Virus record (IMG/VR): IMGVR_UViG_3300002835_000026
Reading direction: 5' to 3' (one strand)
DNA: 64,000 nt
Source of the DNA: a virus
Part shown: positions 1 through 64,000 of the stretch, piece after piece
How positions within the stretch are numbered: position 1 is the first letter of the stretch
Layout of the letters: every line of letters begins with the position of its first letter
Notes under the pieces: generated by a model
The model's database searches: none
Told to the model about the DNA's origin: nothing
What the model saw: the letters and a program-made list of their open reading frames with translations, nothing else
Program-made: the position numbers and the translations under genes

Positions 1-918
1 TGTTGAGTTATAATTTTGATCTTGATCTCCAAGTACTTTAGCTACATAGTTAACAGCAAACGGATCTAATGATAATCCAGTCCAAGTTTCTAATACAATT
101 GGATTATTTGTATTATCATTACCTTGACGAATTAATAAACTAAATGTTCCCGATGCTGTATCTGCGTTTGAGATTTGATATCTAATGTTATCTGCTGAAC
201 CTGAAGCTAATGAACCACTTACATCTATTGATGAAGAACTGTTCATAATAATACCTTCAGATAATGTTTTTAAAACAAATGCTGGAGTAGTTGAATTTAC
301 AATATCAGTAGCAGCTAATGTAGCAACTACGTTACCAACTGTTCCGATTGAACCTGATAAGAATGTAAATGTATCACCAATATTATATCCTGTACCTGCT
401 GTTGTAGCTGTAATACTAGTTACTAATGAACCACTAGTTTTAACAATACTAAATACTGCTCCTGCTCCTGTTGTACCTGAGTAAATGTAACTACCTGTAG
501 CTAAACTACCTGTTGTACCTGAAACTGATGCTGTTGAGTTAGTAGAAATGTTACTTAAAGCAGAACCTGTTTCTAATACTCCACTTTCTACATTATTTAA
601 AATTGCTGTACTAGTTGCTGGTGTCCAAGTGTTACTTGCACTTACTACTCTAGCTACTAATAATGATGTACCACCATTGTTAAAGTAGTTATAAGCAGCA
701 ATTGAAGTAAAGAATGATACATTATCACTACCACTTTGGAATCCTGCACCAAATTTATTTACGTAATCGCTGTATGAGGTAACAACAGTTGGAATTTCAA
801 CGGGACCTAAAACTGTAGGACCGATAATTGCTGCACCTACGTTAACTGGTTGTTGTCTGATAAACGATGAATCGTTTTCTCTTGCTAATACACCAGGGGA
901 AATTAATGTTTCTGCCAT
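1..918 (-). CDS. Contractile tail sheath protein (T4 gp18-like), N-terminal part; runs off the window's left edge
   Basis: Manual translation from ATG at 918 gives MAETLISPGVLARENDSSFIRQQPVNVGAAIIGPTVLGPVEIPTVVTSYSDYVNKFG...AYNYFNNGGTSLLVARV, the typical sheath N-terminus (SPGV..E, GP...P, FG, YF.NGG). Absent from the ORF track because it is truncated. Confidence 0.9.
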   Translation of the reverse strand, partial: MAETLISPGVLARENDSSFIRQQPVNVGAAIIGPTVLGPVEIPTVVTSYSDYVNKFGAGFQSGSDNVSFFTSIAAYNYFNNGGTSLLVARVVSASNTWTPATSTAILNNVESGVLETGSALSNISTNSTASVSGTTGSLATGSYIYSGTTGAGAVFSIVKTSGSLVTSITATTAGTGYNIGDTFTFLSGSIGTVGNVVATLAATDIVNSTTPAFVLKTLSEGIIMNSSSSIDVSGSLASGSADNIRYQISNADTASGTFSLLIRQGNDNTNNPIVLETWTGLSLDPFAVNYVAKVLGDQDQNYNST

Positions 919-946
919 GTTATTTGTTAATAAGTTTAATGTTTAT

Positions 947-955
947 TATAAATAT
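947..955 (-). promoter_or_regulatory. Putative late promoter motif ATATTTATA upstream of the sheath gene
   Basis: The same motif recurs upstream of about 10 minus-strand genes (see findings). Confidence 0.6.
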
Positions 956-972
956 ATTAAGGAATCTTAAAA

Positions 973-1224
973 TCATTCGTTTCCGATGAATTCTCCACTA
1001 TCTATATTAATAGTTCCTACACCGTATTTTGATTGAAGTTCTTGACTTAATTTTAATTCTGTTATTTTAATTTCTTTAAGTTCTTCAGTTACTTCTTGCT
1101 TTTGTAATTTTAAATCTTGGATTGACATTTCAATTAATCCGTATTTATCAATTAATTCAGCTCTTAATTTTTGAATTTCTTTTACTGATAAAACTTCAGA
1201 TTCTGTTAATTTTTCTATTTTCAT
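973..1224 (-). CDS. Small coiled-coil hypothetical protein (83 aa)
   Basis: Heptad-rich K/E/L sequence ending KYGVGTINIDSGEF; in operon orientation. Confidence 0.7.
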   Translation of the reverse strand: MKIEKLTESEVLSVKEIQKLRAELIDKYGLIEMSIQDLKLQKQEVTEELKEIKITELKLSQELQSKYGVGTINIDSGEFIGNE

Positions 1225-1243
1225 GACTTTTATATTATTTTAA

Positions 1244-2170
1244 TTATGATGGGTTAGCGTTACTTAATGTTGTACTTATTGAGTATATTATACCTTGTAC
1301 TTCTGTATTAAACCAAATAGTGGCGGTGCCCGGGGTGTTTGGATTAGTTAATCGTATAGCAAATTTACCACTTGAATCTGTTACAGCATGATTAATTGAA
1401 CCTGAGTTTGCTATAGGTACAATATTACTACCTGAAACTACTAAATAAGTAACAGTTCCTGATGCTTGTTGGGCGGATCCAGTTTCTACAGTACTAGTCC
1501 ACCAATGTATTAATTGTTGTGGTTGTGTTAATGGTGAACTATCTGGGTTTGAAAATGTAGCTGTAATTGCTCTTTGAGCTGTTGTTGAACCACTTACTGC
1601 TAAACTACAACTTACAAGTGCTGATAAACCTGATATACCTGAAAGACCTGAAAGACCTGATAAACCTGAGCGACCTGAGGTACCGGATAAACCTGATATT
1701 CCTGATAAGCCTGAAATACCTGAACGACCGGAGATGCCTGATCCCGCTACTAATGCCCATGAACTTGGTGATTCAGATGGAGAAGCATCTGAATTATTGT
1801 TTAATGCTATATAAGAATTACCGCCTGATGAAACTATATCATTAATTTGATAATTTGTAACACTACTCCAAGCACCTTCCCAAATTAATCCTATACCTGA
1901 TAAGCCTGAGCGACCTGAAATACCACTTATACCAGATACAGTTGGAGTAGCAGCAAATGATGCTGTTAAAGCATATGAAGCTGAAACTGCGTTAGAAGAA
2001 GTAGCATTCAATGTACCATTCATATTTAATGAACCTGTGACAGTTAATGAACCACTTATTGTTATATCATAAGCTACTGTACCTGTTAAGGCATCAATAG
2101 ATTGAGTTATTTGAGCTGCTTGTACAGTTGCGCCAGTTGCTATACTCGCACTAGATAAAGTTAATGCCAT
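1244..2170 (-). CDS. Short fibre/structural protein with Gly-X-Ser repeats and one Trp/Tyr-rich module
   Basis: SGISGLSG repeats flank GLIWEGAWSSVTNYQINDIVSSGGNSYIAL...W, the same module found in the giant fibre. Confidence 0.75.
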   Translation of the reverse strand: MALTLSSASIATGATVQAAQITQSIDALTGTVAYDITISGSLTVTGSLNMNGTLNATSSNAVSASYALTASFAATPTVSGISGISGRSGLSGIGLIWEGAWSSVTNYQINDIVSSGGNSYIALNNNSDASPSESPSSWALVAGSGISGRSGISGLSGISGLSGTSGRSGLSGLSGLSGISGLSALVSCSLAVSGSTTAQRAITATFSNPDSSPLTQPQQLIHWWTSTVETGSAQQASGTVTYLVVSGSNIVPIANSGSINHAVTDSSGKFAIRLTNPNTPGTATIWFNTEVQGIIYSISTTLSNANPS

Positions 2171-2183
2171 TTAATAGTTTTAT

Positions 2184-2192
2184 TATAAATAT
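2184..2192 (-). promoter_or_regulatory. Putative late promoter motif ATATTTATA
   Basis: 13 nt upstream of the ATG at 2170. Confidence 0.55.
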
Positions 2193-2199
2193 GGAAAGA

Positions 2200-2229
2200 T
2201 AAGAGAAAAACCGCTACTGCTAGCGGTTT
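2200..2229 (-). terminator. Intrinsic terminator
   Basis: Inverted repeat AAACCGCTA-gcag-TAGCGGTTT followed by TTCTCTT on the minus strand. Confidence 0.75.
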
Positions 2230-2259
2230 ATAAATATCATATTATAAGTAAATAATATA

Positions 2260-2694
2260 TTAATCTATTTGAATTAATTTGTAAAATATAATATAATTAT
2301 CTGATGTTTTAACATCATTAAATTCTTTTAATTTAAATTCATGATATTCAATTTCTTTTACTTCTTGTAATAAACCATTAAATTCTTCTTGAAATTGTAT
2401 ATATAATGGATTAAAATTTGTTTTAGTCTCATCAGTCCATACAGGAATTTCAAAATTATCATTTTTATCTTTAGTACCATACTTTACAATTAAATCTTCT
2501 TTTAATTGATTAATAATAGATTTTTCAGATGATGTTTTTTTAGCTAAATTAGTTAACCAATATTTAGTAGGTAAACTTAAATTTTCACTTAATAATCCTA
2601 ATGATAAAATTTCACCTGTTTCTTGATTTACAAAACCGTTAAGTTCTGAATCAAGTTTATAGATTTCTTGTAATGATAACTGAATATGAGCCAT
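2260..2694 (-). CDS. Hypothetical helical protein (144 aa), DUF1617-like
   Basis: Pattern 'YWLTNLAK...LIVKYG...F.EEFNGLL' resembles small phage proteins found near fibre genes; weak recognition. Confidence 0.55.
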   Translation of the reverse strand: MAHIQLSLQEIYKLDSELNGFVNQETGEILSLGLLSENLSLPTKYWLTNLAKKTSSEKSIINQLKEDLIVKYGTKDKNDNFEIPVWTDETKTNFNPLYIQFQEEFNGLLQEVKEIEYHEFKLKEFNDVKTSDNYIIFYKLIQID

Positions 2695-2960
2695 TATTGA
2701 TTAGCTTTAACTTGTTTTGGTTTTTTAGTTGATTTTGTTTTATTACTATAGTAATATTTTTTCTTTTTAGCTGGTTTTTCAGCTTCATTAAATGGTTTTT
2801 CTACTGCTACTGGAGCATCTTCAAAGTGAGGATAGTCTTCAACAGGAAATAAAGAATTTGGTTTTTCGTTTGTAGGTGTATTTTCTTTTCCTACAAATGC
2901 AGATACAATAATAATTGCTACTAATAATATAGTTACAATAAAAATTAAAAGTGATGACAT
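2694..2960 (-). CDS. Small membrane-anchored protein with basic C-terminal tail
   Basis: N-terminal hydrophobic helix LLIFIVTILLVAIIIVSAFV; Lys-rich C-terminus. Confidence 0.7.
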   Translation of the reverse strand: MSSLLIFIVTILLVAIIIVSAFVGKENTPTNEKPNSLFPVEDYPHFEDAPVAVEKPFNEAEKPAKKKKYYYSNKTKSTKKPKQVKANQ

Positions 2961-2998
2961 AATTTTTTAATGGATTTTATGGGTTAAGTTTATATATA

Positions 2999-3029
2999 TA
3001 AATATACAAAGATATTTTAAAGATCCAAA
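2999..3029 (-). promoter_or_regulatory. Bipartite promoter TTTGG-N18-TATATTTA
   Basis: One of five copies with conserved spacing; resembles the Bacteroidota -33/-7 consensus. Confidence 0.55.
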
Positions 3030-6000
3030 TTAAAATTTATTTTTTCTTAATTCTATCAACTCTTCTAATTTATATTCATTTTCTTCTACTGGCCAATCAT
3101 ATAGTGTACTATCTATACCTTTATGTAACACACCACCAGGTACACATAATATAAAATTTTGTTTTCCTTGAGCACCTGGTGATTTAGGATTCCAATATGT
3201 TAATTCCCAATCTAAACCTGCGTTCCAAGATGAATTAACTTGTGGATTATTATGTTGACTATCTAAATGAATAGGCATCATATCTTTAATATCTTTAGCT
3301 CGCATAACCATATGTCCTGCTCTACATGATCCTTTTACACATAAATTTCCAAATTGAGTTTCAAGCCATCCTAATTCACCATGTTCTTTACTCATATAAC
3401 CTGTAGCTACATATCTATCAGGATAAGTATTTAATATATCACAATATGTACTTATTGGTTCATTAAATAAATTGTCTTGATCTGTAAACTGAATAAAATC
3501 ATAATCATCAATATTCATGTTATCAAACATTTGAAGCATAGCTCCTCGTTGACCCATATTAAATTCTGAACTATACACTGTAAAATTATTATTTATATTT
3601 TCATTAATAACTTTTAATATTTCTTCTTTATTCTCTGGATTTGAGTTATCAACAATATAAATGTCATTTATAATACCTGGTTCTTGGATATCTTTTAATG
3701 AATTAATAATATTTTTAATATGGTGAGATCTATTAAATGATGTTAATAAAGTAAGTACTTTAGTTGGTTTAAGTAATTTAGGTAAAATATTAATTTCAAA
3801 ATCATTAGCTATTTTTTCCCAAGAATAATTTTCTCTAACATAGTCTGAATTTTCTTTTAGTACTCCACTTTTAACAATTGAATCATAATTATCATAAATA
3901 TGTTTCATATGTTTTATTAAATCTTTAACATTTGGCTCACCCCATTCTCCTTTAAACCATGGATGATTTTTAACTGATACTGATTTAGTAGAAACATTAT
4001 AGTATCTATCTTTAATTAATTCAGTTGAACCTGGTTCTGATGTAGCTATAGTTGGTAAACCACAAGCTATAGCTTCTAATATAGTCATTCCAAATGAATC
4101 ACCCCTAGATGGATAAACATAAGCATGACAACTTCTATATAAGTCCATTACTTTATCATGTCCATCATTACTAATATGCCAAAATATATTTTTATGATCT
4201 TTTATAATATTTTTTACTTCTTGACTATTGTAAAATAACATAGAGTCATTTGACTTAATGTGTAATTCTACATTATTATTATTTTTAAATAAATCAATAA
4301 AAGCTTCTAAAGTATGAAATATACCTTTTCTGTCTGAACATTCTCCTACATATAAGAACTTAAATTTGTCTTCTTTAATTTTAGGAGTATAAGTGAATAC
4401 TTTAGGATCAATACCATGAGGTACTACAAATATAGGTTTAGTAACACCCATATTTTGTATTCTTGTTTTTGATATATTAGATGGTGTTAATAAAAAATCA
4501 GCTTTATTCCCATTAACTACAAAATTACCAGCTTCATCTGTTGTGTCAACACCAGTATAAACTACTTTAGTTTTAAATTCATCTAAATGACCTATTGAAT
4601 CCGGATAAGCAAACATAATACCTAAATCAGTATTTAATGGCTTTTTTAATAAATTATGAACTAATTGATTTTTTGTTTCTGTTACTCCAATAATAGGTTT
4701 ACAAGCTAAATTTATGTTATTATCTAATTGTTCTAATAAACGTTGAGATAAAATTCCCATTGATGCATAATCATCATATTTAGCTAACCAAGTTAATTTA
4801 GGTTTATTATTAGCAATAATATTAGCTGTTTTATTATTAGTTAATGATTTAATTAAAGTATCAATATTCATACTTGGTGTACATTCATATACATGAGCTA
4901 CTTTAATTATTTCTTCATCAAATCTAATTTTTTCAAATTCATCTCCTGAATGGTTAACTATAATAATTACTTCATCTAAGTTTAAGTGCTTTTGAATATC
5001 TTTATAAGGTAAATCTTTTAATACTTTTACTTGAGTAGAATCCATTAACTTTTTACATTTACTTAAATTATATTTTACTATACCTGATGTTTTGTCTGGT
5101 TCTAATAATTTAAATGACTCTCCTTGTTTATGGATTAAAGGAAATGTAACTCCTGGATTCCATTGGTTATTATCCATATAACAAATATATCCTAAATTAT
5201 AGCCATTATTTTGTACTCTGTAAGATATTTCAACATCATCTGAGTAGCCTAATCCAAATCCTTCATCTAATAAGCCTATTTTATTTATCACTGATTTTCT
5301 AATTACTGAGCAGCAACCTAAAATATAATCACCTACTTTAACAGGACCTATAAGACCATTACTTTTATCTTTAAGTAAAGGTAATAATAATTCTTCCCAA
5401 TTTGAATGTAAATTAGCATCACTATTTAAACACATTATGTTTTCATTTTTAGCTAATTTAAAAGCTTCATTTACTGCTTTTACAAAACCTAATGCTTCTT
5501 TTTTAATATATAATTCAATTATAGGATTAGTAGCAGCAAATGCTTCTAATTTTTTATTTCCTTCTTCTTCAGTTCCGTTAGAATAAAGAATTACTTGGTT
5601 AATTATAGTTGATGTACCTAAAGTAATATTAACATTATTAATAGTATCATCTACATTATTATAAATAGGTACTACTAAAGTTAAATCAGGTTTATCTTCT
5701 TTTTTTTTTGAATAATCAATATAACCTATACCAGCAAATCCTCCTTTATTATATGTAAATTCATAAAAGAAAGGTAATGATTTTTGATCTAAAAATTGAG
5801 TATAAATAAATTCTACAAATCCGTATTTTTCTTTTAATTCTTCCCAGAATGTAGAAACAAAACAATTTGCTTCTCTATGGAAGTAACTATTGATAATATC
5901 ATGAAATCCTACTAATGCCGTAGGTGCTAAGAATTTTTCATATAATTCAAAATCACCTTTAACTCCTTCATAAGTATGATCACCATCAATAAATAAGAAA

Positions 6001-7178
6001 TCTATTTTTTGACCATTTAGTAATTCTTCTACTCTATCAATTAAATAAGAATCTTTTGAATTACCATTAACTGCGTAGAATTTTTTATTATATAAATTAG
6101 CTTGTTCTAAAGCGTCTGATATTACATATGTTCTTTCTTCAAAACCTTGACCACCATGAATTCCAATTGGATAATCAACACTAATAACAGTTTCAACTGA
6201 TGGTAATTCTAACCATCTAGATAATGTACCTCCATTAGCTGTACCAATTTCTACTACTACTTTAGGTTCATGTCTTGCGACAGTTAATTGTAAATTTTCA
6301 ATTTCTAAAGCAATTTGCATTGAACCTTCTTTTCTTAATTTAGATTGAAGCTTTAATGGTAATCTATTAAATGTATTTCTAAAGAAAATTTCATGTCTAT
6401 AAAATTCTATAGGAAACTCATCTGATATTTCTTTATAGTGTTTAGTAGGACACTCTGGTCTTTCAAAAATATCAGTACCATTGTATATACGTTGTTTAAT
6501 TTTTTCTAAATTAGAATATTCAGGTGTGTTATATTCTCTATGAGAAAAATTTAAAATTTTAGTTTGTATTTTTTCTGGTGTCATAAAAAATGATAAATGA
6601 TATCCTCCATTTTCTATATTAGGGCAATTAAAAGCATATTGTCTTAAATCATTAAACATGTTAACTTCTTTTAAAGTACTATTATTTATCCCTACAGAAG
6701 CAAAACAATCTATTAATAATTCAGTTAATGGAGAATAATAAAAAGTTTTCATTTTAAATGAGACCGCTTCTAATGTTTTATCTTTTACAATATTCCAAGC
6801 GTTATCAAATAATTCTTTTTTAGGAAATTCGTCAACTCCTGAAAGAAGAATAAAGCAATCATCATCTGATATTTCTAATGCTTTTTTTCGTAGACATTCT
6901 ATTTGTTGTATTTCTAAATGCCATTTGTCTTCTATACTTTTATTTAAATCATCTTCTGTTGGTTCATACACAACATAATGAATTTTATCTTTATACTCAT
7001 CAAATAGATAACTATTTGAAGAATATGTTAATTCTTTAAGATTACCTGTTGTTGTTCTTGTACTTTCAGCTATAACAAAATATTCAACTGAGTCATTTAG
7101 ATAATCTAATCTCATTTTTAACATTTCTAATTCATCATTGAAAAGAAAAGTATCAATTACTTTATAATTTTTATTCAT
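3030..7178 (-). CDS. Multidomain glycosylation enzyme: GT17-like + class I SAM methyltransferase + GT2-like + GT4-like + GT-A-like
   Basis: DTFLFNDELEMLKMRL..FVIAES (GT17-like); VVEIGTANGG and FLFIDGDHTYEGVKGDF (Methyltransf_24-like); LVVPIYN..CLNSD..GYSDDVE (GT2); HGIDP..FLYVG..RKG..YVYPSRGDSFGMTILEAIACGLP (GT4); LLTSFNR..IVDNS..FTDQD (GT-A). Confidence 0.85.
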   Translation of the reverse strand: MNKNYKVIDTFLFNDELEMLKMRLDYLNDSVEYFVIAESTRTTTGNLKELTYSSNSYLFDEYKDKIHYVVYEPTEDDLNKSIEDKWHLEIQQIECLRKKALEISDDDCFILLSGVDEFPKKELFDNAWNIVKDKTLEAVSFKMKTFYYSPLTELLIDCFASVGINNSTLKEVNMFNDLRQYAFNCPNIENGGYHLSFFMTPEKIQTKILNFSHREYNTPEYSNLEKIKQRIYNGTDIFERPECPTKHYKEISDEFPIEFYRHEIFFRNTFNRLPLKLQSKLRKEGSMQIALEIENLQLTVARHEPKVVVEIGTANGGTLSRWLELPSVETVISVDYPIGIHGGQGFEERTYVISDALEQANLYNKKFYAVNGNSKDSYLIDRVEELLNGQKIDFLFIDGDHTYEGVKGDFELYEKFLAPTALVGFHDIINSYFHREANCFVSTFWEELKEKYGFVEFIYTQFLDQKSLPFFYEFTYNKGGFAGIGYIDYSKKKEDKPDLTLVVPIYNNVDDTINNVNITLGTSTIINQVILYSNGTEEEGNKKLEAFAATNPIIELYIKKEALGFVKAVNEAFKLAKNENIMCLNSDANLHSNWEELLLPLLKDKSNGLIGPVKVGDYILGCCSVIRKSVINKIGLLDEGFGLGYSDDVEISYRVQNNGYNLGYICYMDNNQWNPGVTFPLIHKQGESFKLLEPDKTSGIVKYNLSKCKKLMDSTQVKVLKDLPYKDIQKHLNLDEVIIIVNHSGDEFEKIRFDEEIIKVAHVYECTPSMNIDTLIKSLTNNKTANIIANNKPKLTWLAKYDDYASMGILSQRLLEQLDNNINLACKPIIGVTETKNQLVHNLLKKPLNTDLGIMFAYPDSIGHLDEFKTKVVYTGVDTTDEAGNFVVNGNKADFLLTPSNISKTRIQNMGVTKPIFVVPHGIDPKVFTYTPKIKEDKFKFLYVGECSDRKGIFHTLEAFIDLFKNNNNVELHIKSNDSMLFYNSQEVKNIIKDHKNIFWHISNDGHDKVMDLYRSCHAYVYPSRGDSFGMTILEAIACGLPTIATSEPGSTELIKDRYYNVSTKSVSVKNHPWFKGEWGEPNVKDLIKHMKHIYDNYDSIVKSGVLKENSDYVRENYSWEKIANDFEINILPKLLKPTKVLTLLTSFNRSHHIKNIINSLKDIQEPGIINDIYIVDNSNPENKEEILKVINENINNNFTVYSSEFNMGQRGAMLQMFDNMNIDDYDFIQFTDQDNLFNEPISTYCDILNTYPDRYVATGYMSKEHGELGWLETQFGNLCVKGSCRAGHMVMRAKDIKDMMPIHLDSQHNNPQVNSSWNAGLDWELTYWNPKSPGAQGKQNFILCVPGGVLHKGIDSTLYDWPVEENEYKLEELIELRKNKF

Positions 7179-7187
7179 TTTATATTT

Positions 7188-8036
7188 TTAATTATCATGG
7201 ATATTATTTAATTCTATTACACTATTATTTAAATGGTATTTTTTAATAGATTCACTTGTTGATAAAAATCTTTCAGAAAATCTATCTCCTCGTCTAGGTT
7301 CTATTATAATTTTTTCTCTATTTGGATATAAATCATTAGCTACATCTATCATACTTCTACTATGTCCTGAATTAACTATAAATCGTGATTTATTAGGATA
7401 ATTCATAGTATATATAATTAAACCTATAGCTTCTCCTAATGATATAAAATGTCTTTGGCATGTAGGAGCTACTTTAATTGGAGAATCTAGAGATAATGAA
7501 TTCCATATTTCAAATACATTTCCTGATGATTCAACAACATTAAAAAATCGAGCTATACTTCCTCCATTATTTAATACCATTCGTTCCGCTATTAATTTTG
7601 AAGCTCCGTATACAATTTCAGGATTACAAGATTTACAAGTAGAAGTTAATATAATTTTACAATTAAGAGGCATACAATCTATTAAATTTTTTGTTCCTAT
7701 AGTATTAATAGATAAAGTTTCCCAAGTTTCATGTTCACCTTTAGGAGCATGTTTCGCTCCAGCAATATTAATAATAATATTAGGTTGAAATTTATTTAAT
7801 ATTGTTTTGACTTGATTAAAATCAGTTATATCCATATACTCCATATCTCCTTCTATATCAGTAGCTAAATAAGATACTTTATCTTTATCAAATTTTTTAC
7901 AAAGTGCAGTTCCTATACTTCCATTAGCTCCTGTAATAAGAATTTTTTGTTTTTTATTTTTTAATTTAATATTAAGTAAATCAATATATTGATTTCGTCC
8001 TAATACTTTTTCTACATCATTATAACTTATTTTCAT
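7188..8036 (-). CDS. NAD-dependent nucleotide-sugar dehydratase/epimerase (CapD/Polysacc_synt_2-like)
   Basis: ILITGANGSIG Rossmann motif, AGAKH, YGASK, RFFNVVESSGNV, R.GD. Confidence 0.85.
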   Translation of the reverse strand: MKISYNDVEKVLGRNQYIDLLNIKLKNKKQKILITGANGSIGTALCKKFDKDKVSYLATDIEGDMEYMDITDFNQVKTILNKFQPNIIINIAGAKHAPKGEHETWETLSINTIGTKNLIDCMPLNCKIILTSTCKSCNPEIVYGASKLIAERMVLNNGGSIARFFNVVESSGNVFEIWNSLSLDSPIKVAPTCQRHFISLGEAIGLIIYTMNYPNKSRFIVNSGHSRSMIDVANDLYPNREKIIIEPRRGDRFSERFLSTSESIKKYHLNNSVIELNNIHDN

Positions 8037-8646
8037 CTGTTAAAAAATTAAATTTAATTATTAAATTATTTAAATATTCTTTATTTATATTATTTCTTTC
8101 TAAACCTATAGTATTTTCTTTTAAAAATCTAGATGGAGATCCTATGTAAATATTTCCAGGTTCAATTTTAGAATTTTTAGTTACAATTGTTCCCATTCCT
8201 ATCATAGAATAAGCTCCTATTATTTTAAATTGATGACATATACTTCCTAATCCCATATTTACTCCTTCCATTATGTAACTATGCCCTCCTATTAATACAT
8301 TACAAGATAAATTAACTTTATTTTCTATAATAGAATCATGACCAATATGACTATTTCTTAATATAATAGTATTATTTTTTAATATTGTATTTCTTATTGT
8401 GCCTGCGTTTATAGTTACAAATTCTCTAACTATATTATTATTACCTATAATAACATTAAACGCACTATTAGTAAAATAATCTCTATGTTCTGGTGGTGTA
8501 CCTATAGAACAATAGGCTTCAAATCTATTATTATCTCCTATTATAGTATCTCCTGTAATGTAACAATAAGGACCAATATAATTATTTTCTCCTAAAGTAA
8601 CATTTTCTCCTATAATAGCTGTAGGATGTATTAAATTATTTTTCAT
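8020..8646 (-). CDS. Left-handed beta-helix acyl/acetyltransferase, LpxA-like
   Basis: IHPTAII hexapeptide repeats; IGNNNIVREFVTINAGT, HIGHD, GGH and HQF match LpxA signature positions. Confidence 0.8.
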   Translation of the reverse strand: MKNNLIHPTAIIGENVTLGENNYIGPYCYITGDTIIGDNNRFEAYCSIGTPPEHRDYFTNSAFNVIIGNNNIVREFVTINAGTIRNTILKNNTIILRNSHIGHDSIIENKVNLSCNVLIGGHSYIMEGVNMGLGSICHQFKIIGAYSMIGMGTIVTKNSKIEPGNIYIGSPSRFLKENTIGLERNNINKEYLNNLIIKFNFLTDENKL

Positions 8647-9943
8647 TTATAATTTTTAAAACGTTTTCTAATTTAATTAAATTCATACATTCTTTTCTTT
8701 CTGGTTGTTGTAGGTCCATCCACCATCTTCTATTGTAATAATTTTTACCACAATTTTTTTCAATATATTTCACTCCAGGATGTTTAGCATGGTTATTATA
8801 GAATGGGGTTAAACAAATACCTACATTTGGTTTAACAGAAGAAGCAAAATGATGAAAAAATGTATCTACACTTAACCATAAACTTGATTCATCTATTAAT
8901 CCTGCTAACTCTGCTATTGATTTATCTAAAAATTTACTATCTACTCCACCAGGAGAAAATGACATTGGGAATTGATTATCATTACTTGAACCTACTTGTA
9001 TAACATGATATCCTAATTTTTTTAACTCAAATATTAAATTAAACCACCTAACTTCAACCCAGTCTTTATTTGAATCTTGATTTTGGATTCTAGCTGCTGA
9101 AGGGCAGATTAATACTAATGGTTTACCGGTTGTGTTTTCAAATTTAATTTTAGGACCTGTATAATTTAATATATCTTGAGATTCTCGATTTTCTCTATAC
9201 ATTTTAAAAAATGCTTCTATAATTGTAGGAGAATTATGAGCTGATCCATAAGAATAAACAAATTTTTTATATCCTCCAAATAATTCATCATTCCAAGATA
9301 TAAAACCTTTAATATTAATATGTTCTAAAGCAAATGGATAAATACAAGATACATAACAATCTTTACCTATTTTTTCTAATAATGGGTACGCCATAACATG
9401 ATCTCCTAATCCACCATCAACATGTATTATTCTTTCATAAAATAATGGATTAATTATTTTTTTATTATATCTTTCTGAGTCTGGTGTATTATCAGATGTA
9501 AAAGGGTATTTAGTTTTTTGAGTAATTAAATCTGCTATAAACCACCTTATAGATTGATATTTGGTATCATGATTAAGGTATAATAAATCACTAGTTTTTG
9601 CTAATAAATAAGTATTATTCAATGTATCCCACTCTTTAACGCCAAAATAACCATCATTTTCATCTATCAATAAACAATACTCTGTTTCAATGTTATATAT
9701 AAGTTCTATAGTAGATTGAAGTATATTACTTAAAGTAGGGTTAATAAAATAACTATGATAAGCTAAAGTTGTTAATTTATTTAGTAAATTTTGATTAGTC
9801 CAAGGAGTATATCCCTTACAATTAATTTGTAAAGTTTTAATTTGGGATTTAATTGGATCATTATGTAATTTATCTAATAAAGATATTAGTTTTTCTTCAT
9901 TTTCTGTATGAATTATAACTGTTATTTCTTTTTGTAACTCCAT
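8636..9943 (-). CDS. GT9 (heptosyltransferase-like) glycosyltransferase, paralog 1
   Basis: GGLGDHVMAYP, K.W...W, VIQVG, LAGLI...SVDTFFHHFASS. Confidence 0.8.
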   Translation of the reverse strand: MELQKEITVIIHTENEEKLISLLDKLHNDPIKSQIKTLQINCKGYTPWTNQNLLNKLTTLAYHSYFINPTLSNILQSTIELIYNIETEYCLLIDENDGYFGVKEWDTLNNTYLLAKTSDLLYLNHDTKYQSIRWFIADLITQKTKYPFTSDNTPDSERYNKKIINPLFYERIIHVDGGLGDHVMAYPLLEKIGKDCYVSCIYPFALEHINIKGFISWNDELFGGYKKFVYSYGSAHNSPTIIEAFFKMYRENRESQDILNYTGPKIKFENTTGKPLVLICPSAARIQNQDSNKDWVEVRWFNLIFELKKLGYHVIQVGSSNDNQFPMSFSPGGVDSKFLDKSIAELAGLIDESSLWLSVDTFFHHFASSVKPNVGICLTPFYNNHAKHPGVKYIEKNCGKNYYNRRWWMDLQQPERKECMNLIKLENVLKIINEK

Positions 9944-9944
9944 T

Positions 9945-11279
9945 TTAGCTATTAGTTTTTAGTTTTATAGCTTTTAATATATCATCTACTTGGATTAGTT
10001 CTAAACTTTCTTTTCTTTCTGGTTGTTTAAAGTCAAATAACCATCTTCTATTATGATAGTTTTTACCACAATCTTTTTCTATATAAGTTACTTTAGGATG
10101 TTTTACATAATCATTATAAAAAGGAATTAAACAAATTCCTGTCTCTGGTTTTATTGAAGCTGCAAATGGATGTAAAAAAGTATCTACTGTTATCCATAAA
10201 CTGGCTTCTTCAATTAATCCTGCTAATTCAGGAATAGATTTATCTAAAAATTTTTCATCTACACCAGCTTGACAATAAGGAGAATTAGAATCAAATGATA
10301 ATGGGATTTGGTCATCTTTATGTGAACCGGTTTGAATAACATGATAACCTAATTTTTTTAATTCAAATATTAAATTAAACCATCTAACATCAACCCAATT
10401 TTTATTAGATTCAAATCCTTGTACTCGTGCTGCTGTGTTGCCTACTAAAACTATAGGTTTGCCTGATATATTATTGTATTTAATTTTTGGGCCGTTATAT
10501 TTCATAACGTCTGTTTTTTCTTTTGGTATATTATACATTTCAAATAATGCATTTACTAAATTGGGTAAATCATTTACTAAACCATAATCATAAATAAATC
10601 TATGATATCCTCCAAATAAATCATCATTCCAATCAATTAAACCCTTAGTGTCAATATGATCTAAAACAAATGGGTATATACTACTAACAAAACACTTTTT
10701 TCCTATTTTTTCTAATAGTGGATATGCCATAACATGGTCACCTAATCCACCATGTACATGAATTATTCGTTCATAAAATAAAGGATGATCTATTTTTTTA
10801 AAATATCGTTCTGAATCTGAGGTGTTATCTAGATTAAATTTATGCCTTGTTTTTTGACTAATTAAATCTGCTATAAACCATGTTATATGTTGGTAATTAG
10901 TGTCTTGATTACAGTGTAATAAATCCGTAGTTTTCGCTAATAAATAGGTATTATTAAGTATATCCCATTCTTTAACGTTAAAACATGTATTAGATTCATC
11001 TATTATTAAAACATAATTAGTTTTAATTTTATAAATAAGATCTATAAGAGATAATACAGGTGATGATGAGGTTGGTTGTATACTATAAAAAGAACTAGTA
11101 AGTGTTGATATTTTATCTAGTATAGTTGGATTAGTCCAAGGAGTAATACCTTTACAATTAACTTGTAAAGTATTAAATTGAGACTTTAAGGGATGTTGAT
11201 GTAATTGATTTAATAAAGTTAATAACTTAGTTTCATTCTCTGTATGAATGATAACTGTTATTTTATCATTTTTGGTCAT
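9945..11279 (-). CDS. GT9 (heptosyltransferase-like) glycosyltransferase, paralog 2
   Basis: GGLGDHVMAYP, KNWVDVRW, TVDTFLHPFAAS; collinear with the adjacent paralog. Confidence 0.8.
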   Translation of the reverse strand: MTKNDKITVIIHTENETKLLTLLNQLHQHPLKSQFNTLQVNCKGITPWTNPTILDKISTLTSSFYSIQPTSSSPVLSLIDLIYKIKTNYVLIIDESNTCFNVKEWDILNNTYLLAKTTDLLHCNQDTNYQHITWFIADLISQKTRHKFNLDNTSDSERYFKKIDHPLFYERIIHVHGGLGDHVMAYPLLEKIGKKCFVSSIYPFVLDHIDTKGLIDWNDDLFGGYHRFIYDYGLVNDLPNLVNALFEMYNIPKEKTDVMKYNGPKIKYNNISGKPIVLVGNTAARVQGFESNKNWVDVRWFNLIFELKKLGYHVIQTGSHKDDQIPLSFDSNSPYCQAGVDEKFLDKSIPELAGLIEEASLWITVDTFLHPFAASIKPETGICLIPFYNDYVKHPKVTYIEKDCGKNYHNRRWLFDFKQPERKESLELIQVDDILKAIKLKTNS

Positions 11280-11299
11280 AACTTAATTGTATTTACTAA

Positions 11300-11331
11300 T
11301 AAATATAATAACTTGGTTTTAGATATCCAAA
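11300..11331 (-). promoter_or_regulatory. Bipartite promoter TTTGG-N19-TATATTTA heading the glycosylation operon
   Basis: Conserved motif and spacing, 20 nt upstream of the ATG at 11279. Confidence 0.6.
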
Positions 11332-11337
11332 TTTAAA

Positions 11338-12057
11338 TTAATTAAATTCAAATCTCCATTTAAATCCACCACCAGTTGATCCTGTAAATGAAGCAGTTGG
11401 TTCAGGACCTTGGGCCGCGTAATTAAGATTATAAGTAGTACCGTCGAGGATTGGGTTTATATTAAATATAGTTTGTTCTCCATTACCATCATTTGCATCA
11501 CAGAGTCCACGCATACTTCCAGTTAATACACTTCTATAATCACAATAAAAATCTAAAGTCCAATAACAATTTTGAACATTAGGTGTTTGATCTGTAGATA
11601 ATAATAGTGGACCAATAATATTAAGTCCTGGACCATTAAGATCTGCTTGGTAATCTGAAACTAAAGTAGTTGTTGTAAGTGAATCTGTAATTTTAAAAGT
11701 TACATCAGTTATAGTATCTGATCCTCCAAATAATACATCAATATCATATTGTACACTGTAATTAGGGAAAACACCTGGATCATTACCTTCACAGGTTCCT
11801 AGTAAATCATAAAATTTTCCAAGAGATTGAGTAGTATTTTGTTGTCTAGTACCACATAATCTATTAGCATAATTATAAGATCCACTAGAACCCCAACCTG
11901 TATAAGGATATGTATTATTACCATATGGTCCTTTAGGCCATGATTCTTTCATAAAAACACTAGCTGACACGTTAGTACCAGGAGTTAATCCTAAATTTGC
12001 TGAGTCAAGTACATCATTATATGAAATTGTACTTCCTGAAGATGGCGTTACTCCCAT
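11338..12057 (-). CDS. Fibre-associated protein (possible tip/adhesin)
   Basis: Directly downstream of the fibre gene; N-terminus MGVTPSSGSTISYNDV resembles small proteins that follow S74-containing fibres; rich in G/S/T/Y. Confidence 0.55.
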   Translation of the reverse strand: MGVTPSSGSTISYNDVLDSANLGLTPGTNVSASVFMKESWPKGPYGNNTYPYTGWGSSGSYNYANRLCGTRQQNTTQSLGKFYDLLGTCEGNDPGVFPNYSVQYDIDVLFGGSDTITDVTFKITDSLTTTTLVSDYQADLNGPGLNIIGPLLLSTDQTPNVQNCYWTLDFYCDYRSVLTGSMRGLCDANDGNGEQTIFNINPILDGTTYNLNYAAQGPEPTASFTGSTGGGFKWRFEFN

Positions 12058-12059
12058 AA

Positions 12060-15000
12060 CTATTTATTTTTAAGTTGTTCTTCTAAATTATTTACTTTAT
12101 CATTTAATTCTTGAATAGCTGCTACTAATAATGGTACTATTTTTTCGTATTGTACTGTTAAGTAATTTTCACCTGATTTACTAGTTGTATTTCCGTCATT
12201 ATCTAAAATATTAATATCAAAAGGAGCTGGTTTTACTACTTCAGGTAATACTTTTTGTAAATCCTGAGCTATAACACCAACTTGTCTTTCTGGGTGTTTA
12301 ATTTGCATTAAATTATCAGCTAATTCATTTTGGTAATAAGTTACTGCTCTTAATGAATTAACTTTACTTAAAGCATTATTAATTGGTTCTAGTCCTTTTT
12401 TAAGTCTTTCATCTGAATAGTAAGCTACTACATCACCTGCCGCGTAAAGAGCTCCAGATGAATATATATAATATCCACCTGACGTTTCAATATATCCTGA
12501 TACACTTAATGTTGTACCATTAAATGTCATGTTTTGTTCAGCATTTATTGTAGAAGAATTTACTGATGTTATAACACGGTTATCAGCAGCACCAGTATAA
12601 GATGTTATACCAGCACTTGCTCCTGATGTACCTGAAGCACCTGATGCACCACTTGTTCCTGAAGCACCTGAAGTTCCTGATGTACCTGATGCACCACTTG
12701 TTCCTGAAGCACCTGAAGTTCCTGATAAACCTGAAGTACCGCTTGCACCTGAAGCACCTGATGTACCTGATGCACCACTTGTTCCTGAAGCACCTGAAGT
12801 TCCTGATGTACCTGATGCACCACTTGTTCCTGAAGCACCTGAAGTTCCTGATAAACCTGAAGTACCGCTTGCACCTGAAGCACCTGATGTACCTGATGCA
12901 CCACTTGTTCCTGAAGCACCTGAAGTTCCTGATGTACCTGATGCACCACTTGTTCCTGAAGCACCTGAAGTTCCTGATAAACCTGAAGTACCGCTTGCAC
13001 CTGAAGCACCTGATGTACCTGATGTACCGCTTGCTCCTGATGTTCCTGAAGCACCTGATAAACCTGAAGTACCGCTTGCACCTGAAGCACCTGATGTACC
13101 TGATGTACCGCTTGCTCCTGATGTTCCTGAAGCACCTGATAAACCTGAAGTACCACTAGCTCCTGAAGCTCCACTTGTACCTGACGCACCTGATGTACCT
13201 GACGCACCTGATGTACCTGATGTTCCTGAAGCACCTGATGTTCCGCTTGCTCCTGATATACCTGATCCGGCTACTAAACTCCAATATGTTCCGTTTGTAG
13301 GGACTATGTTTTCACTTCCTAATATGTTTATATAAGAACTTCCATTGTATGAAACAACATTGTTTGGAATGTATGAAGTTCCAGCATTGTAAGCACCTAA
13401 CCAAATTAAACCTATACCTGAACGACCTGATGTACCTGAGGCACCTGATGCACCACTTGTACCTGAAGCACCTGATGTACCTGATGTACCTGAAGCACCA
13501 CTTGTTCCTGAAGCACCTGATGTACCACTTAAACCTGATGTTCCGCTTGCGCCTGAAGCTCCTGATGTACCTGATGCTCCTGATGTTCCTGATGCTCCTG
13601 AAGTTCCACTTAAACCTGAAATTCCTGATGTACCTGATGTTCCACTAGCACCTGAAGTTCCTGAAGCACCACTTGCCCCTGATGTTCCTGAAGCACCACT
13701 TGTACCTGAAGCACCTGAAGTTCCTGATAAACCTGAAATACCTGATGTACCTGAAGTTCCACTAGCACCTGAAGTACCACTTGTTCCTGATGCGCCACTT
13801 GTACCTGAAGCTCCTGAAGTACCGCTTGCACCTGATATACCAGACCCAGCTACTAATTGCCAATATGTTCCATTTGTAGGGACAACTCCTTCGCTTTGTA
13901 ATATGTTTATATAAGAACTTCCATTGTATGAAACAACATTGTTTGGAATATAAGTTGTAGCGCCATTATAAGCACCTAACCAAATTAAACCTATACCTGA
14001 GCGACCTGATGTTCCTGAGGCGCCTGAAGCACCTGATGTACCTGAAGCACCACTTGTACCTGAAGCACCGCTTGTACCTGAAGCACCTGATAAACCTGAG
14101 ATACCTGAGCGACCTGATGTTCCTGAAGCACCACTTGCACCTGAAGTTCCTGAAGCACCTGATGTACCTGATAAACCTGAAGTGCCACTTGCACCTGAAG
14201 CCCCTGATGTACCGCTTGCACCTGATGTTCCTGAAGCACCTGATAAACCTGATGTTCCTGAGGCGCCACTAGCTCCACTTGTTCCTGAAGCACCTGATGT
14301 ACCTGAAGCACCTGATAAACCTGATGTTCCTGAGGCGCCACTAGCTCCACTTGTTCCTGAAGCACCTGATGTACCTGAAGCACCTGATAAACCTGATGTT
14401 CCTGAGGCGCCTGATGCACCACTAGTTCCTGAAGCTCCACTTGTTCCTGAAGCACCTGATAAACCTGATGTTCCTGAGGCGCCACTAGCTCCACTTGTTC
14501 CTGATGCACCACTTGTTCCTGATGCGCCTGATGTACCTGAAGCACCTGATGTTCCGCTTGCTCCTGATATACCGGACCCAGCTACTAACTGCCAATATGT
14601 TGGGTTTGTAGGGACTATGTTTTCACTTCCTAATATGTTTATATAAGAACTTCCATTGTATGAAACAACATTGTTTGGAATGTATGAAGTTCCAGCATTG
14701 TAAGCACCTAACCAAATTAAGCCAATGCCTGAACGACCTGATGTTCCTGAAGCACCTGAAGCTCCACTTGTACCTGAAGCACCTGATGTACCTGATGCTC
14801 CTGATGTACCACTTAAACCTGATGTTCCGCTTGCGCCTGAAGCTCCTGATGTACCTGATGCTCCTGATGTTCCTGATGCTCCTGAAGTTCCTGATGCTCC
14901 TGAAGTTCCACTTAAACCTGAAATTCCTGATGTACCTGATGTTCCACTAGCACCTGAAGTTCCTGAAGCACCTGATGTACCACTTGCACCTGATAAACCT

Positions 15001-18000
15001 GAAATACCTGAACGACCTGATGTTCCTGAAGCTCCTGAAGCACCACTTAAACCTGAAGTTCCTGAAGCACCACTTGCACCTGATGTTCCTGATGCTCCAC
15101 TTGTACCTGAAGCTCCTGATGTACCTGATAAACCTGAAATACCTGATGTACCTGAAGTTCCACTTGCTCCAGAAGCACCACTTGTTCCTGATGCGCCACT
15201 TGTACCTGAAGCTCCTGAAGTACCGCTTGCACCTGATATACCGGACCCAGCTACTAAACTCCAATATGTTGGGTTTGTAGGAACAGTTGCTTCACTTTGT
15301 AATATGTTTATATAAGTACTTCCATTATATGAAACAACATTATTAGGAATATAAGTTGTAGCACCACTATAAGCACCTAACCAAATTAAACCTATACCTG
15401 AGCGACCTGATGTACCTGAAGCACCTGAAGCACCACTTGTTCCTGAAGCACCTGAAGTTCCTGATGCACCTGATGTACCACTTGCACCTGAAGTTCCACT
15501 TAAACCTGAAATTCCTGATGTACCTGATGTTCCACTAGCACCTGAAGCACCACTTGTACCTGAAGCACCTGATGTACCTGATGCGCCACTTAGTCCTGAG
15601 ATACCTGAGTTTCCTGATGTACCGCTTGCGCCTGAAGCACCTGAAGTACCGCTTGCGCCTGAAGTACCTGAAGCACCACTTAGGCCTGAAATGCCTGAGT
15701 TTCCTGATGTACCGCTTGCGCCTGAAGCTCCACTTGTACCTGAAGCACCTGAAATACCTGATAAACCACTTATACCTGAACGTCCTGAAATACCTGATCC
15801 TGCCACTAATGACCATGAACTTGGTGTATCTGATGGAGCTGCATCATTATTATTATTTAAAGCTATATAAGAACTTCCAAGGTATGATACTAAGTCATTT
15901 GTTTGATAATTTGTAGCACTACTCCAAGAACCTTCCCAAATTAGACCTATACCTGAAAGACCAGATATACCACTTAGACCTGAGATACCTGAGTTGCCGC
16001 TTAAGCCTGAAATACCTGAGTTACCTGATGTACCTGAAGCACCACTTAAACCTGATATACCTGAGTTACCTGATGTACCTGAGGCGCCACTTAGACCTGA
16101 GATACCTGAGTTGCCGCTTAAGCCTGAAATACCTGAGTTACCTGAAGCGCCTGATGTACCACTTAGACCTGAAATGCCACTTAAACCTGAGATGCCTGAG
16201 TTACCTGATGTACCTGAAATGCCTGATAAACCTGAAATACCGCTTAAACCTGATATACCTGAGCGACCTGAGATGCCTGATCCTGCTACTAAACTCCAAT
16301 ATGTTGGTGATTCGTTAGGTGATTGGTCTAAACTATTTTGTATCGCTATATATGTGTTTCCAAGGTATGATACTAAATCATTAGTTTGATAGTTTGTAGC
16401 ACTACTCCAAGAACCTTTCCAAATTAGACCTATACCTGAAAGACCTGAAATTCCGCTTAAACCTGATATACCACTTAGACCTGAAATGCCTGAGCGACCT
16501 GAAATACCGCTTAGACCTGAAATTCCTGAAATACCAGAAATACCACTTAAACCAGATATACCTAAAATTCCTGATAAACCTGAAATACCTGAGCGACCTG
16601 AGATGCCTGAAGCCGCTACTAGTTCCCAATATGTTGCATTTGTAGGTAAATTATTTAAGTTGCTATTTGTAATTGATATATAAGAACTTCCATTATATGA
16701 AACTAAATCATTAATGTTATAAGTTACTTCAAAATCCCATCCTCCTGCTTTCCAATATAAACCTATACCTGATAAACCTGAGCGACCTGAAGTACCAGAT
16801 AAACCTGATATTCCTGATAAGCCTGATATACCACTTAGGCCTGAGGTACCTGATAAACCTGAAATACCTGAGTTACCTGATAAACCTGAGATGCCACTTA
16901 GGCCTGAGATGCCTGAATTACCACTTAAGCCTGATATACCTGAAAAACCTGAAAGACCACTAACTGCTATAATAGACCAATATGTTGGTTGAGCTGATGG
17001 AGTAGCGCTAATATTACTATCTTGTAAAGAAATATAAGAACTTCCTTGATAATAAACTATATCATTTATATTATATAAAGTAAATGCATCCCAAGTACCT
17101 TCCCAAATTAAACCTATACCTGATAAACCTGAAATACCTGAGCGACCTGATGTTCCTGAAGCACCTGAAATGCCTGAAATGCCACTTAAACCTGATAAAC
17201 CTGATATACCACTTAGACCAGAAATACCTGATATGCCACTTAATCCTGAAATACCTGAGCGACCTGAATCTCCACTTATACCTGAAAGTCCTGAATTACC
17301 ACTTAGTCCTGATATACCTGAGATGCCTGAAAGACCAGATATACCTGAACGACCTGAGTTTCCATCAGTACCACTTAATCCTGAAATACCTGAGTTACCA
17401 CTTAAACCTGAAATACCTGATAAGCCTGATATGCCACTTATACCTGATAAACCAGATAAACCTGAAATTCCACTTATACCTGATAAACCTGAAATACCTG
17501 ATAAGCCACTTATACCTGAAATTCCTGATAATCCACTTATACCTGAAATACCGGATATACCACTTAATCCTGAAATGCCGCTTAAACCTGATATTCCTGA
17601 AATACCACTTAAACCTGAAATTCCTGATATACCACTTAAACCACTTACACCTGAAATACCTGATAAACCTGATTCACCGCTTAAACCTGATATTCCTGAA
17701 ATACCACTTAAACCTGAAATACCGCTTATACCTGATAAACCTGATAGACCAGATGTACCGCTTAAACCAGATGTGCCTGAGAGTCCTGAAATACCAGAAA
17801 GACCTGATATACCTGATATACCTGATATACCACTTAGACCTGAGGTACCTGAAATACCTGATAAACCACTTTCACCACTTAATCCTGAAATGCCACTTAT
17901 ACCTGATAAACCAGATAGACCTGAATCGCCACTTAAACCTGAAATGCCACTTAATCCGCTTATACCTGAAAGTCCTGATAAACCTGATTCACCACTTAAT

Positions 18001-21000
18001 CCACTTATACCTGATAAACCAGATGTACCTGAAAGACCTGATGTACCTGATAAACCACTGATACCTGATGTACCACTTAAGCCTGAGGTACCACTTAAAC
18101 CTGAAAGACCAGATTCACCACTTAAGCCTGAGGTACCACTTAAACCACTTATACCTAAATTACCTGATAAGCCTGAAATACCACTTAAACCTGAAATTCC
18201 TGATAAACCTGATAAACCTGATTCACCACTTAAGCCTGATATTCCTGAAAGTCCTGAGATGCCACTTAGTCCTGAAATACCGCTTATACCTAATAATCCT
18301 GAAATGCCTGATGTACCTAAAAGTCCTGATATTCCTGACTCACCGCTTAATCCTGAGATGCCACTTAATCCACTTATGCCTGAAGTACCTGATAAACCTG
18401 AAATACCTGATGTACCGCTTAAACCACTTATACCTGATAAACCTGATAAACCACTTTCCCCTGATAATCCTGAGATGCCACTTGTACCTGACAAGCCTGA
18501 AATTCCGCTTAATCCTGATAAGCCACTTTCGCCTGATAAACCTGAAATACCTGAAGTGCCACTTAAACCTGATGTACCTGATAAGCCTGAAAGTCCTGAG
18601 ATGCCTGAAGTACCACTTAAACCTAAAATACCACTTATGCCTGATATGCCACTTAATCCACTTATACCTGATGTACCGCTAAGGCCTGATAAGCCACTTT
18701 CGCCTGAAAGACCTGATAAGCCTGAAAGTCCTGATATACCTGATGTACCTGATAAACCTGAAATTCCGCTTGTACCTAAAAGTCCTGATAAGCCACTTTC
18801 GCCTGATAATCCTGAAATACCTGATGTACCACTTAATCCACTTATGCCGCTTAAACCTGAAATACCTGATGTACCACTTAATCCACTTATGCCGCTTAAA
18901 CCTGAAATACCTGAGTCACCGTTTAGACCTGAAGTACCTGATAAACCACTAATTCCACTTAAACCTGATGTACCACTTAATCCTGAAATGCCACTTATAC
19001 CTGATAAACCTGAAATACCTGAAAGTCCTAAGGTACCACTTAATCCACTTATACCTGAAGTTCCTAATAAACCTGAAATTCCTAATATACCGCTAAGACC
19101 TGATAATCCACTTTCGCCTGATAATCCTAAAATACCACTTATACCTGAAATACCTGATACACCACTTAAACCTGAAATACCGGAATCACCATTTAAACCT
19201 GATATACCGCTTAAACCACTTATACCTGAGATGCCACTTAGGCCTGAAATTCCTGAAAGACCTAATATTCCTGATTCACCACTTAATCCTGAGATGCCTG
19301 ATAAACCAGAAACACCTGATAGACCTGATAAACCGCTTATACCTGATAGACCTGAAGTACCACTTAAACCTGAAAGTCCTGAGTCACCGTTTAAACCTGA
19401 TATGCCTGAAAGACCAGATACACCATTTAATCCGCTTACACCTGATATTCCTGATAAGCCTGATATACCGCTTGTACCTGATAAGCCAGAAATGCCTGAA
19501 GTACCTTCTAAACCTGATATGCCTGAAAAACCTGAAATACCGCTTAATCCTAAAATACCTGAGATGCCTGAGATGCCTGATAAACCACTTAATCCAGATA
19601 AGCCACTTTCACCATTTAAACCTGAAATACCACTTAAACCTAAAAGTCCTGAAATACCTGATGTACCGCTTAAACCTGATAAACCTGATTCACCACTTAA
19701 GCCTGAAATACCACTTAAACCTGAAAATCCTGATGTACCGCTAAGACCTGATATACCTAAAAGTCCTGAAATACCTGATGTACCGCTTAAACCTGATAAA
19801 CCTGATTCACCACTTAAGCCTGAAATACCGCTTGTGCCTGATAAACCTAAAATACCTGATAAACCACTTTCACCACTTAAACCTGATAAACCTAAGATAC
19901 CTGAAATACCATTTAAACCAGAAATACCGCTTGTTCCTAACAATCCTGAAACCCCACTTAAACCTGAAAGACCTGATGTTCCTGAAAGACCTGATATACC
20001 ATCTATACCAGAAAATCCTGATAAACCGCTTAAACCTGAGGTACCTGACATACCTGAAAGTCCTGATATACCTGATGTACTTATACCACTTAAACCAGAT
20101 AAACCGGAAAGTCCTGAAGTTCCATCTATGCCTGAAAGACCTGATATACCGCTTAAACCTGATGTACCTAATAAACCTGAAAGTCCTGATGAGCCGCTTA
20201 ATCCTGAAAGACCTGAGTCTCCATTTAATCCTAAAATACCACTTATACCACTTAAACCTGAAATTCCTGAGTCACCGTTTAGACCTAAAATTCCTGATAA
20301 ACCTGAAATACCAGACAATCCTAAAATACCAGATAGGCCTGAAGTACCACTTAGACCAGAAATACCTGAATCTCCAATATTACCATTTGTACCACTTAAT
20401 CCTGAAATACCTGATGTGCCATTTAAACCTGAAATACCTGAATTTCCAATTAAACCAGATATACCTGAAACTCCTTCTAAACCTGAAATACCTGAAGTAC
20501 CATTTGTACCTGATAAGCCACTTATACCTGACTGACCTAATAAACCTGAAGTGCCTTCTAAACCTGAAATTCCTGAAGTACCGTTTGTACCATTAGTACC
20601 ACTTAAACCAGAAATTCCTGAATTACCTAAAAGTCCTGAAATACCTGAAGCTCCTTCTAAACCTGAGATGCCTGAAATACCATTTATACCTGAAATACCT
20701 TCTAAACCTGATATTCCTGAAGTTCCATTTGTACCATTTGTACCTGAAAGTCCTGAAATACCACTTAATCCTGAAGTACCTAAGATACCACTTAATCCTG
20801 AGATGCCTGAGTCACCATTTAGACCTAACAAACCTGATAAACCACTTATACCTGAAGTTCCTAATGTACCTGATAAACCTGAAAGTCCTGATGTACCTTC
20901 AAGACCTGAAAGACCGGATGTACCATTTGTTCCATTTGTTCCTGATAAACCAGATAAACCTGAAGTTCCTAATGTACCTGATAAACCTGATAAACCTGAT

Positions 21001-22628
21001 GTACCATTTAATCCACTTAAACCTGATGTACCTTCAAGACCTGAAAGACCTGAAGTTCCGTTTGTACCGGATAAACCACTTAGACCTGAAGTTCCAGTGC
21101 CACTTAAGCCTGATAAACCACTTGTGCCTTCTAAACCACTTAGACCTGAAGTACCATTTGTACCACTTGTTCCTGATAAACCTGAGAGACCTGATGTACC
21201 AGTACCACTTAATCCACTTAGACCAGATATACCTTCTAAACCTGAAAGTCCTGAGGTACCATTTGTTCCTGATAAACCTGAAAGTCCTGAGGTACCATTT
21301 GTACCATTAGTTCCTGAGAAACCACTTATACCAGATAAACCACTTATACCTTCTAAGCCACTTATACCTGATGTACCAATTGTACCACTTAATCCACTTA
21401 TACCTGAAGTTCCAGTTCCACTAAGACCTGAAAGACCAGATGTACCTTCTAAACCAGATAAACCTGATAAGCCTGATAAGCCTGATAAGCCTGATAAACC
21501 AGTTCCTGAAAGACCAGATAAACCTGAGGTTCCAGTACCACTAAGACCTGAAAGTCCTGAAAGTCCTGTTCCACTAAGACCAGAAATTCCTGATGTACCT
21601 TCTAAACCTGATAAACCTGAAATTCCGTTTATACCTGATAAACCGCTTAAACCAGAAGTGCCAGTACCACTTAAACCTGAAAGTCCTGATGTACCTAATA
21701 TGCCACTTAGACCTGATGTACCTTCAAGACCTGAAAGACCGGATGTACCATTTGTTCCTGATAAACCTGAAAGTCCTGAAGTACTAGTACCACTAAGACC
21801 TGAAAGACCAGATGTACCTTCTAAGCCTGAAAGACCAGATGTACCATTAGTACCATTAGTACCTGAAAGACCTGAAAGTCCTGATATACCTGTACCACTT
21901 AGGCCTGATAAACCACTTAAGCCTTCTAAACCTGAGAGTCCTGAGGTACCATTTGTACCATTAGTTCCTGATAAACCACTTAGACCTGATGTACCAGCTC
22001 CTGACAAACCAGATAAACCTGAAGTTCCAGTACCACTAAGACCTGAAAGTCCTGATAAACCTTCTAAACCAGAAAGACCTGAAGTTCCATTAGTTCCTGA
22101 AAGACCGCTCAAACCAGAAGTTCCTGTTCCACTTAAACCACTTAGACCTGAAGTTCCTGTACCACTTAAACCAGATAAACCACTTATACCTTCTAAACCT
22201 GATAAACCTGAGGTACCATTAGTTCCTGATAAACCGCTTAATCCTGAGGTGCCAGTTCCACTTAATCCTGATAAACCTGAAGTGCCAGTACCACTTAAAC
22301 CTGATAAACCTTCTAAACCTGAAAGTCCTGATGTACCATTTATTCCTGATAAACCACTTATACCAGATGTTCCAGCGCCACTTAGTCCTGAAATACCTGA
22401 TGTACCTGTTCCTGATAAACCTGAAATACCTGAGGTGCCAGTACCACTTAAGCCTGAAATACCTGAGGTGCCAGTACCACTTAAACCTGAAAGACCTGAT
22501 AAACCTGAAAGTCCAGATGTACCAATTCCACTACTACCTCCTGAAGTAGGTACTTCAAAAGAAGCTATAGATACTTGATCTAAAAATCGTACATTGTTTC
22601 TTGGTATGGAGTTATTGATTCTGGCCAT
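12060..22628 (-). CDS. Giant fibre protein (3522 aa): Gly-X-Ser repeats, 8 Trp/Tyr-rich CBM-like modules, C-terminal Peptidase S74 intramolecular chaperone
   Basis: Nearly continuous (G-[LITA]-S)n; modules GLIW.G.W/Y...Y..ND/N.V.Y.GSSYI...P...YW; C-terminal [20 protein letters not shown]...[31 protein letters not shown]. Confidence 0.9.
12620..22530 (-). repeat. 9-nt-periodic coding repeat (Gly-X-Ser), including near-perfect 126-bp and 72-bp tandem units
   Basis: cctga/ccact recurs every 9 nt on the + strand; a 126-bp unit starts at 12721, 12847 and 12973; a 72-bp unit repeats around 14240-14480. Confidence 0.95.
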
Positions 22629-23484
22629 ATTGTATTTCGTTTGTTGGGTTTGTTATTGTTGATTCTAAATTTATAATTATTTTACTCTTACTTGAAAATT
22701 TCTTGATAGAGTTTAAATCTTTTTGTAATACTTCTGGAACTATATAACCATATACTTTAATATTAAAAGTACTTCTAACTAATCGTTCAGCGTCATTTTG
22801 TAATTCTGTTACTGTATTAAATGTATCAATACGAGTTTGGAATTGAAATTGTTCTGGGTTACCCCAATACGCATCTGAAGCATATTCAATTGCTTCTACT
22901 ATTTTATTTAATTGTTCTACATAGTAAGTAAATACTACACAACTATAAGTTAATGTTAAGTAATCAGGTACTACTGAAGCATAATATGTAGTAGTTGGTA
23001 TTCTGTTAGTTAAAACATTAAAATTACTATATATATTACTTGGAGAGTATTGTTTTTCTGTTACTGTATAGTTGTTAGGTCTATTAGCATCTAATTTATT
23101 AGCTACAGTCCTATTTTTTTCTATACTATCTCTTTTAAACATAATAAGTGGAGCCATAATAGCACCGTTTACATCTCTATAATAACCATCCTTTTGATAT
23201 GATTTCCATTTTTCAGGTGAACCATATATAACAGGAACTTCTATTCTTTCTTCATTTTGCACTACAAAAGGTTTAATAACATTTTGAAAATAATACATAA
23301 TAGCTCCATCAATATCTTGAAGACTAATACTAAATGGTTTAGTATTATCATTTCTAAAAGAAGTTTGTGTAGCTCTATTAGGATTATTAGACTTATTAGG
23401 GTTACCTCTTTCAACATCAAAAGGTACTTGTTGATCTACAAGTATCTCTTTTTGTGTTTTAGGTATAGGTATTCTTCCAGCCAT
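22612..23484 (-). CDS. Tail completion / sheath stabiliser (T4 gp15-like)
   Basis: [26 protein letters not shown]; position after the neck genes. Confidence 0.7.
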
Positions 23485-24032
23485 TATAATCTTGCTTTAG
23501 TTATGTTTACTCTATCTTGTGGTACATAATGACAATCACAAACAATTGATTGATCCCAACCAAAGTTTTGTAATCCTGGATTTAAAGGATTTACATCATA
23601 TGGGTAATCAGGATCTTTGCCTACAAATTGTTGGTTTGAAATTACATTATCTACTTCAAAATATCCATTTTGATATAAAATAATATCTCCTACTTGTGGT
23701 ACTAAATTAGCTCCATAAAACTCAGTATCAATATTGTAGTCATAATTTTTATTTAATAAATCATCTTTTAAAAATGCTACTTTTATACCCCAAACTAAAT
23801 CAACACCTAAATCACTTGTAGGGAATGCTTGATCATTTCTTTCAAGTAAACAATCTAATAGAACTGGGCCAATATAAAATTTACCCTCTACATTTTCACC
23901 ATACATATTAACTCTAGTTTGACCTAGATTATATTTGTAATAAGCAACTTGTTGGGTAATAACATTACCCATTAATTCTCTATTAATAAATCTTAAAGCT
24001 GAAACATCTCTTATACTTCCAAATAATGCCAT
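23484..24032 (-). CDS. Neck/head-closure protein (T4 gp14-like)
   Basis: NMYGE, PQVGDIILY..YFEVDNV; synteny. Confidence 0.65.
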   Translation of the reverse strand: MALFGSIRDVSALRFINRELMGNVITQQVAYYKYNLGQTRVNMYGENVEGKFYIGPVLLDCLLERNDQAFPTSDLGVDLVWGIKVAFLKDDLLNKNYDYNIDTEFYGANLVPQVGDIILYQNGYFEVDNVISNQQFVGKDPDYPYDVNPLNPGLQNFGWDQSIVCDCHYVPQDRVNITKARL

Positions 24033-24033
24033 T

Positions 24034-25254
24034 TTATGCTATATAAATTACCATTGGTACTTGATTTATTTCTGTTACACGTGCTGCTGATTCAGCTGCT
24101 CTTCTTTCAAGCAATGCTTGACGTGAAGTTTGATCAAAATATTCTCTTAATCTTAAAATTAAAGCATCTTTAGTAGCTGTAGCTGAAGATAATAAATCTT
24201 GTTGATTTAAAGTTACTTCAGCATTAGGAATAGGAACAGTACTATATTTTCCTCTAACATATCCTAATATTTCTTTAGTTAATGCTAAAGTGTATTCATA
24301 TATCCAACTTCTACCTACTGAATTTAAAGCATTATAATTTGGATTAGTATAAGGTACATTTGATGTGTTAGTAATTTTATTTGTACCATCTCCAAACGCT
24401 GAATCTAATCTTTCTTGTAATGAAACATATTCAAAATTTAAATACATTCCGTAATCTAAATTATTATCCATTTCTTCATTAAAAAATCCAGTTCCAGGAA
24501 CTGGAAACACTGAGATTACATTATTTGTAATTTCAAAAGTATAATTAGATAAGGTTATAGTGTTTTGCATCTCAATAGCTTGAATAGTTTGAGCTGTAAA
24601 ACTTGTAGGCATCATTAAATAATTTGTATAACCCATACCTAAACCATAAGCACCAGCCGCTGGGACTCCGCCTAAACCTCCTGCCATTGTTCCTAAGAAA
24701 GGAGCAAACATTTGAGATACAGCTGGAGGTGGTTGGTAAAATACTCTTTTAATTTCAATTCCACCTACAATACCTTGAGACTCAGCCCAAGCTTTTAAAT
24801 CATATCTTTGTACTCCTGGAATTAAAGTTAATCTACCTTTTCTCCAAGTAACGTTACCTCCTGAACCTGCTTCTTCTCCATATTGTTCAGATAATCTAAC
24901 AATATTAGCCATTGAAGGAGTAATTAATGCATTATCAGCATCAATAGAAGTTGAAGCTCCTTCAAATGTAAGATAATTATCTCTAGTTAAAAAAGCATAT
25001 AATTCATTTCCATATGTAGTAACTGCTTCTTCAAAAGCAGCATATATGTTAATATCTTGAAGTTCAATATCCATAATAGGATATCCTAATCTACGAGTAA
25101 CAAACATAGCTACACTATCAGCGTCTGTTTTAAATTGAGTCTCATTATCATAAAATCCAAACGGAGTAGGAGGAATTCCTGATGAAGGAGTATTATAATA
25201 AGATGCTGATACTTGAGCAAATGAACTAGAACCAGGCCAAATAGGTATATTCAT
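24034..25254 (-). CDS. Neck/head-tail adaptor protein (T4 gp13-like)
   Basis: RRLGYPIMDIEL, WIYEYTLALTKEILGYVRGKY..PIPNAEVTLN. Confidence 0.75.
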   Translation of the reverse strand: MNIPIWPGSSSFAQVSASYYNTPSSGIPPTPFGFYDNETQFKTDADSVAMFVTRRLGYPIMDIELQDINIYAAFEEAVTTYGNELYAFLTRDNYLTFEGASTSIDADNALITPSMANIVRLSEQYGEEAGSGGNVTWRKGRLTLIPGVQRYDLKAWAESQGIVGGIEIKRVFYQPPPAVSQMFAPFLGTMAGGLGGVPAAGAYGLGMGYTNYLMMPTSFTAQTIQAIEMQNTITLSNYTFEITNNVISVFPVPGTGFFNEEMDNNLDYGMYLNFEYVSLQERLDSAFGDGTNKITNTSNVPYTNPNYNALNSVGRSWIYEYTLALTKEILGYVRGKYSTVPIPNAEVTLNQQDLLSSATATKDALILRLREYFDQTSRQALLERRAAESAARVTEINQVPMVIYIA

Positions 25255-25263
25255 ATTATTTTA

Positions 25264-25698
25264 TTAAATAGTTACAATGTAATATTCTATTGAAGCTGCG
25301 CTTGATGAAGGTTGTGCTTTAACTGACTGAATATCACTAAAATTAAAACTACCAGTACCAACACTTACACTTCCTGTCATTTTACTTGTAGATATCATAT
25401 ATGAACTACCTGTAGCAATTAAATAACTCATAGCTTCTGTTGAAGAAGATACAATTAATTTAATTGGTGTAACAGTTGAATTGTTAGTTACTCTAACATA
25501 CTGAACACTACTTGTTACAAATGTTCCAGCACCTGGTACTGAATCCATTGAAAATAATGTAGTAACTGAGCTAGTAGGGATACTAAGGATTCTGTTATCT
25601 ACAAAATTAACATTGTTAATGGTGTTAGTAACAGAAGATCCTACGTTATCTCCATTTAATGTTAAAATTTCAAATATTTGGGAAGTGAAAGTTGCCAT
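25264..25698 (-). CDS. Ser/Thr-rich beta-type structural protein (144 aa)
   Basis: Composition, VQYVRVTN motif and location in the head-neck region. Confidence 0.6.
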   Translation of the reverse strand: MATFTSQIFEILTLNGDNVGSSVTNTINNVNFVDNRILSIPTSSVTTLFSMDSVPGAGTFVTSSVQYVRVTNNSTVTPIKLIVSSSTEAMSYLIATGSSYMISTSKMTGSVSVGTGSFNFSDIQSVKAQPSSSAASIEYYIVTI

Positions 25699-25708
25699 GC
25701 CTTTTAAT

Positions 25709-25717
25709 TATAAATAT
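25709..25717 (-). promoter_or_regulatory. Putative late promoter motif ATATTTATA
   Basis: 10 nt upstream of the ATG at 25698. Confidence 0.55.
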
Positions 25718-25734
25718 CAAAAAAATATGGTTCC

Positions 25735-26448
25735 TTACTTAACTTTAACATTGGTCATGCCTCTTTCGTAAGCATCATTATATAATTCAATTAAGTCTTC
25801 AACTATTGGATTTCTATGGTTAGTAGTTAATTTAATTCCAATCAAGTTTTTAATTTTTGACGCAGCTGTGTATAAAAATTTAAATCCAGAGTCACGTTTA
25901 TTTTTTAAATCTACTTGATTATCATCACCACATACTATCATTTTAGAATCAATACCAATACGAGTAACAATCATTTCCATTTGTTCATGGGTTACGTTTT
26001 GAGCTTCATCTACAATAACAATTGAGTTAACAAATGTTCTACCACGCATAAATGATACAGGTACAATTTCTATATTACCTTCGGCTATATGTTTTTCTAT
26101 AGCAACTTTATCATATAGTAAAAACATATTTTGATAAATTGGTTGAACCCAAGGATCCATTTTTTCTCTTAAATCACCAGGTAAAAAACCAATTTCTTCT
26201 TTTGACACTGTAGGTCTAGTAATAATTACTTTTTCTACTTCTTTCATAAATAGCTTTTCTAATGCTATCTGACATGCTAATAAGGTTTTACCTGAACCTG
26301 CTGAACCAGCTAATAATGTAACTGTATTATTTAAAATTTTTTCTTTTGCTTGCTTCTGTTCTTCGTTTAATTGAATTTTAAATTTAATAGGAGTTTTAGG
26401 TTTACGTTTTTCTTTGAAGATCTCGTCCTCATGATGATTTGAACTCAT
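25735..26448 (-). CDS. phoH: PhoH-family ATPase
   Basis: GSAGSGKT, ITRP, GFLPGDLREKMDPW, FMRGRTF, IVDEAQN, GDDNQVDL, HRNPIV. Confidence 0.95.
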   Translation of the reverse strand: MSSNHHEDEIFKEKRKPKTPIKFKIQLNEEQKQAKEKILNNTVTLLAGSAGSGKTLLACQIALEKLFMKEVEKVIITRPTVSKEEIGFLPGDLREKMDPWVQPIYQNMFLLYDKVAIEKHIAEGNIEIVPVSFMRGRTFVNSIVIVDEAQNVTHEQMEMIVTRIGIDSKMIVCGDDNQVDLKNKRDSGFKFLYTAASKIKNLIGIKLTTNHRNPIVEDLIELYNDAYERGMTNVKVK

Positions 26449-26615
26449 AATACAGTCGTTTAGTGAATAAAATTGTTGATTTGTTGATTAGCCCGTCTAA
26501 TACAGCGGGTAAATATGAGATAATATAGTTGTGTATATTAATATTCAAATTGATAATAAGCGGTATTTTAGCAATATTTCCACTCATAAAACTTATTAGT
26601 TTTCAATACATATAG

Positions 26616-26646
26616 ACAAAAAAAGGACTCGCAATGCGAGTCCCTT
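26616..26646 (-). terminator. Intrinsic terminator after the major capsid gene
   Basis: GGACTCGC/GCGAGTCC stem followed by a T run on the minus strand. Confidence 0.85.
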
Positions 26647-26669
26647 CTTTTTATTCTATTAATTTAGAA

Positions 26670-28346
26670 TTAAATAGTATTTAATCCTTGGATATAGATC
26701 TTACCATAAAATTCTGGTCTTAACATTTTCTTAGCGTAACGAGTTAATAAACCTTTACGTGGAGTAAATGTATCTGGATCGTACACAAGTGGAGTCATAA
26801 TTAATGGAACATATGGAGCAAATACAGCACCAGCTTCTAAGAATTGTGAACCTCTGTAACCTAATAACATGATATTTTCAGTCATGTAAGGGTTTTTGTA
26901 AACTGTGTAACGGCCATTTAATTGACCTGCTTTTTGTACACCGAAAGCGTATTCCATTTGAGCAGCATCACCATTGTTGTTAGAAGCAAATCCTGGGATT
27001 GATTCTAATACTGTAGCTACAGTTGGAGATGTAACGATGAAGTTAGCACCACCTCTTAAAGTTAATTGGTGAATTTTGTTGCTTAATTTTTGGATTTTAG
27101 TTCCTAAAGTTTGGAACCATTGGCCTTGTGTGTTGTAGAACGCTGAACCAGCTGTTGAGAAAGTAGCTGTAGCTGGGTTGTAAACGTTGTTGTTAACTGT
27201 TGACCAGTACTCAGTACCCGCAGCAGCATCTTCGATCAACATATCTAAGATTTCAAGATCAATTTCCATTGAAATGTACTCAGACATGATGTTTGTTACT
27301 TCAGCTTCAGCATCAATGTTTTGGTAAGCAGCTAAATCTTGTGAGAATTCAGGTGTCCATACTGCTTTCAATTTTTTAGTTTTAGCAGTGATGGCTTGTG
27401 ATTGCATTTTAACATTAATCTCAGGAATAACGATAGATGAGTTATCTTGAGCATTTGGAACTGCGAATGATGACGAATCTTCAAAATCACCTACGTTATA
27501 CGGGCTCATTTGAGTAGCTTTGTTATACAAAATTGTATAAGCACCTGAGTTAGCAATTGTAGCTGAAGAAGCACTCACAAAGAATGTAATAGTGTTGTTT
27601 GTGTAATCAAATGTAGTAAACTGTTGTAAGTTATTAGCAGCAGTAATAGCTGAACCTGATAAAATTAAGAAACCTCTAACAGCATCCATATCAAATGAAG
27701 GGATGTTTGTAGAAGCAGTTACTAATGTGATTGCTTTGATTTGACCTGCAGCAACTGAAGCTGAGTAATCTGAATCAAAGTTAGTTGTAGCTAACGTACC
27801 TGAAACGATAAGTGAACCAGTTGCAATTGTGATTGCCGATGATGAGAATTGGTTGGTAGAGTAAGTGAAACGACCTGTTCCGTATAAACCACCTGATGGT
27901 GCTGGAGTTGCAAACGGGAATTCACCTGTTGCATTTCTGTTACCATACAATGAACTACCTACTGCAAATGGATCTTTAGCTGTTCCGTATTGGAAGTCTA
28001 AGAAGAACACAAGACCTGAAGGCATTGACATTGGTTGAACTGAAACAAATTCTTTTGCTGCAATTTGAGCAAATACTTTACGTACTAAAGGTAAAGCAAT
28101 ACCAGCCCAGTTTTCTGATTGACCAACAGAGAATGAACCTGCTGATGAACCTCCACCTGTATCTGATTGTTCCATAACTAATTGCTTAGCTTGGTTTTCT
28201 AATAATAAAGACATGTTGTTTGCCTCTACATTTGTTAAGCCTTCTAATAGACCCGTTTTGTTCCATTTAGAAGACAATTTAGCTGCATCGCTTTGGAGTG
28301 ATTTCCAAGGACTAGCTGATTCTAATAATGATTGAATTGTGCTCAT
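26670..28346 (-). CDS. Major capsid protein (T4 gp23-like)
   Basis: KW..TGLLEG, LLENQ, LPLVRKVF, VSVQPM..PSGLVFFL, AKTKKLKAVWTPEFSQDL, EIDLEIL, GAVFAPYVPL, FTPRKGLLTRY. Confidence 0.97.
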   Translation of the reverse strand: MSTIQSLLESASPWKSLQSDAAKLSSKWNKTGLLEGLTNVEANNMSLLLENQAKQLVMEQSDTGGGSSAGSFSVGQSENWAGIALPLVRKVFAQIAAKEFVSVQPMSMPSGLVFFLDFQYGTAKDPFAVGSSLYGNRNATGEFPFATPAPSGGLYGTGRFTYSTNQFSSSAITIATGSLIVSGTLATTNFDSDYSASVAAGQIKAITLVTASTNIPSFDMDAVRGFLILSGSAITAANNLQQFTTFDYTNNTITFFVSASSATIANSGAYTILYNKATQMSPYNVGDFEDSSSFAVPNAQDNSSIVIPEINVKMQSQAITAKTKKLKAVWTPEFSQDLAAYQNIDAEAEVTNIMSEYISMEIDLEILDMLIEDAAAGTEYWSTVNNNVYNPATATFSTAGSAFYNTQGQWFQTLGTKIQKLSNKIHQLTLRGGANFIVTSPTVATVLESIPGFASNNNGDAAQMEYAFGVQKAGQLNGRYTVYKNPYMTENIMLLGYRGSQFLEAGAVFAPYVPLIMTPLVYDPDTFTPRKGLLTRYAKKMLRPEFYGKIYIQGLNTI

Positions 28347-28374
28347 TTTTTTTAAAATTTTTTTTTAAATTGTT

Positions 28375-29433
28375 TTATTTAATAATTCCTGCTATTTTTT
28401 GCATTCTTTTGAATGTGTCATTAACTTCTACAATAGGTTTTCTTGCCGATGGCATGATACCTGTTGTTTTAGATGCTAAACTAGTTTTCAATGATTCATT
28501 AACATGTGATTTAGAAGTTTCTTTTAAACCTTCTGATAATGTTTCGAATACTAATTTAGTTTCTTTTACTGTTGATGCTTTATCAAATGCATTTAAAACC
28601 TTTACTTTTTGTGACTCGGTTAAGTTTTTAGCTTTGAAAATTTTGTTAGTGTAAAGTAATTTCGCATTTAACAAATTAACTTCATTGATGTCAGTTCTCA
28701 TAGTAGCAATAGTTGACATAGCTTCTTCTAACTCTTTTTTAAGTTTAGTCATTTCTTCTTTGTCTTTCTTGTCTTCTTTGTCACCTTTTTTCTTAGCTTC
28801 GTCTAATGCGATTTCAGCTAAAATTTCATCAATTGAAACTTCTTCTTCTTCACTTTCCATTTCTTCGCCTTCTTCACCTTCCATGCCTTCACCAGCTTCT
28901 AATTCGCCAGATTCAACCATGTCTTTAATTACGTCTTCAATGAATGATTTTAACTCTTCTTCAGTCATGTCTTCAATGTTGATTTCTTCTTCAGTTTCAA
29001 CTTCTTCTTCACCTTCTGCTTCGTTTAATTCTTCTTTTTTCATTTCGTCGTCTTCAGCATGCATGTTTTCGTCTTTCATGTCTGCTTCTAATTCAGCTAA
29101 TAATTCGTCAAGATTAAGTTCATCTAATTCTTCTTCAGCTACATTACCATGTGCTGTTGGACCTTTTGGGTTGTTGATTAGATCTTCTTCTTCTTTAACT
29201 TCTTTGTAGCCCATTAAGTTTTCTTCTTTTTTAGAATACATTTCTTCCATATCATCCATCTCTGCTTCTTCAACATCCATTTCTTCCATTTCTGCAAGTT
29301 TAGCTGATAGCATAGATTTTAATTGTGGAGTAAAGTGTTCTTCAAGTGCTGCTTTTGCGCTTGCTATTGCTGTTTCTTTAACAACTTTAGCGTCTTCGAT
29401 TGCTTCTTTAAGCAAATCTCTGTTTTTACTCAT
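28375..29433 (-). CDS. Prohead core scaffold protein (acidic); start more likely 29433 (MSKNRDLLKEAI) than 29463
   Basis: Very Glu-rich coiled coil immediately upstream of the MCP; EVNLLNAKLLYTNK; C-terminus FKRMQKIAGIIK. Confidence 0.85.
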   Translation of the reverse strand: MSKNRDLLKEAIEDAKVVKETAIASAKAALEEHFTPQLKSMLSAKLAEMEEMDVEEAEMDDMEEMYSKKEENLMGYKEVKEEEDLINNPKGPTAHGNVAEEELDELNLDELLAELEADMKDENMHAEDDEMKKEELNEAEGEEEVETEEEINIEDMTEEELKSFIEDVIKDMVESGELEAGEGMEGEEGEEMESEEEEVSIDEILAEIALDEAKKKGDKEDKKDKEEMTKLKKELEEAMSTIATMRTDINEVNLLNAKLLYTNKIFKAKNLTESQKVKVLNAFDKASTVKETKLVFETLSEGLKETSKSHVNESLKTSLASKTTGIMPSARKPIVEVNDTFKRMQKIAGIIK

Positions 29434-29457
29434 TTGTCCTAAAATTTTGTTTGGGAA

Positions 29458-29524
29458 ATACACTTATTTAAAGTGTAATAGAATTGTTATTTATAGATAC
29501 TGCAAATGCGATTGCGGGCAGTAT
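29458..29524 (-). promoter_or_regulatory. Structured 5' leader of the scaffold/MCP transcript (two hairpins)
   Basis: ATACTGC...GCAGTAT (~29497-29524) and TACACTT-aaat-AAGTGTA-like (~29459-29477) stems downstream of an ATATGTATA motif variant at ~29532-29540. Confidence 0.4.
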
Positions 29525-29567
29525 ATTCTAATATACATATGTCCAGATTATCTAAAACACACAGAAG

Positions 29568-29598
29568 TGTAAAGAGAAAGCTCTTCTTTTGGAAGAGC
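29568..29598 (-). terminator. Probable intrinsic terminator after the nuclease gene
   Basis: GCTCTTC/GAAGAGC stem followed by TTTCTCTTT on the minus strand. Confidence 0.65.
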
Positions 29599-29604
29599 CA
29601 TGTT

Positions 29605-30198
29605 TTATTTACAATTACACTTAAACGTGTTTAAGTCTTTTGATGTAGGGGCAATGTTAAGAAAATAATAACAATACTTAGTGTTACCTACTTTTAATTC
29701 TTTATAGAATCCTTTAGGTATTGCCGCGTTTGTAGGTACACGTTTAGGTACTTTATCGTAATCTAATCTAACATATACTGATACAGTAGTTGTTTTTGCT
29801 TGTTCACGTTCCCATATTTCTAATGCTTTCCAAGGACCACGATTAAGTGATTGTTGTTGCATTGCTGAATTAATATAGGTAAATGTTGAGTATAACATTT
29901 CTTTAGTACAGTTAAATGAAGCAGCAGGAGCAATATGTCCTTTGTCCCACTCATTATTAACATAATCTTCGTTATCAGATGTTTTAATGTTTTTGTCTGT
30001 GTAGAATTCCATACCTGCTCTAGAAGCGGTACCTGTAGGACATTTAACAGTATAAGTAACCCATTTAGGTTGTTCTAAAATTTCAGAATATACAATACGA
30101 AAGTTAGGAGTTTGATAGTTAACACTATCTCTTAATTTAGTTTGTCCAAAAACTACTGTTGATAGGCAAACTAATATTACTAGAAATAAATTTTTCAT
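29605..30198 (-). CDS. DNA/RNA non-specific endonuclease (NucA/Serratia-type) with N-terminal signal peptide; start likely 30198
   Basis: MKNLFLVILVCLSTVVFG signal; PKWVTY, DY...WDKGHIAPAA, TF...N..MQ..SLNRGPWKALE, IPKGFYK. Confidence 0.9.
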   Translation of the reverse strand: MKNLFLVILVCLSTVVFGQTKLRDSVNYQTPNFRIVYSEILEQPKWVTYTVKCPTGTASRAGMEFYTDKNIKTSDNEDYVNNEWDKGHIAPAASFNCTKEMLYSTFTYINSAMQQQSLNRGPWKALEIWEREQAKTTTVSVYVRLDYDKVPKRVPTNAAIPKGFYKELKVGNTKYCYYFLNIAPTSKDLNTFKCNCK

Positions 30199-30199
30199 G

Positions 30200-30805
30200 T
30201 TAGAATAACGGACATGATCCATTAGCACATAGAATATCAGTAATAATTGAATTAATTTTACCGTATTGATTTGTACCTGGAGTATATGATTCGTTTAAGT
30301 TGGTTGGTTGCATCCATGAACCAGGATTAGAAGGTGTTGAAACAAAATCCCAACATAGTAATTCAAAGTCATCTTGTACTTCCATTACATTACCTTTTTG
30401 TTCTAACGAACCCATTCCTCTTGATGATACACCTACTGTAATACCACTTTCAATTAATGCTTTTAAGATGTTACCAGATGGAGTAGGTAAAATTTCAATT
30501 AAACCCATTACATTATCTCCATTCCACCAGCATTTTTTAATATTATGTGAAACATTTTTTAAGTTAATAATTGAAGAATCTGGGTGGTCTAATTCACCTA
30601 ATGCTCTGTTTTCTCGAACTGATTCCATGTAGCGATCCATTTCACGTTCCCATAATTCTTTAGCGTAATATCTACCATTACCGTTTTTTACTTCGACAGT
30701 AGCTAACACACCTTCTACTAATATGTTACCTCCAGGATTAGTTCCTTCAGTTAACCTAACAGCTTTAGGAGAAAATAATTGTGTTTCAATTAATACTTGT
30801 CTCAT
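30200..30805 (-). CDS. Prohead core protease (T4 gp21-like)
   Basis: KNGNGRYY, ALGELDHP, NVSH, TPSGNIL, GVSSRGMGSL, WDFVSTPS. Confidence 0.95.
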   Translation of the reverse strand: MRQVLIETQLFSPKAVRLTEGTNPGGNILVEGVLATVEVKNGNGRYYAKELWEREMDRYMESVRENRALGELDHPDSSIINLKNVSHNIKKCWWNGDNVMGLIEILPTPSGNILKALIESGITVGVSSRGMGSLEQKGNVMEVQDDFELLCWDFVSTPSNPGSWMQPTNLNESYTPGTNQYGKINSIITDILCANGSCPLF

Positions 30806-30811
30806 ATTACG

Positions 30812-32149
30812 TTAATTTGTATTTCTATTACTTATAATTTTTTCAATTGCATTTTTTCTTCCTCCAAATCCCTTAACACCTTGACCACTTAATATATCTC
30901 TTAATTCATCATCTGTTATATTACGATCATTAATTTGCTTTTGGTATTTCATTAACAACATGTTTTCAGATCTATTATCTGCCTCTTTACCTAACTCTTC
31001 AGGTGATCGCTTTAATGGTGTTACATCTGGGTTTGAAGAAGGTCTTGATAATATATCTCGGTCATGAATACCTTCTTTAATAGTTTTAGCTTTAGGTAAA
31101 TCACCATATCCGCTTGACTTATATTTACCTTTAGGTGCAATTGTTAATTTTTCAGTTTTAAATCCTACTCCTTTAGTTCCAAACATAGCATTTTTAGCAT
31201 AATAGTTTATGTCTTTAACCATGTTTTTAAGTACAATTTGTTTTAACTCATCAACTGTTTTAGTTTTGTTTTTAGGATCTTTCATTTCAGCATAGTAGCC
31301 ATTTAAGAAAGATGTACCATAAACATTATCAATATTTTTCTTATCTTCAGTATTATATTGATCAGCTAAATCTTTTTTAACTTGTTTAGATGGTTTTTTA
31401 AACTCATCATAATCACCATATAGTTTTCTATTTGGAACACCAATGACTTCTGATAATGTTTCTTCTTTAACTGGTCTTAACAACATTGGTTTAGTTACAA
31501 ATAACTCTCTACCATCTTCTGTCTTGCCTTTAATTTGTTTAATTTTGCCATCTACTTTATCTACTAAAGTAATTTCTACTTTATCATCACCAATCATAGC
31601 TTTATCACCAACTTTAACTTTAGAGCCAAATGATAAATCACTATGTGAAGTACCTAATACATCACCTTCATTTGTATTTAAAAGAGGTTTTATATCTTGT
31701 GTAAATATTTCAGTTTCAGTGAATTTCTTTCCATCAGCCATTATAATCATATCAAGATCTTCTTTTTTAAGTTCTCCTGATTTAAGAGCATTAAATAAAT
31801 CAATAGCTCTAGTGATGTTTTTATCATTTAATAATTTAGCACCTCCATTACGCTTTATCATACCTACAGCCTGCCCAAAGGGACCATCAGAAGCTGAAGT
31901 CATATCTACTGCCTCATTACTTGTATTTTCTCTAAAAATTTCTAACCAAGATGATGATGGTTTGTGACTAATTACACCACCAATACCTTCACTTAAAATA
32001 CTTTTTGATTTAAGTACACTTATAGTTGTATTATAATCAGAATATTGATTAATATAATTTGGAAATAAAATTCTTGCTTGTTTTAAGAAATGATCTTTGT
32101 TTCCTTTTCCTTCTTTAATAAGGATGTATTGTTCTTGTAATGTTTTCAT
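30812..32149 (-). CDS. Hypothetical head-module protein (445 aa), candidate internal protein
   Basis: Lies between portal and protease; begins MKTLQEQY; contains multiple L/I-x-E sites. Confidence 0.65.
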   Translation of the reverse strand: MKTLQEQYILIKEGKGNKDHFLKQARILFPNYINQYSDYNTTISVLKSKSILSEGIGGVISHKPSSSWLEIFRENTSNEAVDMTSASDGPFGQAVGMIKRNGGAKLLNDKNITRAIDLFNALKSGELKKEDLDMIIMADGKKFTETEIFTQDIKPLLNTNEGDVLGTSHSDLSFGSKVKVGDKAMIGDDKVEITLVDKVDGKIKQIKGKTEDGRELFVTKPMLLRPVKEETLSEVIGVPNRKLYGDYDEFKKPSKQVKKDLADQYNTEDKKNIDNVYGTSFLNGYYAEMKDPKNKTKTVDELKQIVLKNMVKDINYYAKNAMFGTKGVGFKTEKLTIAPKGKYKSSGYGDLPKAKTIKEGIHDRDILSRPSSNPDVTPLKRSPEELGKEADNRSENMLLMKYQKQINDRNITDDELRDILSGQGVKGFGGRKNAIEKIISNRNTN

Positions 32150-32162
32150 TTATAATGAGTTA

Positions 32163-32387
32163 TTAATTGTAAAATAATACTGCTCCTGATGATAAAGAAG
32201 CACTAGTTACATAAATAGGAACAGTGAATCCAGCGGGTACAACCCAAGGAGTTGTTAATGGAGATCCATTAAAATCTTTTATACCAGTGAATGTAGCTGA
32301 TCCTGATACTACTGTAAAGCCAGCGTATGAACCAGTGATTGATGTTGTAGTTACTATTCCGGTTGTATTAACAGGTATATTTGCCAT
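32163..32387 (-). CDS. Small Ser/Thr/Gly-rich structural protein (74 aa), possible decoration protein
   Basis: Beta-rich composition with TGS/SGS/SAS motifs, located in the head module. Confidence 0.55.
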   Translation of the reverse strand: MANIPVNTTGIVTTTSITGSYAGFTVVSGSATFTGIKDFNGSPLTTPWVVPAGFTVPIYVTSASLSSGAVLFYN

Positions 32388-32388
32388 A

Positions 32389-33225
32389 TTAGTCTTTAAA
32401 TAAGTTTATTAAATCGTTTAAATAATCGTTTGCTAAATCAGTACCATATAACACATTAAAACTAGGTTTATCTTTATAATAATTTAATGTTTTTTCTTTT
32501 GCGTTTTGTAATAATGGTAATAATTCGTTTAATTTTTGTTCTAATGTATCAAATCCTTCTAATCTAGATTTGATAAATATTTTTAATTCTGGTGTATCTA
32601 TGTTTAAAGAATCAATATAAGCATCTACATCTAATTGTGCTTCGTTTACATTCTCTTTCCACATTTGTTTAACTTCGATTCCTTTCGCCTGTTGATTCAG
32701 TTTTTTTTGATTAACAGGTTTGTAACCTAGTTTATAGTAATAGTTATTTGTTGTGCCTTTAGAATTAGTATTTTTTTTATAAGCTGCATCTGTACCTGCT
32801 TTTGTAGCTGTTTGTGGTCCTTCACCTGGACTAAATGCCCCTGCTGATGCTCCACCTCCTGTACCTGACTCTTCTTCTAAATCAATATTTAAATTGTTAA
32901 ATTTTTCTTGGTTATAATTATCTAAATATGGTTTTAAATCTTGTTTCCAAACTGCGGTTTGTGAAAAAGCTATATTATCTGCTTGTCCATGCTCTCCTTG
33001 TGTAGCTTTATCTAAGTCTTGGATAGTAATTTTACCAGTCTCCATAGCTTTTTTAAATGTTCTAAATTCATTAGATGGGCTATAGATTTCTAGTTTATTT
33101 TTTAATAATTCTTTACCACCAAAAAGCCAAATCCACTGAAGAGCTGTATCAAATTGTCCGTCAATACCTTTATGAATACTAACTTCTTTTAATGTTTGTT
33201 TAATGATACTTTTTAACTTATCCAT
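32389..33225 (-). CDS. Hypothetical head-module protein (278 aa)
   Basis: Leader MDKLKSIIKQTLKE; internal LEEESGTGGG. Confidence 0.65.
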   Translation of the reverse strand: MDKLKSIIKQTLKEVSIHKGIDGQFDTALQWIWLFGGKELLKNKLEIYSPSNEFRTFKKAMETGKITIQDLDKATQGEHGQADNIAFSQTAVWKQDLKPYLDNYNQEKFNNLNIDLEEESGTGGGASAGAFSPGEGPQTATKAGTDAAYKKNTNSKGTTNNYYYKLGYKPVNQKKLNQQAKGIEVKQMWKENVNEAQLDVDAYIDSLNIDTPELKIFIKSRLEGFDTLEQKLNELLPLLQNAKEKTLNYYKDKPSFNVLYGTDLANDYLNDLINLFKD

Positions 33226-34072
33226 TTACCTTATGTAATTCTTCTAGTAATTCATAATAATGAAGTAAATTAGTCATATCATCATTACTAATTTTATCAT
33301 TTTTATCTAATGTAACTAAAATATTAGACACCTCATTAATTTTAATTTGAGTTGTCTTATCTTTAACTTTTTTATTTAATTTAGTTAAATTAGATTTAAT
33401 TTCTGTTACTTTAGTATTGTAAAAATCTTTTAATTTAGATGGATTATCAACACTGTTGATAAATTCTTTTAATACTGATTTTTGTCCTTCATTTAAATTA
33501 GCATACTTAGAATTAAATTTTTCTAATAACGCTCTATAAGTTAACATACGAATATCTTTATCGTATGACTTAAATTCTTCCATTAGTGTATCTTTAGCAA
33601 CTGTTGTAAGTGGTGCTGAAGTTAAATGTTCTAATAGAATTAATTTATTTGAGATTACTTGGTTAGCTTCTGGTTGATTAATACCATCATACATTTCTAA
33701 TAATGTATAAAACGCTGCTTGTGTTTTGTAGTTAGGAAGTTTGGTTTTAAAAAATTCATCAACGTCATAATTTGCTTTAATTTCTTTAATTAAATTATAT
33801 TTTTGACGACGTAATGCTGATTTGTTTAAATATTTAGCACTTTCTAATAAAGTACTGATAATAATATCGGCTTTGCCTTCACTTAATTTAATGTTGTTTA
33901 ACAACGTTTCATATAACTTATACTCTTTTCCTAACTCTGTTTTTACAAAGTGTTTTTTTAGAATAGTTGCTGCTTTTGAGTCTACGCCTGACAATGTATC
34001 AGACGTAATTTGTCTAACTAAAAGTTCAAATAAAATGCCAGTATTCTTGTATTTTGAATGTTTAACAATCAT
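33218..34072 (-). CDS. Helical protein following the portal (284 aa), probable prohead core component
   Basis: KHSKYKNTGILFELLVRQITSD N-terminus; position immediately after the portal. Confidence 0.65.
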   Translation of the reverse strand: MIVKHSKYKNTGILFELLVRQITSDTLSGVDSKAATILKKHFVKTELGKEYKLYETLLNNIKLSEGKADIIISTLLESAKYLNKSALRRQKYNLIKEIKANYDVDEFFKTKLPNYKTQAAFYTLLEMYDGINQPEANQVISNKLILLEHLTSAPLTTVAKDTLMEEFKSYDKDIRMLTYRALLEKFNSKYANLNEGQKSVLKEFINSVDNPSKLKDFYNTKVTEIKSNLTKLNKKVKDKTTQIKINEVSNILVTLDKNDKISNDDMTNLLHYYELLEELHKVNG

Positions 34073-34088
34073 TCCTAAAGTGTTTTAT

Positions 34089-34097
34089 TATAAATAT
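34089..34097 (-). promoter_or_regulatory. Putative late promoter motif ATATTTATA
   Basis: Upstream of the gene starting at 34072. Confidence 0.55.
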
Positions 34098-34107
34098 ATA
34101 AGGATTA

Positions 34108-35985
34108 TTATTCTCTAATTTGGGATTCATCTAATAGCGAATCTCCTGGTTTTTCTTGACTAAGACATAATTTTTTGTCAACTTGTTCAAACAAACGTTT
34201 ATTTCTTGCGAAAGCTGACTTAGCATTTTCTAAAGCAAACGGTTTGGTTGTTGATTTACCATATCCTGGTTGGTCATCTGATTTCATATCTTTAACACCT
34301 AATCTATCACGACCTAACGCGCTATCTTGTGTGTTAATATTAGATACTTTTTCTTTTGGACGACCTAATTGTGTATCATTATTATATCCTGGTGGTAATT
34401 CACCTTCTGGTCTGCCGTTTTTACTATATAAACTGGCTAAATCATGTGGTGTACCATAAGATTTACCTGTTTCTACTGGATCATTACCTTCTTCTTTAAT
34501 TTGTGCGATTCTAAATTCACGTTTTGCATCTTCAATCATCATATCTCTATATTCATCATATGAATCTTCAGAGAATCTGAATACATTGTCATAAACCCAA
34601 TCAGTAGGCATTAATTTAGTTTCAATGATGTTTTTAGCTAAATCAACTTTTTCCTTCATTAACATAATACGTTCTTGATCATATATAATAGACGGTGTGG
34701 TTAACGATAACTCGAAGTTAGTTAATTCATCATTAGTATAACCTTGAACATATAAATGTACTAATGCGATTTTATATAATTCAGACAATGTAATACGTTG
34801 AATACGATCAATTGTACGAGCAAAACGAATATCTTCCGCTGCTAATGTTGCTTTACCTTGTAAATCTTTATCATAACCTAAAAATGCTTTAGGTACCTTT
34901 AATGCTGCAAATAATTTATCTCTTAAATATGCAACGTCTTGAATACCATCGTAATCTAAACCTTTAGTATTTTCAATACGTGTTGCTTGGTCATTACCTC
35001 TTACTGGAATATAAAAATCTTCTAGTAAGTTTTGCATGTTATATTTTACGTTATATTCACCTGTCTTTTGATCCATTAATGGAGTACGTTTCATTGAACT
35101 AATAGTTTTCTGCATAAATGCTTCAACTTCATTAGGCGGGATAGAACCAACATTAATAAAGAAAGTACGTTTTTCTGGTGAACGAACTACACGATGGATT
35201 AACATTGCATCTTCCATTAACGCGTATTGTTTATATAAACGACGAGCTGGTTCTAGATAAGATCTACCATATGGTAAATAATTAACATCTGTAATTAATC
35301 TAAAGTGAGCAACCTCATAGTTTTCAAAGAAAATACCTGGTTCGTTTTGACGGCCTAAATTAGGTGTATTGTAATAACCATCACCTGATAAAAATCCTTC
35401 AGGTTTAAATTGGAAACGAACAGACGCTGGTTTGTCTTTATCATAATTTTCTTGTCTTTCAATATGATACGCTGTGTATGGAATAACATTATATACACCA
35501 AATTTTTCAGCAATTTCTAATCTTAAGAAAAAATCACCATATTTACACATTTGACGAATCCAAGACCATAAATTAAATTCGATATTTAATACATCATAAA
35601 ATAAGTTATATAAAATTCTTTGAATGTTTTCATCTGATGAACGAATAGATAATACTTCACCCATATCATCTTTTAATGTAGACTCATCAGCTACAATATC
35701 AAGTGCAGAACCAACAATTGCATCCTGATCCATGATATCATAGTCTGAATATAATTGGGTACGTAAGTATTGATAATTTAAATTTAATTGAGCTCCATAA
35801 AGTGAAGATGCATTAGTTGAATAGATTCTATTATATCTATCCATTAATGAGTTAGTAGCGATATCACCTGTTTGTTGTATGGTGTTAACGTCCATTACTT
35901 TTAATTGATCACCACCCTGATTTCTCATCACTACATCAGTAGAGAACAGTCGTTGTAATCGTGAAAATAAGCCTTTGTCTGCCAT
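34108..35985 (-). CDS. Portal protein (T4 gp20-like)
   Basis: YGRSYLEPARR, LMEDAMLIHRVVRSPEKRTFFINVG, EDFYIPVRG, YLRDKLFAALKVPK, EDIRFARTIDRIQ. Confidence 0.95.
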   Translation of the reverse strand: MADKGLFSRLQRLFSTDVVMRNQGGDQLKVMDVNTIQQTGDIATNSLMDRYNRIYSTNASSLYGAQLNLNYQYLRTQLYSDYDIMDQDAIVGSALDIVADESTLKDDMGEVLSIRSSDENIQRILYNLFYDVLNIEFNLWSWIRQMCKYGDFFLRLEIAEKFGVYNVIPYTAYHIERQENYDKDKPASVRFQFKPEGFLSGDGYYNTPNLGRQNEPGIFFENYEVAHFRLITDVNYLPYGRSYLEPARRLYKQYALMEDAMLIHRVVRSPEKRTFFINVGSIPPNEVEAFMQKTISSMKRTPLMDQKTGEYNVKYNMQNLLEDFYIPVRGNDQATRIENTKGLDYDGIQDVAYLRDKLFAALKVPKAFLGYDKDLQGKATLAAEDIRFARTIDRIQRITLSELYKIALVHLYVQGYTNDELTNFELSLTTPSIIYDQERIMLMKEKVDLAKNIIETKLMPTDWVYDNVFRFSEDSYDEYRDMMIEDAKREFRIAQIKEEGNDPVETGKSYGTPHDLASLYSKNGRPEGELPPGYNNDTQLGRPKEKVSNINTQDSALGRDRLGVKDMKSDDQPGYGKSTTKPFALENAKSAFARNKRLFEQVDKKLCLSQEKPGDSLLDESQIRE

Positions 35986-36004
35986 TTTATTATATGTTAT
36001 TAAT

Positions 36005-36013
36005 TATAAATAT
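36005..36013 (-). promoter_or_regulatory. Putative late promoter motif ATATTTATA
   Basis: Upstream of the portal ATG at 35985. Confidence 0.55.
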
Positions 36014-37590
36014 TATCGTATTAACCAACTAATGTCTTCATTTCCGCCCATACCATTTTCTATACTATATGGGTTAGGAACACTAGAACCATACGCTCCT
36101 GTAAATCCTGTTCTGTTAACAGACATATTACTTAATGTTGCTCTAGACATTTCTAGGTTTTGTGATTTAAATCTTAATGATGTATCTCTTAAATACATTC
36201 CAATTGCAAAACTCATAATTAAGTCATCATTGTATCCTGATTGTGCTTCAGGACGACCATTTTTCCAAATGAATACTTTCATTTCTTCTAGTAAACGTTT
36301 AGATTGAATAACAACACTTTTATCACCTATATACTCTCTAAATTTATTAACTATTAAAGGACGAGTTTTCAGTGATGTTGTAAAACCAGGTACTAATTTT
36401 GAATTATCCATATATTGGTCAAAATAAGCATCAGCATTATTACTAGCATCACTTTTAGGTGAATAATATAAATTCTTATATCCACGTTCTTGAATTGCAT
36501 CTAATGCTGACCAACCAATATTAGCATTTTCTACTACTAATAAAGCTTGGTTATATTCTGTAGCTAAACCAACTAAGAAAAATCCAAATTCTTTAGGTGG
36601 TAATTGACCTTTATATTCTGCTACCTGTGTATTAGATTCAACATGTATAACATGGGCTGCGGAAAAATCCTTGCCATCACCCCGTGCTACATCGGCTATA
36701 ACCATATATGATTGAGTATAGTCCGCCGGTTCCCATATCCATAAGTTACGGTCAACTCCGCGGCGTTCTAGCGGTTCTTTTATTGTGGTTTGAGATATAA
36801 ATTCAATCCATTCTGAATAGAATACTGTATCACCTGAAGTACTAAAATCACAATCACACTCTTGAGATGCTAATCTAGGATCACCTAATAATTCGTCTTG
36901 TTTTTTTCTCCATGCTTCATTTCTTTCAGGATGGACAAACCAAGGTAATTTAATAGGTAAGAAATCGTTTTGTTGGGCTTCAGCTTTAACCCATGTTTGA
37001 TGAAACCAATTACCTGTACCATAAGGAGTAGATAATACAATAGCACCACCACCCGTAGCTAAGGTTTGTTGAGCAGAAGCCCAAATTGTATCAATACCTT
37101 CAATAAATGCTGCCTCGTCAATTAATAGTAAAGATACAGCTTCAGATCTACCAGCATCACCAGCAGCTGATACTGCTTTAATTTGAGATCCGTTATTTAA
37201 TCGTAATGTAAGTTTATTATTTTCGTCTGCTGTTACTTTTAACCATGATGGTAAATTTTCATACATGAATTTTACCTTAGTTACCATGTTTTTAGCAGTT
37301 TCTTGCTTTGTAGCAATACAAAGTACGTTTTTATCTTTATGGAATAACATTAACCATAAAGAATAACCAGCTGATAGTGTTGAAATACCTAATTGTCTTG
37401 ATTTAAGTACTATACTGTATGGATTGTCTTTCCATAAATTTAATACTTTATCTTGAAATGGATATAAATTAAACATGATTCTTCCTCTTTGAGGATGTTG
37501 AATATAACAGTATTTTTTCATAAAGTGGCTTGGGTCACTCGCACACTTTACATATTCCTGTCTTATAACTTCACGTAAGTCTTGACTCAT
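36013..37590 (-). CDS. terL: Terminase large subunit (T4 gp17-like)
   Basis: LYPFQ, KSRQLGIST, LLIDEAAFI, STPYG.GNWF, QECDCDF, ADVARGDGKD, GYNDDLIMS. Confidence 0.97.
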   Translation of the reverse strand: MSQDLREVIRQEYVKCASDPSHFMKKYCYIQHPQRGRIMFNLYPFQDKVLNLWKDNPYSIVLKSRQLGISTLSAGYSLWLMLFHKDKNVLCIATKQETAKNMVTKVKFMYENLPSWLKVTADENNKLTLRLNNGSQIKAVSAAGDAGRSEAVSLLLIDEAAFIEGIDTIWASAQQTLATGGGAIVLSTPYGTGNWFHQTWVKAEAQQNDFLPIKLPWFVHPERNEAWRKKQDELLGDPRLASQECDCDFSTSGDTVFYSEWIEFISQTTIKEPLERRGVDRNLWIWEPADYTQSYMVIADVARGDGKDFSAAHVIHVESNTQVAEYKGQLPPKEFGFFLVGLATEYNQALLVVENANIGWSALDAIQERGYKNLYYSPKSDASNNADAYFDQYMDNSKLVPGFTTSLKTRPLIVNKFREYIGDKSVVIQSKRLLEEMKVFIWKNGRPEAQSGYNDDLIMSFAIGMYLRDTSLRFKSQNLEMSRATLSNMSVNRTGFTGAYGSSVPNPYSIENGMGGNEDISWLIR

Positions 37591-37976
37591 ATAACTAGTA
37601 AAATACCAACAAAAGCAATAGAACTAACTATGAACTTTAATTTGAATTTTTTTATTTGTTTTTGGTAATCAGTAATAATATTATCTTTATATTCTAATTG
37701 TTTTTGACGATCTATATCAATTTTTTTATATAATGAAATAGATGTATCTTGATTTTTTATAATAGAATCTTGATTGTTTGTTATTGTAACTAAAATATTA
37801 ACTGAATCTCTAACTACTGTGATTTGATTTTTAAGAAAATCACGTTCATTTTTTACAATTAAAGCATTTTTTAATGTTTTAGTGGGAACTGTAACTAAAT
37901 CCTCAGTTAAAAGCGTTTGTGAACTCACTAACAAGGGCATCATTAGACAAGTTATTAATACGATTATGTTCTTCAT
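37587..37976 (-). CDS. Signal-peptide coiled-coil protein with C-terminal TM helix; spanin-like candidate
   Basis: Hydrophobic N- and C-termini; overlaps the upstream TM/coiled-coil gene. Confidence 0.5.
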   Translation of the reverse strand: MKNIIVLITCLMMPLLVSSQTLLTEDLVTVPTKTLKNALIVKNERDFLKNQITVVRDSVNILVTITNNQDSIIKNQDTSISLYKKIDIDRQKQLEYKDNIITDYQKQIKKFKLKFIVSSIAFVGILLVI

Positions 37977-38259
37977 TGTATTTAGTTTTATATAAATCGG
38001 CTTTATATTTTAAACCCGATAATTTTGTTTTATCTTCTGTTACTTGTTTTTTATAAACAGCAGTAACTGAATCTAATTGGGCAATTTTAATTTTAGTAGA
38101 GTCAATATTTGCCTGTAATGAATCTATTTTATTATTTAATGTTTCGTTTTCTTTAGCCAAACGGAAATTAGGATTAATGTTAAGAATATTTACAATTAAT
38201 AACACTAATCCTATGTATCCTAAAAATTTAAGAATTTCTTTATACAACATCAAATTCAA
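37903..38259 (-). CDS. N-terminal TM plus coiled-coil protein; inner-membrane spanin-like candidate
   Basis: FLGYIGLVLLIVNIL followed by a long heptad repeat. Confidence 0.5.
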   Translation of the reverse strand: MNLMLYKEILKFLGYIGLVLLIVNILNINPNFRLAKENETLNNKIDSLQANIDSTKIKIAQLDSVTAVYKKQVTEDKTKLSGLKYKADLYKTKYNEEHNRINNLSNDALVSEFTNAFN

Positions 38260-39286
38260 ATTTATCCTTTAATGCTTCTAATTCTTTCTTTTGTGCTGTT
38301 TTTTCTTTTAATTTAGCAACAATATTTGCTTTTTCTTCGCCTTCAGCTTTTTTATAGTCGTTAGCTAATGTCTTCATTTCTTTTTCTACTTGAATTAAAC
38401 CTTTTAATACTTTATCTAATTTAGAAGTACGTTTAGTTAATTTATCAGCAGCTTTAGATGCTTGTTTGTCAATATCTGTTTCGTCTGGCGCTGAGTCTTC
38501 GTCTCCTGCTTTATAGTAGTCATCAGCTTCTTCTTCGCCTGTGTTAATATCTTTTTCCACTGCTTTAACTGCTTTTTCTATTTTTTCTTTAGATGGTTTA
38601 ACAACCGCTGCTTTTGGAGCGGCTCCACCCATTGATACTACACCTTTATCTTTTAACATACCCATTAATTCTCTGAATTTAGGATTGTTAATACTAGCTG
38701 TATCATTTAAACCAAATTCTTTAGCTACATCAGCAACTGACATTTCACCTTTTTCTAAAAGATATTCTAATGCTTTTTTAACATTACCTTTAGCTTTTTC
38801 AATTAATGAAGCTAATTCATCTTTCATTTCTTTATTTAAAATGTAAGATACTTTAGCACGAGCCATTTCATTTAAATCATTTTCATTATTAGATAATGAC
38901 ATCATTAAATCTTTTAAAAGATATTTAAAATCTTTATCTTGTAACCATCCTCTTGTATGAGCATAATAATCATAAACATCTTTAACTGAGCTTAATTTTT
39001 TAATATCCTTAATAAATTCATCTGGATTTGGAGATACTTCTGATTCAAACTCATATACTGTTTGTTGTAATGGAGTTAAATCATTAACTTCTTCAGCTAC
39101 GGCTATGGATTGTCCTGATTTTTTAGCTTGATCAATTGCTGCTTTAACAGTAGCAGTTGATGTTTTTTCTGATTTAGCTATTGTGTTAATATCATCAGTT
39201 GTTGTTTGTGGACCTACCATAGTAGTTTCACTTAATGCACCTATGATTTCTTCACGTATAAAAGATTTAAATTCTTTGATTTTCAT
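38240..39286 (-). CDS. Hypothetical protein (348 aa) with leader helix and possible HTH segment
   Basis: MKIKEFKSFIREEIIGALSE leader; 'ALEYLLEKGEMSVADVAKEFGL' resembles a winged HTH. Confidence 0.65.
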   Translation of the reverse strand: MKIKEFKSFIREEIIGALSETTMVGPQTTTDDINTIAKSEKTSTATVKAAIDQAKKSGQSIAVAEEVNDLTPLQQTVYEFESEVSPNPDEFIKDIKKLSSVKDVYDYYAHTRGWLQDKDFKYLLKDLMMSLSNNENDLNEMARAKVSYILNKEMKDELASLIEKAKGNVKKALEYLLEKGEMSVADVAKEFGLNDTASINNPKFRELMGMLKDKGVVSMGGAAPKAAVVKPSKEKIEKAVKAVEKDINTGEEEADDYYKAGDEDSAPDETDIDKQASKAADKLTKRTSKLDKVLKGLIQVEKEMKTLANDYKKAEGEEKANIVAKLKEKTAQKKELEALKDKFEFDVV

Positions 39287-39307
39287 GTTATATTTTTCTG
39301 ATAAATA

Positions 39308-39838
39308 TTATGAAAATATTGTCTCTTTAACTTTTTTAACACGTTCTTCATTAGTTCCGCTAATTTCTACAAAATTTTTCATACGATGTGAATATCTATC
39401 AGCAATTCTTTGAATAAAGAAATCAATTGTTTTTCTAAACTCATTATCAGTTTCACGTACTCCGTTATTTTCCATAACTGTTCCAATAGGATTTACATAA
39501 AATATATAATCATATTGACTAACAAATAATTTAGCGTAATCTTCAAATGCTTCTTTATCTAAAACATTAATAGATTTAGCGCATTTTGCAAATGCTATAA
39601 CATCAATAACTGTTCTATCAGTAATTAATTTAGGACGCATTAATTCACTAACACGTTCGGCTAAGAATATAGTTTGACCATTTAAAGTACTATCAGTATT
39701 TAATGGAATACCTAAATCTTTTAAATATTTACTACGTTCAGTTGTAACATAGTAGTCTTTAAATTCAGGCAATTCACCTAATGATTTTACTAATGTTGTT
39801 TTACCAACACTCATTGTTCCACAAAAACCTATTTTCAT
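39308..39838 (-). CDS. P-loop kinase/ATPase (AAA_28/NadR-Ttd14-like)
   Basis: GFCGTMSVGKTTL, ITDRTVID, YDYIFYV, NGVRETD. Confidence 0.8.
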   Translation of the reverse strand: MKIGFCGTMSVGKTTLVKSLGELPEFKDYYVTTERSKYLKDLGIPLNTDSTLNGQTIFLAERVSELMRPKLITDRTVIDVIAFAKCAKSINVLDKEAFEDYAKLFVSQYDYIFYVNPIGTVMENNGVRETDNEFRKTIDFFIQRIADRYSHRMKNFVEISGTNEERVKKVKETIFS

Positions 39839-39890
39839 ATATTATAATGTATGTAAAGTCTCTAATGAGACCAAGTTGTAATTAATTTGT

Positions 39891-40142
39891 TTAAACTCTA
39901 GAACCAGCTGCATTGCCAGTTGATGATTTGAACCATGGTAAACCTTCACGTTGTTTACAATGTTCTTTAAATAATTTTTCAGTGTATTTAATACCATATA
40001 AATAATACTCACGTTTTTTTCTTTCACCTTGAGGTATTAATGCTGGTCCATCCCAGTTATGATACTTGCCTTCCCAAACATACGCAATTGTTCCGTCTGC
40101 TTTTGTTAATTTTTTAGTTGGTTCAAATTTTTTATTTTCCAT
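39891..40142 (-). CDS. Small hypothetical protein (83 aa)
   Basis: HNWDGPALI..EYYLYG motif; has its own upstream promoter-like motif. Confidence 0.7.
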   Translation of the reverse strand: MENKKFEPTKKLTKADGTIAYVWEGKYHNWDGPALIPQGERKKREYYLYGIKYTEKLFKEHCKQREGLPWFKSSTGNAAGSRV

Positions 40143-40147
40143 ATAAT

Positions 40148-40179
40148 TAAATATAACATCAAATTAGTAGGAGGCCAAA
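40148..40179 (-). promoter_or_regulatory. Bipartite promoter TTTGG-N19-TATATTTA
   Basis: Conserved motif and spacing. Confidence 0.6.
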
Positions 40180-40180
40180 C

Positions 40181-40504
40181 TTATACTGCGAAACTTTCAC
40201 CACATCCACATGTTCGTGTTGCGTTTGGATTATTGAATTGAAATCCTTTACCATTTAACCCATCTGAAAAATCAAGTTCAGTACCTGCTAGATATAGGAA
40301 TGATTTCATATCTAACACTAATTTTTCTCCGTTATCTTCAAATTCCTGGTCACCTGATTTAATAGTATTGTCAAAATCTAATTTATAAGATAAACCAGAG
40401 CAACCTCCTCCTTGTACTGATACACGGAGGAAGTATGTTTCATCAAAATTAGATTCTAATTTGATTACTTTTATTCTATCTCTAGCTTTATCTGTAATTA
40501 TCAC
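40181..40504 (-). CDS. iscA: A-type Fe-S cluster assembly protein (IscA/HesB)
   Basis: GGGCSGLSY, LAGTELDF, FNNPNATRTCGCGESF. Confidence 0.95.
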   Translation of the reverse strand: MIITDKARDRIKVIKLESNFDETYFLRVSVQGGGCSGLSYKLDFDNTIKSGDQEFEDNGEKLVLDMKSFLYLAGTELDFSDGLNGKGFQFNNPNATRTCGCGESFAV

Positions 40505-41196
40505 TTGTATAATTTTAATGTTCCACTACCTATTTCATAATTAGATAATTCATATATTACATATGATTGATTTTCAATCCAGTCTCCTGTATTGATATAT
40601 CTAATATTGTCTATAGTTTTGTCTACTGGTGTGTGAATATGTCCACAAATAACAGTATGGCAATTACGTTTTTTAGCTTGTCTAACCATTTCTTGCTCAT
40701 AATCAACCATAAATGAAACAGCTGCTTTAACATTATCTTTTAAATATTTAGATAAACTTGTTTTCTTATTAATTTTCTTTAATAGTCTATCAATAACAAT
40801 AGCAGCATCATAACCAATTGAGCCTAACATACCTAACCAATGCATTTTAATAATGCCATCATATTTGTCTCCATGACAAAACCAAATACCACCTTCGATA
40901 AATTCGTCTACTATTTTAATATTACCTAATTGCATAGGTGTATATTTTCTTAAGAATTCATCATGATTACCTGATATCCAAATAATTTCTTTTTCTTTAG
41001 ATATTTTAAACAACTTACGTATTACTTTGTTATGATCCGTGCTAAACTTCTTATAACGCTGGAATAACCACCCATCAATAATATCGCCTACTAATATTAA
41101 GCGGTCGTATTCTACGGTTTTAAGTAAATTTATAATAGCTTTAGTATTACAACCTTTAGAACCTATATGTAGGTCAGACATTACTAATGTTTTCAT
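40501..41196 (-). CDS. Calcineurin-like metallophosphoesterase, LpxH/UDP-2,3-diacylglucosamine hydrolase-like
   Basis: SDLHIG, LVGDIIDGW, GNHD, HGDKYD, CGHIH, NTGDWIE. Confidence 0.85.
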   Translation of the reverse strand: MKTLVMSDLHIGSKGCNTKAIINLLKTVEYDRLILVGDIIDGWLFQRYKKFSTDHNKVIRKLFKISKEKEIIWISGNHDEFLRKYTPMQLGNIKIVDEFIEGGIWFCHGDKYDGIIKMHWLGMLGSIGYDAAIVIDRLLKKINKKTSLSKYLKDNVKAAVSFMVDYEQEMVRQAKKRNCHTVICGHIHTPVDKTIDNIRYINTGDWIENQSYVIYELSNYEIGSGTLKLYK

Positions 41197-41197
41197 A

Positions 41198-42514
41198 TTA
41201 TTTTAATAATGATTCGGCAACATAAATACCATGTGCACCACTAACTGTAATACCTCTCGCACTCAACGCATCACCAACAAAGTGTACATTTGGATATTTA
41301 GTTAATGCTAAATTAGTATAGTCTACTAATGGTTCTGGTGATAAATATTTTACTTCAGGTATATAAACTCCCCAATCATCGCCTAATGTTGGAAATATTT
41401 TTTTCATATCATCAATAAAATCTTCAATATATTGAAAATATCCTTGAAATTCTTGTTTTATATCTTTTAATCCAATCTCATCAACTTGAGCTGTATTAAT
41501 AAGAGTTCCTTCAGATGTGGTTGATGGATTACGAGTACCATTAGGTGAATAATATAAACCTGTATTGTTAGGTTTAATTTGTAATTTATTTACTAATTCT
41601 CTAGACCAAGTAAATGGATCTTCAATATCCTTAATTTCCATAATAATACCAAAATTAGTCATTCCATTTAGATATTTAGGATCTTTTTTAGCGTGACCAT
41701 TGTAAGTAACATCACCATATGTTTCTTCTACAGCAACATAAGCCGCGTTATTGTTTGTACAAAATGAACGTAATGAAACACCTTTATCATCAAATTTTCT
41801 ATATAATTTAAAGTCATATGAAATATCAATTAGTTTTTGAAAGTGTTCTTGTGGTGCTTCAAAACGTACTCCAATTTGAACTGATTTAGGTTCATCTGGT
41901 AGTTTATATTCATTTGCTAATTGTTGAGCAAAATCAATTCCTGATTTACCTACTGCAAATATAAGTTCATCATAAGTACCAATCCAAGGACTACCTGTAG
42001 TGGTTTCACCAAATATTTCACTAAAATTAAAATCAATAGTTTTAACTTTAGTTTCCCAAAAAAATCTAACACCTTTAGATACTAAATAATCATACCAATT
42101 TTTAGCAATTTCAGATAAATAATCTGTACCTACATGCCATACAGGAAATAAACGTAAACCGAAATATGGTTTAATAAAATCTGGTTCAGCAATTGGGTTT
42201 GAGCATTGTACTTCTTCAGGTTTAGGATGGAAACGTTTAAAGTTAGTAATAACTTGATCCATTAATTCCATTGCTTTTTCCTCGCCTGTGTACTTAGCTA
42301 ATTGACCACCAATAGCTGTATGGTATGTTAATTTACCATCACTCCATCCACCTGCTCCTAACATTCCTGTCATCACCTCTTCAGGTAAGCGGTTATATGG
42401 ATCTTTACCCATATCAATGATAGTAATTAAATTACCATCATATCCATTATCTACTAATTTAGTTGCAGCATTAATGCCTGCTACTCCGGCTCCAACGATT
42501 ACAATTTTTTTCAT
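41198..42514 (-). CDS. FAD/NAD(P)-dependent oxidoreductase
   Basis: IVGAGVAG, GAGGWSDGKL, AVGKSG, IGVRFE, RSFCTN, PEVKY, FVGD...RGI. Confidence 0.9.
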   Translation of the reverse strand: MKKIVIVGAGVAGINAATKLVDNGYDGNLITIIDMGKDPYNRLPEEVMTGMLGAGGWSDGKLTYHTAIGGQLAKYTGEEKAMELMDQVITNFKRFHPKPEEVQCSNPIAEPDFIKPYFGLRLFPVWHVGTDYLSEIAKNWYDYLVSKGVRFFWETKVKTIDFNFSEIFGETTTGSPWIGTYDELIFAVGKSGIDFAQQLANEYKLPDEPKSVQIGVRFEAPQEHFQKLIDISYDFKLYRKFDDKGVSLRSFCTNNNAAYVAVEETYGDVTYNGHAKKDPKYLNGMTNFGIIMEIKDIEDPFTWSRELVNKLQIKPNNTGLYYSPNGTRNPSTTSEGTLINTAQVDEIGLKDIKQEFQGYFQYIEDFIDDMKKIFPTLGDDWGVYIPEVKYLSPEPLVDYTNLALTKYPNVHFVGDALSARGITVSGAHGIYVAESLLK

Positions 42515-42519
42515 ATATT

Positions 42520-42551
42520 TTAATATAATTAATTTTTAACTAAAGGCCAAA
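42520..42551 (-). promoter_or_regulatory. Bipartite promoter TTTGG-N19-TATATTAA
   Basis: Conserved motif and spacing upstream of the oxidoreductase. Confidence 0.55.
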
Positions 42552-42556
42552 CTAAG

Positions 42557-42628
42557 GTGGCCCACCTTTTTTAGGGTGGGCCACAGCTCCATAATGTTTT
42601 ATAAAATCGACAGGCTATGAATCTGTCT
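42557..42628. other. GC-rich structured intergenic element (two hairpins)
   Basis: GTGGCCCACC/GGTGGGCCAC 10-bp stem (42557-42584) and GACAG/CTGTC stem (~42609-42627). Confidence 0.55.
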
Positions 42629-42640
42629 GTATGTTATTTA

Positions 42641-43246
42641 TTATTTAAAGAATGACATATTATTATTAACAGCATATAAAAAATCTTGAGAAAATTTATA
42701 AGCTTGTTTAATTCTTTTCCCCATATATTCTTTATCACCCATAGGTTTTCCTTGGTGTACTGAATTGATAAAAGTAATTAACATATTTTTGTCTACTTCT
42801 TCTTCTTTACTTGTTGTATTGATTTTATTTAAATAAGATATAGCTATATCAGGTGTTGTACTTTTTATTGCTTTTACCATAGCATCATATGCTTGTGTAT
42901 TTGACATTTTATTTATATCAGCTGTGTTTCGTTTTGCATATGAAACCGGCATTTCAGTTTTTACAACTTGCTGGATTGATTGTTTTTGGTCTTGAGAAAA
43001 ACCTGGAGATGCTAACAATGATGATAATATAGCAGCAGTCATTAAGCCTTTTTTAGCATATGATTTAATTTTTTCTAATACATCATCAAATACTCCTTCA
43101 TTTAATGTATTAATTATATCATCAGCTATTTTTTGCTCTTCTGGTGATAAAGTAGTTTCTTGAATATCTTCTCTATATTTACTTTCAGTAATAATCCCAG
43201 CAAGTTTTTGCATACGGATAAATTGCTCGTTTAATGGTTGCTTCAT
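42641..43246 (-). CDS. Hypothetical protein with N-terminal RMQKLAGI motif
   Basis: MKQPLNEQFIRMQKLAGIITES. Confidence 0.75.
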   Translation of the reverse strand: MKQPLNEQFIRMQKLAGIITESKYREDIQETTLSPEEQKIADDIINTLNEGVFDDVLEKIKSYAKKGLMTAAILSSLLASPGFSQDQKQSIQQVVKTEMPVSYAKRNTADINKMSNTQAYDAMVKAIKSTTPDIAISYLNKINTTSKEEEVDKNMLITFINSVHQGKPMGDKEYMGKRIKQAYKFSQDFLYAVNNNMSFFK

Positions 43247-43248
43247 TA

Positions 43249-43488
43249 TTATTTAATTTTATTAAGTAATTCTTTATGATACATGTTAACAGCAGTTTCT
43301 AAATTTTTAAGATCAGCATCATCAGCTGTGTTATCTCTTTCAAATTCACGCAATTTGTTTAAATACTGCTTAATAACATTTTTTTGTCCTATGTTTATAG
43401 GACTATCATTTCCGGACATTTCCTCATTTATTTTAATTCCCGCAATTTTTTGCATTTTTATAAATTGCTCATTTAATGGCTCTTTCAT
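43249..43488 (-). CDS. Small hypothetical protein with N-terminal KMQKIAGI motif
   Basis: MKEPLNEQFIKMQKIAGIKINEE. Confidence 0.75.
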   Translation of the reverse strand: MKEPLNEQFIKMQKIAGIKINEEMSGNDSPINIGQKNVIKQYLNKLREFERDNTADDADLKNLETAVNMYHKELLNKIK

Positions 43489-43512
43489 TTTTTATATATT
43501 TTTAATTTTAAA

Positions 43513-44625
43513 TTATATTCCTGCTAGTTTTTGCATTCTAATGAATTCTAAAGATAAAGATTCATTTATTGCTGATGGTGATTTTATATTTTTTACAATA
43601 GAACTTATAGACTCCCAACTTTCTTTAATTAATTCAATTATAGCATATGCTAATAATATATAATGACCAAATTCCCATATCTTTATAAGATCATCTGCGT
43701 AAGGAATATAAGCAGAATATTCTTTTATTTTTTCTTCTACCCAACTCCAAGAAGAGTTAAAAACTCCTGAAATTTCCATAACAGCTGATATAAGTTCTGG
43801 AATAACATGAAATTCCATAGCTTTAGGGCCTCCTATTTTTTCAATAAATTTAGATATTAGTGTTAATATTTTAGAACTTGCCCAAGAACCAGTTATACTT
43901 ACAATACCCATTACTGGATTTAATGCTACTTTTATTATGTTTCCTAACCATGTTTTCCATTTACTATTTTCTTCTGCTTCTAATAAAACATTAGGATTAT
44001 TTAAATGTTCAGTAGTTTGTTTATTAAATATATTTTCTTGAATATTTTTTCCTGCTTCTTCTGCTTTTGTAATAACTGGTTCAACTACTTTGTCGCCAAT
44101 AGCATCAATCATAGTACTTGGGTCTTCTATTTTACCCTTAAAAAAACTATCTATTTTAAGTATGTGATTTATTTCAGCTATTAAATCATCTCTATCTGGG
44201 CCATTTAGTGCTTTTTTAAAGGCTTCTGTTATTTTATTTTTATTTTTTTCTATTAATCCTTTAATTGCTGTTTTTCCTTTTGAAATAAGATCAGTAAAAG
44301 CTTTTTTAATTTGAGCCCAAACTTTTACAACATAATTTTTAATTCCACCAAAAGTAGATTTAACTTTTTCCCATCCTGATCTAAACCAATCTGCTATACC
44401 TTCGTTTACTTGAGATTCAAATAATACTATATTTTTTCTATGAAAACTAGAATGTGATTCAAGATATAAAGATAATGCTTGTTTTTCACCACTAGTAAAA
44501 TAATCATTATTTGGTATAGATTTAATAAATTCTTCTTGAACTATTTTTATAGTCTTAGGTATTAAAGAAAATGAAATTTCCTTTTTTACTTCTTTAATTA
44601 ATTGTTTTAATTCTGATTGTTTCAC
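43513..44625 (-). CDS. Helical, partly hydrophobic hypothetical protein with leader helix and C-terminal RMQKLAGI motif
   Basis: MKQSELKQLIKE...INESLSLEFIRMQKLAGI*. Confidence 0.75.
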   Translation of the reverse strand: MKQSELKQLIKEVKKEISFSLIPKTIKIVQEEFIKSIPNNDYFTSGEKQALSLYLESHSSFHRKNIVLFESQVNEGIADWFRSGWEKVKSTFGGIKNYVVKVWAQIKKAFTDLISKGKTAIKGLIEKNKNKITEAFKKALNGPDRDDLIAEINHILKIDSFFKGKIEDPSTMIDAIGDKVVEPVITKAEEAGKNIQENIFNKQTTEHLNNPNVLLEAEENSKWKTWLGNIIKVALNPVMGIVSITGSWASSKILTLISKFIEKIGGPKAMEFHVIPELISAVMEISGVFNSSWSWVEEKIKEYSAYIPYADDLIKIWEFGHYILLAYAIIELIKESWESISSIVKNIKSPSAINESLSLEFIRMQKLAGI

Positions 44626-44882
44626 GACTTATATATTTTTAATCTTAATGTACCTGTACCTTTTATAGCGCGGTGCCATTCATGTCTTGGTATAAATATT
44701 GGTTGGTTTATAGAAGTCGGCAATTGATTTTCAAGTTGTAATTGCCAATCTGTTTTACCCATTACTTCAACTGTTCTGTCTTCATCATCACGATGCCACA
44801 TTAGTTCAATTGGATCTATATTTTCGTTAAATTCACGAATAATATATTCATCTGTAACTTCTATATCAGTGTATGGTCTCAT
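44622..44882 (-). CDS. Small cupin-like protein
   Basis: WHRDDEDR...IFIPRHEWHRAIKG. Confidence 0.65.
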   Translation of the reverse strand: MRPYTDIEVTDEYIIREFNENIDPIELMWHRDDEDRTVEVMGKTDWQLQLENQLPTSINQPIFIPRHEWHRAIKGTGTLRLKIYKS

Positions 44883-44886
44883 TTAA

Positions 44887-45417
44887 TTATATATTTTTAT
44901 TTATTAGTATATATAATTTATATTCATCATCTCCCCAACTGCCACCTAAAGATTCAACTTTAGTCACATATGGTAATTGTTTCATCATTTTTTCAGCTAA
45001 ACTTTGATATATTCTATCTCGTTTACTATTTCTACTTGTTTCTTCATCTGCCTCATTAGCAGGATGGCATTCTAATGTAAATTCACCATAGCCTTTAAAG
45101 TCAATTTCAATAAATTTTTTTAGAATATCAACAACAGTATTTAATACTGCTATACCGTCTCCTGATTCAGTTTGAGCCCATGGATTTCCTTTATTTAAAC
45201 CAAAACTAACATCTAATATTAAATCATCATTAGTTATATCTTCAGGTTTAGCTTTAGAATTCACTAAAGATATCCAGTAATCTTCATATGAATTATTTAT
45301 AGAAACAAAAATATTGTTTCCTTTTTTATTTATAAAATTATAACGTACACCATCACTTGTTTTTTTAGGACCTGTGAATGAGTAACTTTCTGTTAATAAA
45401 TCAATGAGTTTGATCAT
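44887..45417 (-). CDS. Hypothetical protein (176 aa)
   Basis: Leader MIKLIDLLTES; in operon. Confidence 0.7.
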   Translation of the reverse strand: MIKLIDLLTESYSFTGPKKTSDGVRYNFINKKGNNIFVSINNSYEDYWISLVNSKAKPEDITNDDLILDVSFGLNKGNPWAQTESGDGIAVLNTVVDILKKFIEIDFKGYGEFTLECHPANEADEETSRNSKRDRIYQSLAEKMMKQLPYVTKVESLGGSWGDDEYKLYILINKNI

Positions 45418-46037
45418 TTTCTTTTAGTATCAATCATATCGTAATAAAATGAATCTCCATCTTCAGTTACCCATCTATCAGATTGGTTTTCTACTGATGG
45501 TAATTCAGTGTCTACTTTAAATTGTTTTAAATCTTCAGGTAATTTTTTAGTTACCCAATTTGAATCTTTCCAAAATAATCTATTATTTGGTTGACACATT
45601 AAATATCCATCATCTGCTTTAAATATATGTCCACATTTATAATCTGATGGTTCATCACTATATGGATTATCATACCAATCTACAGTAAACATATAAGTTC
45701 CCCAAACTTTACTTCCGTCTCTTAAAACAATTTGAGCTCTATGATATGATAAAAAATCATATTCTACAACTGATACATTAACTGAAAAACAATCCCATAA
45801 TTGTTTAAAATTAAATGGAATGTCGTTTTCTGGAATTTTAGTATAGATTTCAGATATTGGAACCCTATTTCTAACCATACCATCATCAGTCATAACATGA
45901 AATGTTAATATTTTTCCGGAACATGATTGTAGTCCAAAAACATAAACATTTAAAAATACTTCTGAATCTTTTTTATTTTTAGTGAAATATGATTTACGAA
46001 CTAAAGCTTTAAAACTTGGAATATCCGCGTTTAACAT
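45414..46037 (-). CDS. Phage hypothetical protein (207 aa)
   Basis: QLWDCFS, G.YMFTVDW, KCGH, QPNNR motifs. Confidence 0.75.
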   Translation of the reverse strand: MLNADIPSFKALVRKSYFTKNKKDSEVFLNVYVFGLQSCSGKILTFHVMTDDGMVRNRVPISEIYTKIPENDIPFNFKQLWDCFSVNVSVVEYDFLSYHRAQIVLRDGSKVWGTYMFTVDWYDNPYSDEPSDYKCGHIFKADDGYLMCQPNNRLFWKDSNWVTKKLPEDLKQFKVDTELPSVENQSDRWVTEDGDSFYYDMIDTKRK

Positions 46038-46038
46038 A

Positions 46039-46356
46039 TTATTTTTCTCTAATTAACAATTCGCCTAATACTTCTAAACGACCAACTTCACGTTGGAATT
46101 CATTTTGAGTCATATCTAATGATATTTTTTTATAGGTTTCATCGAATTCTTTTTTAGCTGCTTCTTTATCAAATTTACCTTTTATAGCTTTTTTATAATA
46201 AGATGGTTTCACATTAAAGTGAGTATATGTTAATAAAGCATCGCCGCCTTTTTCTTTAGCATTAGCTATAATTTTTTCAGCACCTGCTAAACGATTTTTA
46301 GCAAATGTTTCAAAACTTTCTTTAGCTTCAGTTAATAATTGAATAAGATTAATCAT
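46039..46356 (-). CDS. Hypothetical protein (105 aa)
   Basis: Leader MINLIQLLTEA. Confidence 0.7.
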   Translation of the reverse strand: MINLIQLLTEAKESFETFAKNRLAGAEKIIANAKEKGGDALLTYTHFNVKPSYYKKAIKGKFDKEAAKKEFDETYKKISLDMTQNEFQREVGRLEVLGELLIREK

Positions 46357-46796
46357 TTTTTTATTTTTTTAAATGGAGCATATCCTGAACCATATGGAGC
46401 TGATTTGCCAGATTGAGGATCTGGAGTTTCTGATATAGTCCAAGTTTTAGCATCATGTGCTTTTTCTTTCAATTTAAATGTAACAACACCACGAATTGAT
46501 TTAATATCTTTTTCTACTTTAGTTACAATATTAGTATTGTCATTTAATCCTTTAGGGAATGGTGATGGATCAATTTTAATATCTAAATAAGCATATTCAT
46601 ATTGTGATGATGGATTACCTGACTGATATTCTCTGTTATTAACAATAGTTACACCTAATACAGCTCTAACATCAGATAAAATGTATTTCATTTTAGCAAC
46701 TTTAGGGTTGATAACAATAACACCACCAATGGCTAATACCTTTTTTGATGAAGCATATTCTTCTTTAATTGCTTTTTTAATTTCTGATAGTTTCAT
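46353..46796 (-). CDS. Hypothetical protein; start likely at MKLSEIKKAIKEE (46796)
   Basis: Leader helix; ferredoxin-like 'ILSDVRAVLGVTIV...IKSIRGV' pattern. Confidence 0.65.
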   Translation of the reverse strand: MKLSEIKKAIKEEYASSKKVLAIGGVIVINPKVAKMKYILSDVRAVLGVTIVNNREYQSGNPSSQYEYAYLDIKIDPSPFPKGLNDNTNIVTKVEKDIKSIRGVVTFKLKEKAHDAKTWTISETPDPQSGKSAPYGSGYAPFKKIKK

Positions 46797-46807
46797 AATT
46801 GTAAGTA

Positions 46808-47455
46808 TTACCAAAAACCGGTAAAAGTAGTTTTAAATCCTAATAAGTTTGCGTAACGAGGTAATCTACATGACCAGTAACGTGCTGTTGTTTTATCTTT
46901 AGCTTGTGGACAATTCATTCTATCTGAAAATGCTTTACGTGCTTTAGGATTGTTTAGTTTTGCTCTTAAAGCTCCACCAGCCATACCAAATGATATTTTT
47001 TTAACTTTATCACCGTCTTTAACATAAACATAGAATTTTTTAGATCCACCACGTTTTGGTTTACCTAATGCTACTTCTTTACCTTGGTATTTAGCTTCAG
47101 TTATTATTTCCATTAATGGTAAATCTAAAGGAACAAATTCGCCTTCATATTTTGCCCACCTGCCAATATCAGTACGTTCAAATATTTTTTTATCTGTACC
47201 TTGTAATTCAATAATACCTTTAGACCATAACATTCTCGCTTCAGTCAATAATTTTTGATGAGCGAAACTGCCTGGGCGATATATATTCTCGGTAAGCTGT
47301 ATTTTACTGTCTATATGGTAACGCATCGCCTCAGATATCGCCATATTGTACTGCTTAGACTCTACGAGTAAAGGCGGTGTATCGCAGTGTTTGCATGAAT
47401 CGGTTACTTTGTAATTTTGCAAAGTTTCTGAGATAAGTTGTTTTAATTTATTCAT
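46808..47455 (-). CDS. Two-domain hypothetical protein with basic Cys-containing C-terminal domain
   Basis: ITE|AKYQGKEV..GKPKRGGSKKFYVYV..KISFG..ARKAFSDRMNC..RYWSC. Confidence 0.75.
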   Translation of the reverse strand: MNKLKQLISETLQNYKVTDSCKHCDTPPLLVESKQYNMAISEAMRYHIDSKIQLTENIYRPGSFAHQKLLTEARMLWSKGIIELQGTDKKIFERTDIGRWAKYEGEFVPLDLPLMEIITEAKYQGKEVALGKPKRGGSKKFYVYVKDGDKVKKISFGMAGGALRAKLNNPKARKAFSDRMNCPQAKDKTTARYWSCRLPRYANLLGFKTTFTGFW

Positions 47456-47458
47456 GAT

Positions 47459-47467
47459 TATAAATAT
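47459..47467 (-). promoter_or_regulatory. Putative late promoter motif ATATTTATA
   Basis: Immediately upstream of the ATG at 47455. Confidence 0.45.
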
Positions 47468-48492
47468 TAAATTGCTTTAGCAGTTGAAAATTGCTTTTTA
47501 GGATAAAATCCAAATCTTGCGTTTTTAATGTCTTGTTGACTCATATTATTTCTAAAAGTGACAGCCATATGTGGTATATATTCTCCAGTTAATTGTTGTG
47601 GATATATAAAATAAGCAGGACTAGTTATTTCAAAATACTCACCTTTATCAATTAATGTTATATTTCCAAAGCATATTAATTCTACTTTATCAATTCCAAA
47701 ATCTTCACCTAAACCGTAAGATGCTTTTAATTTTAAATCATCAGATTTAATATCTCTTTTATAACTGTCTTTATTTTTTAGTTCTCCACCTGATGTTTGC
47801 TTAACAGCATCTATAAAGCTTTTAACCTCATCATTATTACTTAATTTACTCATTCCTGATAATTGTTGAGATTGAATATCTTTATGTTGGATATATAGAT
47901 TTTCATCACCCTTAAATATAAAATCAGCTTGTTTATTACCTGGTATTTTTTCTACTGTAGTAATATTTTTGTATACTTTTTCTCCTACTTTTATATTAAT
48001 ACTTCCACCTTTTTCTTCAATAGCTTTATTTAAATTACTTAATTGATAATCTTCAATATCAGCACCAATAGCTTCCATACCTAATACTAAAATTATATCT
48101 TTTCCTTCAATAGGAAATTGGAATGCAAAATTTCTGCTACTAGGATTTTGGTTATTAGGATTACCTAATTTTGTTGGAGGAAGAATTTTAATATCTTTAG
48201 GATCTATATCAAATATATTAGATATAATATCTATAAATTCATTATTAGTAATATTCCCTATATTTTTTATACGTTTAGGTCTACTATGAGGACCTAATTT
48301 TCCTTTAGCTTCATCTGATGATAAAATAGTTCTTATAACTTGGGGTGTTGTTATTTTATCTTCTTTTAAACTAATACCTAAATTATTTAGTAATGATTCC
48401 ATTAATAAAATATCCTGTTCATTTTTCATGTCAGGATATCCTTTAGGAAATTTATAAGAATATTGTTTTAAAAACTTATCTAATGGATCCAT
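47467..48492 (-). CDS. Hypothetical protein with possible PD-(D/E)xK-like nuclease domain
   Basis: E....L...I...KQADFIF......IQHK..QQLSG resembles a restriction-endonuclease-fold catalytic motif. Confidence 0.55.
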   Translation of the reverse strand: MDPLDKFLKQYSYKFPKGYPDMKNEQDILLMESLLNNLGISLKEDKITTPQVIRTILSSDEAKGKLGPHSRPKRIKNIGNITNNEFIDIISNIFDIDPKDIKILPPTKLGNPNNQNPSSRNFAFQFPIEGKDIILVLGMEAIGADIEDYQLSNLNKAIEEKGGSINIKVGEKVYKNITTVEKIPGNKQADFIFKGDENLYIQHKDIQSQQLSGMSKLSNNDEVKSFIDAVKQTSGGELKNKDSYKRDIKSDDLKLKASYGLGEDFGIDKVELICFGNITLIDKGEYFEITSPAYFIYPQQLTGEYIPHMAVTFRNNMSQQDIKNARFGFYPKKQFSTAKAI

Positions 48493-48782
48493 TATTTTAC
48501 TTCAATTTGCTTCAAATTTGAAAATATTTGAGTTAATAAATTGTCGTCATTTGTTTTAATCATAGCAATCATAGTATCAGCCAATATTTTATTAGCCGCT
48601 ACATTCAAAGGTTTATTACTTTTTACTAAATTAATAGTAGTAGTAAATTTAGAAGGATCAAAACCTTCAACACCTAATTTTTTAAATAAATCTGTTTTGA
48701 TTTGACCTTGAAGTTTTGGTTCTTCAGTAGTGACTTCTAAAATTTGTTCTCTTATTAATTTTTTAAGTTCTGATTTTTTCAT
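48492..48782 (-). CDS. Hypothetical protein (96 aa)
   Basis: Leader MKKSELKKLIREQILE. Confidence 0.7.
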   Translation of the reverse strand: MKKSELKKLIREQILEVTTEEPKLQGQIKTDLFKKLGVEGFDPSKFTTTINLVKSNKPLNVAANKILADTMIAMIKTNDDNLLTQIFSNLKQIEVK

Positions 48783-48793
48783 AATATTAGTAA

Positions 48794-49282
48794 TTAAATT
48801 GTTAAATCAGCAGCTGGAGTTGATTCTTCAGCTGGACCTGGTTCTGTAGCTGCTTCATCACCTGAATCTTTAAATGATGAATTCGCATCTTTTGAAGCTC
48901 CATATGATAATAATCTAGCTATAGATTCTGTTGCCCGCCCTTCGTCTTTTATATCATTTAGCCAATATTTTTTACCTTCTGATTTACAAATCCATGTAAC
49001 ATCATCATATAGTAAGTAAAAGAATTGATTGTTAGCTAATAATATTTTAAATGTTGTTGGTTTAGGTGCTATCCATTGTATTTCACTAACAAAATCTTTA
49101 TATTGAGTTGTTAGTAATTGAATGATAGAATCACGTAATGTAGGGAATTTAGCTAAAATAGGAAACTTATCCAAATCTAAAGAAATATCTGTTTTAGGAA
49201 CATCTAAATCTATTTTAGATTGGGCTTTGTAAACTTGTTTTACAATAGCACGTATTCTATTTTTAAAGTCTTCTTTTACCAT
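48794..49282 (-). CDS. Hypothetical protein (162 aa)
   Basis: In operon; WIAPKPTTFKI.L.N motif. Confidence 0.7.
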   Translation of the reverse strand: MVKEDFKNRIRAIVKQVYKAQSKIDLDVPKTDISLDLDKFPILAKFPTLRDSIIQLLTTQYKDFVSEIQWIAPKPTTFKILLANNQFFYLLYDDVTWICKSEGKKYWLNDIKDEGRATESIARLLSYGASKDANSSFKDSGDEAATEPGPAEESTPAADLTI

Positions 49283-50682
49283 TAGTTTTTATTTTCTTTA
49301 TTCCAGTCTGATAAACTCATCATGCCTACTTCAGTATCATAATCATCATAATAATTATTTTTTACTCGTTGACCTATTTTTTGAGCTTCAGCTTTTGAAT
49401 TTAAAGTATGTCTTAATTTTTTACCGGTTTTATCTACATTAATCCATACTACCCACTTTTCACCTTCTGCTGCTTCTTCTTTAACCATTGGTTTTTTAAG
49501 TTTAGCCATTATTTTTTCAGATAATGTTGAGTTTGTTAAAGATTTAACTTCATCCATGTTCTGTGCATTTACAGCGTTAAAAACTTCTTGACCATATTTT
49601 GACACTACTTCTTTCTCAGACTTTCCAGCATCAATCATTTTTTTAGCCGCAGCAATATCCTGTTTAAATTGTGTTGGTTTAGATGATTTAACTCTATATT
49701 TTTCTTGTGCAGGAGTAACTTCATTCATTGGTTCATCCATTGCTGGAATAATATCTTCGTAATCCTGCATTGACAATGTTTCTTTACTTTTATTGATTTC
49801 AATAGCTTTTTCAGCCACATCATGTAAATCCATATCCGCTTTAGCGTCTTCACGAGCAAATTCTAACATACGAATAAATAAAGGTACATCCATAGTAACT
49901 GTATCTACTGCATCTTTAGCTTCTGCTTCTTCTTCGTTAACTTCTTCTTTAACTAAACCACCTTTAAGGATAGTCATAATAGATGAGTAAGCATCATCAA
50001 TACTATAATCATAGTATTTAGCTACACCTTTAACAAATTGTTCTACTTTTTTTCTTAATTCAGGATTAATACTACCTCCAGTAACAAACATTTGAGCTTT
50101 TTCTTCTTGAATCATAGCATCTAAAGCTGGTTGTTTATCTTCAAATTCTAAATAATGTTTAGCTTTATCCATATAATCAGCAGCTAGATGGATTTTTTCT
50201 TGCCACCAATCAGGGAAATCAACTTCTTGATCCATTTGATCATATTTATCTAGCATTTTATATAAACTAGCGGCATATTTAGCTATACGATAAACAGATG
50301 CTTTTAACATATCTGGTTCATCATCTTGATGGCCTAAATCAATATCTTCTTTTGTAGCTTTTTTAATGATTGATTTTTGCAATTCATCAGGTAATGATTT
50401 TTGACCACCTTTTAAAGCAGGATCAGTATCAAACTCTTTTGAAAATTTTTCATCTACAGGACTCATAAGAGTCTTTTTAATCATTTCACGTACTTTATCT
50501 TTATTCATGTTTTCTGCTGTTTTTTTAGCTATATTAGTAGCACGTCCATACATCACTTTTTCAGCATCTTTACCATAGCGTTTAACTAATGATGATTTTG
50601 CGGTTTTAAGTTGCTTAATAACTTCCTCACGTTTTTTTAATTCATTAGGAGTTAATGTTTTTTCAGTGATACTTTGTTTCAT
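49282..50682 (-). CDS. Mosaic hypothetical protein (466 aa)
   Basis: Short segments (VMYGRAT; GHQDDEPDM..FPDWWQEKI; TMDVPLFIRMLEFARED) separated by x-x-E sites. Confidence 0.75.
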   Translation of the reverse strand: MKQSITEKTLTPNELKKREEVIKQLKTAKSSLVKRYGKDAEKVMYGRATNIAKKTAENMNKDKVREMIKKTLMSPVDEKFSKEFDTDPALKGGQKSLPDELQKSIIKKATKEDIDLGHQDDEPDMLKASVYRIAKYAASLYKMLDKYDQMDQEVDFPDWWQEKIHLAADYMDKAKHYLEFEDKQPALDAMIQEEKAQMFVTGGSINPELRKKVEQFVKGVAKYYDYSIDDAYSSIMTILKGGLVKEEVNEEEAEAKDAVDTVTMDVPLFIRMLEFAREDAKADMDLHDVAEKAIEINKSKETLSMQDYEDIIPAMDEPMNEVTPAQEKYRVKSSKPTQFKQDIAAAKKMIDAGKSEKEVVSKYGQEVFNAVNAQNMDEVKSLTNSTLSEKIMAKLKKPMVKEEAAEGEKWVVWINVDKTGKKLRHTLNSKAEAQKIGQRVKNNYYDDYDTEVGMMSLSDWNKENKN

Positions 50683-52805
50683 TATCTTAAAATTCTTTTT
50701 AACATTGGAAACATATTTTCATTAATTTGATTTAATTTACCTTTAGCTTTTTTAGCTTCAGCCATATCAGGATAACTATCATCATAAACATCCATGCTGT
50801 CATCATAATTATCATCATTATCATCACCTGGATTATCTCCAGCATCATATTGATTTAAGAAGTCTTCCAATTTCATTCCTGGATTTTTCTGTATTGCTGT
50901 AAACATATCATTTATTATGTCTTCATTGTCCATATTTGATAAAATATCATATATAGCATCAGCACTATCATCATTTATAGCTTCATTAATTGGAGCTGTA
51001 TCTAAGATATGAGCTTTAGTAAAATAAGTAATTGTATTAGCAATTTGAGTAATTAATTTTTCATCACCTAATGCTTTTGCTTCAGCATATGCTGCTTGTA
51101 AGTTAGATTGAATACCTGATACTTCAGTTGTTTTACCAGCCATCATATCTGATTCAGGAGCATCAACTACTTCAGTATCGTCTACTGTTATGTCTTCAAC
51201 TTCTTTATCTTTTTTAGCTTCACTAAGACTGTCATTAGCTAACTTACCCATGTCCACTAAATTTTCTAATTCTTCACGTTCATCATTATTAAGATCTGTG
51301 CCATCTTTAAATTTAGCAACAGAAATATAAACGTCAGAATAATCATTATAAGATCCACCTTCTACTTCAATTGAATTAACATCAACTTCTTTTCCGTTTA
51401 ACATTACTTTGTTTGATTCTGCTTCTTTTAAGGTAGTACCATCAGAAATTCCTTTAATACTTGAATGTAACATTGCTAAGAAATATTTCATTTCTATTAT
51501 TCTATCTTCCATCTCTCTATCTGTGAATTGACCAAACATGACAAGATTTTTAACTATATCTAAATTCCTAAAAGCAGTTTCTATAGCAGTAACAGTTTTT
51601 CTTTCAACATCTTTAGGCTTAGTAAAGTCCCAATTATCTCCAATAGTAGATATAGCTTCATCTAAAGGATTTTGCAACATATCTTCTAATTTTTCTGCTT
51701 CTTCTTCTGATAAACCAGGATAAGAGTTCATTAATTCTTCAGCATCATATTCACGCATCTCATCTATAAAAAGATCACCTTTATTTTTAAAATATTTAAA
51801 TAAAAACTCAGCATCATAGTTGTTGTCTTCTAATTCTACTTCTTCTGCTTCAGCTAATGGATCATACATGTTATTTAAAGCACCTGGTTCATCAATATCT
51901 TCTGTAGAATCTTCATTTAATTCAGCTAAAATCATTTCTTTGATTTTTGATTTTAGTTTAGATTTAGTCATCTTTTCTTTTTCGATTTCTTCACCTTTTT
52001 TAACTCCAGCACCATATATATTTTCTTCACCTTTTTTACCTAAACGTTTAGCTGATTTAGCTCTATCATAATCAGTATCACCTTCGCTCATTTGTGTATT
52101 ATTTAATTTAGATAAATCGTTTGGATCAATAACAACTATTAAATTATCAATTTCTTGACCATATCCTATTGGACTATCACCTACTTCATTTTTTACTCCA
52201 ATAGAAGTTAAATAATTACTCATTTCATCTGCTAATTTATCTACTGTATTATTTAAAAATGATTTTTCTTTATCTTTTAAATAATCTCTATCACCAAAAT
52301 CCATAGAATTTTCTATTTCTTTAAAATTATCACTGTTAGTAACAACTAAATAAAGTTCATTATCTACTTTATAGTATTCAACATTTTTAAATTTACCAAA
52401 ACTTACTTTTGAATCTTTGTAAGCACCTTCACCTTCATTCATATCATCTAAGAAAAAGTCTTGACCTGGGAATAAAGTAGCTAAATCAGTTAATTTTAAA
52501 TTAACTTGATAAATAGATGGAGCCATTTCTTGGTATACTTCTGAATTATATTTGTCTGCTATAGTTTGGATCATAATGTCATCATTTGATGCAATCATGA
52601 CTTTGTTTTTTGCTGGGTATACCCAGATGTCTAGTGTTTCATCAGCATTTTTATTTGGAGGTACCATGTGGTAGATATTATCATCTCCCATGATTCTTTT
52701 CCATGATGAAAAATTTAACATGTTAGTATTAGATCCTTGATTTTCTTTAATAATACCCGCAAGTTTTTGCATGCGAGCTAATTGTTCATTTAATGTTGGT
52801 TTCAT
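50682..52805 (-). CDS. Acidic mosaic protein (707 aa) with N-terminal RMQKLAGI motif
   Basis: MKPTLNEQLARMQKLAGIIKEN; many [LIM]-x-E sites. Confidence 0.8.
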   Translation of the reverse strand: MKPTLNEQLARMQKLAGIIKENQGSNTNMLNFSSWKRIMGDDNIYHMVPPNKNADETLDIWVYPAKNKVMIASNDDIMIQTIADKYNSEVYQEMAPSIYQVNLKLTDLATLFPGQDFFLDDMNEGEGAYKDSKVSFGKFKNVEYYKVDNELYLVVTNSDNFKEIENSMDFGDRDYLKDKEKSFLNNTVDKLADEMSNYLTSIGVKNEVGDSPIGYGQEIDNLIVVIDPNDLSKLNNTQMSEGDTDYDRAKSAKRLGKKGEENIYGAGVKKGEEIEKEKMTKSKLKSKIKEMILAELNEDSTEDIDEPGALNNMYDPLAEAEEVELEDNNYDAEFLFKYFKNKGDLFIDEMREYDAEELMNSYPGLSEEEAEKLEDMLQNPLDEAISTIGDNWDFTKPKDVERKTVTAIETAFRNLDIVKNLVMFGQFTDREMEDRIIEMKYFLAMLHSSIKGISDGTTLKEAESNKVMLNGKEVDVNSIEVEGGSYNDYSDVYISVAKFKDGTDLNNDEREELENLVDMGKLANDSLSEAKKDKEVEDITVDDTEVVDAPESDMMAGKTTEVSGIQSNLQAAYAEAKALGDEKLITQIANTITYFTKAHILDTAPINEAINDDSADAIYDILSNMDNEDIINDMFTAIQKNPGMKLEDFLNQYDAGDNPGDDNDDNYDDSMDVYDDSYPDMAEAKKAKGKLNQINENMFPMLKRILR

Positions 52806-52824
52806 GTTTTATATAGTTATATAT

Positions 52825-52833
52825 TATAAATAT
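52825..52833 (-). promoter_or_regulatory. Putative late promoter motif ATATTTATA
   Basis: Upstream of the ATG at 52805. Confidence 0.55.
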
Positions 52834-52836
52834 GTG

Positions 52837-53109
52837 TTATTTGTTAAACTTAACTTTTGCTTTTTCTGTATTGGATACAAATTGTTTACCTTTTTTACTA
52901 CCCTCAACTTTTTTGCGTGTTGTTGCGGCACGTTCTGCTTTAGTTAAGCGTTTTGCTTTAGCTAATGGTAAGCAACGTTGTGTTGCTTTACCTTTAGGCA
53001 TTGTACCACAGTCACCTGCGATGTTACCTTGAGTATCTATACGGACCCATTTTTCTTTTTTAAACCAGTCACGTAGTGATTCTTGTACTAGACGTTTTAA
53101 ATTGTCCAT
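52837..53109 (-). CDS. Small basic protein (DUF5872-like)
   Basis: SLRDWFKKEKWV...CG......RCLP.AKA..L...ER..T.RKK....GKQFV.N. Confidence 0.65.
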   Translation of the reverse strand: MDNLKRLVQESLRDWFKKEKWVRIDTQGNIAGDCGTMPKGKATQRCLPLAKAKRLTKAERAATTRKKVEGSKKGKQFVSNTEKAKVKFNK

Positions 53110-53459
53110 TATTTTTTCTTGCCTGACATTAATCCTTTACATACCTTAACAGCTCGACCTGATAAATAAGCTGAAGATTTTTCGCCAGATGCAAGTCTAC
53201 GTTGACGATATGCTTCGCCTTTAGGGCAAAGTTTTTCAGTTAATAATTCATTTAATATATTATCAATGCGTTCTTTTAATCTAGGTGTATTAAATATTTT
53301 ATTAATAATAACAAAATCAGTTATTGGATCTAATTCATCCACTGTTTTACCATTAGCATAAAGTTTTAAAAAATATTTTACTGTAGGTGTATTGTAAGTA
53401 TCAATTTTGTCTTTGATAATTTCTAATTTTTCCTTAGCTACTTGTTGAATTGCATCCAT
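53109..53459 (-). CDS. Hypothetical protein with basic C-terminal peptide
   Basis: LLTE|KLCPKG...SSAYLSGRAVKVCKG. Confidence 0.7.
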   Translation of the reverse strand: MDAIQQVAKEKLEIIKDKIDTYNTPTVKYFLKLYANGKTVDELDPITDFVIINKIFNTPRLKERIDNILNELLTEKLCPKGEAYRQRRLASGEKSSAYLSGRAVKVCKGLMSGKKK

Positions 53460-53460
53460 A

Positions 53461-53664
53461 TTATTTACTTAATAGATCATTAATTTTGTAGTGAAATTGT
53501 GACATACTAGTGTCTAGTAAATCAGGATTATCCTTTAATATTTTATATAGTTTTTCACTAACATCAAATTTAATTACAGGATTTAATATATCTTCTTCCA
53601 TCATCTCATTATTTTCAACTAAACGACGATTGTTAAAATATTTATATGTGTTAAATGTACCCAT
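53461..53664 (-). CDS. Small hypothetical protein (67 aa)
   Basis: Fills the operon gap with a TAATG overlap. Confidence 0.6.
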   Translation of the reverse strand: MGTFNTYKYFNNRRLVENNEMMEEDILNPVIKFDVSEKLYKILKDNPDLLDTSMSQFHYKINDLLSK

Positions 53665-54269
53665 TATTTTTTAGTTTTTAAGTAATTACTTAGTAGTGTA
53701 CCTATAGCACCTATCTTCTGTCTTATAAATATCCATTCTTCTAGCGTTAATGTATGATTTTCATTAACATAATCAATAACTAACACACCTATAAACTGAT
53801 CATGCAAATCATGTATAGCAAGAGCATAAAATGATTTAGTTCCACATGTTTTGTCTACAGGGAATAAATTTTGAGCTTTATCAGCATCATAATGAGGTAA
53901 TGTAATTTCACCTTCTCTATATAATGTAGAAAATGCTTTACTAAATAATGATGTAGGAATATTTTGGTATACTTCTTTAACAGATGCTACATCAATGCTT
54001 ACTTTTTCATATAATATTGAAAATTTTTGTAATGATTTACCTGTAGGATATAAATGCCCACCATTATGGAATTGTGATATCCATACACGGTCACAATTTA
54101 ATTGGTCAAATAAATTATCAACTTGATGGTCGATTAATGCATTATGTTCAATAGCTTCAGCTAATGGATCTTGCTTTTTTCTTTCTAATTTAGTTTTAAC
54201 CCAAGTCATTGCTATTGGTCCTATTACTGCTGTTATAAATGCAACTATCACTGCCGTTATTATATCCAT
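53664..54269 (-). CDS. N-terminal TM plus GAF-like domain protein (holin T-like architecture)
   Basis: IITAVIVAFITAVIGP TM; CDRVWISQFHNG...FSILYE...KSFYALAI..L..QFIGVLVIDY. Confidence 0.6.
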   Translation of the reverse strand: MDIITAVIVAFITAVIGPIAMTWVKTKLERKKQDPLAEAIEHNALIDHQVDNLFDQLNCDRVWISQFHNGGHLYPTGKSLQKFSILYEKVSIDVASVKEVYQNIPTSLFSKAFSTLYREGEITLPHYDADKAQNLFPVDKTCGTKSFYALAIHDLHDQFIGVLVIDYVNENHTLTLEEWIFIRQKIGAIGTLLSNYLKTKK

Positions 54270-54838
54270 TACTTTTTTAAACTTTGTAGGTATTCTATTG
54301 TTTGTTCTTTATTCTTTAATAATTGTGCTTTGTCTGAACCGTTCCATGATTCTACATCTCCTGCCTCTGTAATATAAGATTCCATTTTGGTATCTATTTT
54401 TTCATCAATCCAAATATTAAAATCTTTAATTATACTATCAATATCAGAATTTAATATATTTTTTTCATATTCAACCCATAATCCTTTTGCTTTTATTGTA
54501 CCTTCAAATTCTATTTGGCAATTAAAACATCTGTTATATTGAATATAAAACTGTTTATCATAACGGTGTTTCATTACTTTAGAGCATTCAGGGCAAAACA
54601 AGGGTAAATGGATTTGAGCTTTTGCTTTATCCAATTTTGTAACATTTTGTTTTATACCATTTTTAATAGTCCATTTACGACTATCTTCTTCCCATACATC
54701 TCCTTCATTATGAAACTCTTGTTGTTTGGTAAAACCAATACTAGTACTAGTTTTTTCACCATATTTACCTTGAACTAAATTACGAAGACGTTGTACATCT
54801 TTTTCTTTAAATTCTTTTTTTAAAACTGATTCTGACAT
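54269..54838 (-). CDS. Zinc-ribbon hypothetical protein
   Basis: CPEC...CFNC. Confidence 0.75.
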   Translation of the reverse strand: MSESVLKKEFKEKDVQRLRNLVQGKYGEKTSTSIGFTKQQEFHNEGDVWEEDSRKWTIKNGIKQNVTKLDKAKAQIHLPLFCPECSKVMKHRYDKQFYIQYNRCFNCQIEFEGTIKAKGLWVEYEKNILNSDIDSIIKDFNIWIDEKIDTKMESYITEAGDVESWNGSDKAQLLKNKEQTIEYLQSLKK

Positions 54839-54841
54839 TTA

Positions 54842-55483
54842 TTACTTTATTAGATTTTTTATTTGTTCTCTAATGACTTCTTGTAATTCTTTTTTAGTCA
54901 TTTTAACTTTCATATACTCAGCTTTAGGATCTTTAGGTAATTCTTTAATTTTACCTGCTTTAAACTGTTGCATAAAATATAATTTTGCTTCTTGATCTAA
55001 TTTATCTGCTGATTCATCAACTGCTTCTTTATCTACTATTGAATAATTAATTTTAGCATTTTTCATTACTACATCAATAATTTTTTTAGTTAAGTCTTTA
55101 GCTGGATTTCCTGATTTAGGGAAAACAATAGTATCATCTTTAACTTTATATTTTAATAATGTAGGTTTAGAAGTATGTGATTTAACAAAATCATCAATTG
55201 ATGTTTTAGTTTTAACAGGAAAAGGAAAACCTTGATCTCTTTCCATTTTCTTGCGTTTAGCAGGAATAACAGGACCAAAGTGATCTTCTATAGCTTTTTG
55301 TATAGATGATTTATTACGCATGTTAGAAACATACATTCCATAGTTATCTAATGTTTCTAAAGCCTTAACTGTATCTTCTACAGAAACACTATTAGGAGTA
55401 ACTACAATATCGTAATTTACTTGTTCACGATTTGAAGGTGTAGTTTCTGCTTCTTCTTCTCTTAATTTATATTTGTAAGCCAT
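54842..55483 (-). CDS. Hypothetical protein (213 aa)
   Basis: MAYKYKLREE leader; C-terminal MTKKELQEVIREQIKNLIK. Confidence 0.7.
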   Translation of the reverse strand: MAYKYKLREEEAETTPSNREQVNYDIVVTPNSVSVEDTVKALETLDNYGMYVSNMRNKSSIQKAIEDHFGPVIPAKRKKMERDQGFPFPVKTKTSIDDFVKSHTSKPTLLKYKVKDDTIVFPKSGNPAKDLTKKIIDVVMKNAKINYSIVDKEAVDESADKLDQEAKLYFMQQFKAGKIKELPKDPKAEYMKVKMTKKELQEVIREQIKNLIK

Positions 55484-55484
55484 A

Positions 55485-55880
55485 TTATTGCTTTAATTTT
55501 TGAATTAATTCTTTAGCTTTAGCTTTTTTCTCATCAATATCTTTTTTAGATGTTCTAAATTCATCCATTGATGATTTTAACTCATCAATTTGCATATCAC
55601 GTTCTTTTAAAACCATAGTAGCTGTTCTGCCAGCATCTGATTTGTTTTTATACATACCCATGATATTTTCATATGTTAAGCCATTTTTAATTTTTTCAGC
55701 TAATGAAAAAAGATCAGCTTCAAACATTATTTCTTCTTTTGTAGATTTAGTACCTGGTTTAGATACAACAAAGAATTTACCTACTTCATCAACTACATCA
55801 TAGTTTTTAGTGATAATTTCTTTTGTTTCCATTGTTTCTTCTTCTAAATTTTCTCTTAAAAGGTCAATTAATTTTTTCAT
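55485..55880 (-). CDS. Hypothetical protein (131 aa)
   Basis: Leader MKKLIDLLRENLEE. Confidence 0.7.
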   Translation of the reverse strand: MKKLIDLLRENLEEETMETKEIITKNYDVVDEVGKFFVVSKPGTKSTKEEIMFEADLFSLAEKIKNGLTYENIMGMYKNKSDAGRTATMVLKERDMQIDELKSSMDEFRTSKKDIDEKKAKAKELIQKLKQ

Positions 55881-55899
55881 ATTATCTTTTTATTTTGTT

Positions 55900-58800
55900 T
55901 TATTTATTTTTAATACTGTCTTCCCAATTTCTAAACATCATATTACCTTTTTTGTAAGCTTCTCTTTCAATTTCAGGTAAATCTCCGTCTTCATTTGTAT
56001 TTGTTGTACCTATATTATTTAATCTATTATCTAAATTTTGTTCATGATGTATCATTTCATGTGAAAATGAACGTAAAACATCTTTAGGATGTCTATTCAT
56101 AGTAAATAAAGTAATTGATTTTTCTTCTGGGCTGTAAAATGCTGTTTTGCCAAATACATTTTCAGCATTTGCTTTATCATTGTTAATAAATTTAACAACA
56201 GGTAATGGCTTAATATTCATTCCTTGATTAACCATATATTTAGTTAATTCAGGAATATATTTTTTATAGTCATTATTTTCTTTACCTTCTTTTAATTTTC
56301 CTTGTCCACCTGCTTTTAATAACGGACTATCTTTAGGTAATTTTGTATTAATATAATCAATAGTATTTTGAATTGTTTTATATAAATCTTTTTGAAATTC
56401 TTTATATCCTTCTGGATTATATTTTCTTATTTGTTCTATATTTGAGTGAAAATTAGTTAATGTACTTCTTGAATCCCACCCTGGATTTGTATTTATTCCT
56501 AAAAACCATCCTCCCCAATCTGCTATTTTTCTTATAAATTTTTGAATATCATTACCTTTTTCTCCTTTAGATAACCAATCCATTGTACTTTTATTAAACA
56601 TTTTATTTTTACCAGAATAAAAATCTAAAATATCTTGATAATAAGAGTTTAACTCAAGTACAGCTTGTTTTAAATTATCTTTATTATTATTTATATATTC
56701 ATAACTATTAAATTTTATAGCTTCTAAAAATTCACCTGTTTGTGATGGAAATTCTTCCCAAGTACCATAATATAATTCTGGTTTTGAAGGGTCATATTTA
56801 GTTTTTAATGGCTTGTGATTTACAGCTGGATCTTTTGCATGAATTAATTCATGACGTAAAGAAGATAAAAGAGCTTCTTTAGGATTATCTCCAGTTAATG
56901 TTTTCCAAATAGATTCTAATGTTCCTTCAAAAGCAGGAAACCAATAATTTCCATTAATTCCTATAAAATTATCTTTAAAATTAGTATTATCTTGTGTTAA
57001 AAACTTAGCTGCTGATCGGGTGTCACCATCATCATAAATGTATGGTACAAATTCTGCTTCTTCTCCTGAAGCCATTTTGTATTTGATAGGATTAGTTAAT
57101 CCTACTTTAAAGTCTTTTTCTTTTAAAGCTTGTATAAAAATAGGAATTAAATTTCTTAATTTTGTTTCTTCTTCATCACTTAATGATATAATACCTTCTT
57201 TTAAATCTTCTACTTTATTAACAGCTAAGATATAATTTTTTATGTTATCAATTCCACCTTCAGGACCTTTAAAAGATATTCTTTCTTCTTGTTCATCATA
57301 ATCACCAGTATTATTAAAGAAATCTCTCACTACACTTTCAGGTTCATCTTCTAACCAATTATATTCCCAATTGTCTTCATAGTTCCATCCCGGTCTGTAG
57401 GCAAAAGGTGTTATTTTATATTTGTCAGATAATTTGTCTCCATCTAATGTAATTCTATAATCTGTTTTTACTCCAAAATTAGATCCTTTTTTATAGAAAT
57501 TTTTATTACGAGTAAATGAAATATAATATAATTCATTACCTAAATAATTTTCTTCAGAGGTATTTATTTTATTAGACTGAAGGATGCCTTTTAATCCATC
57601 GGCTGATGTGTAGTGATATAAAGGACCAACTTGCTTACCTTCTTCTAATCCACCAGGTGTATCTAATTTTTTACCTGTTTTAACATCTGTATCATAATCA
57701 CAAGTTCCTTCATTTAAATCAGGATTATTATCATGTCCACATATACTACCATCTGGTAATTTGTTATGGCAAATATATAAATCCTTACCACCATCAGCTA
57801 ATTTCCAGGTCCAGCCACAGTTATCACAAATAACTTCTGTAGCTGTTACTAGTTCTTGAATGACAGTAGATAAAGTATTAAATATTTCTGTTTTTTCTTT
57901 TACTTTTTCAGGAATAAAAGATAAAAATGCTTCTTGTCCTTTTTTTAATGCTTGACGAGCATCAGTTCCACTTGTATCTGATTGAGTAATTATAGGAGCT
58001 AATTCAACATTTTCATATTTACCTATACCTTTAGTTTTTGATGCTAAGTCTACAAAATCATCATCTTTACCATCTCTAGCTCCAATAACCCATATTACAT
58101 CTTCATCTTGATGATTTTCAATATACTCATATATAGCTGTAATTGGTGATTTAGCTGGTTCTACTTTTACTTTTAAAGGTAAGTATTTTTTATATATATC
58201 CCAAGTTAAAAGTGATTCAGCTTGAGTAATTCCATCTCTTGTTCCAGAACCAACATAAATAATAAATTCATCTATTTGAGGAAATTGCTCTAATGCTTTT
58301 TCAACAACTTCAAAATGACCTTTGTGAGGTGGTTTAAAACCACCACCATAAAGTGCTACTGTTTTCTTTGAATCTGCTTCAATTAAAGGTAAGATTAATT
58401 CTCTAACTAATCCTTTAAATAATTTATTTTCTAATAAACTACTAACTGCGTCTAATGCTGCTTGTTTATTATCACCTTTAGGTGTATCAACTTCTCCACT
58501 TTTAATAGACACCATTGATTTAAATATACCTTTTATTCTATTTTTAGAACGTTCGTTTTTTAATTTAGATTTTAAATCTTGTAATAATGTTTTAAAATCA
58601 CCATCTATATTGTAGTTGTCAAATAATTTTTTAACAATACTCCAATTTGAAGATTTCCAAACCTCAGTTCTATTAAGTTCTTTAAAATTATCTAATGTTA
58701 CTATACGTAATGTTAATCCAGCACTTGATAAATTAAATTCATATTCTTGATTCGCTTCAAGTTCAGGTACATTAGTAATACCTAATCTAGTGAATATTTT

Positions 58801-59283
58801 TTTAGGATCTTCTTCTAAACAAATTACTTTAGCTAAACCTAAAAGTAAACCTTGTACTTCAGCTGGATAATCTAAGAATGTATTTTTAAATGTTGATTCT
58901 TCTTCACTAGTAGAAATAATATTATCTATTTGAACAAATTCATCAGACATACCAACTATAGGGTATAATACAGTTACTAATTCACCACTACTAAGTGATT
59001 TTTTTCCTTTATATTTATTACTTTTAAAAGGTACAATAACTGAATCAGGGAGAGAAGCAAAATATTTAGCTAAATCTTGTTTAGCTAATTTTTTATCATT
59101 ACTATCTAAATGAACAATTAAATCAATGTCACCAAAGTCTTGTTTAGTTCCTGTATTATAAGAACCAGTTGCTTTAGCGTCCTTAAATCCAGGGAATTTA
59201 GATAATACTTTATTTATATAATCTTGAACAGTTTTTTCTACTGCTGCCCTAGATATTCTATTTCCACCTGCTGAACCTGACAT
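55900..59283 (-). CDS. Multidomain protein: Pol-beta nucleotidyltransferase + HIGH cytidylyltransferase-like + Cys/His knuckle + ART-like + two HExxH domains
   Basis: TGSY...DFGDIDL; LYGGGFKPPHKGH...SGTDAR; CDNC..C.H..C; LYHYTS...ISFTR...EQEER; LRHELIH; SHEMIHHEQ...EREAY. Confidence 0.8.
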   Translation of the reverse strand: MSGSAGGNRISRAAVEKTVQDYINKVLSKFPGFKDAKATGSYNTGTKQDFGDIDLIVHLDSNDKKLAKQDLAKYFASLPDSVIVPFKSNKYKGKKSLSSGELVTVLYPIVGMSDEFVQIDNIISTSEEESTFKNTFLDYPAEVQGLLLGLAKVICLEEDPKKIFTRLGITNVPELEANQEYEFNLSSAGLTLRIVTLDNFKELNRTEVWKSSNWSIVKKLFDNYNIDGDFKTLLQDLKSKLKNERSKNRIKGIFKSMVSIKSGEVDTPKGDNKQAALDAVSSLLENKLFKGLVRELILPLIEADSKKTVALYGGGFKPPHKGHFEVVEKALEQFPQIDEFIIYVGSGTRDGITQAESLLTWDIYKKYLPLKVKVEPAKSPITAIYEYIENHQDEDVIWVIGARDGKDDDFVDLASKTKGIGKYENVELAPIITQSDTSGTDARQALKKGQEAFLSFIPEKVKEKTEIFNTLSTVIQELVTATEVICDNCGWTWKLADGGKDLYICHNKLPDGSICGHDNNPDLNEGTCDYDTDVKTGKKLDTPGGLEEGKQVGPLYHYTSADGLKGILQSNKINTSEENYLGNELYYISFTRNKNFYKKGSNFGVKTDYRITLDGDKLSDKYKITPFAYRPGWNYEDNWEYNWLEDEPESVVRDFFNNTGDYDEQEERISFKGPEGGIDNIKNYILAVNKVEDLKEGIISLSDEEETKLRNLIPIFIQALKEKDFKVGLTNPIKYKMASGEEAEFVPYIYDDGDTRSAAKFLTQDNTNFKDNFIGINGNYWFPAFEGTLESIWKTLTGDNPKEALLSSLRHELIHAKDPAVNHKPLKTKYDPSKPELYYGTWEEFPSQTGEFLEAIKFNSYEYINNNKDNLKQAVLELNSYYQDILDFYSGKNKMFNKSTMDWLSKGEKGNDIQKFIRKIADWGGWFLGINTNPGWDSRSTLTNFHSNIEQIRKYNPEGYKEFQKDLYKTIQNTIDYINTKLPKDSPLLKAGGQGKLKEGKENNDYKKYIPELTKYMVNQGMNIKPLPVVKFINNDKANAENVFGKTAFYSPEEKSITLFTMNRHPKDVLRSFSHEMIHHEQNLDNRLNNIGTTNTNEDGDLPEIEREAYKKGNMMFRNWEDSIKNK

Positions 59284-60245
59284 TATGCTGCTTTATATTT
59301 ATTTAAATTAGAATCATCAGGTAAAAATTTACCTTTAAGACCTAAGCGACTTTGATTAGTAATCCAATATTCTTGAAGATCTAATGGAATATCAGCTCTA
59401 GTTGAGTCTAATATTCTTAAATATATATCTAATACTTGATTTAATTTATCTTTAGGTAGTTTTTTCTTTAAAACATCCATTAACTCAAAATAATCATTTA
59501 ATACATCTTGAGATAAATTAAGTTTAAATCCTTGGTTTAATACATCTAATGCTTCTTGAGGATTAGTCGCTACTATATCTCCTGTTTCTTTATCCTTAAC
59601 ACCAGTACCATGACTAAAAGTTTTATTTAATGCTTGGAACATAGCTACCATTAATTGGGTTCTATGTAAACCTTTTACATTATCTTTATAGGTATTTGAA
59701 TAGTAACTAAAATTTAGCCAATCTAAATTACCTACATTAATATCTATTTGTACTGATTTATCATTAAGTATTTCTCCTTTTTCATTGTATTGAGGAAAAT
59801 TACAAAATATTGAGCCATTACCTGCTGCTTTTAAATCAGTGTCTATATATTCTGATTTCTTTTCAAGATTAGTAGCTATTAATTCTAACATAGCTCTTAA
59901 TTTGCTTTGAGTTTCTGATGCTGAACGTGAACGTTTTCTAATTTTTTCATATAGAGTGTCAAATTCAGCTTTATCAATATTCCAATTAGATAATAATGGA
60001 TTACCATCTTTATCCATAAATTGGTCAACACTCATACCTAAATCAATATCACCAGATTCATCTTTTTTACCAACTGAACCTAAAGTATTAAAGTTAAATT
60101 TTACTTTTGGGTATACTTTATTTAATTCAGCAGTGAAATTTTTAAGAGTGGGTTGGATGTATTCTTTTTTGATACTAGAGGTGGTGCCAAATACGTTGCC
60201 ACCTTCTAAAGTTATTGATTTTAAAAGCTCAATTAAAGAAATCAT
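59283..60245 (-). CDS. Pol-beta-superfamily nucleotidyltransferase
   Basis: LEGGNVF...LGSVGKKDESGDIDL...VQIDI...VKGLHR. Confidence 0.75.
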   Translation of the reverse strand: MISLIELLKSITLEGGNVFGTTSSIKKEYIQPTLKNFTAELNKVYPKVKFNFNTLGSVGKKDESGDIDLGMSVDQFMDKDGNPLLSNWNIDKAEFDTLYEKIRKRSRSASETQSKLRAMLELIATNLEKKSEYIDTDLKAAGNGSIFCNFPQYNEKGEILNDKSVQIDINVGNLDWLNFSYYSNTYKDNVKGLHRTQLMVAMFQALNKTFSHGTGVKDKETGDIVATNPQEALDVLNQGFKLNLSQDVLNDYFELMDVLKKKLPKDKLNQVLDIYLRILDSTRADIPLDLQEYWITNQSRLGLKGKFLPDDSNLNKYKAA

Positions 60246-60258
60246 CTTAATGTTTATA

Positions 60259-60267
60259 TATAAATAT
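60259..60267 (-). promoter_or_regulatory. Putative late promoter motif ATATTTATA heading the 42.6-60.2 kb block
   Basis: 13 nt upstream of the start at 60245. Confidence 0.55.
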
Positions 60268-60273
60268 TAATAC

Positions 60274-61062
60274 TTATACTCCTATTTGAATTTCTGTAGG
60301 ATACTGTTCAGATGATGGGCGTGGGTTTGGGTTTTCTAATTTAAATAGATTATGAATTGAATGAAATAATGTTAAATTATCTTCAATGCTACGCTCAGAT
60401 TCTGCTAATTCCCAACCTTTACCTTGAATTTTTTTATTATTTTTATCAGGACCGTGTTTAGCTGATTTTAACCACAATATACCTGCACGTTCTATTTTCT
60501 CTTCAAAGTTTTCATTCCATGCTTGTGAGTAAGCAGCTAATTGTAATTCTTGACTTGTATGTAATGATTTTGATGTTTTAATATCTACCATCCATTTTTC
60601 ACCATTAATTTCAAGTACTAAATCACAAGTACCAGCATATATAAATTGGTCTGAGAATAAATGGATTTCACTCTCTATTAGAGTTGGTTTATAAGTACTC
60701 CAAAAATCATGGAATTTTAAAATCATTTTCCATACATCTAATGAATAAATAGATGTTCCTTTCTCATCAAACCATTGTAGTTTTTCGCCTTTAAGATATC
60801 TTTCAGCGGCGTCATGTACTTGAGTACCTTCTTCAGCTGCTCTACGAGCAATAATATCTGCGTTATGTCCTACATCTTTAAGCCAATTTTCAAAATATTT
60901 ATTTTTTGGCATAAATTGTAAAATATTAGTAACAGATGGATAATAATTTCCATGTCTACTATAGAATCTACTGTCTAATATATTAACTCGTTTAGAATCT
61001 ACATCCGCTTCTAAAATACGTTTAACATGTTTTTTGTTAATGTTTACATTTTTTTCTATCAT
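60274..61062 (-). CDS. PD-(D/E)xK exonuclease
   Basis: YPSVT.IL, GTQVH, E..L, AGTCDL, DIKTS, QLAAY. Confidence 0.85.
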   Translation of the reverse strand: MIEKNVNINKKHVKRILEADVDSKRVNILDSRFYSRHGNYYPSVTNILQFMPKNKYFENWLKDVGHNADIIARRAAEEGTQVHDAAERYLKGEKLQWFDEKGTSIYSLDVWKMILKFHDFWSTYKPTLIESEIHLFSDQFIYAGTCDLVLEINGEKWMVDIKTSKSLHTSQELQLAAYSQAWNENFEEKIERAGILWLKSAKHGPDKNNKKIQGKGWELAESERSIEDNLTLFHSIHNLFKLENPNPRPSSEQYPTEIQIGV

Positions 61063-61988
61063 AATGATAATTTTTTTTCAAGCAAGCCTGAAAAGGTTAG
61101 GGGATAGGTGTTCTGTATTAATTCAGTAAAATGTCTAAATCCTAATTCGCTTGGATCTTTACCATCTAAATCTACTAAATATACTTCTTTGCCTTCATTT
61201 ATTAATTGTTCACAAAATTGTAATGCTTCTCTTAATGCGTCTCTATCTAAAGCTACGTAAATTTTCTTAACAGATGATGCTACTAGCTTTAACATCAACG
61301 TAGACTGTATATTCTTGCCTAATAACGGTATAACATTTCGTTTAATAGCAATGGCGTCAAACATTCCTTCGCACAGTATAATCGGTGTATTCCAGTTTAT
61401 AAACAGTTCGAATGGTATAACGTTACGTGACACATCTGGATTCTTATATTTAAGACTTGATGTTTTATCAAAGTTACGAGCAGTAAAGTAATTTAATTTG
61501 CCCGTAGCATCATATGATGGTAAAATAATCATTTTATTAAATTTACCACCCTCACAATAACCTATATTATATTTTAATATATCATCTTCTGTTATACCTC
61601 GTTTTTTAATATAATTTAAAGCATGTTTACCTATAATATTACTATCAGATATATTAGTTAATGGTTTAAATTCTTGAGGTAATTTTAAAATAGTTGCAGT
61701 TTGTACTATTTTTTCGCCTGATGTGTATTTAACTAATGGTCTTAGTTCTGCTAACTTATCAGGATCAGCATGTATTGCTTTAAATAAATTAATTAATGAT
61801 TTACCTTTTTTATTACAACTCCAACAATGCCATGGATTTTCACTTTTATCTGATTCAGTAAAATTGATTTCTAACTTAGGTTTATGGTGATTACAGAAAG
61901 GACAATGATACGCGTAGTTGCCTTTTGATGTAGATTTACTAATGCCTAAAACCGAGTTTACTAAATTTACAAGTAGTTGATTTACCAT
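61059..61988 (-). CDS. DNA primase (zinc-binding + TOPRIM)
   Basis: CPFC.H...WHCWSC, KYKNP, LCEGMFDA, ALDRDA, KDPSE. Confidence 0.9.
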   Translation of the reverse strand: MVNQLLVNLVNSVLGISKSTSKGNYAYHCPFCNHHKPKLEINFTESDKSENPWHCWSCNKKGKSLINLFKAIHADPDKLAELRPLVKYTSGEKIVQTATILKLPQEFKPLTNISDSNIIGKHALNYIKKRGITEDDILKYNIGYCEGGKFNKMIILPSYDATGKLNYFTARNFDKTSSLKYKNPDVSRNVIPFELFINWNTPIILCEGMFDAIAIKRNVIPLLGKNIQSTLMLKLVASSVKKIYVALDRDALREALQFCEQLINEGKEVYLVDLDGKDPSELGFRHFTELIQNTYPLTFSGLLEKKLSL

Positions 61989-61993
61989 ACCTC

Positions 61994-62025
61994 ATATTAT
62001 ACGAAAGAATGGTTAAAAAGCCAAA
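61994..62025 (-). promoter_or_regulatory. Bipartite promoter TTTGG-N19-TATAATAT upstream of primase
   Basis: Conserved motif and spacing. Confidence 0.6.
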
Positions 62026-62484
62026 CTATAGTGTAAAGTCCTTAGTAAAGAACTTACCTAATATATTATCATTATAGAATGATTCTGGGTGTTCTAATAC
62101 TTTATATGTAAATAAGGCTTGTGTTTCGTAGTAAGTTAGTAATTTTTTATTAGGTGCTAATTTAATTATAGTGCGAGTGAACAAATCTTGTTTACCGTCT
62201 TTAATTAATTGCATTACTTCTTTATTAGAGCCGTAATATGTTTCCCAATCTGATTCTTTGGTTATTATTTTAGTAGTTGGTTTACGGCCAACACCAGTTA
62301 ATTCGGCTACTTCTTTTTTACCTAATTTTACTTTTTTATTATGGTATAATACTTTTTTACCTATATAAGATTTATTAGTATCAGTATTTTTAACTATATA
62401 AATAAATCCAAATGTATCTTTAGGAAAATCGTTGAGGTTAGTGATGGGTTTACTATTGTAAACCCAAGTTGGTAATGTTAACAT
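62026..62484 (-). CDS. GIY-YIG-family nuclease
   Basis: GFIYIVKN......YIGKK, YYGS, F.R.II, E, YNDNI. Confidence 0.75.
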   Translation of the reverse strand: MLTLPTWVYNSKPITNLNDFPKDTFGFIYIVKNTDTNKSYIGKKVLYHNKKVKLGKKEVAELTGVGRKPTTKIITKESDWETYYGSNKEVMQLIKDGKQDLFTRTIIKLAPNKKLLTYYETQALFTYKVLEHPESFYNDNILGKFFTKDFTL

Positions 62485-63488
62485 TATCTGTCTAAATTAA
62501 TTAATATTGTTGTATCTGTAGTAGGTGATACAGGTAAGGGTTGGGATAGTTTTCCTACTGCTAATAAGTTTTGATTTTCATCATATAAACCTACTGTTGT
62601 TACATAAGGTGAAAAATAAGAACCTGTTACGTTATCTGTTAAATATTGTCCTGGAGTAAAGAAAGTACCCATTGAACTTGATATTAATGTACTACCTGAG
62701 GATAAACTTGGATTTTGAGAAAAATTAAATTCATTTTCTCTCATTGTACATTTATATTGTGTTTCATATATTTTATATGAACTAGAGAATGAACAAGTTA
62801 TATTGCTACCAGTAACATATTCTAAAATTGAAGTATTATCTCCTGCTTGACCACCATAAAGTGTATTACCATAAGTTACAAATCCATATCCTATAGGATT
62901 AGAAGTTGTAATAGTTATAAGTCCTTGATAATAAAATATATTACCTATAATTTCTAAGTTTTCATCTATTATATTACCTTCTCCATCATCTGTTATGCTA
63001 CCACTAGGTGTAGTATAAACAAATGACTTAGGTTGAATATAATCTCCAAATAAACGTGAAGGAATAGATATAACACCTATAATATCATTTGAACCTGTAG
63101 GAAAATATCTTTGGTAAGTTAATGTAGTTTGTAAGTAGTTAAAATAGTTAGGTGTTTGTGTGGTACCAACATATCTATCTCCTGCTGTATCAGCTCCAGG
63201 TATTAAACTAGCTGTATTTACATTATCACCATAACTTGAACTTAAGTAGTTTGTATAATATAATTCTTTAATTGAATTATATACTAAACTTTGATATTGA
63301 GTTGATACTTGTCCTGTTGTAGGAGCAGAAGCAAGATTAAAAGCTCCTGTTATATTAGTTCCTAAAAATCTATCAATTCCAACACCAGAAGCAGTTAATG
63401 CGGCTGCTCCCTCGAAGTTGAATGCTTTATTCACTTCGAAGGGAGTTACTACGATATCAGATGCTAAAAATTGTTTGTAAGCGCCCAT
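62484..63488 (-). CDS. Tail/baseplate-type structural protein
   Basis: DDGEGN, GNIFY..G, ENEFNFSQNPS, PYVTTVGLYDENQNLLAVGKLSQP; [ST]GS-rich. Confidence 0.6.
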   Translation of the reverse strand: MGAYKQFLASDIVVTPFEVNKAFNFEGAAALTASGVGIDRFLGTNITGAFNLASAPTTGQVSTQYQSLVYNSIKELYYTNYLSSSYGDNVNTASLIPGADTAGDRYVGTTQTPNYFNYLQTTLTYQRYFPTGSNDIIGVISIPSRLFGDYIQPKSFVYTTPSGSITDDGEGNIIDENLEIIGNIFYYQGLITITTSNPIGYGFVTYGNTLYGGQAGDNTSILEYVTGSNITCSFSSSYKIYETQYKCTMRENEFNFSQNPSLSSGSTLISSSMGTFFTPGQYLTDNVTGSYFSPYVTTVGLYDENQNLLAVGKLSQPLPVSPTTDTTILINLDR

Positions 63489-63491
63489 TCA

Positions 63492-63998
63492 TTAGAAATC
63501 TAATTTTACTCTAATAAGAGCTTCTTTTGTAAAGTCTTTTAATAATGGTCTAGATAATTTTGCTACCGCTAATAATTCGTTAGTATCGTTATATAAACCT
63601 ACTGTTGTAATGTAAGTTTGTGGGTTATTAATAAATGAAGGATATAATACCTCACCTGTTGAACCTGAAATGAATGATGGATTTTCTGAGTAATTAAATT
63701 CTGCACTTCTAGGTCTTACAAATATAAAATCTGAAGTAATTGTTTCTTGAGAATTAATTGTAAATGTAGCGGCTGTTGAACCACTTATGGCTCTATATAA
63801 TTTTTGATTATTACTACCTGTTGAATTTGATACTATACTATAATTTAATCCAATACCACCTGAAGCTACTGAGCCACTTAATGCTGCTGGGTTTAATAAA
63901 ATAGTTCCAATATCTGGTAATAACCAACCATATGAACCTGAGTTTAAACTAAATCCATCAGTTGTTGTAGATGCTGTAGTTACTTTAACACCTGCTGA
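63492..63998 (-). CDS. C-terminal part of a paralogous structural protein (start outside the window)
   Basis: Manual translation ends ...EFNYSENPSF...YITTVGLYNDTNELLAVAKLSRPLLKDFTKEALIRVKLDF*, paralogous to the C-terminus of 62484..63488. Confidence 0.75.
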   Translation of the reverse strand, partial: SAGVKVTTASTTTDGFSLNSGSYGWLLPDIGTILLNPAALSGSVASGGIGLNYSIVSNSTGSNNQKLYRAISGSTAATFTINSQETITSDFIFVRPRSAEFNYSENPSFISGSTGEVLYPSFINNPQTYITTVGLYNDTNELLAVAKLSRPLLKDFTKEALIRVKLDF

Positions 63999-64000
63999 AC

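Follow-up and report, generated by a model that had tools for sequence, protein, structure and literature searches.

Short helical leaders ending in glutamate on unrelated, presumably late proteins of an uncultured T4-like phage: probable capsid-targeting propeptides

The window analysed here, a stretch of 64,000 nucleotides, comes from an uncultured T4-like phage from water and has a GC content of ∼29%. About a dozen unrelated proteins of its presumed late genes open with short helical tags ending in glutamate (Glu), and all genes and features given below lie on the minus strand. The head genes include a gp23-type major capsid protein (MCP; 26670..28346), whose N-terminus ends in Leu-Leu-Glu at residue 9, and a scaffold protein (28375..29463), which probably starts at Met11 so that its N-terminus ends in Leu-Leu-Lys-Glu at residue 10. 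They are accompanied by a gp21-type prohead protease of the S77 family (30200..30805; phrog_207, E = 5e-56), which is intact, 35% identical to T4 gp21 and conserved at GEL(D/N)HP and GVSSRG, and which is presumed to be the processing enzyme of the leaders. Directly upstream of the protease, a 445-aa protein (30812..32149) has a start that ends in Ile-Lys-Glu at residue 13. A 278-aa gene (32389..33225) between portal and protease lies where T4 has its prohead core genes 67 and 68, and in its leader residue 10 is Gln and residues 12–14 are Leu-Lys-Glu.

The initial annotation had described two further families of leaders, classes II and III, on about 15 proteins of this block. Every N-terminus that it quoted was found at the start given, and its number agrees with our count of 11 members of classes II and III, the T4-like start of the 445-aa protein, one possible member at 48492 and three class I genes. 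The division into two families had to be abandoned, as the classes are not independent and have one core in common, PHI-x-x-PHI-PHI-x-Glu (PHI, hydrophobic residue). The former class II proved to be a mixture of a double-core type of 12–20 residues and a 10-residue type in the register of class III. In class III and in the latter type (class IIb, the MNKLK/MDNLK group), the core occupies residues 4, 7 and 8, which are hydrophobic, and residue 10, which is Glu. Leaders of class IIa (the MKKSELK group) consist of a tandem pair of cores whose Glu residues are 12 and 20; their spacing is that of class III moved on by two residues and then repeated, the second core lying at 14, 17, 18 and 20. Counted from Met1, leaders are 10, 12–16 or 20 residues long. 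The starts are well defined: of the 132 class IIa hits, 126 have an in-frame stop no more than ∼25 codons upstream, and the class III list gives a similar picture. Entropy in class III is at most 1.4 bits up to Glu10 and 3.3–3.8 bits from residue 11 on; position 6, which is free of constraint, is Asp in 89 of 120 sequences. In some members (33225, 60245 and 48492), position 10 is Gln, Ser or Thr; PHI-x-Glu follows 3–4 residues later, and this downstream Glu would be needed for the putative cut. In AlphaFold2 models, the leader is a helix of low confidence that stands apart and leads into a linker.

Four genes carry class III leaders or a variant. The 320-aa gene (59283..60245) has a 14-residue variant (60204–60245) with Leu-Glu directly before Gly-Gly. 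A total of 1688 homologues were found; the Glu directly before GGNVF is present in the 120 homologues listed and, as Glu14, invariant in a 13-sequence alignment, and Glu10 occurs in most homologues and was lost in the subclade of the window gene. In its model, helix 2–12 has a pLDDT of ∼33 and residues 1–24 are below 50. Its body is weakly similar to Pol-beta-like nucleotidyltransferases (Foldseek, DNA polymerase beta, E ∼2e-3). The 131-aa gene (55485..55880) has a 10-residue leader, MKKLIDLLRE (55851–55880), identical in five relatives, and the other two are the 105-aa gene (46039..46356; MINLIQLLTE) and the 176-aa gene (44887..45417; MIKLIDLLTE). Ten-residue class IIb leaders head the 90-aa gene (52837..53109; MDNLK type), whose body matches phrog_23735 of unknown function, and the 215-aa gene (46808..47455; MNKLK type), whose C-terminal part matches phrog_7595. 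Class IIa leaders occur on four genes. In the 96-aa gene (48492..48782), the leader has 16 residues and two PHI-x-Glu sites; an HMM of the relatives' prohead-operon core protein matches its first 38 residues only, and one locus (L005) encodes this leader and body as a fusion, preceded by a further domain. For the 147-aa gene (46353..46796), the ATG at 46796, which the initial annotation had assumed, is a more probable start than 46814; in relatives, the gene begins at this position, immediately behind the preceding stop. The 370-aa gene (43513..44625) has a GTG start codon and a body with weak matches to tape-measure-type PHROGs. The 348-aa gene (38240..39286) has a 20-residue, double-core leader ending in Leu-Ser-Glu, and its orthologues are conserved through residue 20 and divergent thereafter. 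A possible further member is the 341-aa gene (47467..48492), with hydrophobic residues at 4, 7 and 8 and Gln at 10, whose first 44 residues form a module found in many contigs.

Internal or terminal copies of the class IIa-like peptide had been reported in three proteins, and all three are real. They lie in the scaffold (28927–28968, residues 166–179), in the 707-aa class I protein (51930..51971, from residue 279) and at the C-terminus of the 213-aa protein (54860..54901, from residue 195). The scaffold copy aligns weakly with the start of the relatives' core protein, and the scaffold C-terminus bears a class I peptide. Orthologues were compared for the other two families: the copy is kept in the 707-aa family at a varying distance from the N-terminus, and it stays at the C-terminus in 213-aa orthologues of 213–419 aa. 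Internal and C-terminal copies retain the Met, which is not explained by a pure N-terminal signal.

To measure how far these similarities exceed chance, residues 2–12 of all 61 window proteins were compared with BLOSUM62 without prior selection. Twenty-two pairs scored at least 20, compared with 0.5–2 pairs in null sets (random internal windows, fixed offsets and shuffled N-termini, the last giving 1.2). Only one of the 22 pairs represents true paralogues, and the bodies of the tagged window proteins all belong to different BLAST families. We also scanned for an a-priori T4-type motif, [LIVFMY]xx[LIVFM][LIVFM]xE with Glu at residues 9–14, taking the expectation from internal motif density. It was present on 8 window proteins versus 0.6 expected (p = 1e-7), and Glu in window N-termini peaked sharply at positions 10 and 12. 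Three related genomes were enriched as well (10 versus 1.0 expected in G001, 16 versus 3.1 in G006 and 14 versus 3.1 in G012), and in the T4 genome, used as positive control, the scan picked up ipII, ipIII, gp24 and Alt. It should be noted that the information content of the motif is low and that a few G006 and G012 matches lie far from the head module. Within cargo bodies, [LI]xE occurred at 0.91 of expectation versus 1.22 in other ORFs of the same loci, and [LI]xD and [LI]xK were not depleted. This depletion is not strictly site-specific because [LI]xxE is depleted too, the bootstrap takes no account of family structure, and the depletion is the one indirect sign of the predicted cleavage after Glu.

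A presumed late-promoter element, ATATTTATA, was found in 12 copies on the coding strand and one on the other, all 12 being located 12–74 nt upstream of a start. One copy (60259..60267) lies 22 nt upstream of the 320-aa gene; the cargo block contains four others (53724, 52825, 47459 and 44691), including those 12 nt upstream of the 215-aa gene and 74 nt upstream of the 370-aa gene, and the 348-aa gene is preceded by the motif with one mismatch. The remaining copies are at 36005 (portal), 34089, and 25709, 2997, 2229, 2184 and 947 (neck, fibre and sheath). The element is thus common to cargo operons and to portal, sheath and neck genes. In G001, the strand bias is 21 to 1, and the replication region has a single copy, at the contig edge. 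The leaders were also looked for on the primase, PD-(D/E)XK nuclease, SegE, FAD oxidoreductase, phosphoesterase, IscA-like protein and AAA_28 kinase, and on tail, baseplate and replication genes, and none was found. Leaderless enzyme genes have a GTTTGG motif at −39, as do the primase and nuclease genes just beyond 60245. The comparison with replication and metabolic genes that the initial annotation had proposed therefore turned out contrary to an AT-rich codon effect. The same annotation had taken the whole block as a repertoire of head-internal proteins; the tagged genes are likely cargo, but the 30-kb block is a mosaic in which the leaderless FAD oxidoreductase, phosphoesterase, IscA-like and AAA_28 kinase genes are interspersed.

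Relatives in IMG/VR extend this picture. The class III set comprises 189 proteins with at least 79 unrelated body families, and class IIa 117 proteins with at least 71. Leader classes can be exchanged on the same body, as orthologues of the 147-aa protein in other contigs bear class III and not class IIa leaders. At the DNA level, leaders show many synonymous differences, including TCN-to-AGY serine switches, with the peptide unchanged; to judge from these substitutions, the tags are under protein-level selection. Tagged bodies in relatives include a Zeta-toxin/AAA-type kinase, an NMNAT-like transferase and an NT5C-like nucleotidase. For some of the tagged enzymes, a role in the cytoplasm would be just as plausible. 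Cultured relatives include Flavobacterium phage immuto, Pelagibacter phage HTVC008M and Methylophilales phage Melnitz, and Melnitz encodes NT5C without a leader. In the window, a leaderless 1127-aa neighbour combines NTP_transf_2, CTP_transf_like and Tox-ART-HYD1 domains; in relatives, the CTP_transf_like (NMNAT-like) module is a separate, leader-tagged gene. Among the genomes tested, leaders were confined to those of T4 type. The protease family PF03420 was present in 7 of 7 (class III) and 5 of 5 (class IIa) near-complete tagged genomes, a count of 12 out of 12 whose weight would depend on the base rate of S77 proteases among large IMG/VR genomes, and in 34 of 53 records overall. Moreover, 29 of 31 loci have in their head operon a conserved ∼135-aa protein that bears a class IIa leader and whose gene is next to that of the protease, upstream of those for scaffold and MCP, or both, and MCP starts in the clade have PHI-x-Glu by residue 9. 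Mimicry of scaffold and MCP by the tags, as previously proposed, is suggested by these features together with the Leu-Leu-Lys-Glu end of the scaffold N-terminus, and remains suggestive.

The known system most similar to these leaders is that of T4, in which gp21 cuts after L/I-X-E, propeptides of internal proteins have 10–19 residues, and residues 4 and 7 of the targeting sequence determine targeting and residues 8 and 10 processing (PMC9026906; the sequence is also reviewed in PMC3012670). The T4 capsid-targeting sequence is carried by IPI, IPII, IPIII and Alt (Mullaney and Black 1996, J Mol Biol 261:372, as cited in PMC13326640). Like the window leaders, it is an N-terminal peptide of 10–19 residues with hydrophobic positions 4, 7 and 8, Glu10 and an L/I-x-E end, it sits on otherwise unrelated and rapidly exchanged proteins, and a gp21-type protease and a gp23-type capsid are encoded in the same genome. 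Alt is a packaged ADP-ribosyltransferase (ART), and the window block also encodes an ART domain, here on the leaderless 1127-aa protein. Beyond the core pattern, however, the sequences cannot be aligned; among leaders, only the start of the 445-aa protein (32149) and that of the Melnitz kinase resemble MKTYQEFIAE. The likeness of the former to the T4 targeting sequence, pointed out earlier, is borne out by the ipII/ipIII start, which was checked in the T4 record along with the gp24 start, MAKINELLRE. The gp21-removed propeptide of gp24 is nearly superimposable on the leader at 55880 (Met, Lys3, hydrophobic 4, acidic 6 and Leu-Leu-Arg-Glu at 7–10), although gp24 is a shell protein and not cargo; no gp24 paralogue was seen in the window. 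Unlike T4 with its four tagged genes, the window clade has about 12–15 per genome, several leader classes (one of them a double core in tandem), copies inside proteins and at a C-terminus, and cargo with kinase, nucleotidyltransferase and nucleotidase folds. In addition, the window phage has a non-enterobacterial host, and its system is known from sequence alone.

Giant phages offer a second comparison. In phiKZ, 201phi2-1 and SPN3US, propeptide-bearing head or ejection proteins have been described (PMC9026906, PMC5694885, PMC7411985), and, as in our reading of the window, large repertoires of head-internal proteins are cut after Glu by a diverged gp21 homologue. These papers describe longer propeptides, recognised by cleavage sites that mass spectrometry revealed and not by any short tag common to the N-termini. 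In the literature searched, we found no virion proteome for the present clade and no description of similar leaders outside T-even phages. The 1127-aa neighbour is similar to the polyvalent proteins of phages and conjugative elements, reportedly described by Iyer, Burroughs, Anand, de Souza and Aravind in 2017; that concept concerns multi-domain delivery proteins and not a short portable loading tag.

We consider it likely (probability about 0.7) that the leaders are T4-style capsid-targeting propeptides on head-internal cargo, which predicts that the tagged proteins are packaged and cleaved. This idea, already put forward in the initial annotation, is the best-supported one on the S77 protease, the T4 register, modularity and gene context. 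The motif and where it sits, the selection on it, its modularity, the genes that surround it and its agreement with the T4 determinants were observed directly, and we infer docking, cleavage, packaging and ejection. A tagged protein would be made late in infection, its N-terminal amphipathic helix would anchor it in the scaffold core as the prohead assembles, and the gp21-type serine protease (30200–30805) would cut after the leader Glu. The mature protein would then be free inside the head and enter the next host cell with the DNA. Leader classes would be functionally interchangeable, and the cargo would be a fast-turnover repertoire of enzyme-like and effector-like proteins, which in the window may include the weakly Pol-beta-like nucleotidyltransferase adjoining the leaderless ART-bearing polyvalent protein.

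Alternatively, the leaders could be docking helices, or propeptides removed by a protease, that serve a late assembly other than the head, be it neck, tail, baseplate or a membrane-bound complex, or they could be recognised by a further phage factor such as a chaperone or modifying enzyme; the tagged proteins would then not be head-internal cargo. The presumed late co-expression and the PHI-x-Glu ending would fit such assemblies, and internal and C-terminal copies suit a general interaction motif. We regard this as unlikely, since tail and baseplate proteins have no leaders, the register matches the mapped T4 determinants, and a class IIa leader heads a protein within the protease-scaffold-MCP operon. 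Furthermore, Pfam scans of the proteins tested gave neither a radical-SAM enzyme nor any other candidate maturase, whereas the S77 protease, the only partner tested, accompanied the tags in all 12 near-complete genomes.

It has a still smaller chance of being true that the conserved 30–60 nt at gene starts are mainly recombination linkers for cassette swaps, with no targeting role for the peptide. Depending on the contig, one combination of upstream gene end and leader can precede different bodies at one slot, and fusion and fission events occur at leader boundaries. Against this, the many synonymous differences, two-step serine codon switches among them, keep the peptide, amino-acid changes keep the hydrophobic register and the Glu, and one body can be served by leader classes that lack similarity in their DNA. 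The two functions, recombination and that of the peptide, may well coexist. Finally, that A-rich, unstructured 5' coding regions of an AT-rich genome without Shine-Dalgarno sites simply yield helical starts rich in Lys, Ile, Leu and Glu is hardly credible: the low GC content and the many unrelated proteins beginning with Met-Lys would agree with it, but it is largely refuted by the shuffled N-termini of the same composition, by the leaderless enzymes of the same genome and codon usage and by Glu fixed at positions 10 and 12, and in the set tested the genomes that carry leaders are all of T4 type.

With regard to the capsid-targeting reading, T4 loads a handful of proteins by a 10-residue tag, including proven anti-restriction and host-takeover factors. 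Should the same logic hold in abundant uncultured aquatic T4-type phages, the tag would be a sequence-only marker of proteins that enter with the DNA, on a dozen or more genes per genome, in several interchangeable classes and with very many cargo families. Proteins delivered in this way are where first-strike anti-defence and takeover functions should be sought. More tentatively, and with considerable doubt, environmental T4-type phages in general might use PHI-x-x-PHI-PHI-x-Glu as an address label, so that sequence alone would suffice to list injected cargo of hundreds of body families; the coexisting classes (single, tandem and the scaffold-C-terminus-like class I) would dock to different core partners and so set copy number or ejection order. 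If so, the cargo would include kinase, NMNAT-like and nucleotidase sets, and the ART and nucleotidyltransferase effectors among it could forestall host defences. The capsid-targeting reading would also make the leaders natural, transferable loading tags for phages whose host is not E. coli, and how the prohead core sorts many cargoes would become testable.

All N-termini quoted in the initial annotation were present in the window, as were its three internal copies. When residues 2-12 of all window proteins were compared pairwise without a preset motif, 22 pairs scored at least 20, compared with 0.5-2 pairs in the control sets (random internal windows, shuffled N-termini and fixed offsets), and the bodies of proteins with similar starts, that is, the parts beyond these Glu-ending leaders, were mutually unrelated. 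The annotation had treated classes II and III as two families; the similarity of the starts was confirmed, but they were not independent families, as both share the core PHI-x-x-PHI-PHI-x-Glu (PHI, hydrophobic residue). Class III and the MNKLK/MDNLK leaders (class IIb) are hydrophobic at residues 4, 7 and 8 with Glu at 10, and can therefore be placed in the T4 register. The MKKSELK leaders (class IIa) have identical spacing at 6, 9, 10 and 12, followed by a second core at 14, 17, 18 and 20 (120 unique IMG/VR examples among the matches listed). Because the register of MNKLK/MDNLK differs from this double core, the original class II is heterogeneous. The peptide of class I, a further leader type, terminates in the same core. 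Judged by sequence, all leader classes are variants of PHI-x-x-PHI-PHI-x-Glu.

We also scanned a priori for this pattern, requiring Glu at residues 9-14 and taking the expectation from internal motif density. Eight window proteins matched against 0.6 expected (p = 1e-7). Three relatives served as controls for the window: the 89-kb contig G001 (10 vs 1.0 expected) and the complete genomes G006 (16 vs 3.1) and G012 (14 vs 3.1). In all four, Glu peaked at positions 10 and 12. The window is AT-rich (GC ∼0.29 outside the fibre gene), with all real genes on the minus strand; a compositional artefact was rejected because shuffled N-termini gave only 0.5-2 pairs against 22 and enzymes of the same window are leaderless. 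The initial annotation had also considered that the motif might be equally frequent on non-virion proteins, and we found replication and metabolic genes without leaders: none was present on the window's DnaG-type primase, PD-(D/E)XK nuclease, SegE-like endonuclease, FAD-dependent oxidoreductase, metallophosphoesterase, IscA-like protein or AAA_28 kinase. The gene for the SegE-like GIY-YIG homing endonuclease (62026-62484; PF19835, E = 8e-28) is flanked by the primase gene and a tail-region gene. In G001, leaders were confined to the stretch adjoining the head module, and its replication, tail and baseplate genes had none except for one class I gene.

[quoted passage not shown] Class III and MNKLK/MDNLK leaders are in the same register as these ipIII determinants. 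In the T4 record, ipII and ipIII both begin with MKTYQEFIAE and gp24 with MAKINELLRE; the a-priori scan returned ten T4 matches, among them ipII, ipIII, gp24 and Alt. The hypothetical T4 protein gp61.1 (54 aa; NC_000866 18966-19130), whose gene adjoins the primase gene, begins with a peptide closely resembling the capsid targeting sequence of ipII/ipIII (Met-Lys-Thr, an aromatic residue at 4, Phe-Ile at 7-8 and Glu at 10). The most likely reading of the tags, which the annotation had correctly noted on proteins of unknown function, is T4-style capsid targeting followed by proteolytic tag removal, to which we assign a probability of roughly 0.7 from the sequences. The literature, as far as our incomplete coverage of it extends, held no account of such leaders outside T-even and giant phages, which does not prove priority, and within the same limits no published description for this clade was found.

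The genomic company of the leaders was examined as well. Peptidase S77 (PF03420) occurred in all seven near-complete genomes with class III leaders and all five with class IIa leaders, and in 34 of 53 records overall, many of which are fragments. The window encodes a gp21-type protease (30200-30805; phrog_207, E = 5e-56) that is 35% identical to T4 gp21 and retains the GEL(D/N)HP and GVSSRG motifs. Its head module, on the minus strand, comprises the terminase (36013-37590), the portal (34108-35985), four small genes between portal and protease, the protease, the scaffold (28375-29463) and, last in order, the gp23-like major capsid protein (26670-28346). Among cultured phages, the capsid protein is closest to that of Flavobacterium phage immuto (55% identity); Microcystis phage Mel-JY01, Rhodothermus phage RM378 and the T4 group come next, in this order. 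Two small proteins of this module have signal-peptide or lipoprotein-like N-termini, one overlapping the terminase start (37587-37976) and one between protease and scaffold (29605-30228); many relatives instead have a ∼135-aa protein with a class IIa leader in the position following the protease. This conserved protein was found in the head operon at 29 of 31 loci, adjacent to the protease, upstream of the scaffold and capsid protein, or both; in the window, its HMM detected leaders but no homologue over the full length.

Upstream motifs were also distributed unevenly. The 9-mer ATATTTATA, whose reverse complement is the T4 late-promoter core TATAAATA, had 12 copies on the coding (minus) strand of the window (947-60267) against one on the other, and each of the 12 is followed by a start 12-74 nt downstream; the 9-mer precedes sheath, fibre, neck and portal genes and five genes of the leader-rich block. 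In G001 (loci L032-L036), the strand counts were 21 and 1, with a single copy in the replication region, at the contig edge (527). The 9-mer is likely to be a late-promoter element of this clade. An exact 10-mer was rejected as the promoter motif, its count being at chance level (4 vs 2.65); of the two, only the 9-mer, with its strand and position bias, is informative. A different motif, (A/T)GTTTGG(C/T), was located exactly 39 nt upstream of three leaderless minus-strand transcription units: at 62027 before primase and nuclease (unit start 61988), at 42553 before FAD oxidoreductase, phosphoesterase and IscA (42514) and at 40181 before an 83-aa gene (40142). This motif probably represents an early or middle promoter of the host type (Bacteroidota -33 TTTG-like) that lies within the late region.

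A reading of the leaders as purely DNA linkers was rejected, since leaders compared across bodies and contigs differed at many synonymous sites with the peptide unchanged; all leucine codons and both serine codon families were used, and AAA/AAG and GAA/GAG alternated. Selection, as read from these codons, acts at the level of the leader peptide. Among the matches listed for class III (120 unique), entropy did not exceed 1.4 bits through Glu10 and rose to 3.3-3.8 bits at residue 11 and beyond, and position 6, free in the search pattern, was Asp in 89 of 120. The leader of the 320-aa protein varied but retained its hydrophobic register across the 120 homologues listed. Its Glu14, preceding Gly-Gly, was invariant in a 13-sequence alignment and kept even in the window's subclade, where Glu10 is replaced by Ser or Thr. 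AlphaFold2 modelled this leader as a low-confidence helix (residues 2-12), with pLDDT below 50 for residues 1-24 and a folded body starting near residue 27.

A purely N-terminal signal fails to account for the internal and C-terminal copies. Orthologues of very different lengths kept the class IIa-like copies, which lie internally in the 707-aa class I protein and C-terminally in the 213-aa protein; T4 Alt is processed at its C-terminus too (PMC9026906). These copies may be internal cleavage or docking sites. In one related locus (L005, 9263-9973), an additional domain of ∼143 aa precedes the window's 96-aa class IIa gene in a single fused gene, whose leader, including Met, is internal and intact; this is a natural fusion or fission event at the leader boundary. 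With regard to the proposed mimicry of scaffold and capsid protein, similar Glu-ending starts were indeed seen: the scaffold N-terminus (probable start Met11) ends in Leu-Leu-Lys-Glu at residue 10, and capsid proteins of the clade have PHI-x-Glu by residue 9. The scaffold's internal copy also showed a weak alignment to the beginning of the class IIa protein of the prohead operon (E ∼2e-4, composition correction off). These similarities are no more than suggestive of mimicry.

The leaders proved portable and widespread. In 30 related IMG/VR loci, retrieved via an unrelated neighbouring gene, the same leaders occurred on 30 body families. IMG/VR was further scanned with degenerate DNA patterns, giving at least 120 rows each for class III and class IIa; 128 of 135 and 128 of 132 matches listed, respectively, opened ORFs of at least 50 residues. 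The matches listed fell into at least 79 body families for class III (pooled with the first locus set) and at least 71 for class IIa. One orthologous body of ∼110 residues was found with either leader class, IIa or III, depending on the contig. This was the only clean swap; two apparent swaps between class III families and the MDNLK and MNKLK families were rejected as partial or multi-domain links between non-orthologous bodies. A P-loop kinase body had several leader variants; those of the cultured phages HTVC008M and Melnitz are short and T4-like. At one genomic slot, different bodies followed the same upstream gene end and leader, and cassette exchange therefore takes place at the leader; a secondary role as a recombination site is compatible with such exchange. 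An S77 protease and two genes with class IIa leaders were also present in a jumbo-sized contig (G036, locus L225; 292,723 bp, 91% complete), and the tag therefore reaches beyond genomes of 140-190 kb. Separately, residues 1-44 of the 341-aa protein (47467-48492; loci L002-L031), including KFPKGYPDM, were 64-80% identical in many contigs, where often only these residues matched (ORFs of 322-402 aa); they may constitute a further type of portable N-terminal module that exceeds the leaders in length.

Protease exposure was also considered through the bodies of 210 non-identical class III and IIa proteins (at least 80 residues, beyond residue 25). [LI]xE occurred at 0.91 of the composition expectation (bootstrap interval 0.79-1.04, ignoring relatedness between proteins), compared with 1.22 in other ORFs of the same loci (1.19-1.25, likewise ignoring kinship). 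[LI]xxE was also lower, and [LI]xD, [LI]xK and [LI]E showed no depletion in these bodies. The lower [LI]xE is an independent hint of protease exposure.

PHROGs and Pfam named almost none of the putative cargo bodies. A GS...DxD motif is present in the 320-aa protein, whose model gave weak Foldseek matches to Pol-beta (E ∼2e-3, TM ∼0.35), and the protein is tentatively predicted to be nucleotidyltransferase-like. Its leaderless 1127-aa neighbour combines NTP_transf_2, CTP_transf_like and Tox-ART-HYD1 domains. In relatives, the CTP_transf_like (NMNAT-like) module is a separate gene with a leader, clustered with a Zeta-toxin/AAA-type kinase and an NT5C-like nucleotidase, all leader-tagged. This trio lies behind the late motif in G001 (71418-74418, L035) and is conserved together as far as HTVC008M (106562-111718), Kyanoviridae phages included. 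The trio is possibly an injected set for nucleotide or NAD salvage.

Follow-up and report, generated by a model that had tools for sequence, protein, structure and literature searches.

The 1127-residue protein encoded by ORF P0001 (55900..59283, minus strand, as are all features below) is an open, intact chain of six or seven separate modules. Its source is an uncultured T4-like phage, and it was found in the window, that is, the whole 64,000-nucleotide stretch of viral DNA that was analyzed. The conserved core of its family is a PolX-like nucleotidyltransferase (NTase) and an NMNAT/PPAT-like adenylyltransferase, usually accompanied by a zinc ribbon and a small zincin-like domain. This strain also has two optional cassettes, a Tpt1/DarT-like ADP-ribosyltransferase (ART) and a larger zincin-like protein, fused in frame ahead of the small zincin-like domain. 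We consider it rather probable, with considerable room for doubt, that the polyprotein is a head-packaged cargo cut by the prohead protease of the phage. Comparative support for this reading comes from (i) cassette borders at L-x-E-G, (ii) leaders of stand-alone homologs that resemble capsid-targeting sequences (CTS), (iii) the presence of a Peptidase_S77 protein, and (iv) enrichment of the motif in head proteins. The support is partial, because the polyprotein has no leader of its own, lies in a primase/exonuclease neighborhood, and shows no raised raw LxE count.

Genomic context of the polyprotein gene

The gene lies outside the head module and adjoins replication-type neighbors. The local order is primase, exonuclease, a hypothetical 320-aa ORF and then the polyprotein gene, and it is kept in Flavobacterium phage immuto, where the syntenic gene is gp088. 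More than 1000 homologs of the polyprotein were found in metagenomes, and immuto is the only cultured phage matched by the full-length protein; relatives of its enzymes likewise number more than 1000 in metagenomes and nearly zero among cultured phages. The upstream neighbor was considered as a paralog of the N-terminal NTase and as a relative of DUF6267, and both assignments were rejected, as BLAST gave no similarity. The N-terminus of the polyprotein, MSGSAGGNRISRAAVEK, begins with MSGSAGGNRI, is strongly conserved, and lacks a leader of the T4 CTS type (about 10 residues, hydrophobic at positions 4, 7 and 8, with Glu at position 10).

An earlier sequence-only reading had described this ORF as a multi-enzyme polyprotein. 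All motifs that it named are present in the intact frame at the expected positions. The multi-enzyme character is borne out by four segments with predicted folds, while the two HExxH segments carry zincin signatures and are candidates on that ground.

Conserved core modules

The N-terminal module (residues 1-285, 58429..59283) is assigned as a PolX-like NTase with palm and thumb from its predicted fold and invariant motifs. In the structure model, the family-X polymerase fold spans residues 3-234 (pLDDT ~90). The motifs GS (residues 40-41) and DxD (residues 52-54) are located at about 59130-59166, and G40-S41, D52, D54 and D120 are invariant in alignment A2. VIA matched the model to pol beta (3k75, Z 11.5, 182 residues aligned), TdT (6go3, Z 11.4), pol lambda (7m0e, Z 11.1) and ASFV PolX (5hr9, Z 10.1, 163 residues aligned to a target of 176), and Foldseek matched it to pol lambda (E 2.7e-7). 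The G-S pair, three carboxylates and thumb of family X are thus all found, with 163-182 residues aligned, and what had been called a Pol-beta NTase can be described more exactly as a family-X-polymerase-like palm and thumb (Z 10-11.5). The fingers and 8-kDa dRP-lyase domains are absent from the module, whose palm begins at residue 1 of the model; ASFV PolX likewise lacks both.

The following linker (residues 283-302, 58378..58437) consists of LLE, then NKLFKGLVRELILPLIE, then A, and is bracketed by two h-x-E sites. Its residues 286-302 form an internal peptide whose sequence resembles a leader, and residues 286-304 are predicted to be disordered (pLDDT < 50). Homologs that have the HIGH module at the N-terminus start with MxxLVKSLIxPFLxE. 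All 29 homologs aligned in A2 keep an h-x-E in this linker, as do 36/36 of the shorter ones that were parsed, whereas the rest of the linker varies.

The second core module (residues 303-477, 57853..58377) is a predicted HIGH-motif adenylyltransferase that carries GGFKPPHKGH (residues 314-323, 58315-58344) and SGTDAR and ends with IQE. Its NMNAT/PPAT-like fold spans residues 306-476 of the structure model, and Pfam CTP_transf_like matches it over the cut-off (E 1.1e-5). VIA matches include PPAT 4nah (Z 16.1), NaMNAT 3h05 (Z 15.0), 5llt (Z 14.5) and NMNAT 1f9a (Z 12.8). The GxFxPxHxGH and SxTxxR motifs sit on a HIGH Rossmann fold, as expected; since PPAT outscores the NaMNAT/NMNAT structures (Z 12.7-15.0), the substrate is left between the NMN/NaMN and PPAT types.

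The Cys4 zinc ribbon (residues 478-525, 57709..57852), with the pattern CDNC…C…C and the C-terminal end LNE, contains a Cys knuckle (residues 486-515, 57737-57828) whose four cysteines (C486, C489, C505, C515) do not vary in alignment A1. This module also stands alone in many viral contigs, and in some clades it is joined to the small zincin-like domain without any h-x-E.

The ART cassette and the two HExxH modules

The LNE|G and LEE|G positions flank a 24-residue spacer (residues 526-549, 57637..57708), which comprises G526, the last residue of LNEG, and TCDYDTDVKTGKKLDTPGGLEEG. The spacer accompanies the ART cassette in the homologs P0016 and L002 and is missing in P0005 and L083. The cassette itself (residues 550-697, 57193..57636) reads KQVGPLYHYT … SFTR … DEQEER and ends with LKEG; the motifs are LYHYT (His557 at about 57615), SFT and DEQEE (about 57294). 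Three elements, Y-H of LYHYT, S-x-T-R and E-x-E-E, each reach a conservation of 90% or more in alignment A3 and are candidates for holding the NAD-site His and the catalytic acidic residue of ARTs. The structure model (pLDDT 81, pTM 0.74) was matched by VIA to Tpt1 (7yw2, Z 9.1, rmsd 2.6, 92 residues aligned), KptA (9ld3, Z 8.7), Scabin (Z 7.7) and DarT (Z 7.5 and 7.4), and the best 50 VIA matches are mostly proteins of the ADP-ribosyltransferase fold and related toxins. Foldseek also pointed to Tpt1 (prob 0.99), and Pfam Tox-ART-HYD1 matches 11/46 members of the family. The segment that had been proposed as ART-like is therefore predicted to have an ART fold, and by its model it is of the Tpt1/KptA and DarT kind, unlike T4 Alt, which the earlier reading had brought up as a packaged ART. 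In cultured phages, the cassette matches only Dickeya jumbo phages, and these weakly. A similar train of modules is seen in P0167, which contains five tandem ART-like modules with x-E-G ahead of each.

The HELIH cassette (residues 698-1000, 56284..57192; HELIH at residues 811-815, about 56853) has an invariant HExxHxxDP and a Glu 29 residues further on (alignment A6) and ends with LKEG. Its family is matched weakly by Pfam Peptidase_M91 (7/27 members) and Tox-MPTase2 (5/27). A search of cultured phages gave zero matches, and a profile search of PDB was uninformative, its matches being confined to UvrC and helical de novo proteins. The HEMIH domain (residues 1001-1127, 55903..56283; HEMIH at residues 1075-1079, about 56061), small and zincin-like, is invariant in HExxH, Q and ExE (alignment A7). 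It is found in most family members and belongs to their conserved core. Weak Pfam matches of the 20 members of its family are to DUF6647 (10 members), DUF6782 (7), Peptidase_M91 (7) and MPTase-PolyVal (4).

In both modules the HExxH…E signature is invariant, and all Pfam matches, including MPTase-PolyVal, are under the cut-offs. Homology between the two was rejected: since hhalign pairs just 16 columns around HExxH, we treat them as separate zincin-like families. Their look-alikes in the ESM Atlas are viral clusters without names, and the matches to LPD23 and M78 are leads only. The MAFFT alignment of residues 527-1127 stacks the unrelated ART, HELIH and HEMIH families together in every row set.

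Cleavage-type motifs, leaders and head maturation

The proposed processing enzyme is a prohead protease that the phage encodes and that belongs to the T4 gp21 family (30200..30805; Pfam Peptidase_S77, E 2.6e-31; phrog_207, E 4.8e-56). The major capsid protein of the phage is of the Gp23 type and is extended by 77 residues at its N-terminus. Peptidase_S77 is encoded in all five of the long viral records that contain a member of the polyprotein family (5/5). Within the head-morphogenesis cluster the motif [LIVM]xEG has a density of 3.9 per 1000 aa vs 0.74 elsewhere, a five-fold difference (Fisher p = 5.7e-4). Conservation of LLEG in the major capsid protein is not independent evidence, because the N-terminus of that protein is conserved as a whole.

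In the polyprotein, [LI]xE sites include those at residues 283, 300, 475, 523, 546, 694, 720 and 997. What departs from chance is the placement of the sites, not their total count. The plain motif is not enriched in the polyprotein (14 observed vs 13.9 +/- 3.4 expected in 2000 shuffles), nor is [LIVMF]xEG in 122 family proteins (124 observed vs 143 expected). By contrast in placement, all four copies of L-x-E-G are exactly at cassette borders. Within residues 1-530, pLDDT falls below 50 only in 286-304, 475-480 and 524-530, each of which contains [LI]xE, and 4/8 sites are inside low-pLDDT linkers that make up ~7.5% of the residues (binomial p = 0.0018). The earlier suggestion of protease-type sites at the junctions thus stands for L-x-E-G at the four cassette borders, and the overall number of [LI]xE is at the level given by composition.

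Homologs of both cassettes also occur as separate proteins, ART-like ones of 150-190 aa and HELIH ones of 300-340 aa, each with a leader of ~10 residues. The leaders follow the pattern M-K-x-F-K-x-F-I-x-E|A/G, and their ends, [LI]-x-E, directly precede the residue with which the cassette starts here; stand-alone HELIH homologs, for instance, begin with MIKLIDILKE|GIISLT. The leaders are hydrophobic at positions 4, 7 and 8 and have Glu at position 10, and the same four positions control targeting and processing in the capsid-targeting sequence of T4 IPIII (PMC9026906). The gene neighborhoods of two stand-alone homologs were looked at as well and gave no informative context. Among cluster representatives at no more than 50% identity, h-x-E-x precedes the start of the ART domain in 81/83 cases (54/56 N-terminal and 27/27 internal). 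Since the P2 residue varies, this motif is conserved at the amino-acid level.

Cassette polymorphism between strains

Comparison of domain content among homologs, which had been suggested as a check, revealed near-identical strains in which one or both cassettes are missing without a break in the frame. Three syntenic metagenomic contigs are 92-99% identical in DNA to 49-64 kb of the window: L081 lacks residues 526-1000, L082 lacks about residues 526-692, and L083 lacks the spacer and the HELIH cassette, all in frame. The ART cassette is missing from L081 and L082. The joints have the 12 nt TTAAAAGAAGGT in common, and neighboring blocks of the L083 alignment share 11-13 nt there. These 12-nt joints, which code for L-x-E-G, probably serve as microhomologies for gain, loss and exchange of cassettes.

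The same repeats could be recombination scars without a proteolytic role. They would then fit an unprocessed cytoplasmic multi-enzyme, left whole or never packaged, that acts in DNA repair or nucleotide metabolism during replication, its L-x-E-G joints being only microhomologies inherited from donors. The shared 12 nt and the 11-13 nt overlaps agree with this explanation, as do the conserved neighborhood of primase, exonuclease and hypothetical ORF, the N-terminus without a leader, and the chance-level LxE total; the pair of PolX-like and NMNAT-like folds, which counts against packaging, would suit a cytoplasmic repair or nucleotide role too. We nevertheless regard it as unlikely, though a serious contender. 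A DNA-level relic does not account for h-x-E before all 27 internal ART copies with a varied P2 residue, h-x-E is conserved in the PolX/HIGH linker amid a variable remainder, and the stand-alone homologs of both cassettes have predicted removable leaders of the T4 CTS pattern.

For the polyvalent proteins that phages and conjugative elements encode, cutting by a built-in metallopeptidase was proposed (Iyer, Burroughs, Anand, de Souza, Aravind 2017, PMC5512222), and by that model one or both zincin-like domains here might process the chain before or after injection, with the prohead protease uninvolved. The presence of HEMIH in most family members, its intact HExxH…E signature, and the weak matches to MPTase-PolyVal, Peptidase_M91 and Tox-MPTase families speak for such self-processing. 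It is nonetheless improbable, as the linker motif is an S77-type site, is enriched in head proteins, and also closes the leaders of separate ART-like proteins, in which a metallopeptidase is lacking. Moreover, PolX plus HIGH forms of 475-517 aa seem too short to include a zincin, and homologs of this N-terminal set retain the linker sites.

The N4 virion RNA polymerase is injected uncut. Packaging and injection of the uncut chain, its linkers being merely flexible, agrees with their predicted disorder and with known unprocessed polyvalent proteins (PMC5512222), yet it leaves unexplained why h-x-E|[GAS] is retained precisely at module starts, and we consider it very improbable.

Proposed pathway and comparison with known systems

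For the packaged and cut polyprotein, the following route can be proposed. The modules are joined by short linkers, predicted to be disordered, with h-x-E in them, here mostly L-x-E|G, the site type of the T4 gp21 family (Peptidase_S77). The precursor would be incorporated in the prohead core, where the prohead protease would cleave after linker Glu residues and release separate enzymes within the head. The freed enzymes would pass into the host with the DNA and might target nucleic acids, NAD-type nucleotides and host proteins in takeover or counter-defense. A broader proposal, which we offer tentatively and hold as rather doubtful, is that aquatic T4-like phages keep interchangeable injected effectors in frame, each bounded by a prohead-protease site, that the coding sequence of the protease site doubles as a recombination joint by which co-circulating strains swap their arsenal cassette by cassette, and that the PolX-like and NMNAT-like modules, as a conserved and injected pair, work on the incoming genome or NAD-type nucleotides at the onset of infection.

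T4 IPI-III and Alt, the latter a packaged ART, share with this system the protease family, Peptidase_S77, and the predicted type of cut, after Glu in L/I-x-E; IPI-III further resemble the stand-alone cassette homologs with their 10-residue leaders of CTS pattern, and the IP locus of T-even phages is, like the cassettes here, hypervariable in content between strains (PMC9026906, PMC3012670). In contrast, T4 cargoes are encoded by separate genes, each with an N-terminal CTS, whereas here several are fused in frame with internal sites, the N-terminus of the fusion has no CTS, and the ART is Tpt1/DarT-like rather than Alt-like. In the giant phages phiKZ, 201phi2-1 and SPN3US, a distant homolog of gp21 processes many head-internal proteins at short motifs, cutting behind Glu as is predicted here, and enzymes are delivered with DNA; an enzyme polyprotein is not described among their inner-body proteins, and all identified cuts in SPN3US except protease self-cleavage remove N-terminal propeptides (PMC10052503).

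Polyvalent proteins (PMC5512222) are similar in that unrelated enzyme domains share one chain. At least two disparate activities per chain, which characterize them, are represented here by the PolX-like, HIGH NTase, zinc ribbon, ART and two HExxH modules, and of their hub domains, ART and the pol-beta-superfamily NTase are present here, with a zincin-like metallopeptidase as a candidate by its signature. They too are predicted to be early injected effectors cut into functional units. The differences are that (i) T4-type sites are predicted to be cut by the S77 prohead protease instead of a built-in metallopeptidase, (ii) the core pair of PolX-like and NMNAT-like modules is not listed in that paper, which reports pol-beta NTases for proteins of conjugative elements only, and (iii) the gene is away from structural genes. 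Replicase polyproteins of RNA viruses likewise have several enzymes in one chain, which a viral protease releases by cutting short motifs in the linkers; their domains are unrelated to those described here, where the protease would act in trans inside the prohead of a DNA phage.

If confirmed, this would be a way of loading cargo as a protease-cut polyprotein with modules exchanged between near-identical strains, vs gene by gene in T4, and a compact means of diversifying injected counter-defense tools. The candidate ejected enzymes are a minimal PolX-like transferase, an NMNAT/PPAT-like adenylyltransferase, a Tpt1/DarT-like ART and members of two zincin families. The homolog gp088 in the cultured phage immuto makes these predictions directly testable.

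Polyprotein family and its genomic context

The window is a phage genome segment of 27-30% G+C in which almost every gene is on the minus strand; it carries a T4-type head module that includes a Gp23-family major capsid protein (Pfam E 7e-74), a Peptidase_S77 prohead protease (30200..30805 (-), E 2.6e-31), a portal and a large terminase. The ORF for the polyprotein (55900..59283 (-); 1127 aa) is intact. Its sole cultured relative is gp088 of Flavobacterium phage vB_FspM_immuto (908 aa, annotated as NMN adenylyltransferase), 44-58% identical over the stretches that the two have in common; in both phages the genes run primase, PD-(D/E)XK exonuclease, hypothetical ORF, polyprotein. A search with the polyprotein gave over 1000 matching metagenomic proteins, and each of the five long viral records that have a family member encodes a Peptidase_S77.

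Comparison of domain content across 121 homologues (BLAST map), as the sequence-only reading had proposed, revealed a conserved core surrounded by variable inserts and shuffled module orders. The core consists of PolX-like and HIGH domains, usually together with a zinc ribbon and the HEMIH segment; shorter forms of 475-617 aa presumably lack the zinc ribbon, HEMIH or both.

Domains of the polyprotein

All motifs on which the multi-enzyme claim had been based were found in the ORF, at the coordinates given for them. The claim held for the nucleotidyltransferase, HIGH, Cys zinc-ribbon and ART segments, as judged from models, structure searches and motifs, whereas the HExxH segments gave only weak zincin matches.

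The AlphaFold2 model of residues 1-530 has a mean pLDDT of 84, with low confidence limited to residues 286-304, 475-480 and 524-530. Structure comparison by VIA-align 2, independent of Foldseek, assigned residues 3-234 to a PolX-like palm and thumb (pol beta Z 11.5, TdT 11.4, pol lambda 11.1). ASFV PolX aligned over 163 residues (target length 176; Z 10.1), whereas other pol-beta-fold transferases aligned over only ~105 (Z 8-9). None of G40-S41, D52, D54 and D120 varies among 29 diverse homologues, and the domain appears to hold a full catalytic set and to resemble the minimal ASFV PolX. Residues 306-476, with the motifs GGFKPPHKGH and SGTDAR, were placed by the same comparison among the HIGH-motif nucleotidyltransferases, with matches to PPAT (Z 16.1) and NaMN/NMN adenylyltransferases (Z 12.7-15.0); NMN, phosphopantetheine or another compound may be the substrate. 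A four-Cys zinc ribbon follows (residues 478-525).

The great majority of structural neighbours of the modelled cassette at residues 550-697 (pLDDT 81, pTM 0.74) have the ADP-ribosyltransferase fold (Tpt1 Z 9.1, KptA 8.7, Scabin 7.7, DarT 7.5). Consistent with this, 11 of the 46 family members give sub-threshold Pfam matches to Tox-ART-HYD1, and DarT heads the PDB profile matches. Tpt1/KptA, DarT and Scabin modify nucleic-acid ends or bases, whereas T4 Alt targets RNA polymerase; by this analogy, a DNA or RNA target is the more likely one for the ART cassette. The sole cultured-phage sequence match to this cassette is a hypothetical protein of Dickeya phage JA11 (L164, 3992-4915; 26.5% identity), whose gene adjoins an NAD-dependent DNA ligase gene.

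In the family of the HELIH segment (residues 698-1000), HExxHxxDP is invariant, with a Glu placed 29 residues further on; the family of HEMIH has invariant HExxH, Gln and ExE. Both match, weakly, the effector-type zincins Peptidase_M91, Tox-MPTase2/3 and MPTase-PolyVal.

Cassette variation among strains

Three metagenomic contigs (L081-L083) are syntenic with the window at 92-99% DNA identity and encode polyproteins of 647, 953 and 794 aa, respectively, that differ from the window protein solely by lacking, in frame, the ART cassette, the HELIH cassette or both. In L083, the DNA blocks aligned to the window have overlaps of 11-13 nt where they join. The joints correspond to the polyprotein's four L-x-E-G motifs (523, 546, 694, 997), which at the DNA level have only ~12 nt in common. 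Thus, the locus is a strain-level hypervariable cassette site. The gene directly downstream encodes 131 aa in the window (55485..55880) and 176 aa in the more distant L083 (2393-2923); therefore, the variable region reaches past the polyprotein gene.

Several metagenomic proteins are, by their sequences, further module trains: P0167 (1200 aa) has five apparent ART-like modules in tandem, each after h-x-E-[GA] (h, hydrophobic), and P0150 and P0164 have two recognisable ART-like starts each after the same motif, five matched stretches in the database search, and a HEMIH-like HExxH. In a related ORF from a viral contig (L055:2992-6501 (+), 1169 aa), a HIGH domain is fused with an M78-like HExxH segment, a copper-binding domain of plastocyanin type (E 7.8e-15) and DUF6267 (E 1.1e-99).

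Leaders and linker sites

When residues 550-1000 were searched against 1.84 billion cluster representatives, stand-alone forms of both cassettes turned up. The ART-like ones (150-190 aa) have leaders such as MKTFKQFISE/AKQVG and MKPYKQFIAE/AKQVG (slash, predicted cut), and HELIH proteins begin with MIKLIDILKE/GIISLT. Among 83 ART-domain starts, h-x-E-x precedes 54 of 56 N-terminal and 27 of 27 internal ones. The ART leader has a modal length of 11 residues including one after Glu, with hydrophobic residues at 4, 7 and 8 and Glu at 10. The same positions govern the 10-residue capsid-targeting sequence of T4 IPIII, where 4 and 7 control targeting and 8 and 10 processing (PMC9026906). The HIGH module, when N-terminal in relatives, starts with MxxLVKSLIxPFLxE, and the window protein retains a similar peptide internally, LLE/NKLFKGLVRELILPLIE/A. 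The PolX/HIGH linker contains h-x-E in 29/29 aligned and 36/36 parsed homologues. A scaffold-tail tag is present on homologues P0125 and P0254.

As for the suggested protease-type sites at the junctions, [LI]xE tripeptides are not in excess in the polyprotein (14 observed, 13.9 +/- 3.4 expected); it is their position that deviates from chance. [LIVM]xEG is five times as frequent in the window's head-morphogenesis cluster as elsewhere (Fisher p = 5.7e-4), and leaders of similar type occur on many small window ORFs.

Within 38240..55880 (-), many ORFs have at their start an amphipathic leader that terminates in [LI]xE, among them those at 44887 (MIKLIDLLTE), 46039 (MINLIQLLTE), 55485 (MKKLIDLLRE) and 46808 (MNKLKQLISE), and at 42641 and 50682 (RMQKLAGIIxE), all on the minus strand; this suggests a large set of capsid-targeted proteins. 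The major capsid protein (26670..28346 (-)) has a 77-residue extension before its Pfam Gp23 domain. Candidate sites for propeptide cleavage in this extension are LLES, LLEG, LLEN and LVxE, each of them conserved across 73 non-redundant relatives.

Proposed role and alternatives

The most economical reading, which we favour with moderate confidence, is that the polyprotein is packaged in the head and cut: the precursor would enter the prohead core, the S77 protease would cleave it at the linkers, and the released enzymes would be ejected along with the DNA. This agrees with the packaged toolbox proposed from sequence and with the polyvalent-protein concept (PMC5512222), the cutting being assigned here to the head protease. 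The reading stays conditional because the polyprotein's own N-terminus lacks a leader, its gene lies in the replication block, the zinc ribbon-HEMIH junction has no cut site in some clades, and the joint repeats may be recombination scars. An unprocessed cytoplasmic enzyme would be a possible but clearly less probable explanation, favoured by the position of the gene and the missing leader and opposed by the conserved h-x-E of the linkers and by the leaders of the stand-alone cassettes. Self-processing by the zincin-like domains seems unlikely. Packaging without cutting is very improbable beside the conserved linker motifs.

We regard the polyprotein as a variation on two known kinds, polyvalent proteins and T4 internal proteins. 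In SPN3US, every reported cut except protease self-cleavage removes an N-terminal propeptide (PMC10052503), and none of the literature we searched describes an enzyme polyprotein whose cassettes are interchangeable and bounded by protease sites.

Other features of the window

The upstream neighbour of the polyprotein gene (59283..60245 (-), 320 aa) begins with MISLIE and contains LGSVGKKDESGDIDLG, a G-S…DxD pattern resembling a second pol-beta-type nucleotidyltransferase. A SegE-like GIY-YIG homing endonuclease gene (62026..62484 (-), Pfam E 8e-28), which L081 and L082 also have, is located upstream of the cassette locus at a distance of 3 kb. A 3522-aa ORF (12060..22628 (-)), with abundant G-x-S repeats at its N-terminus, occupies a stretch of 39-47% G+C, far higher than the rest of the window.
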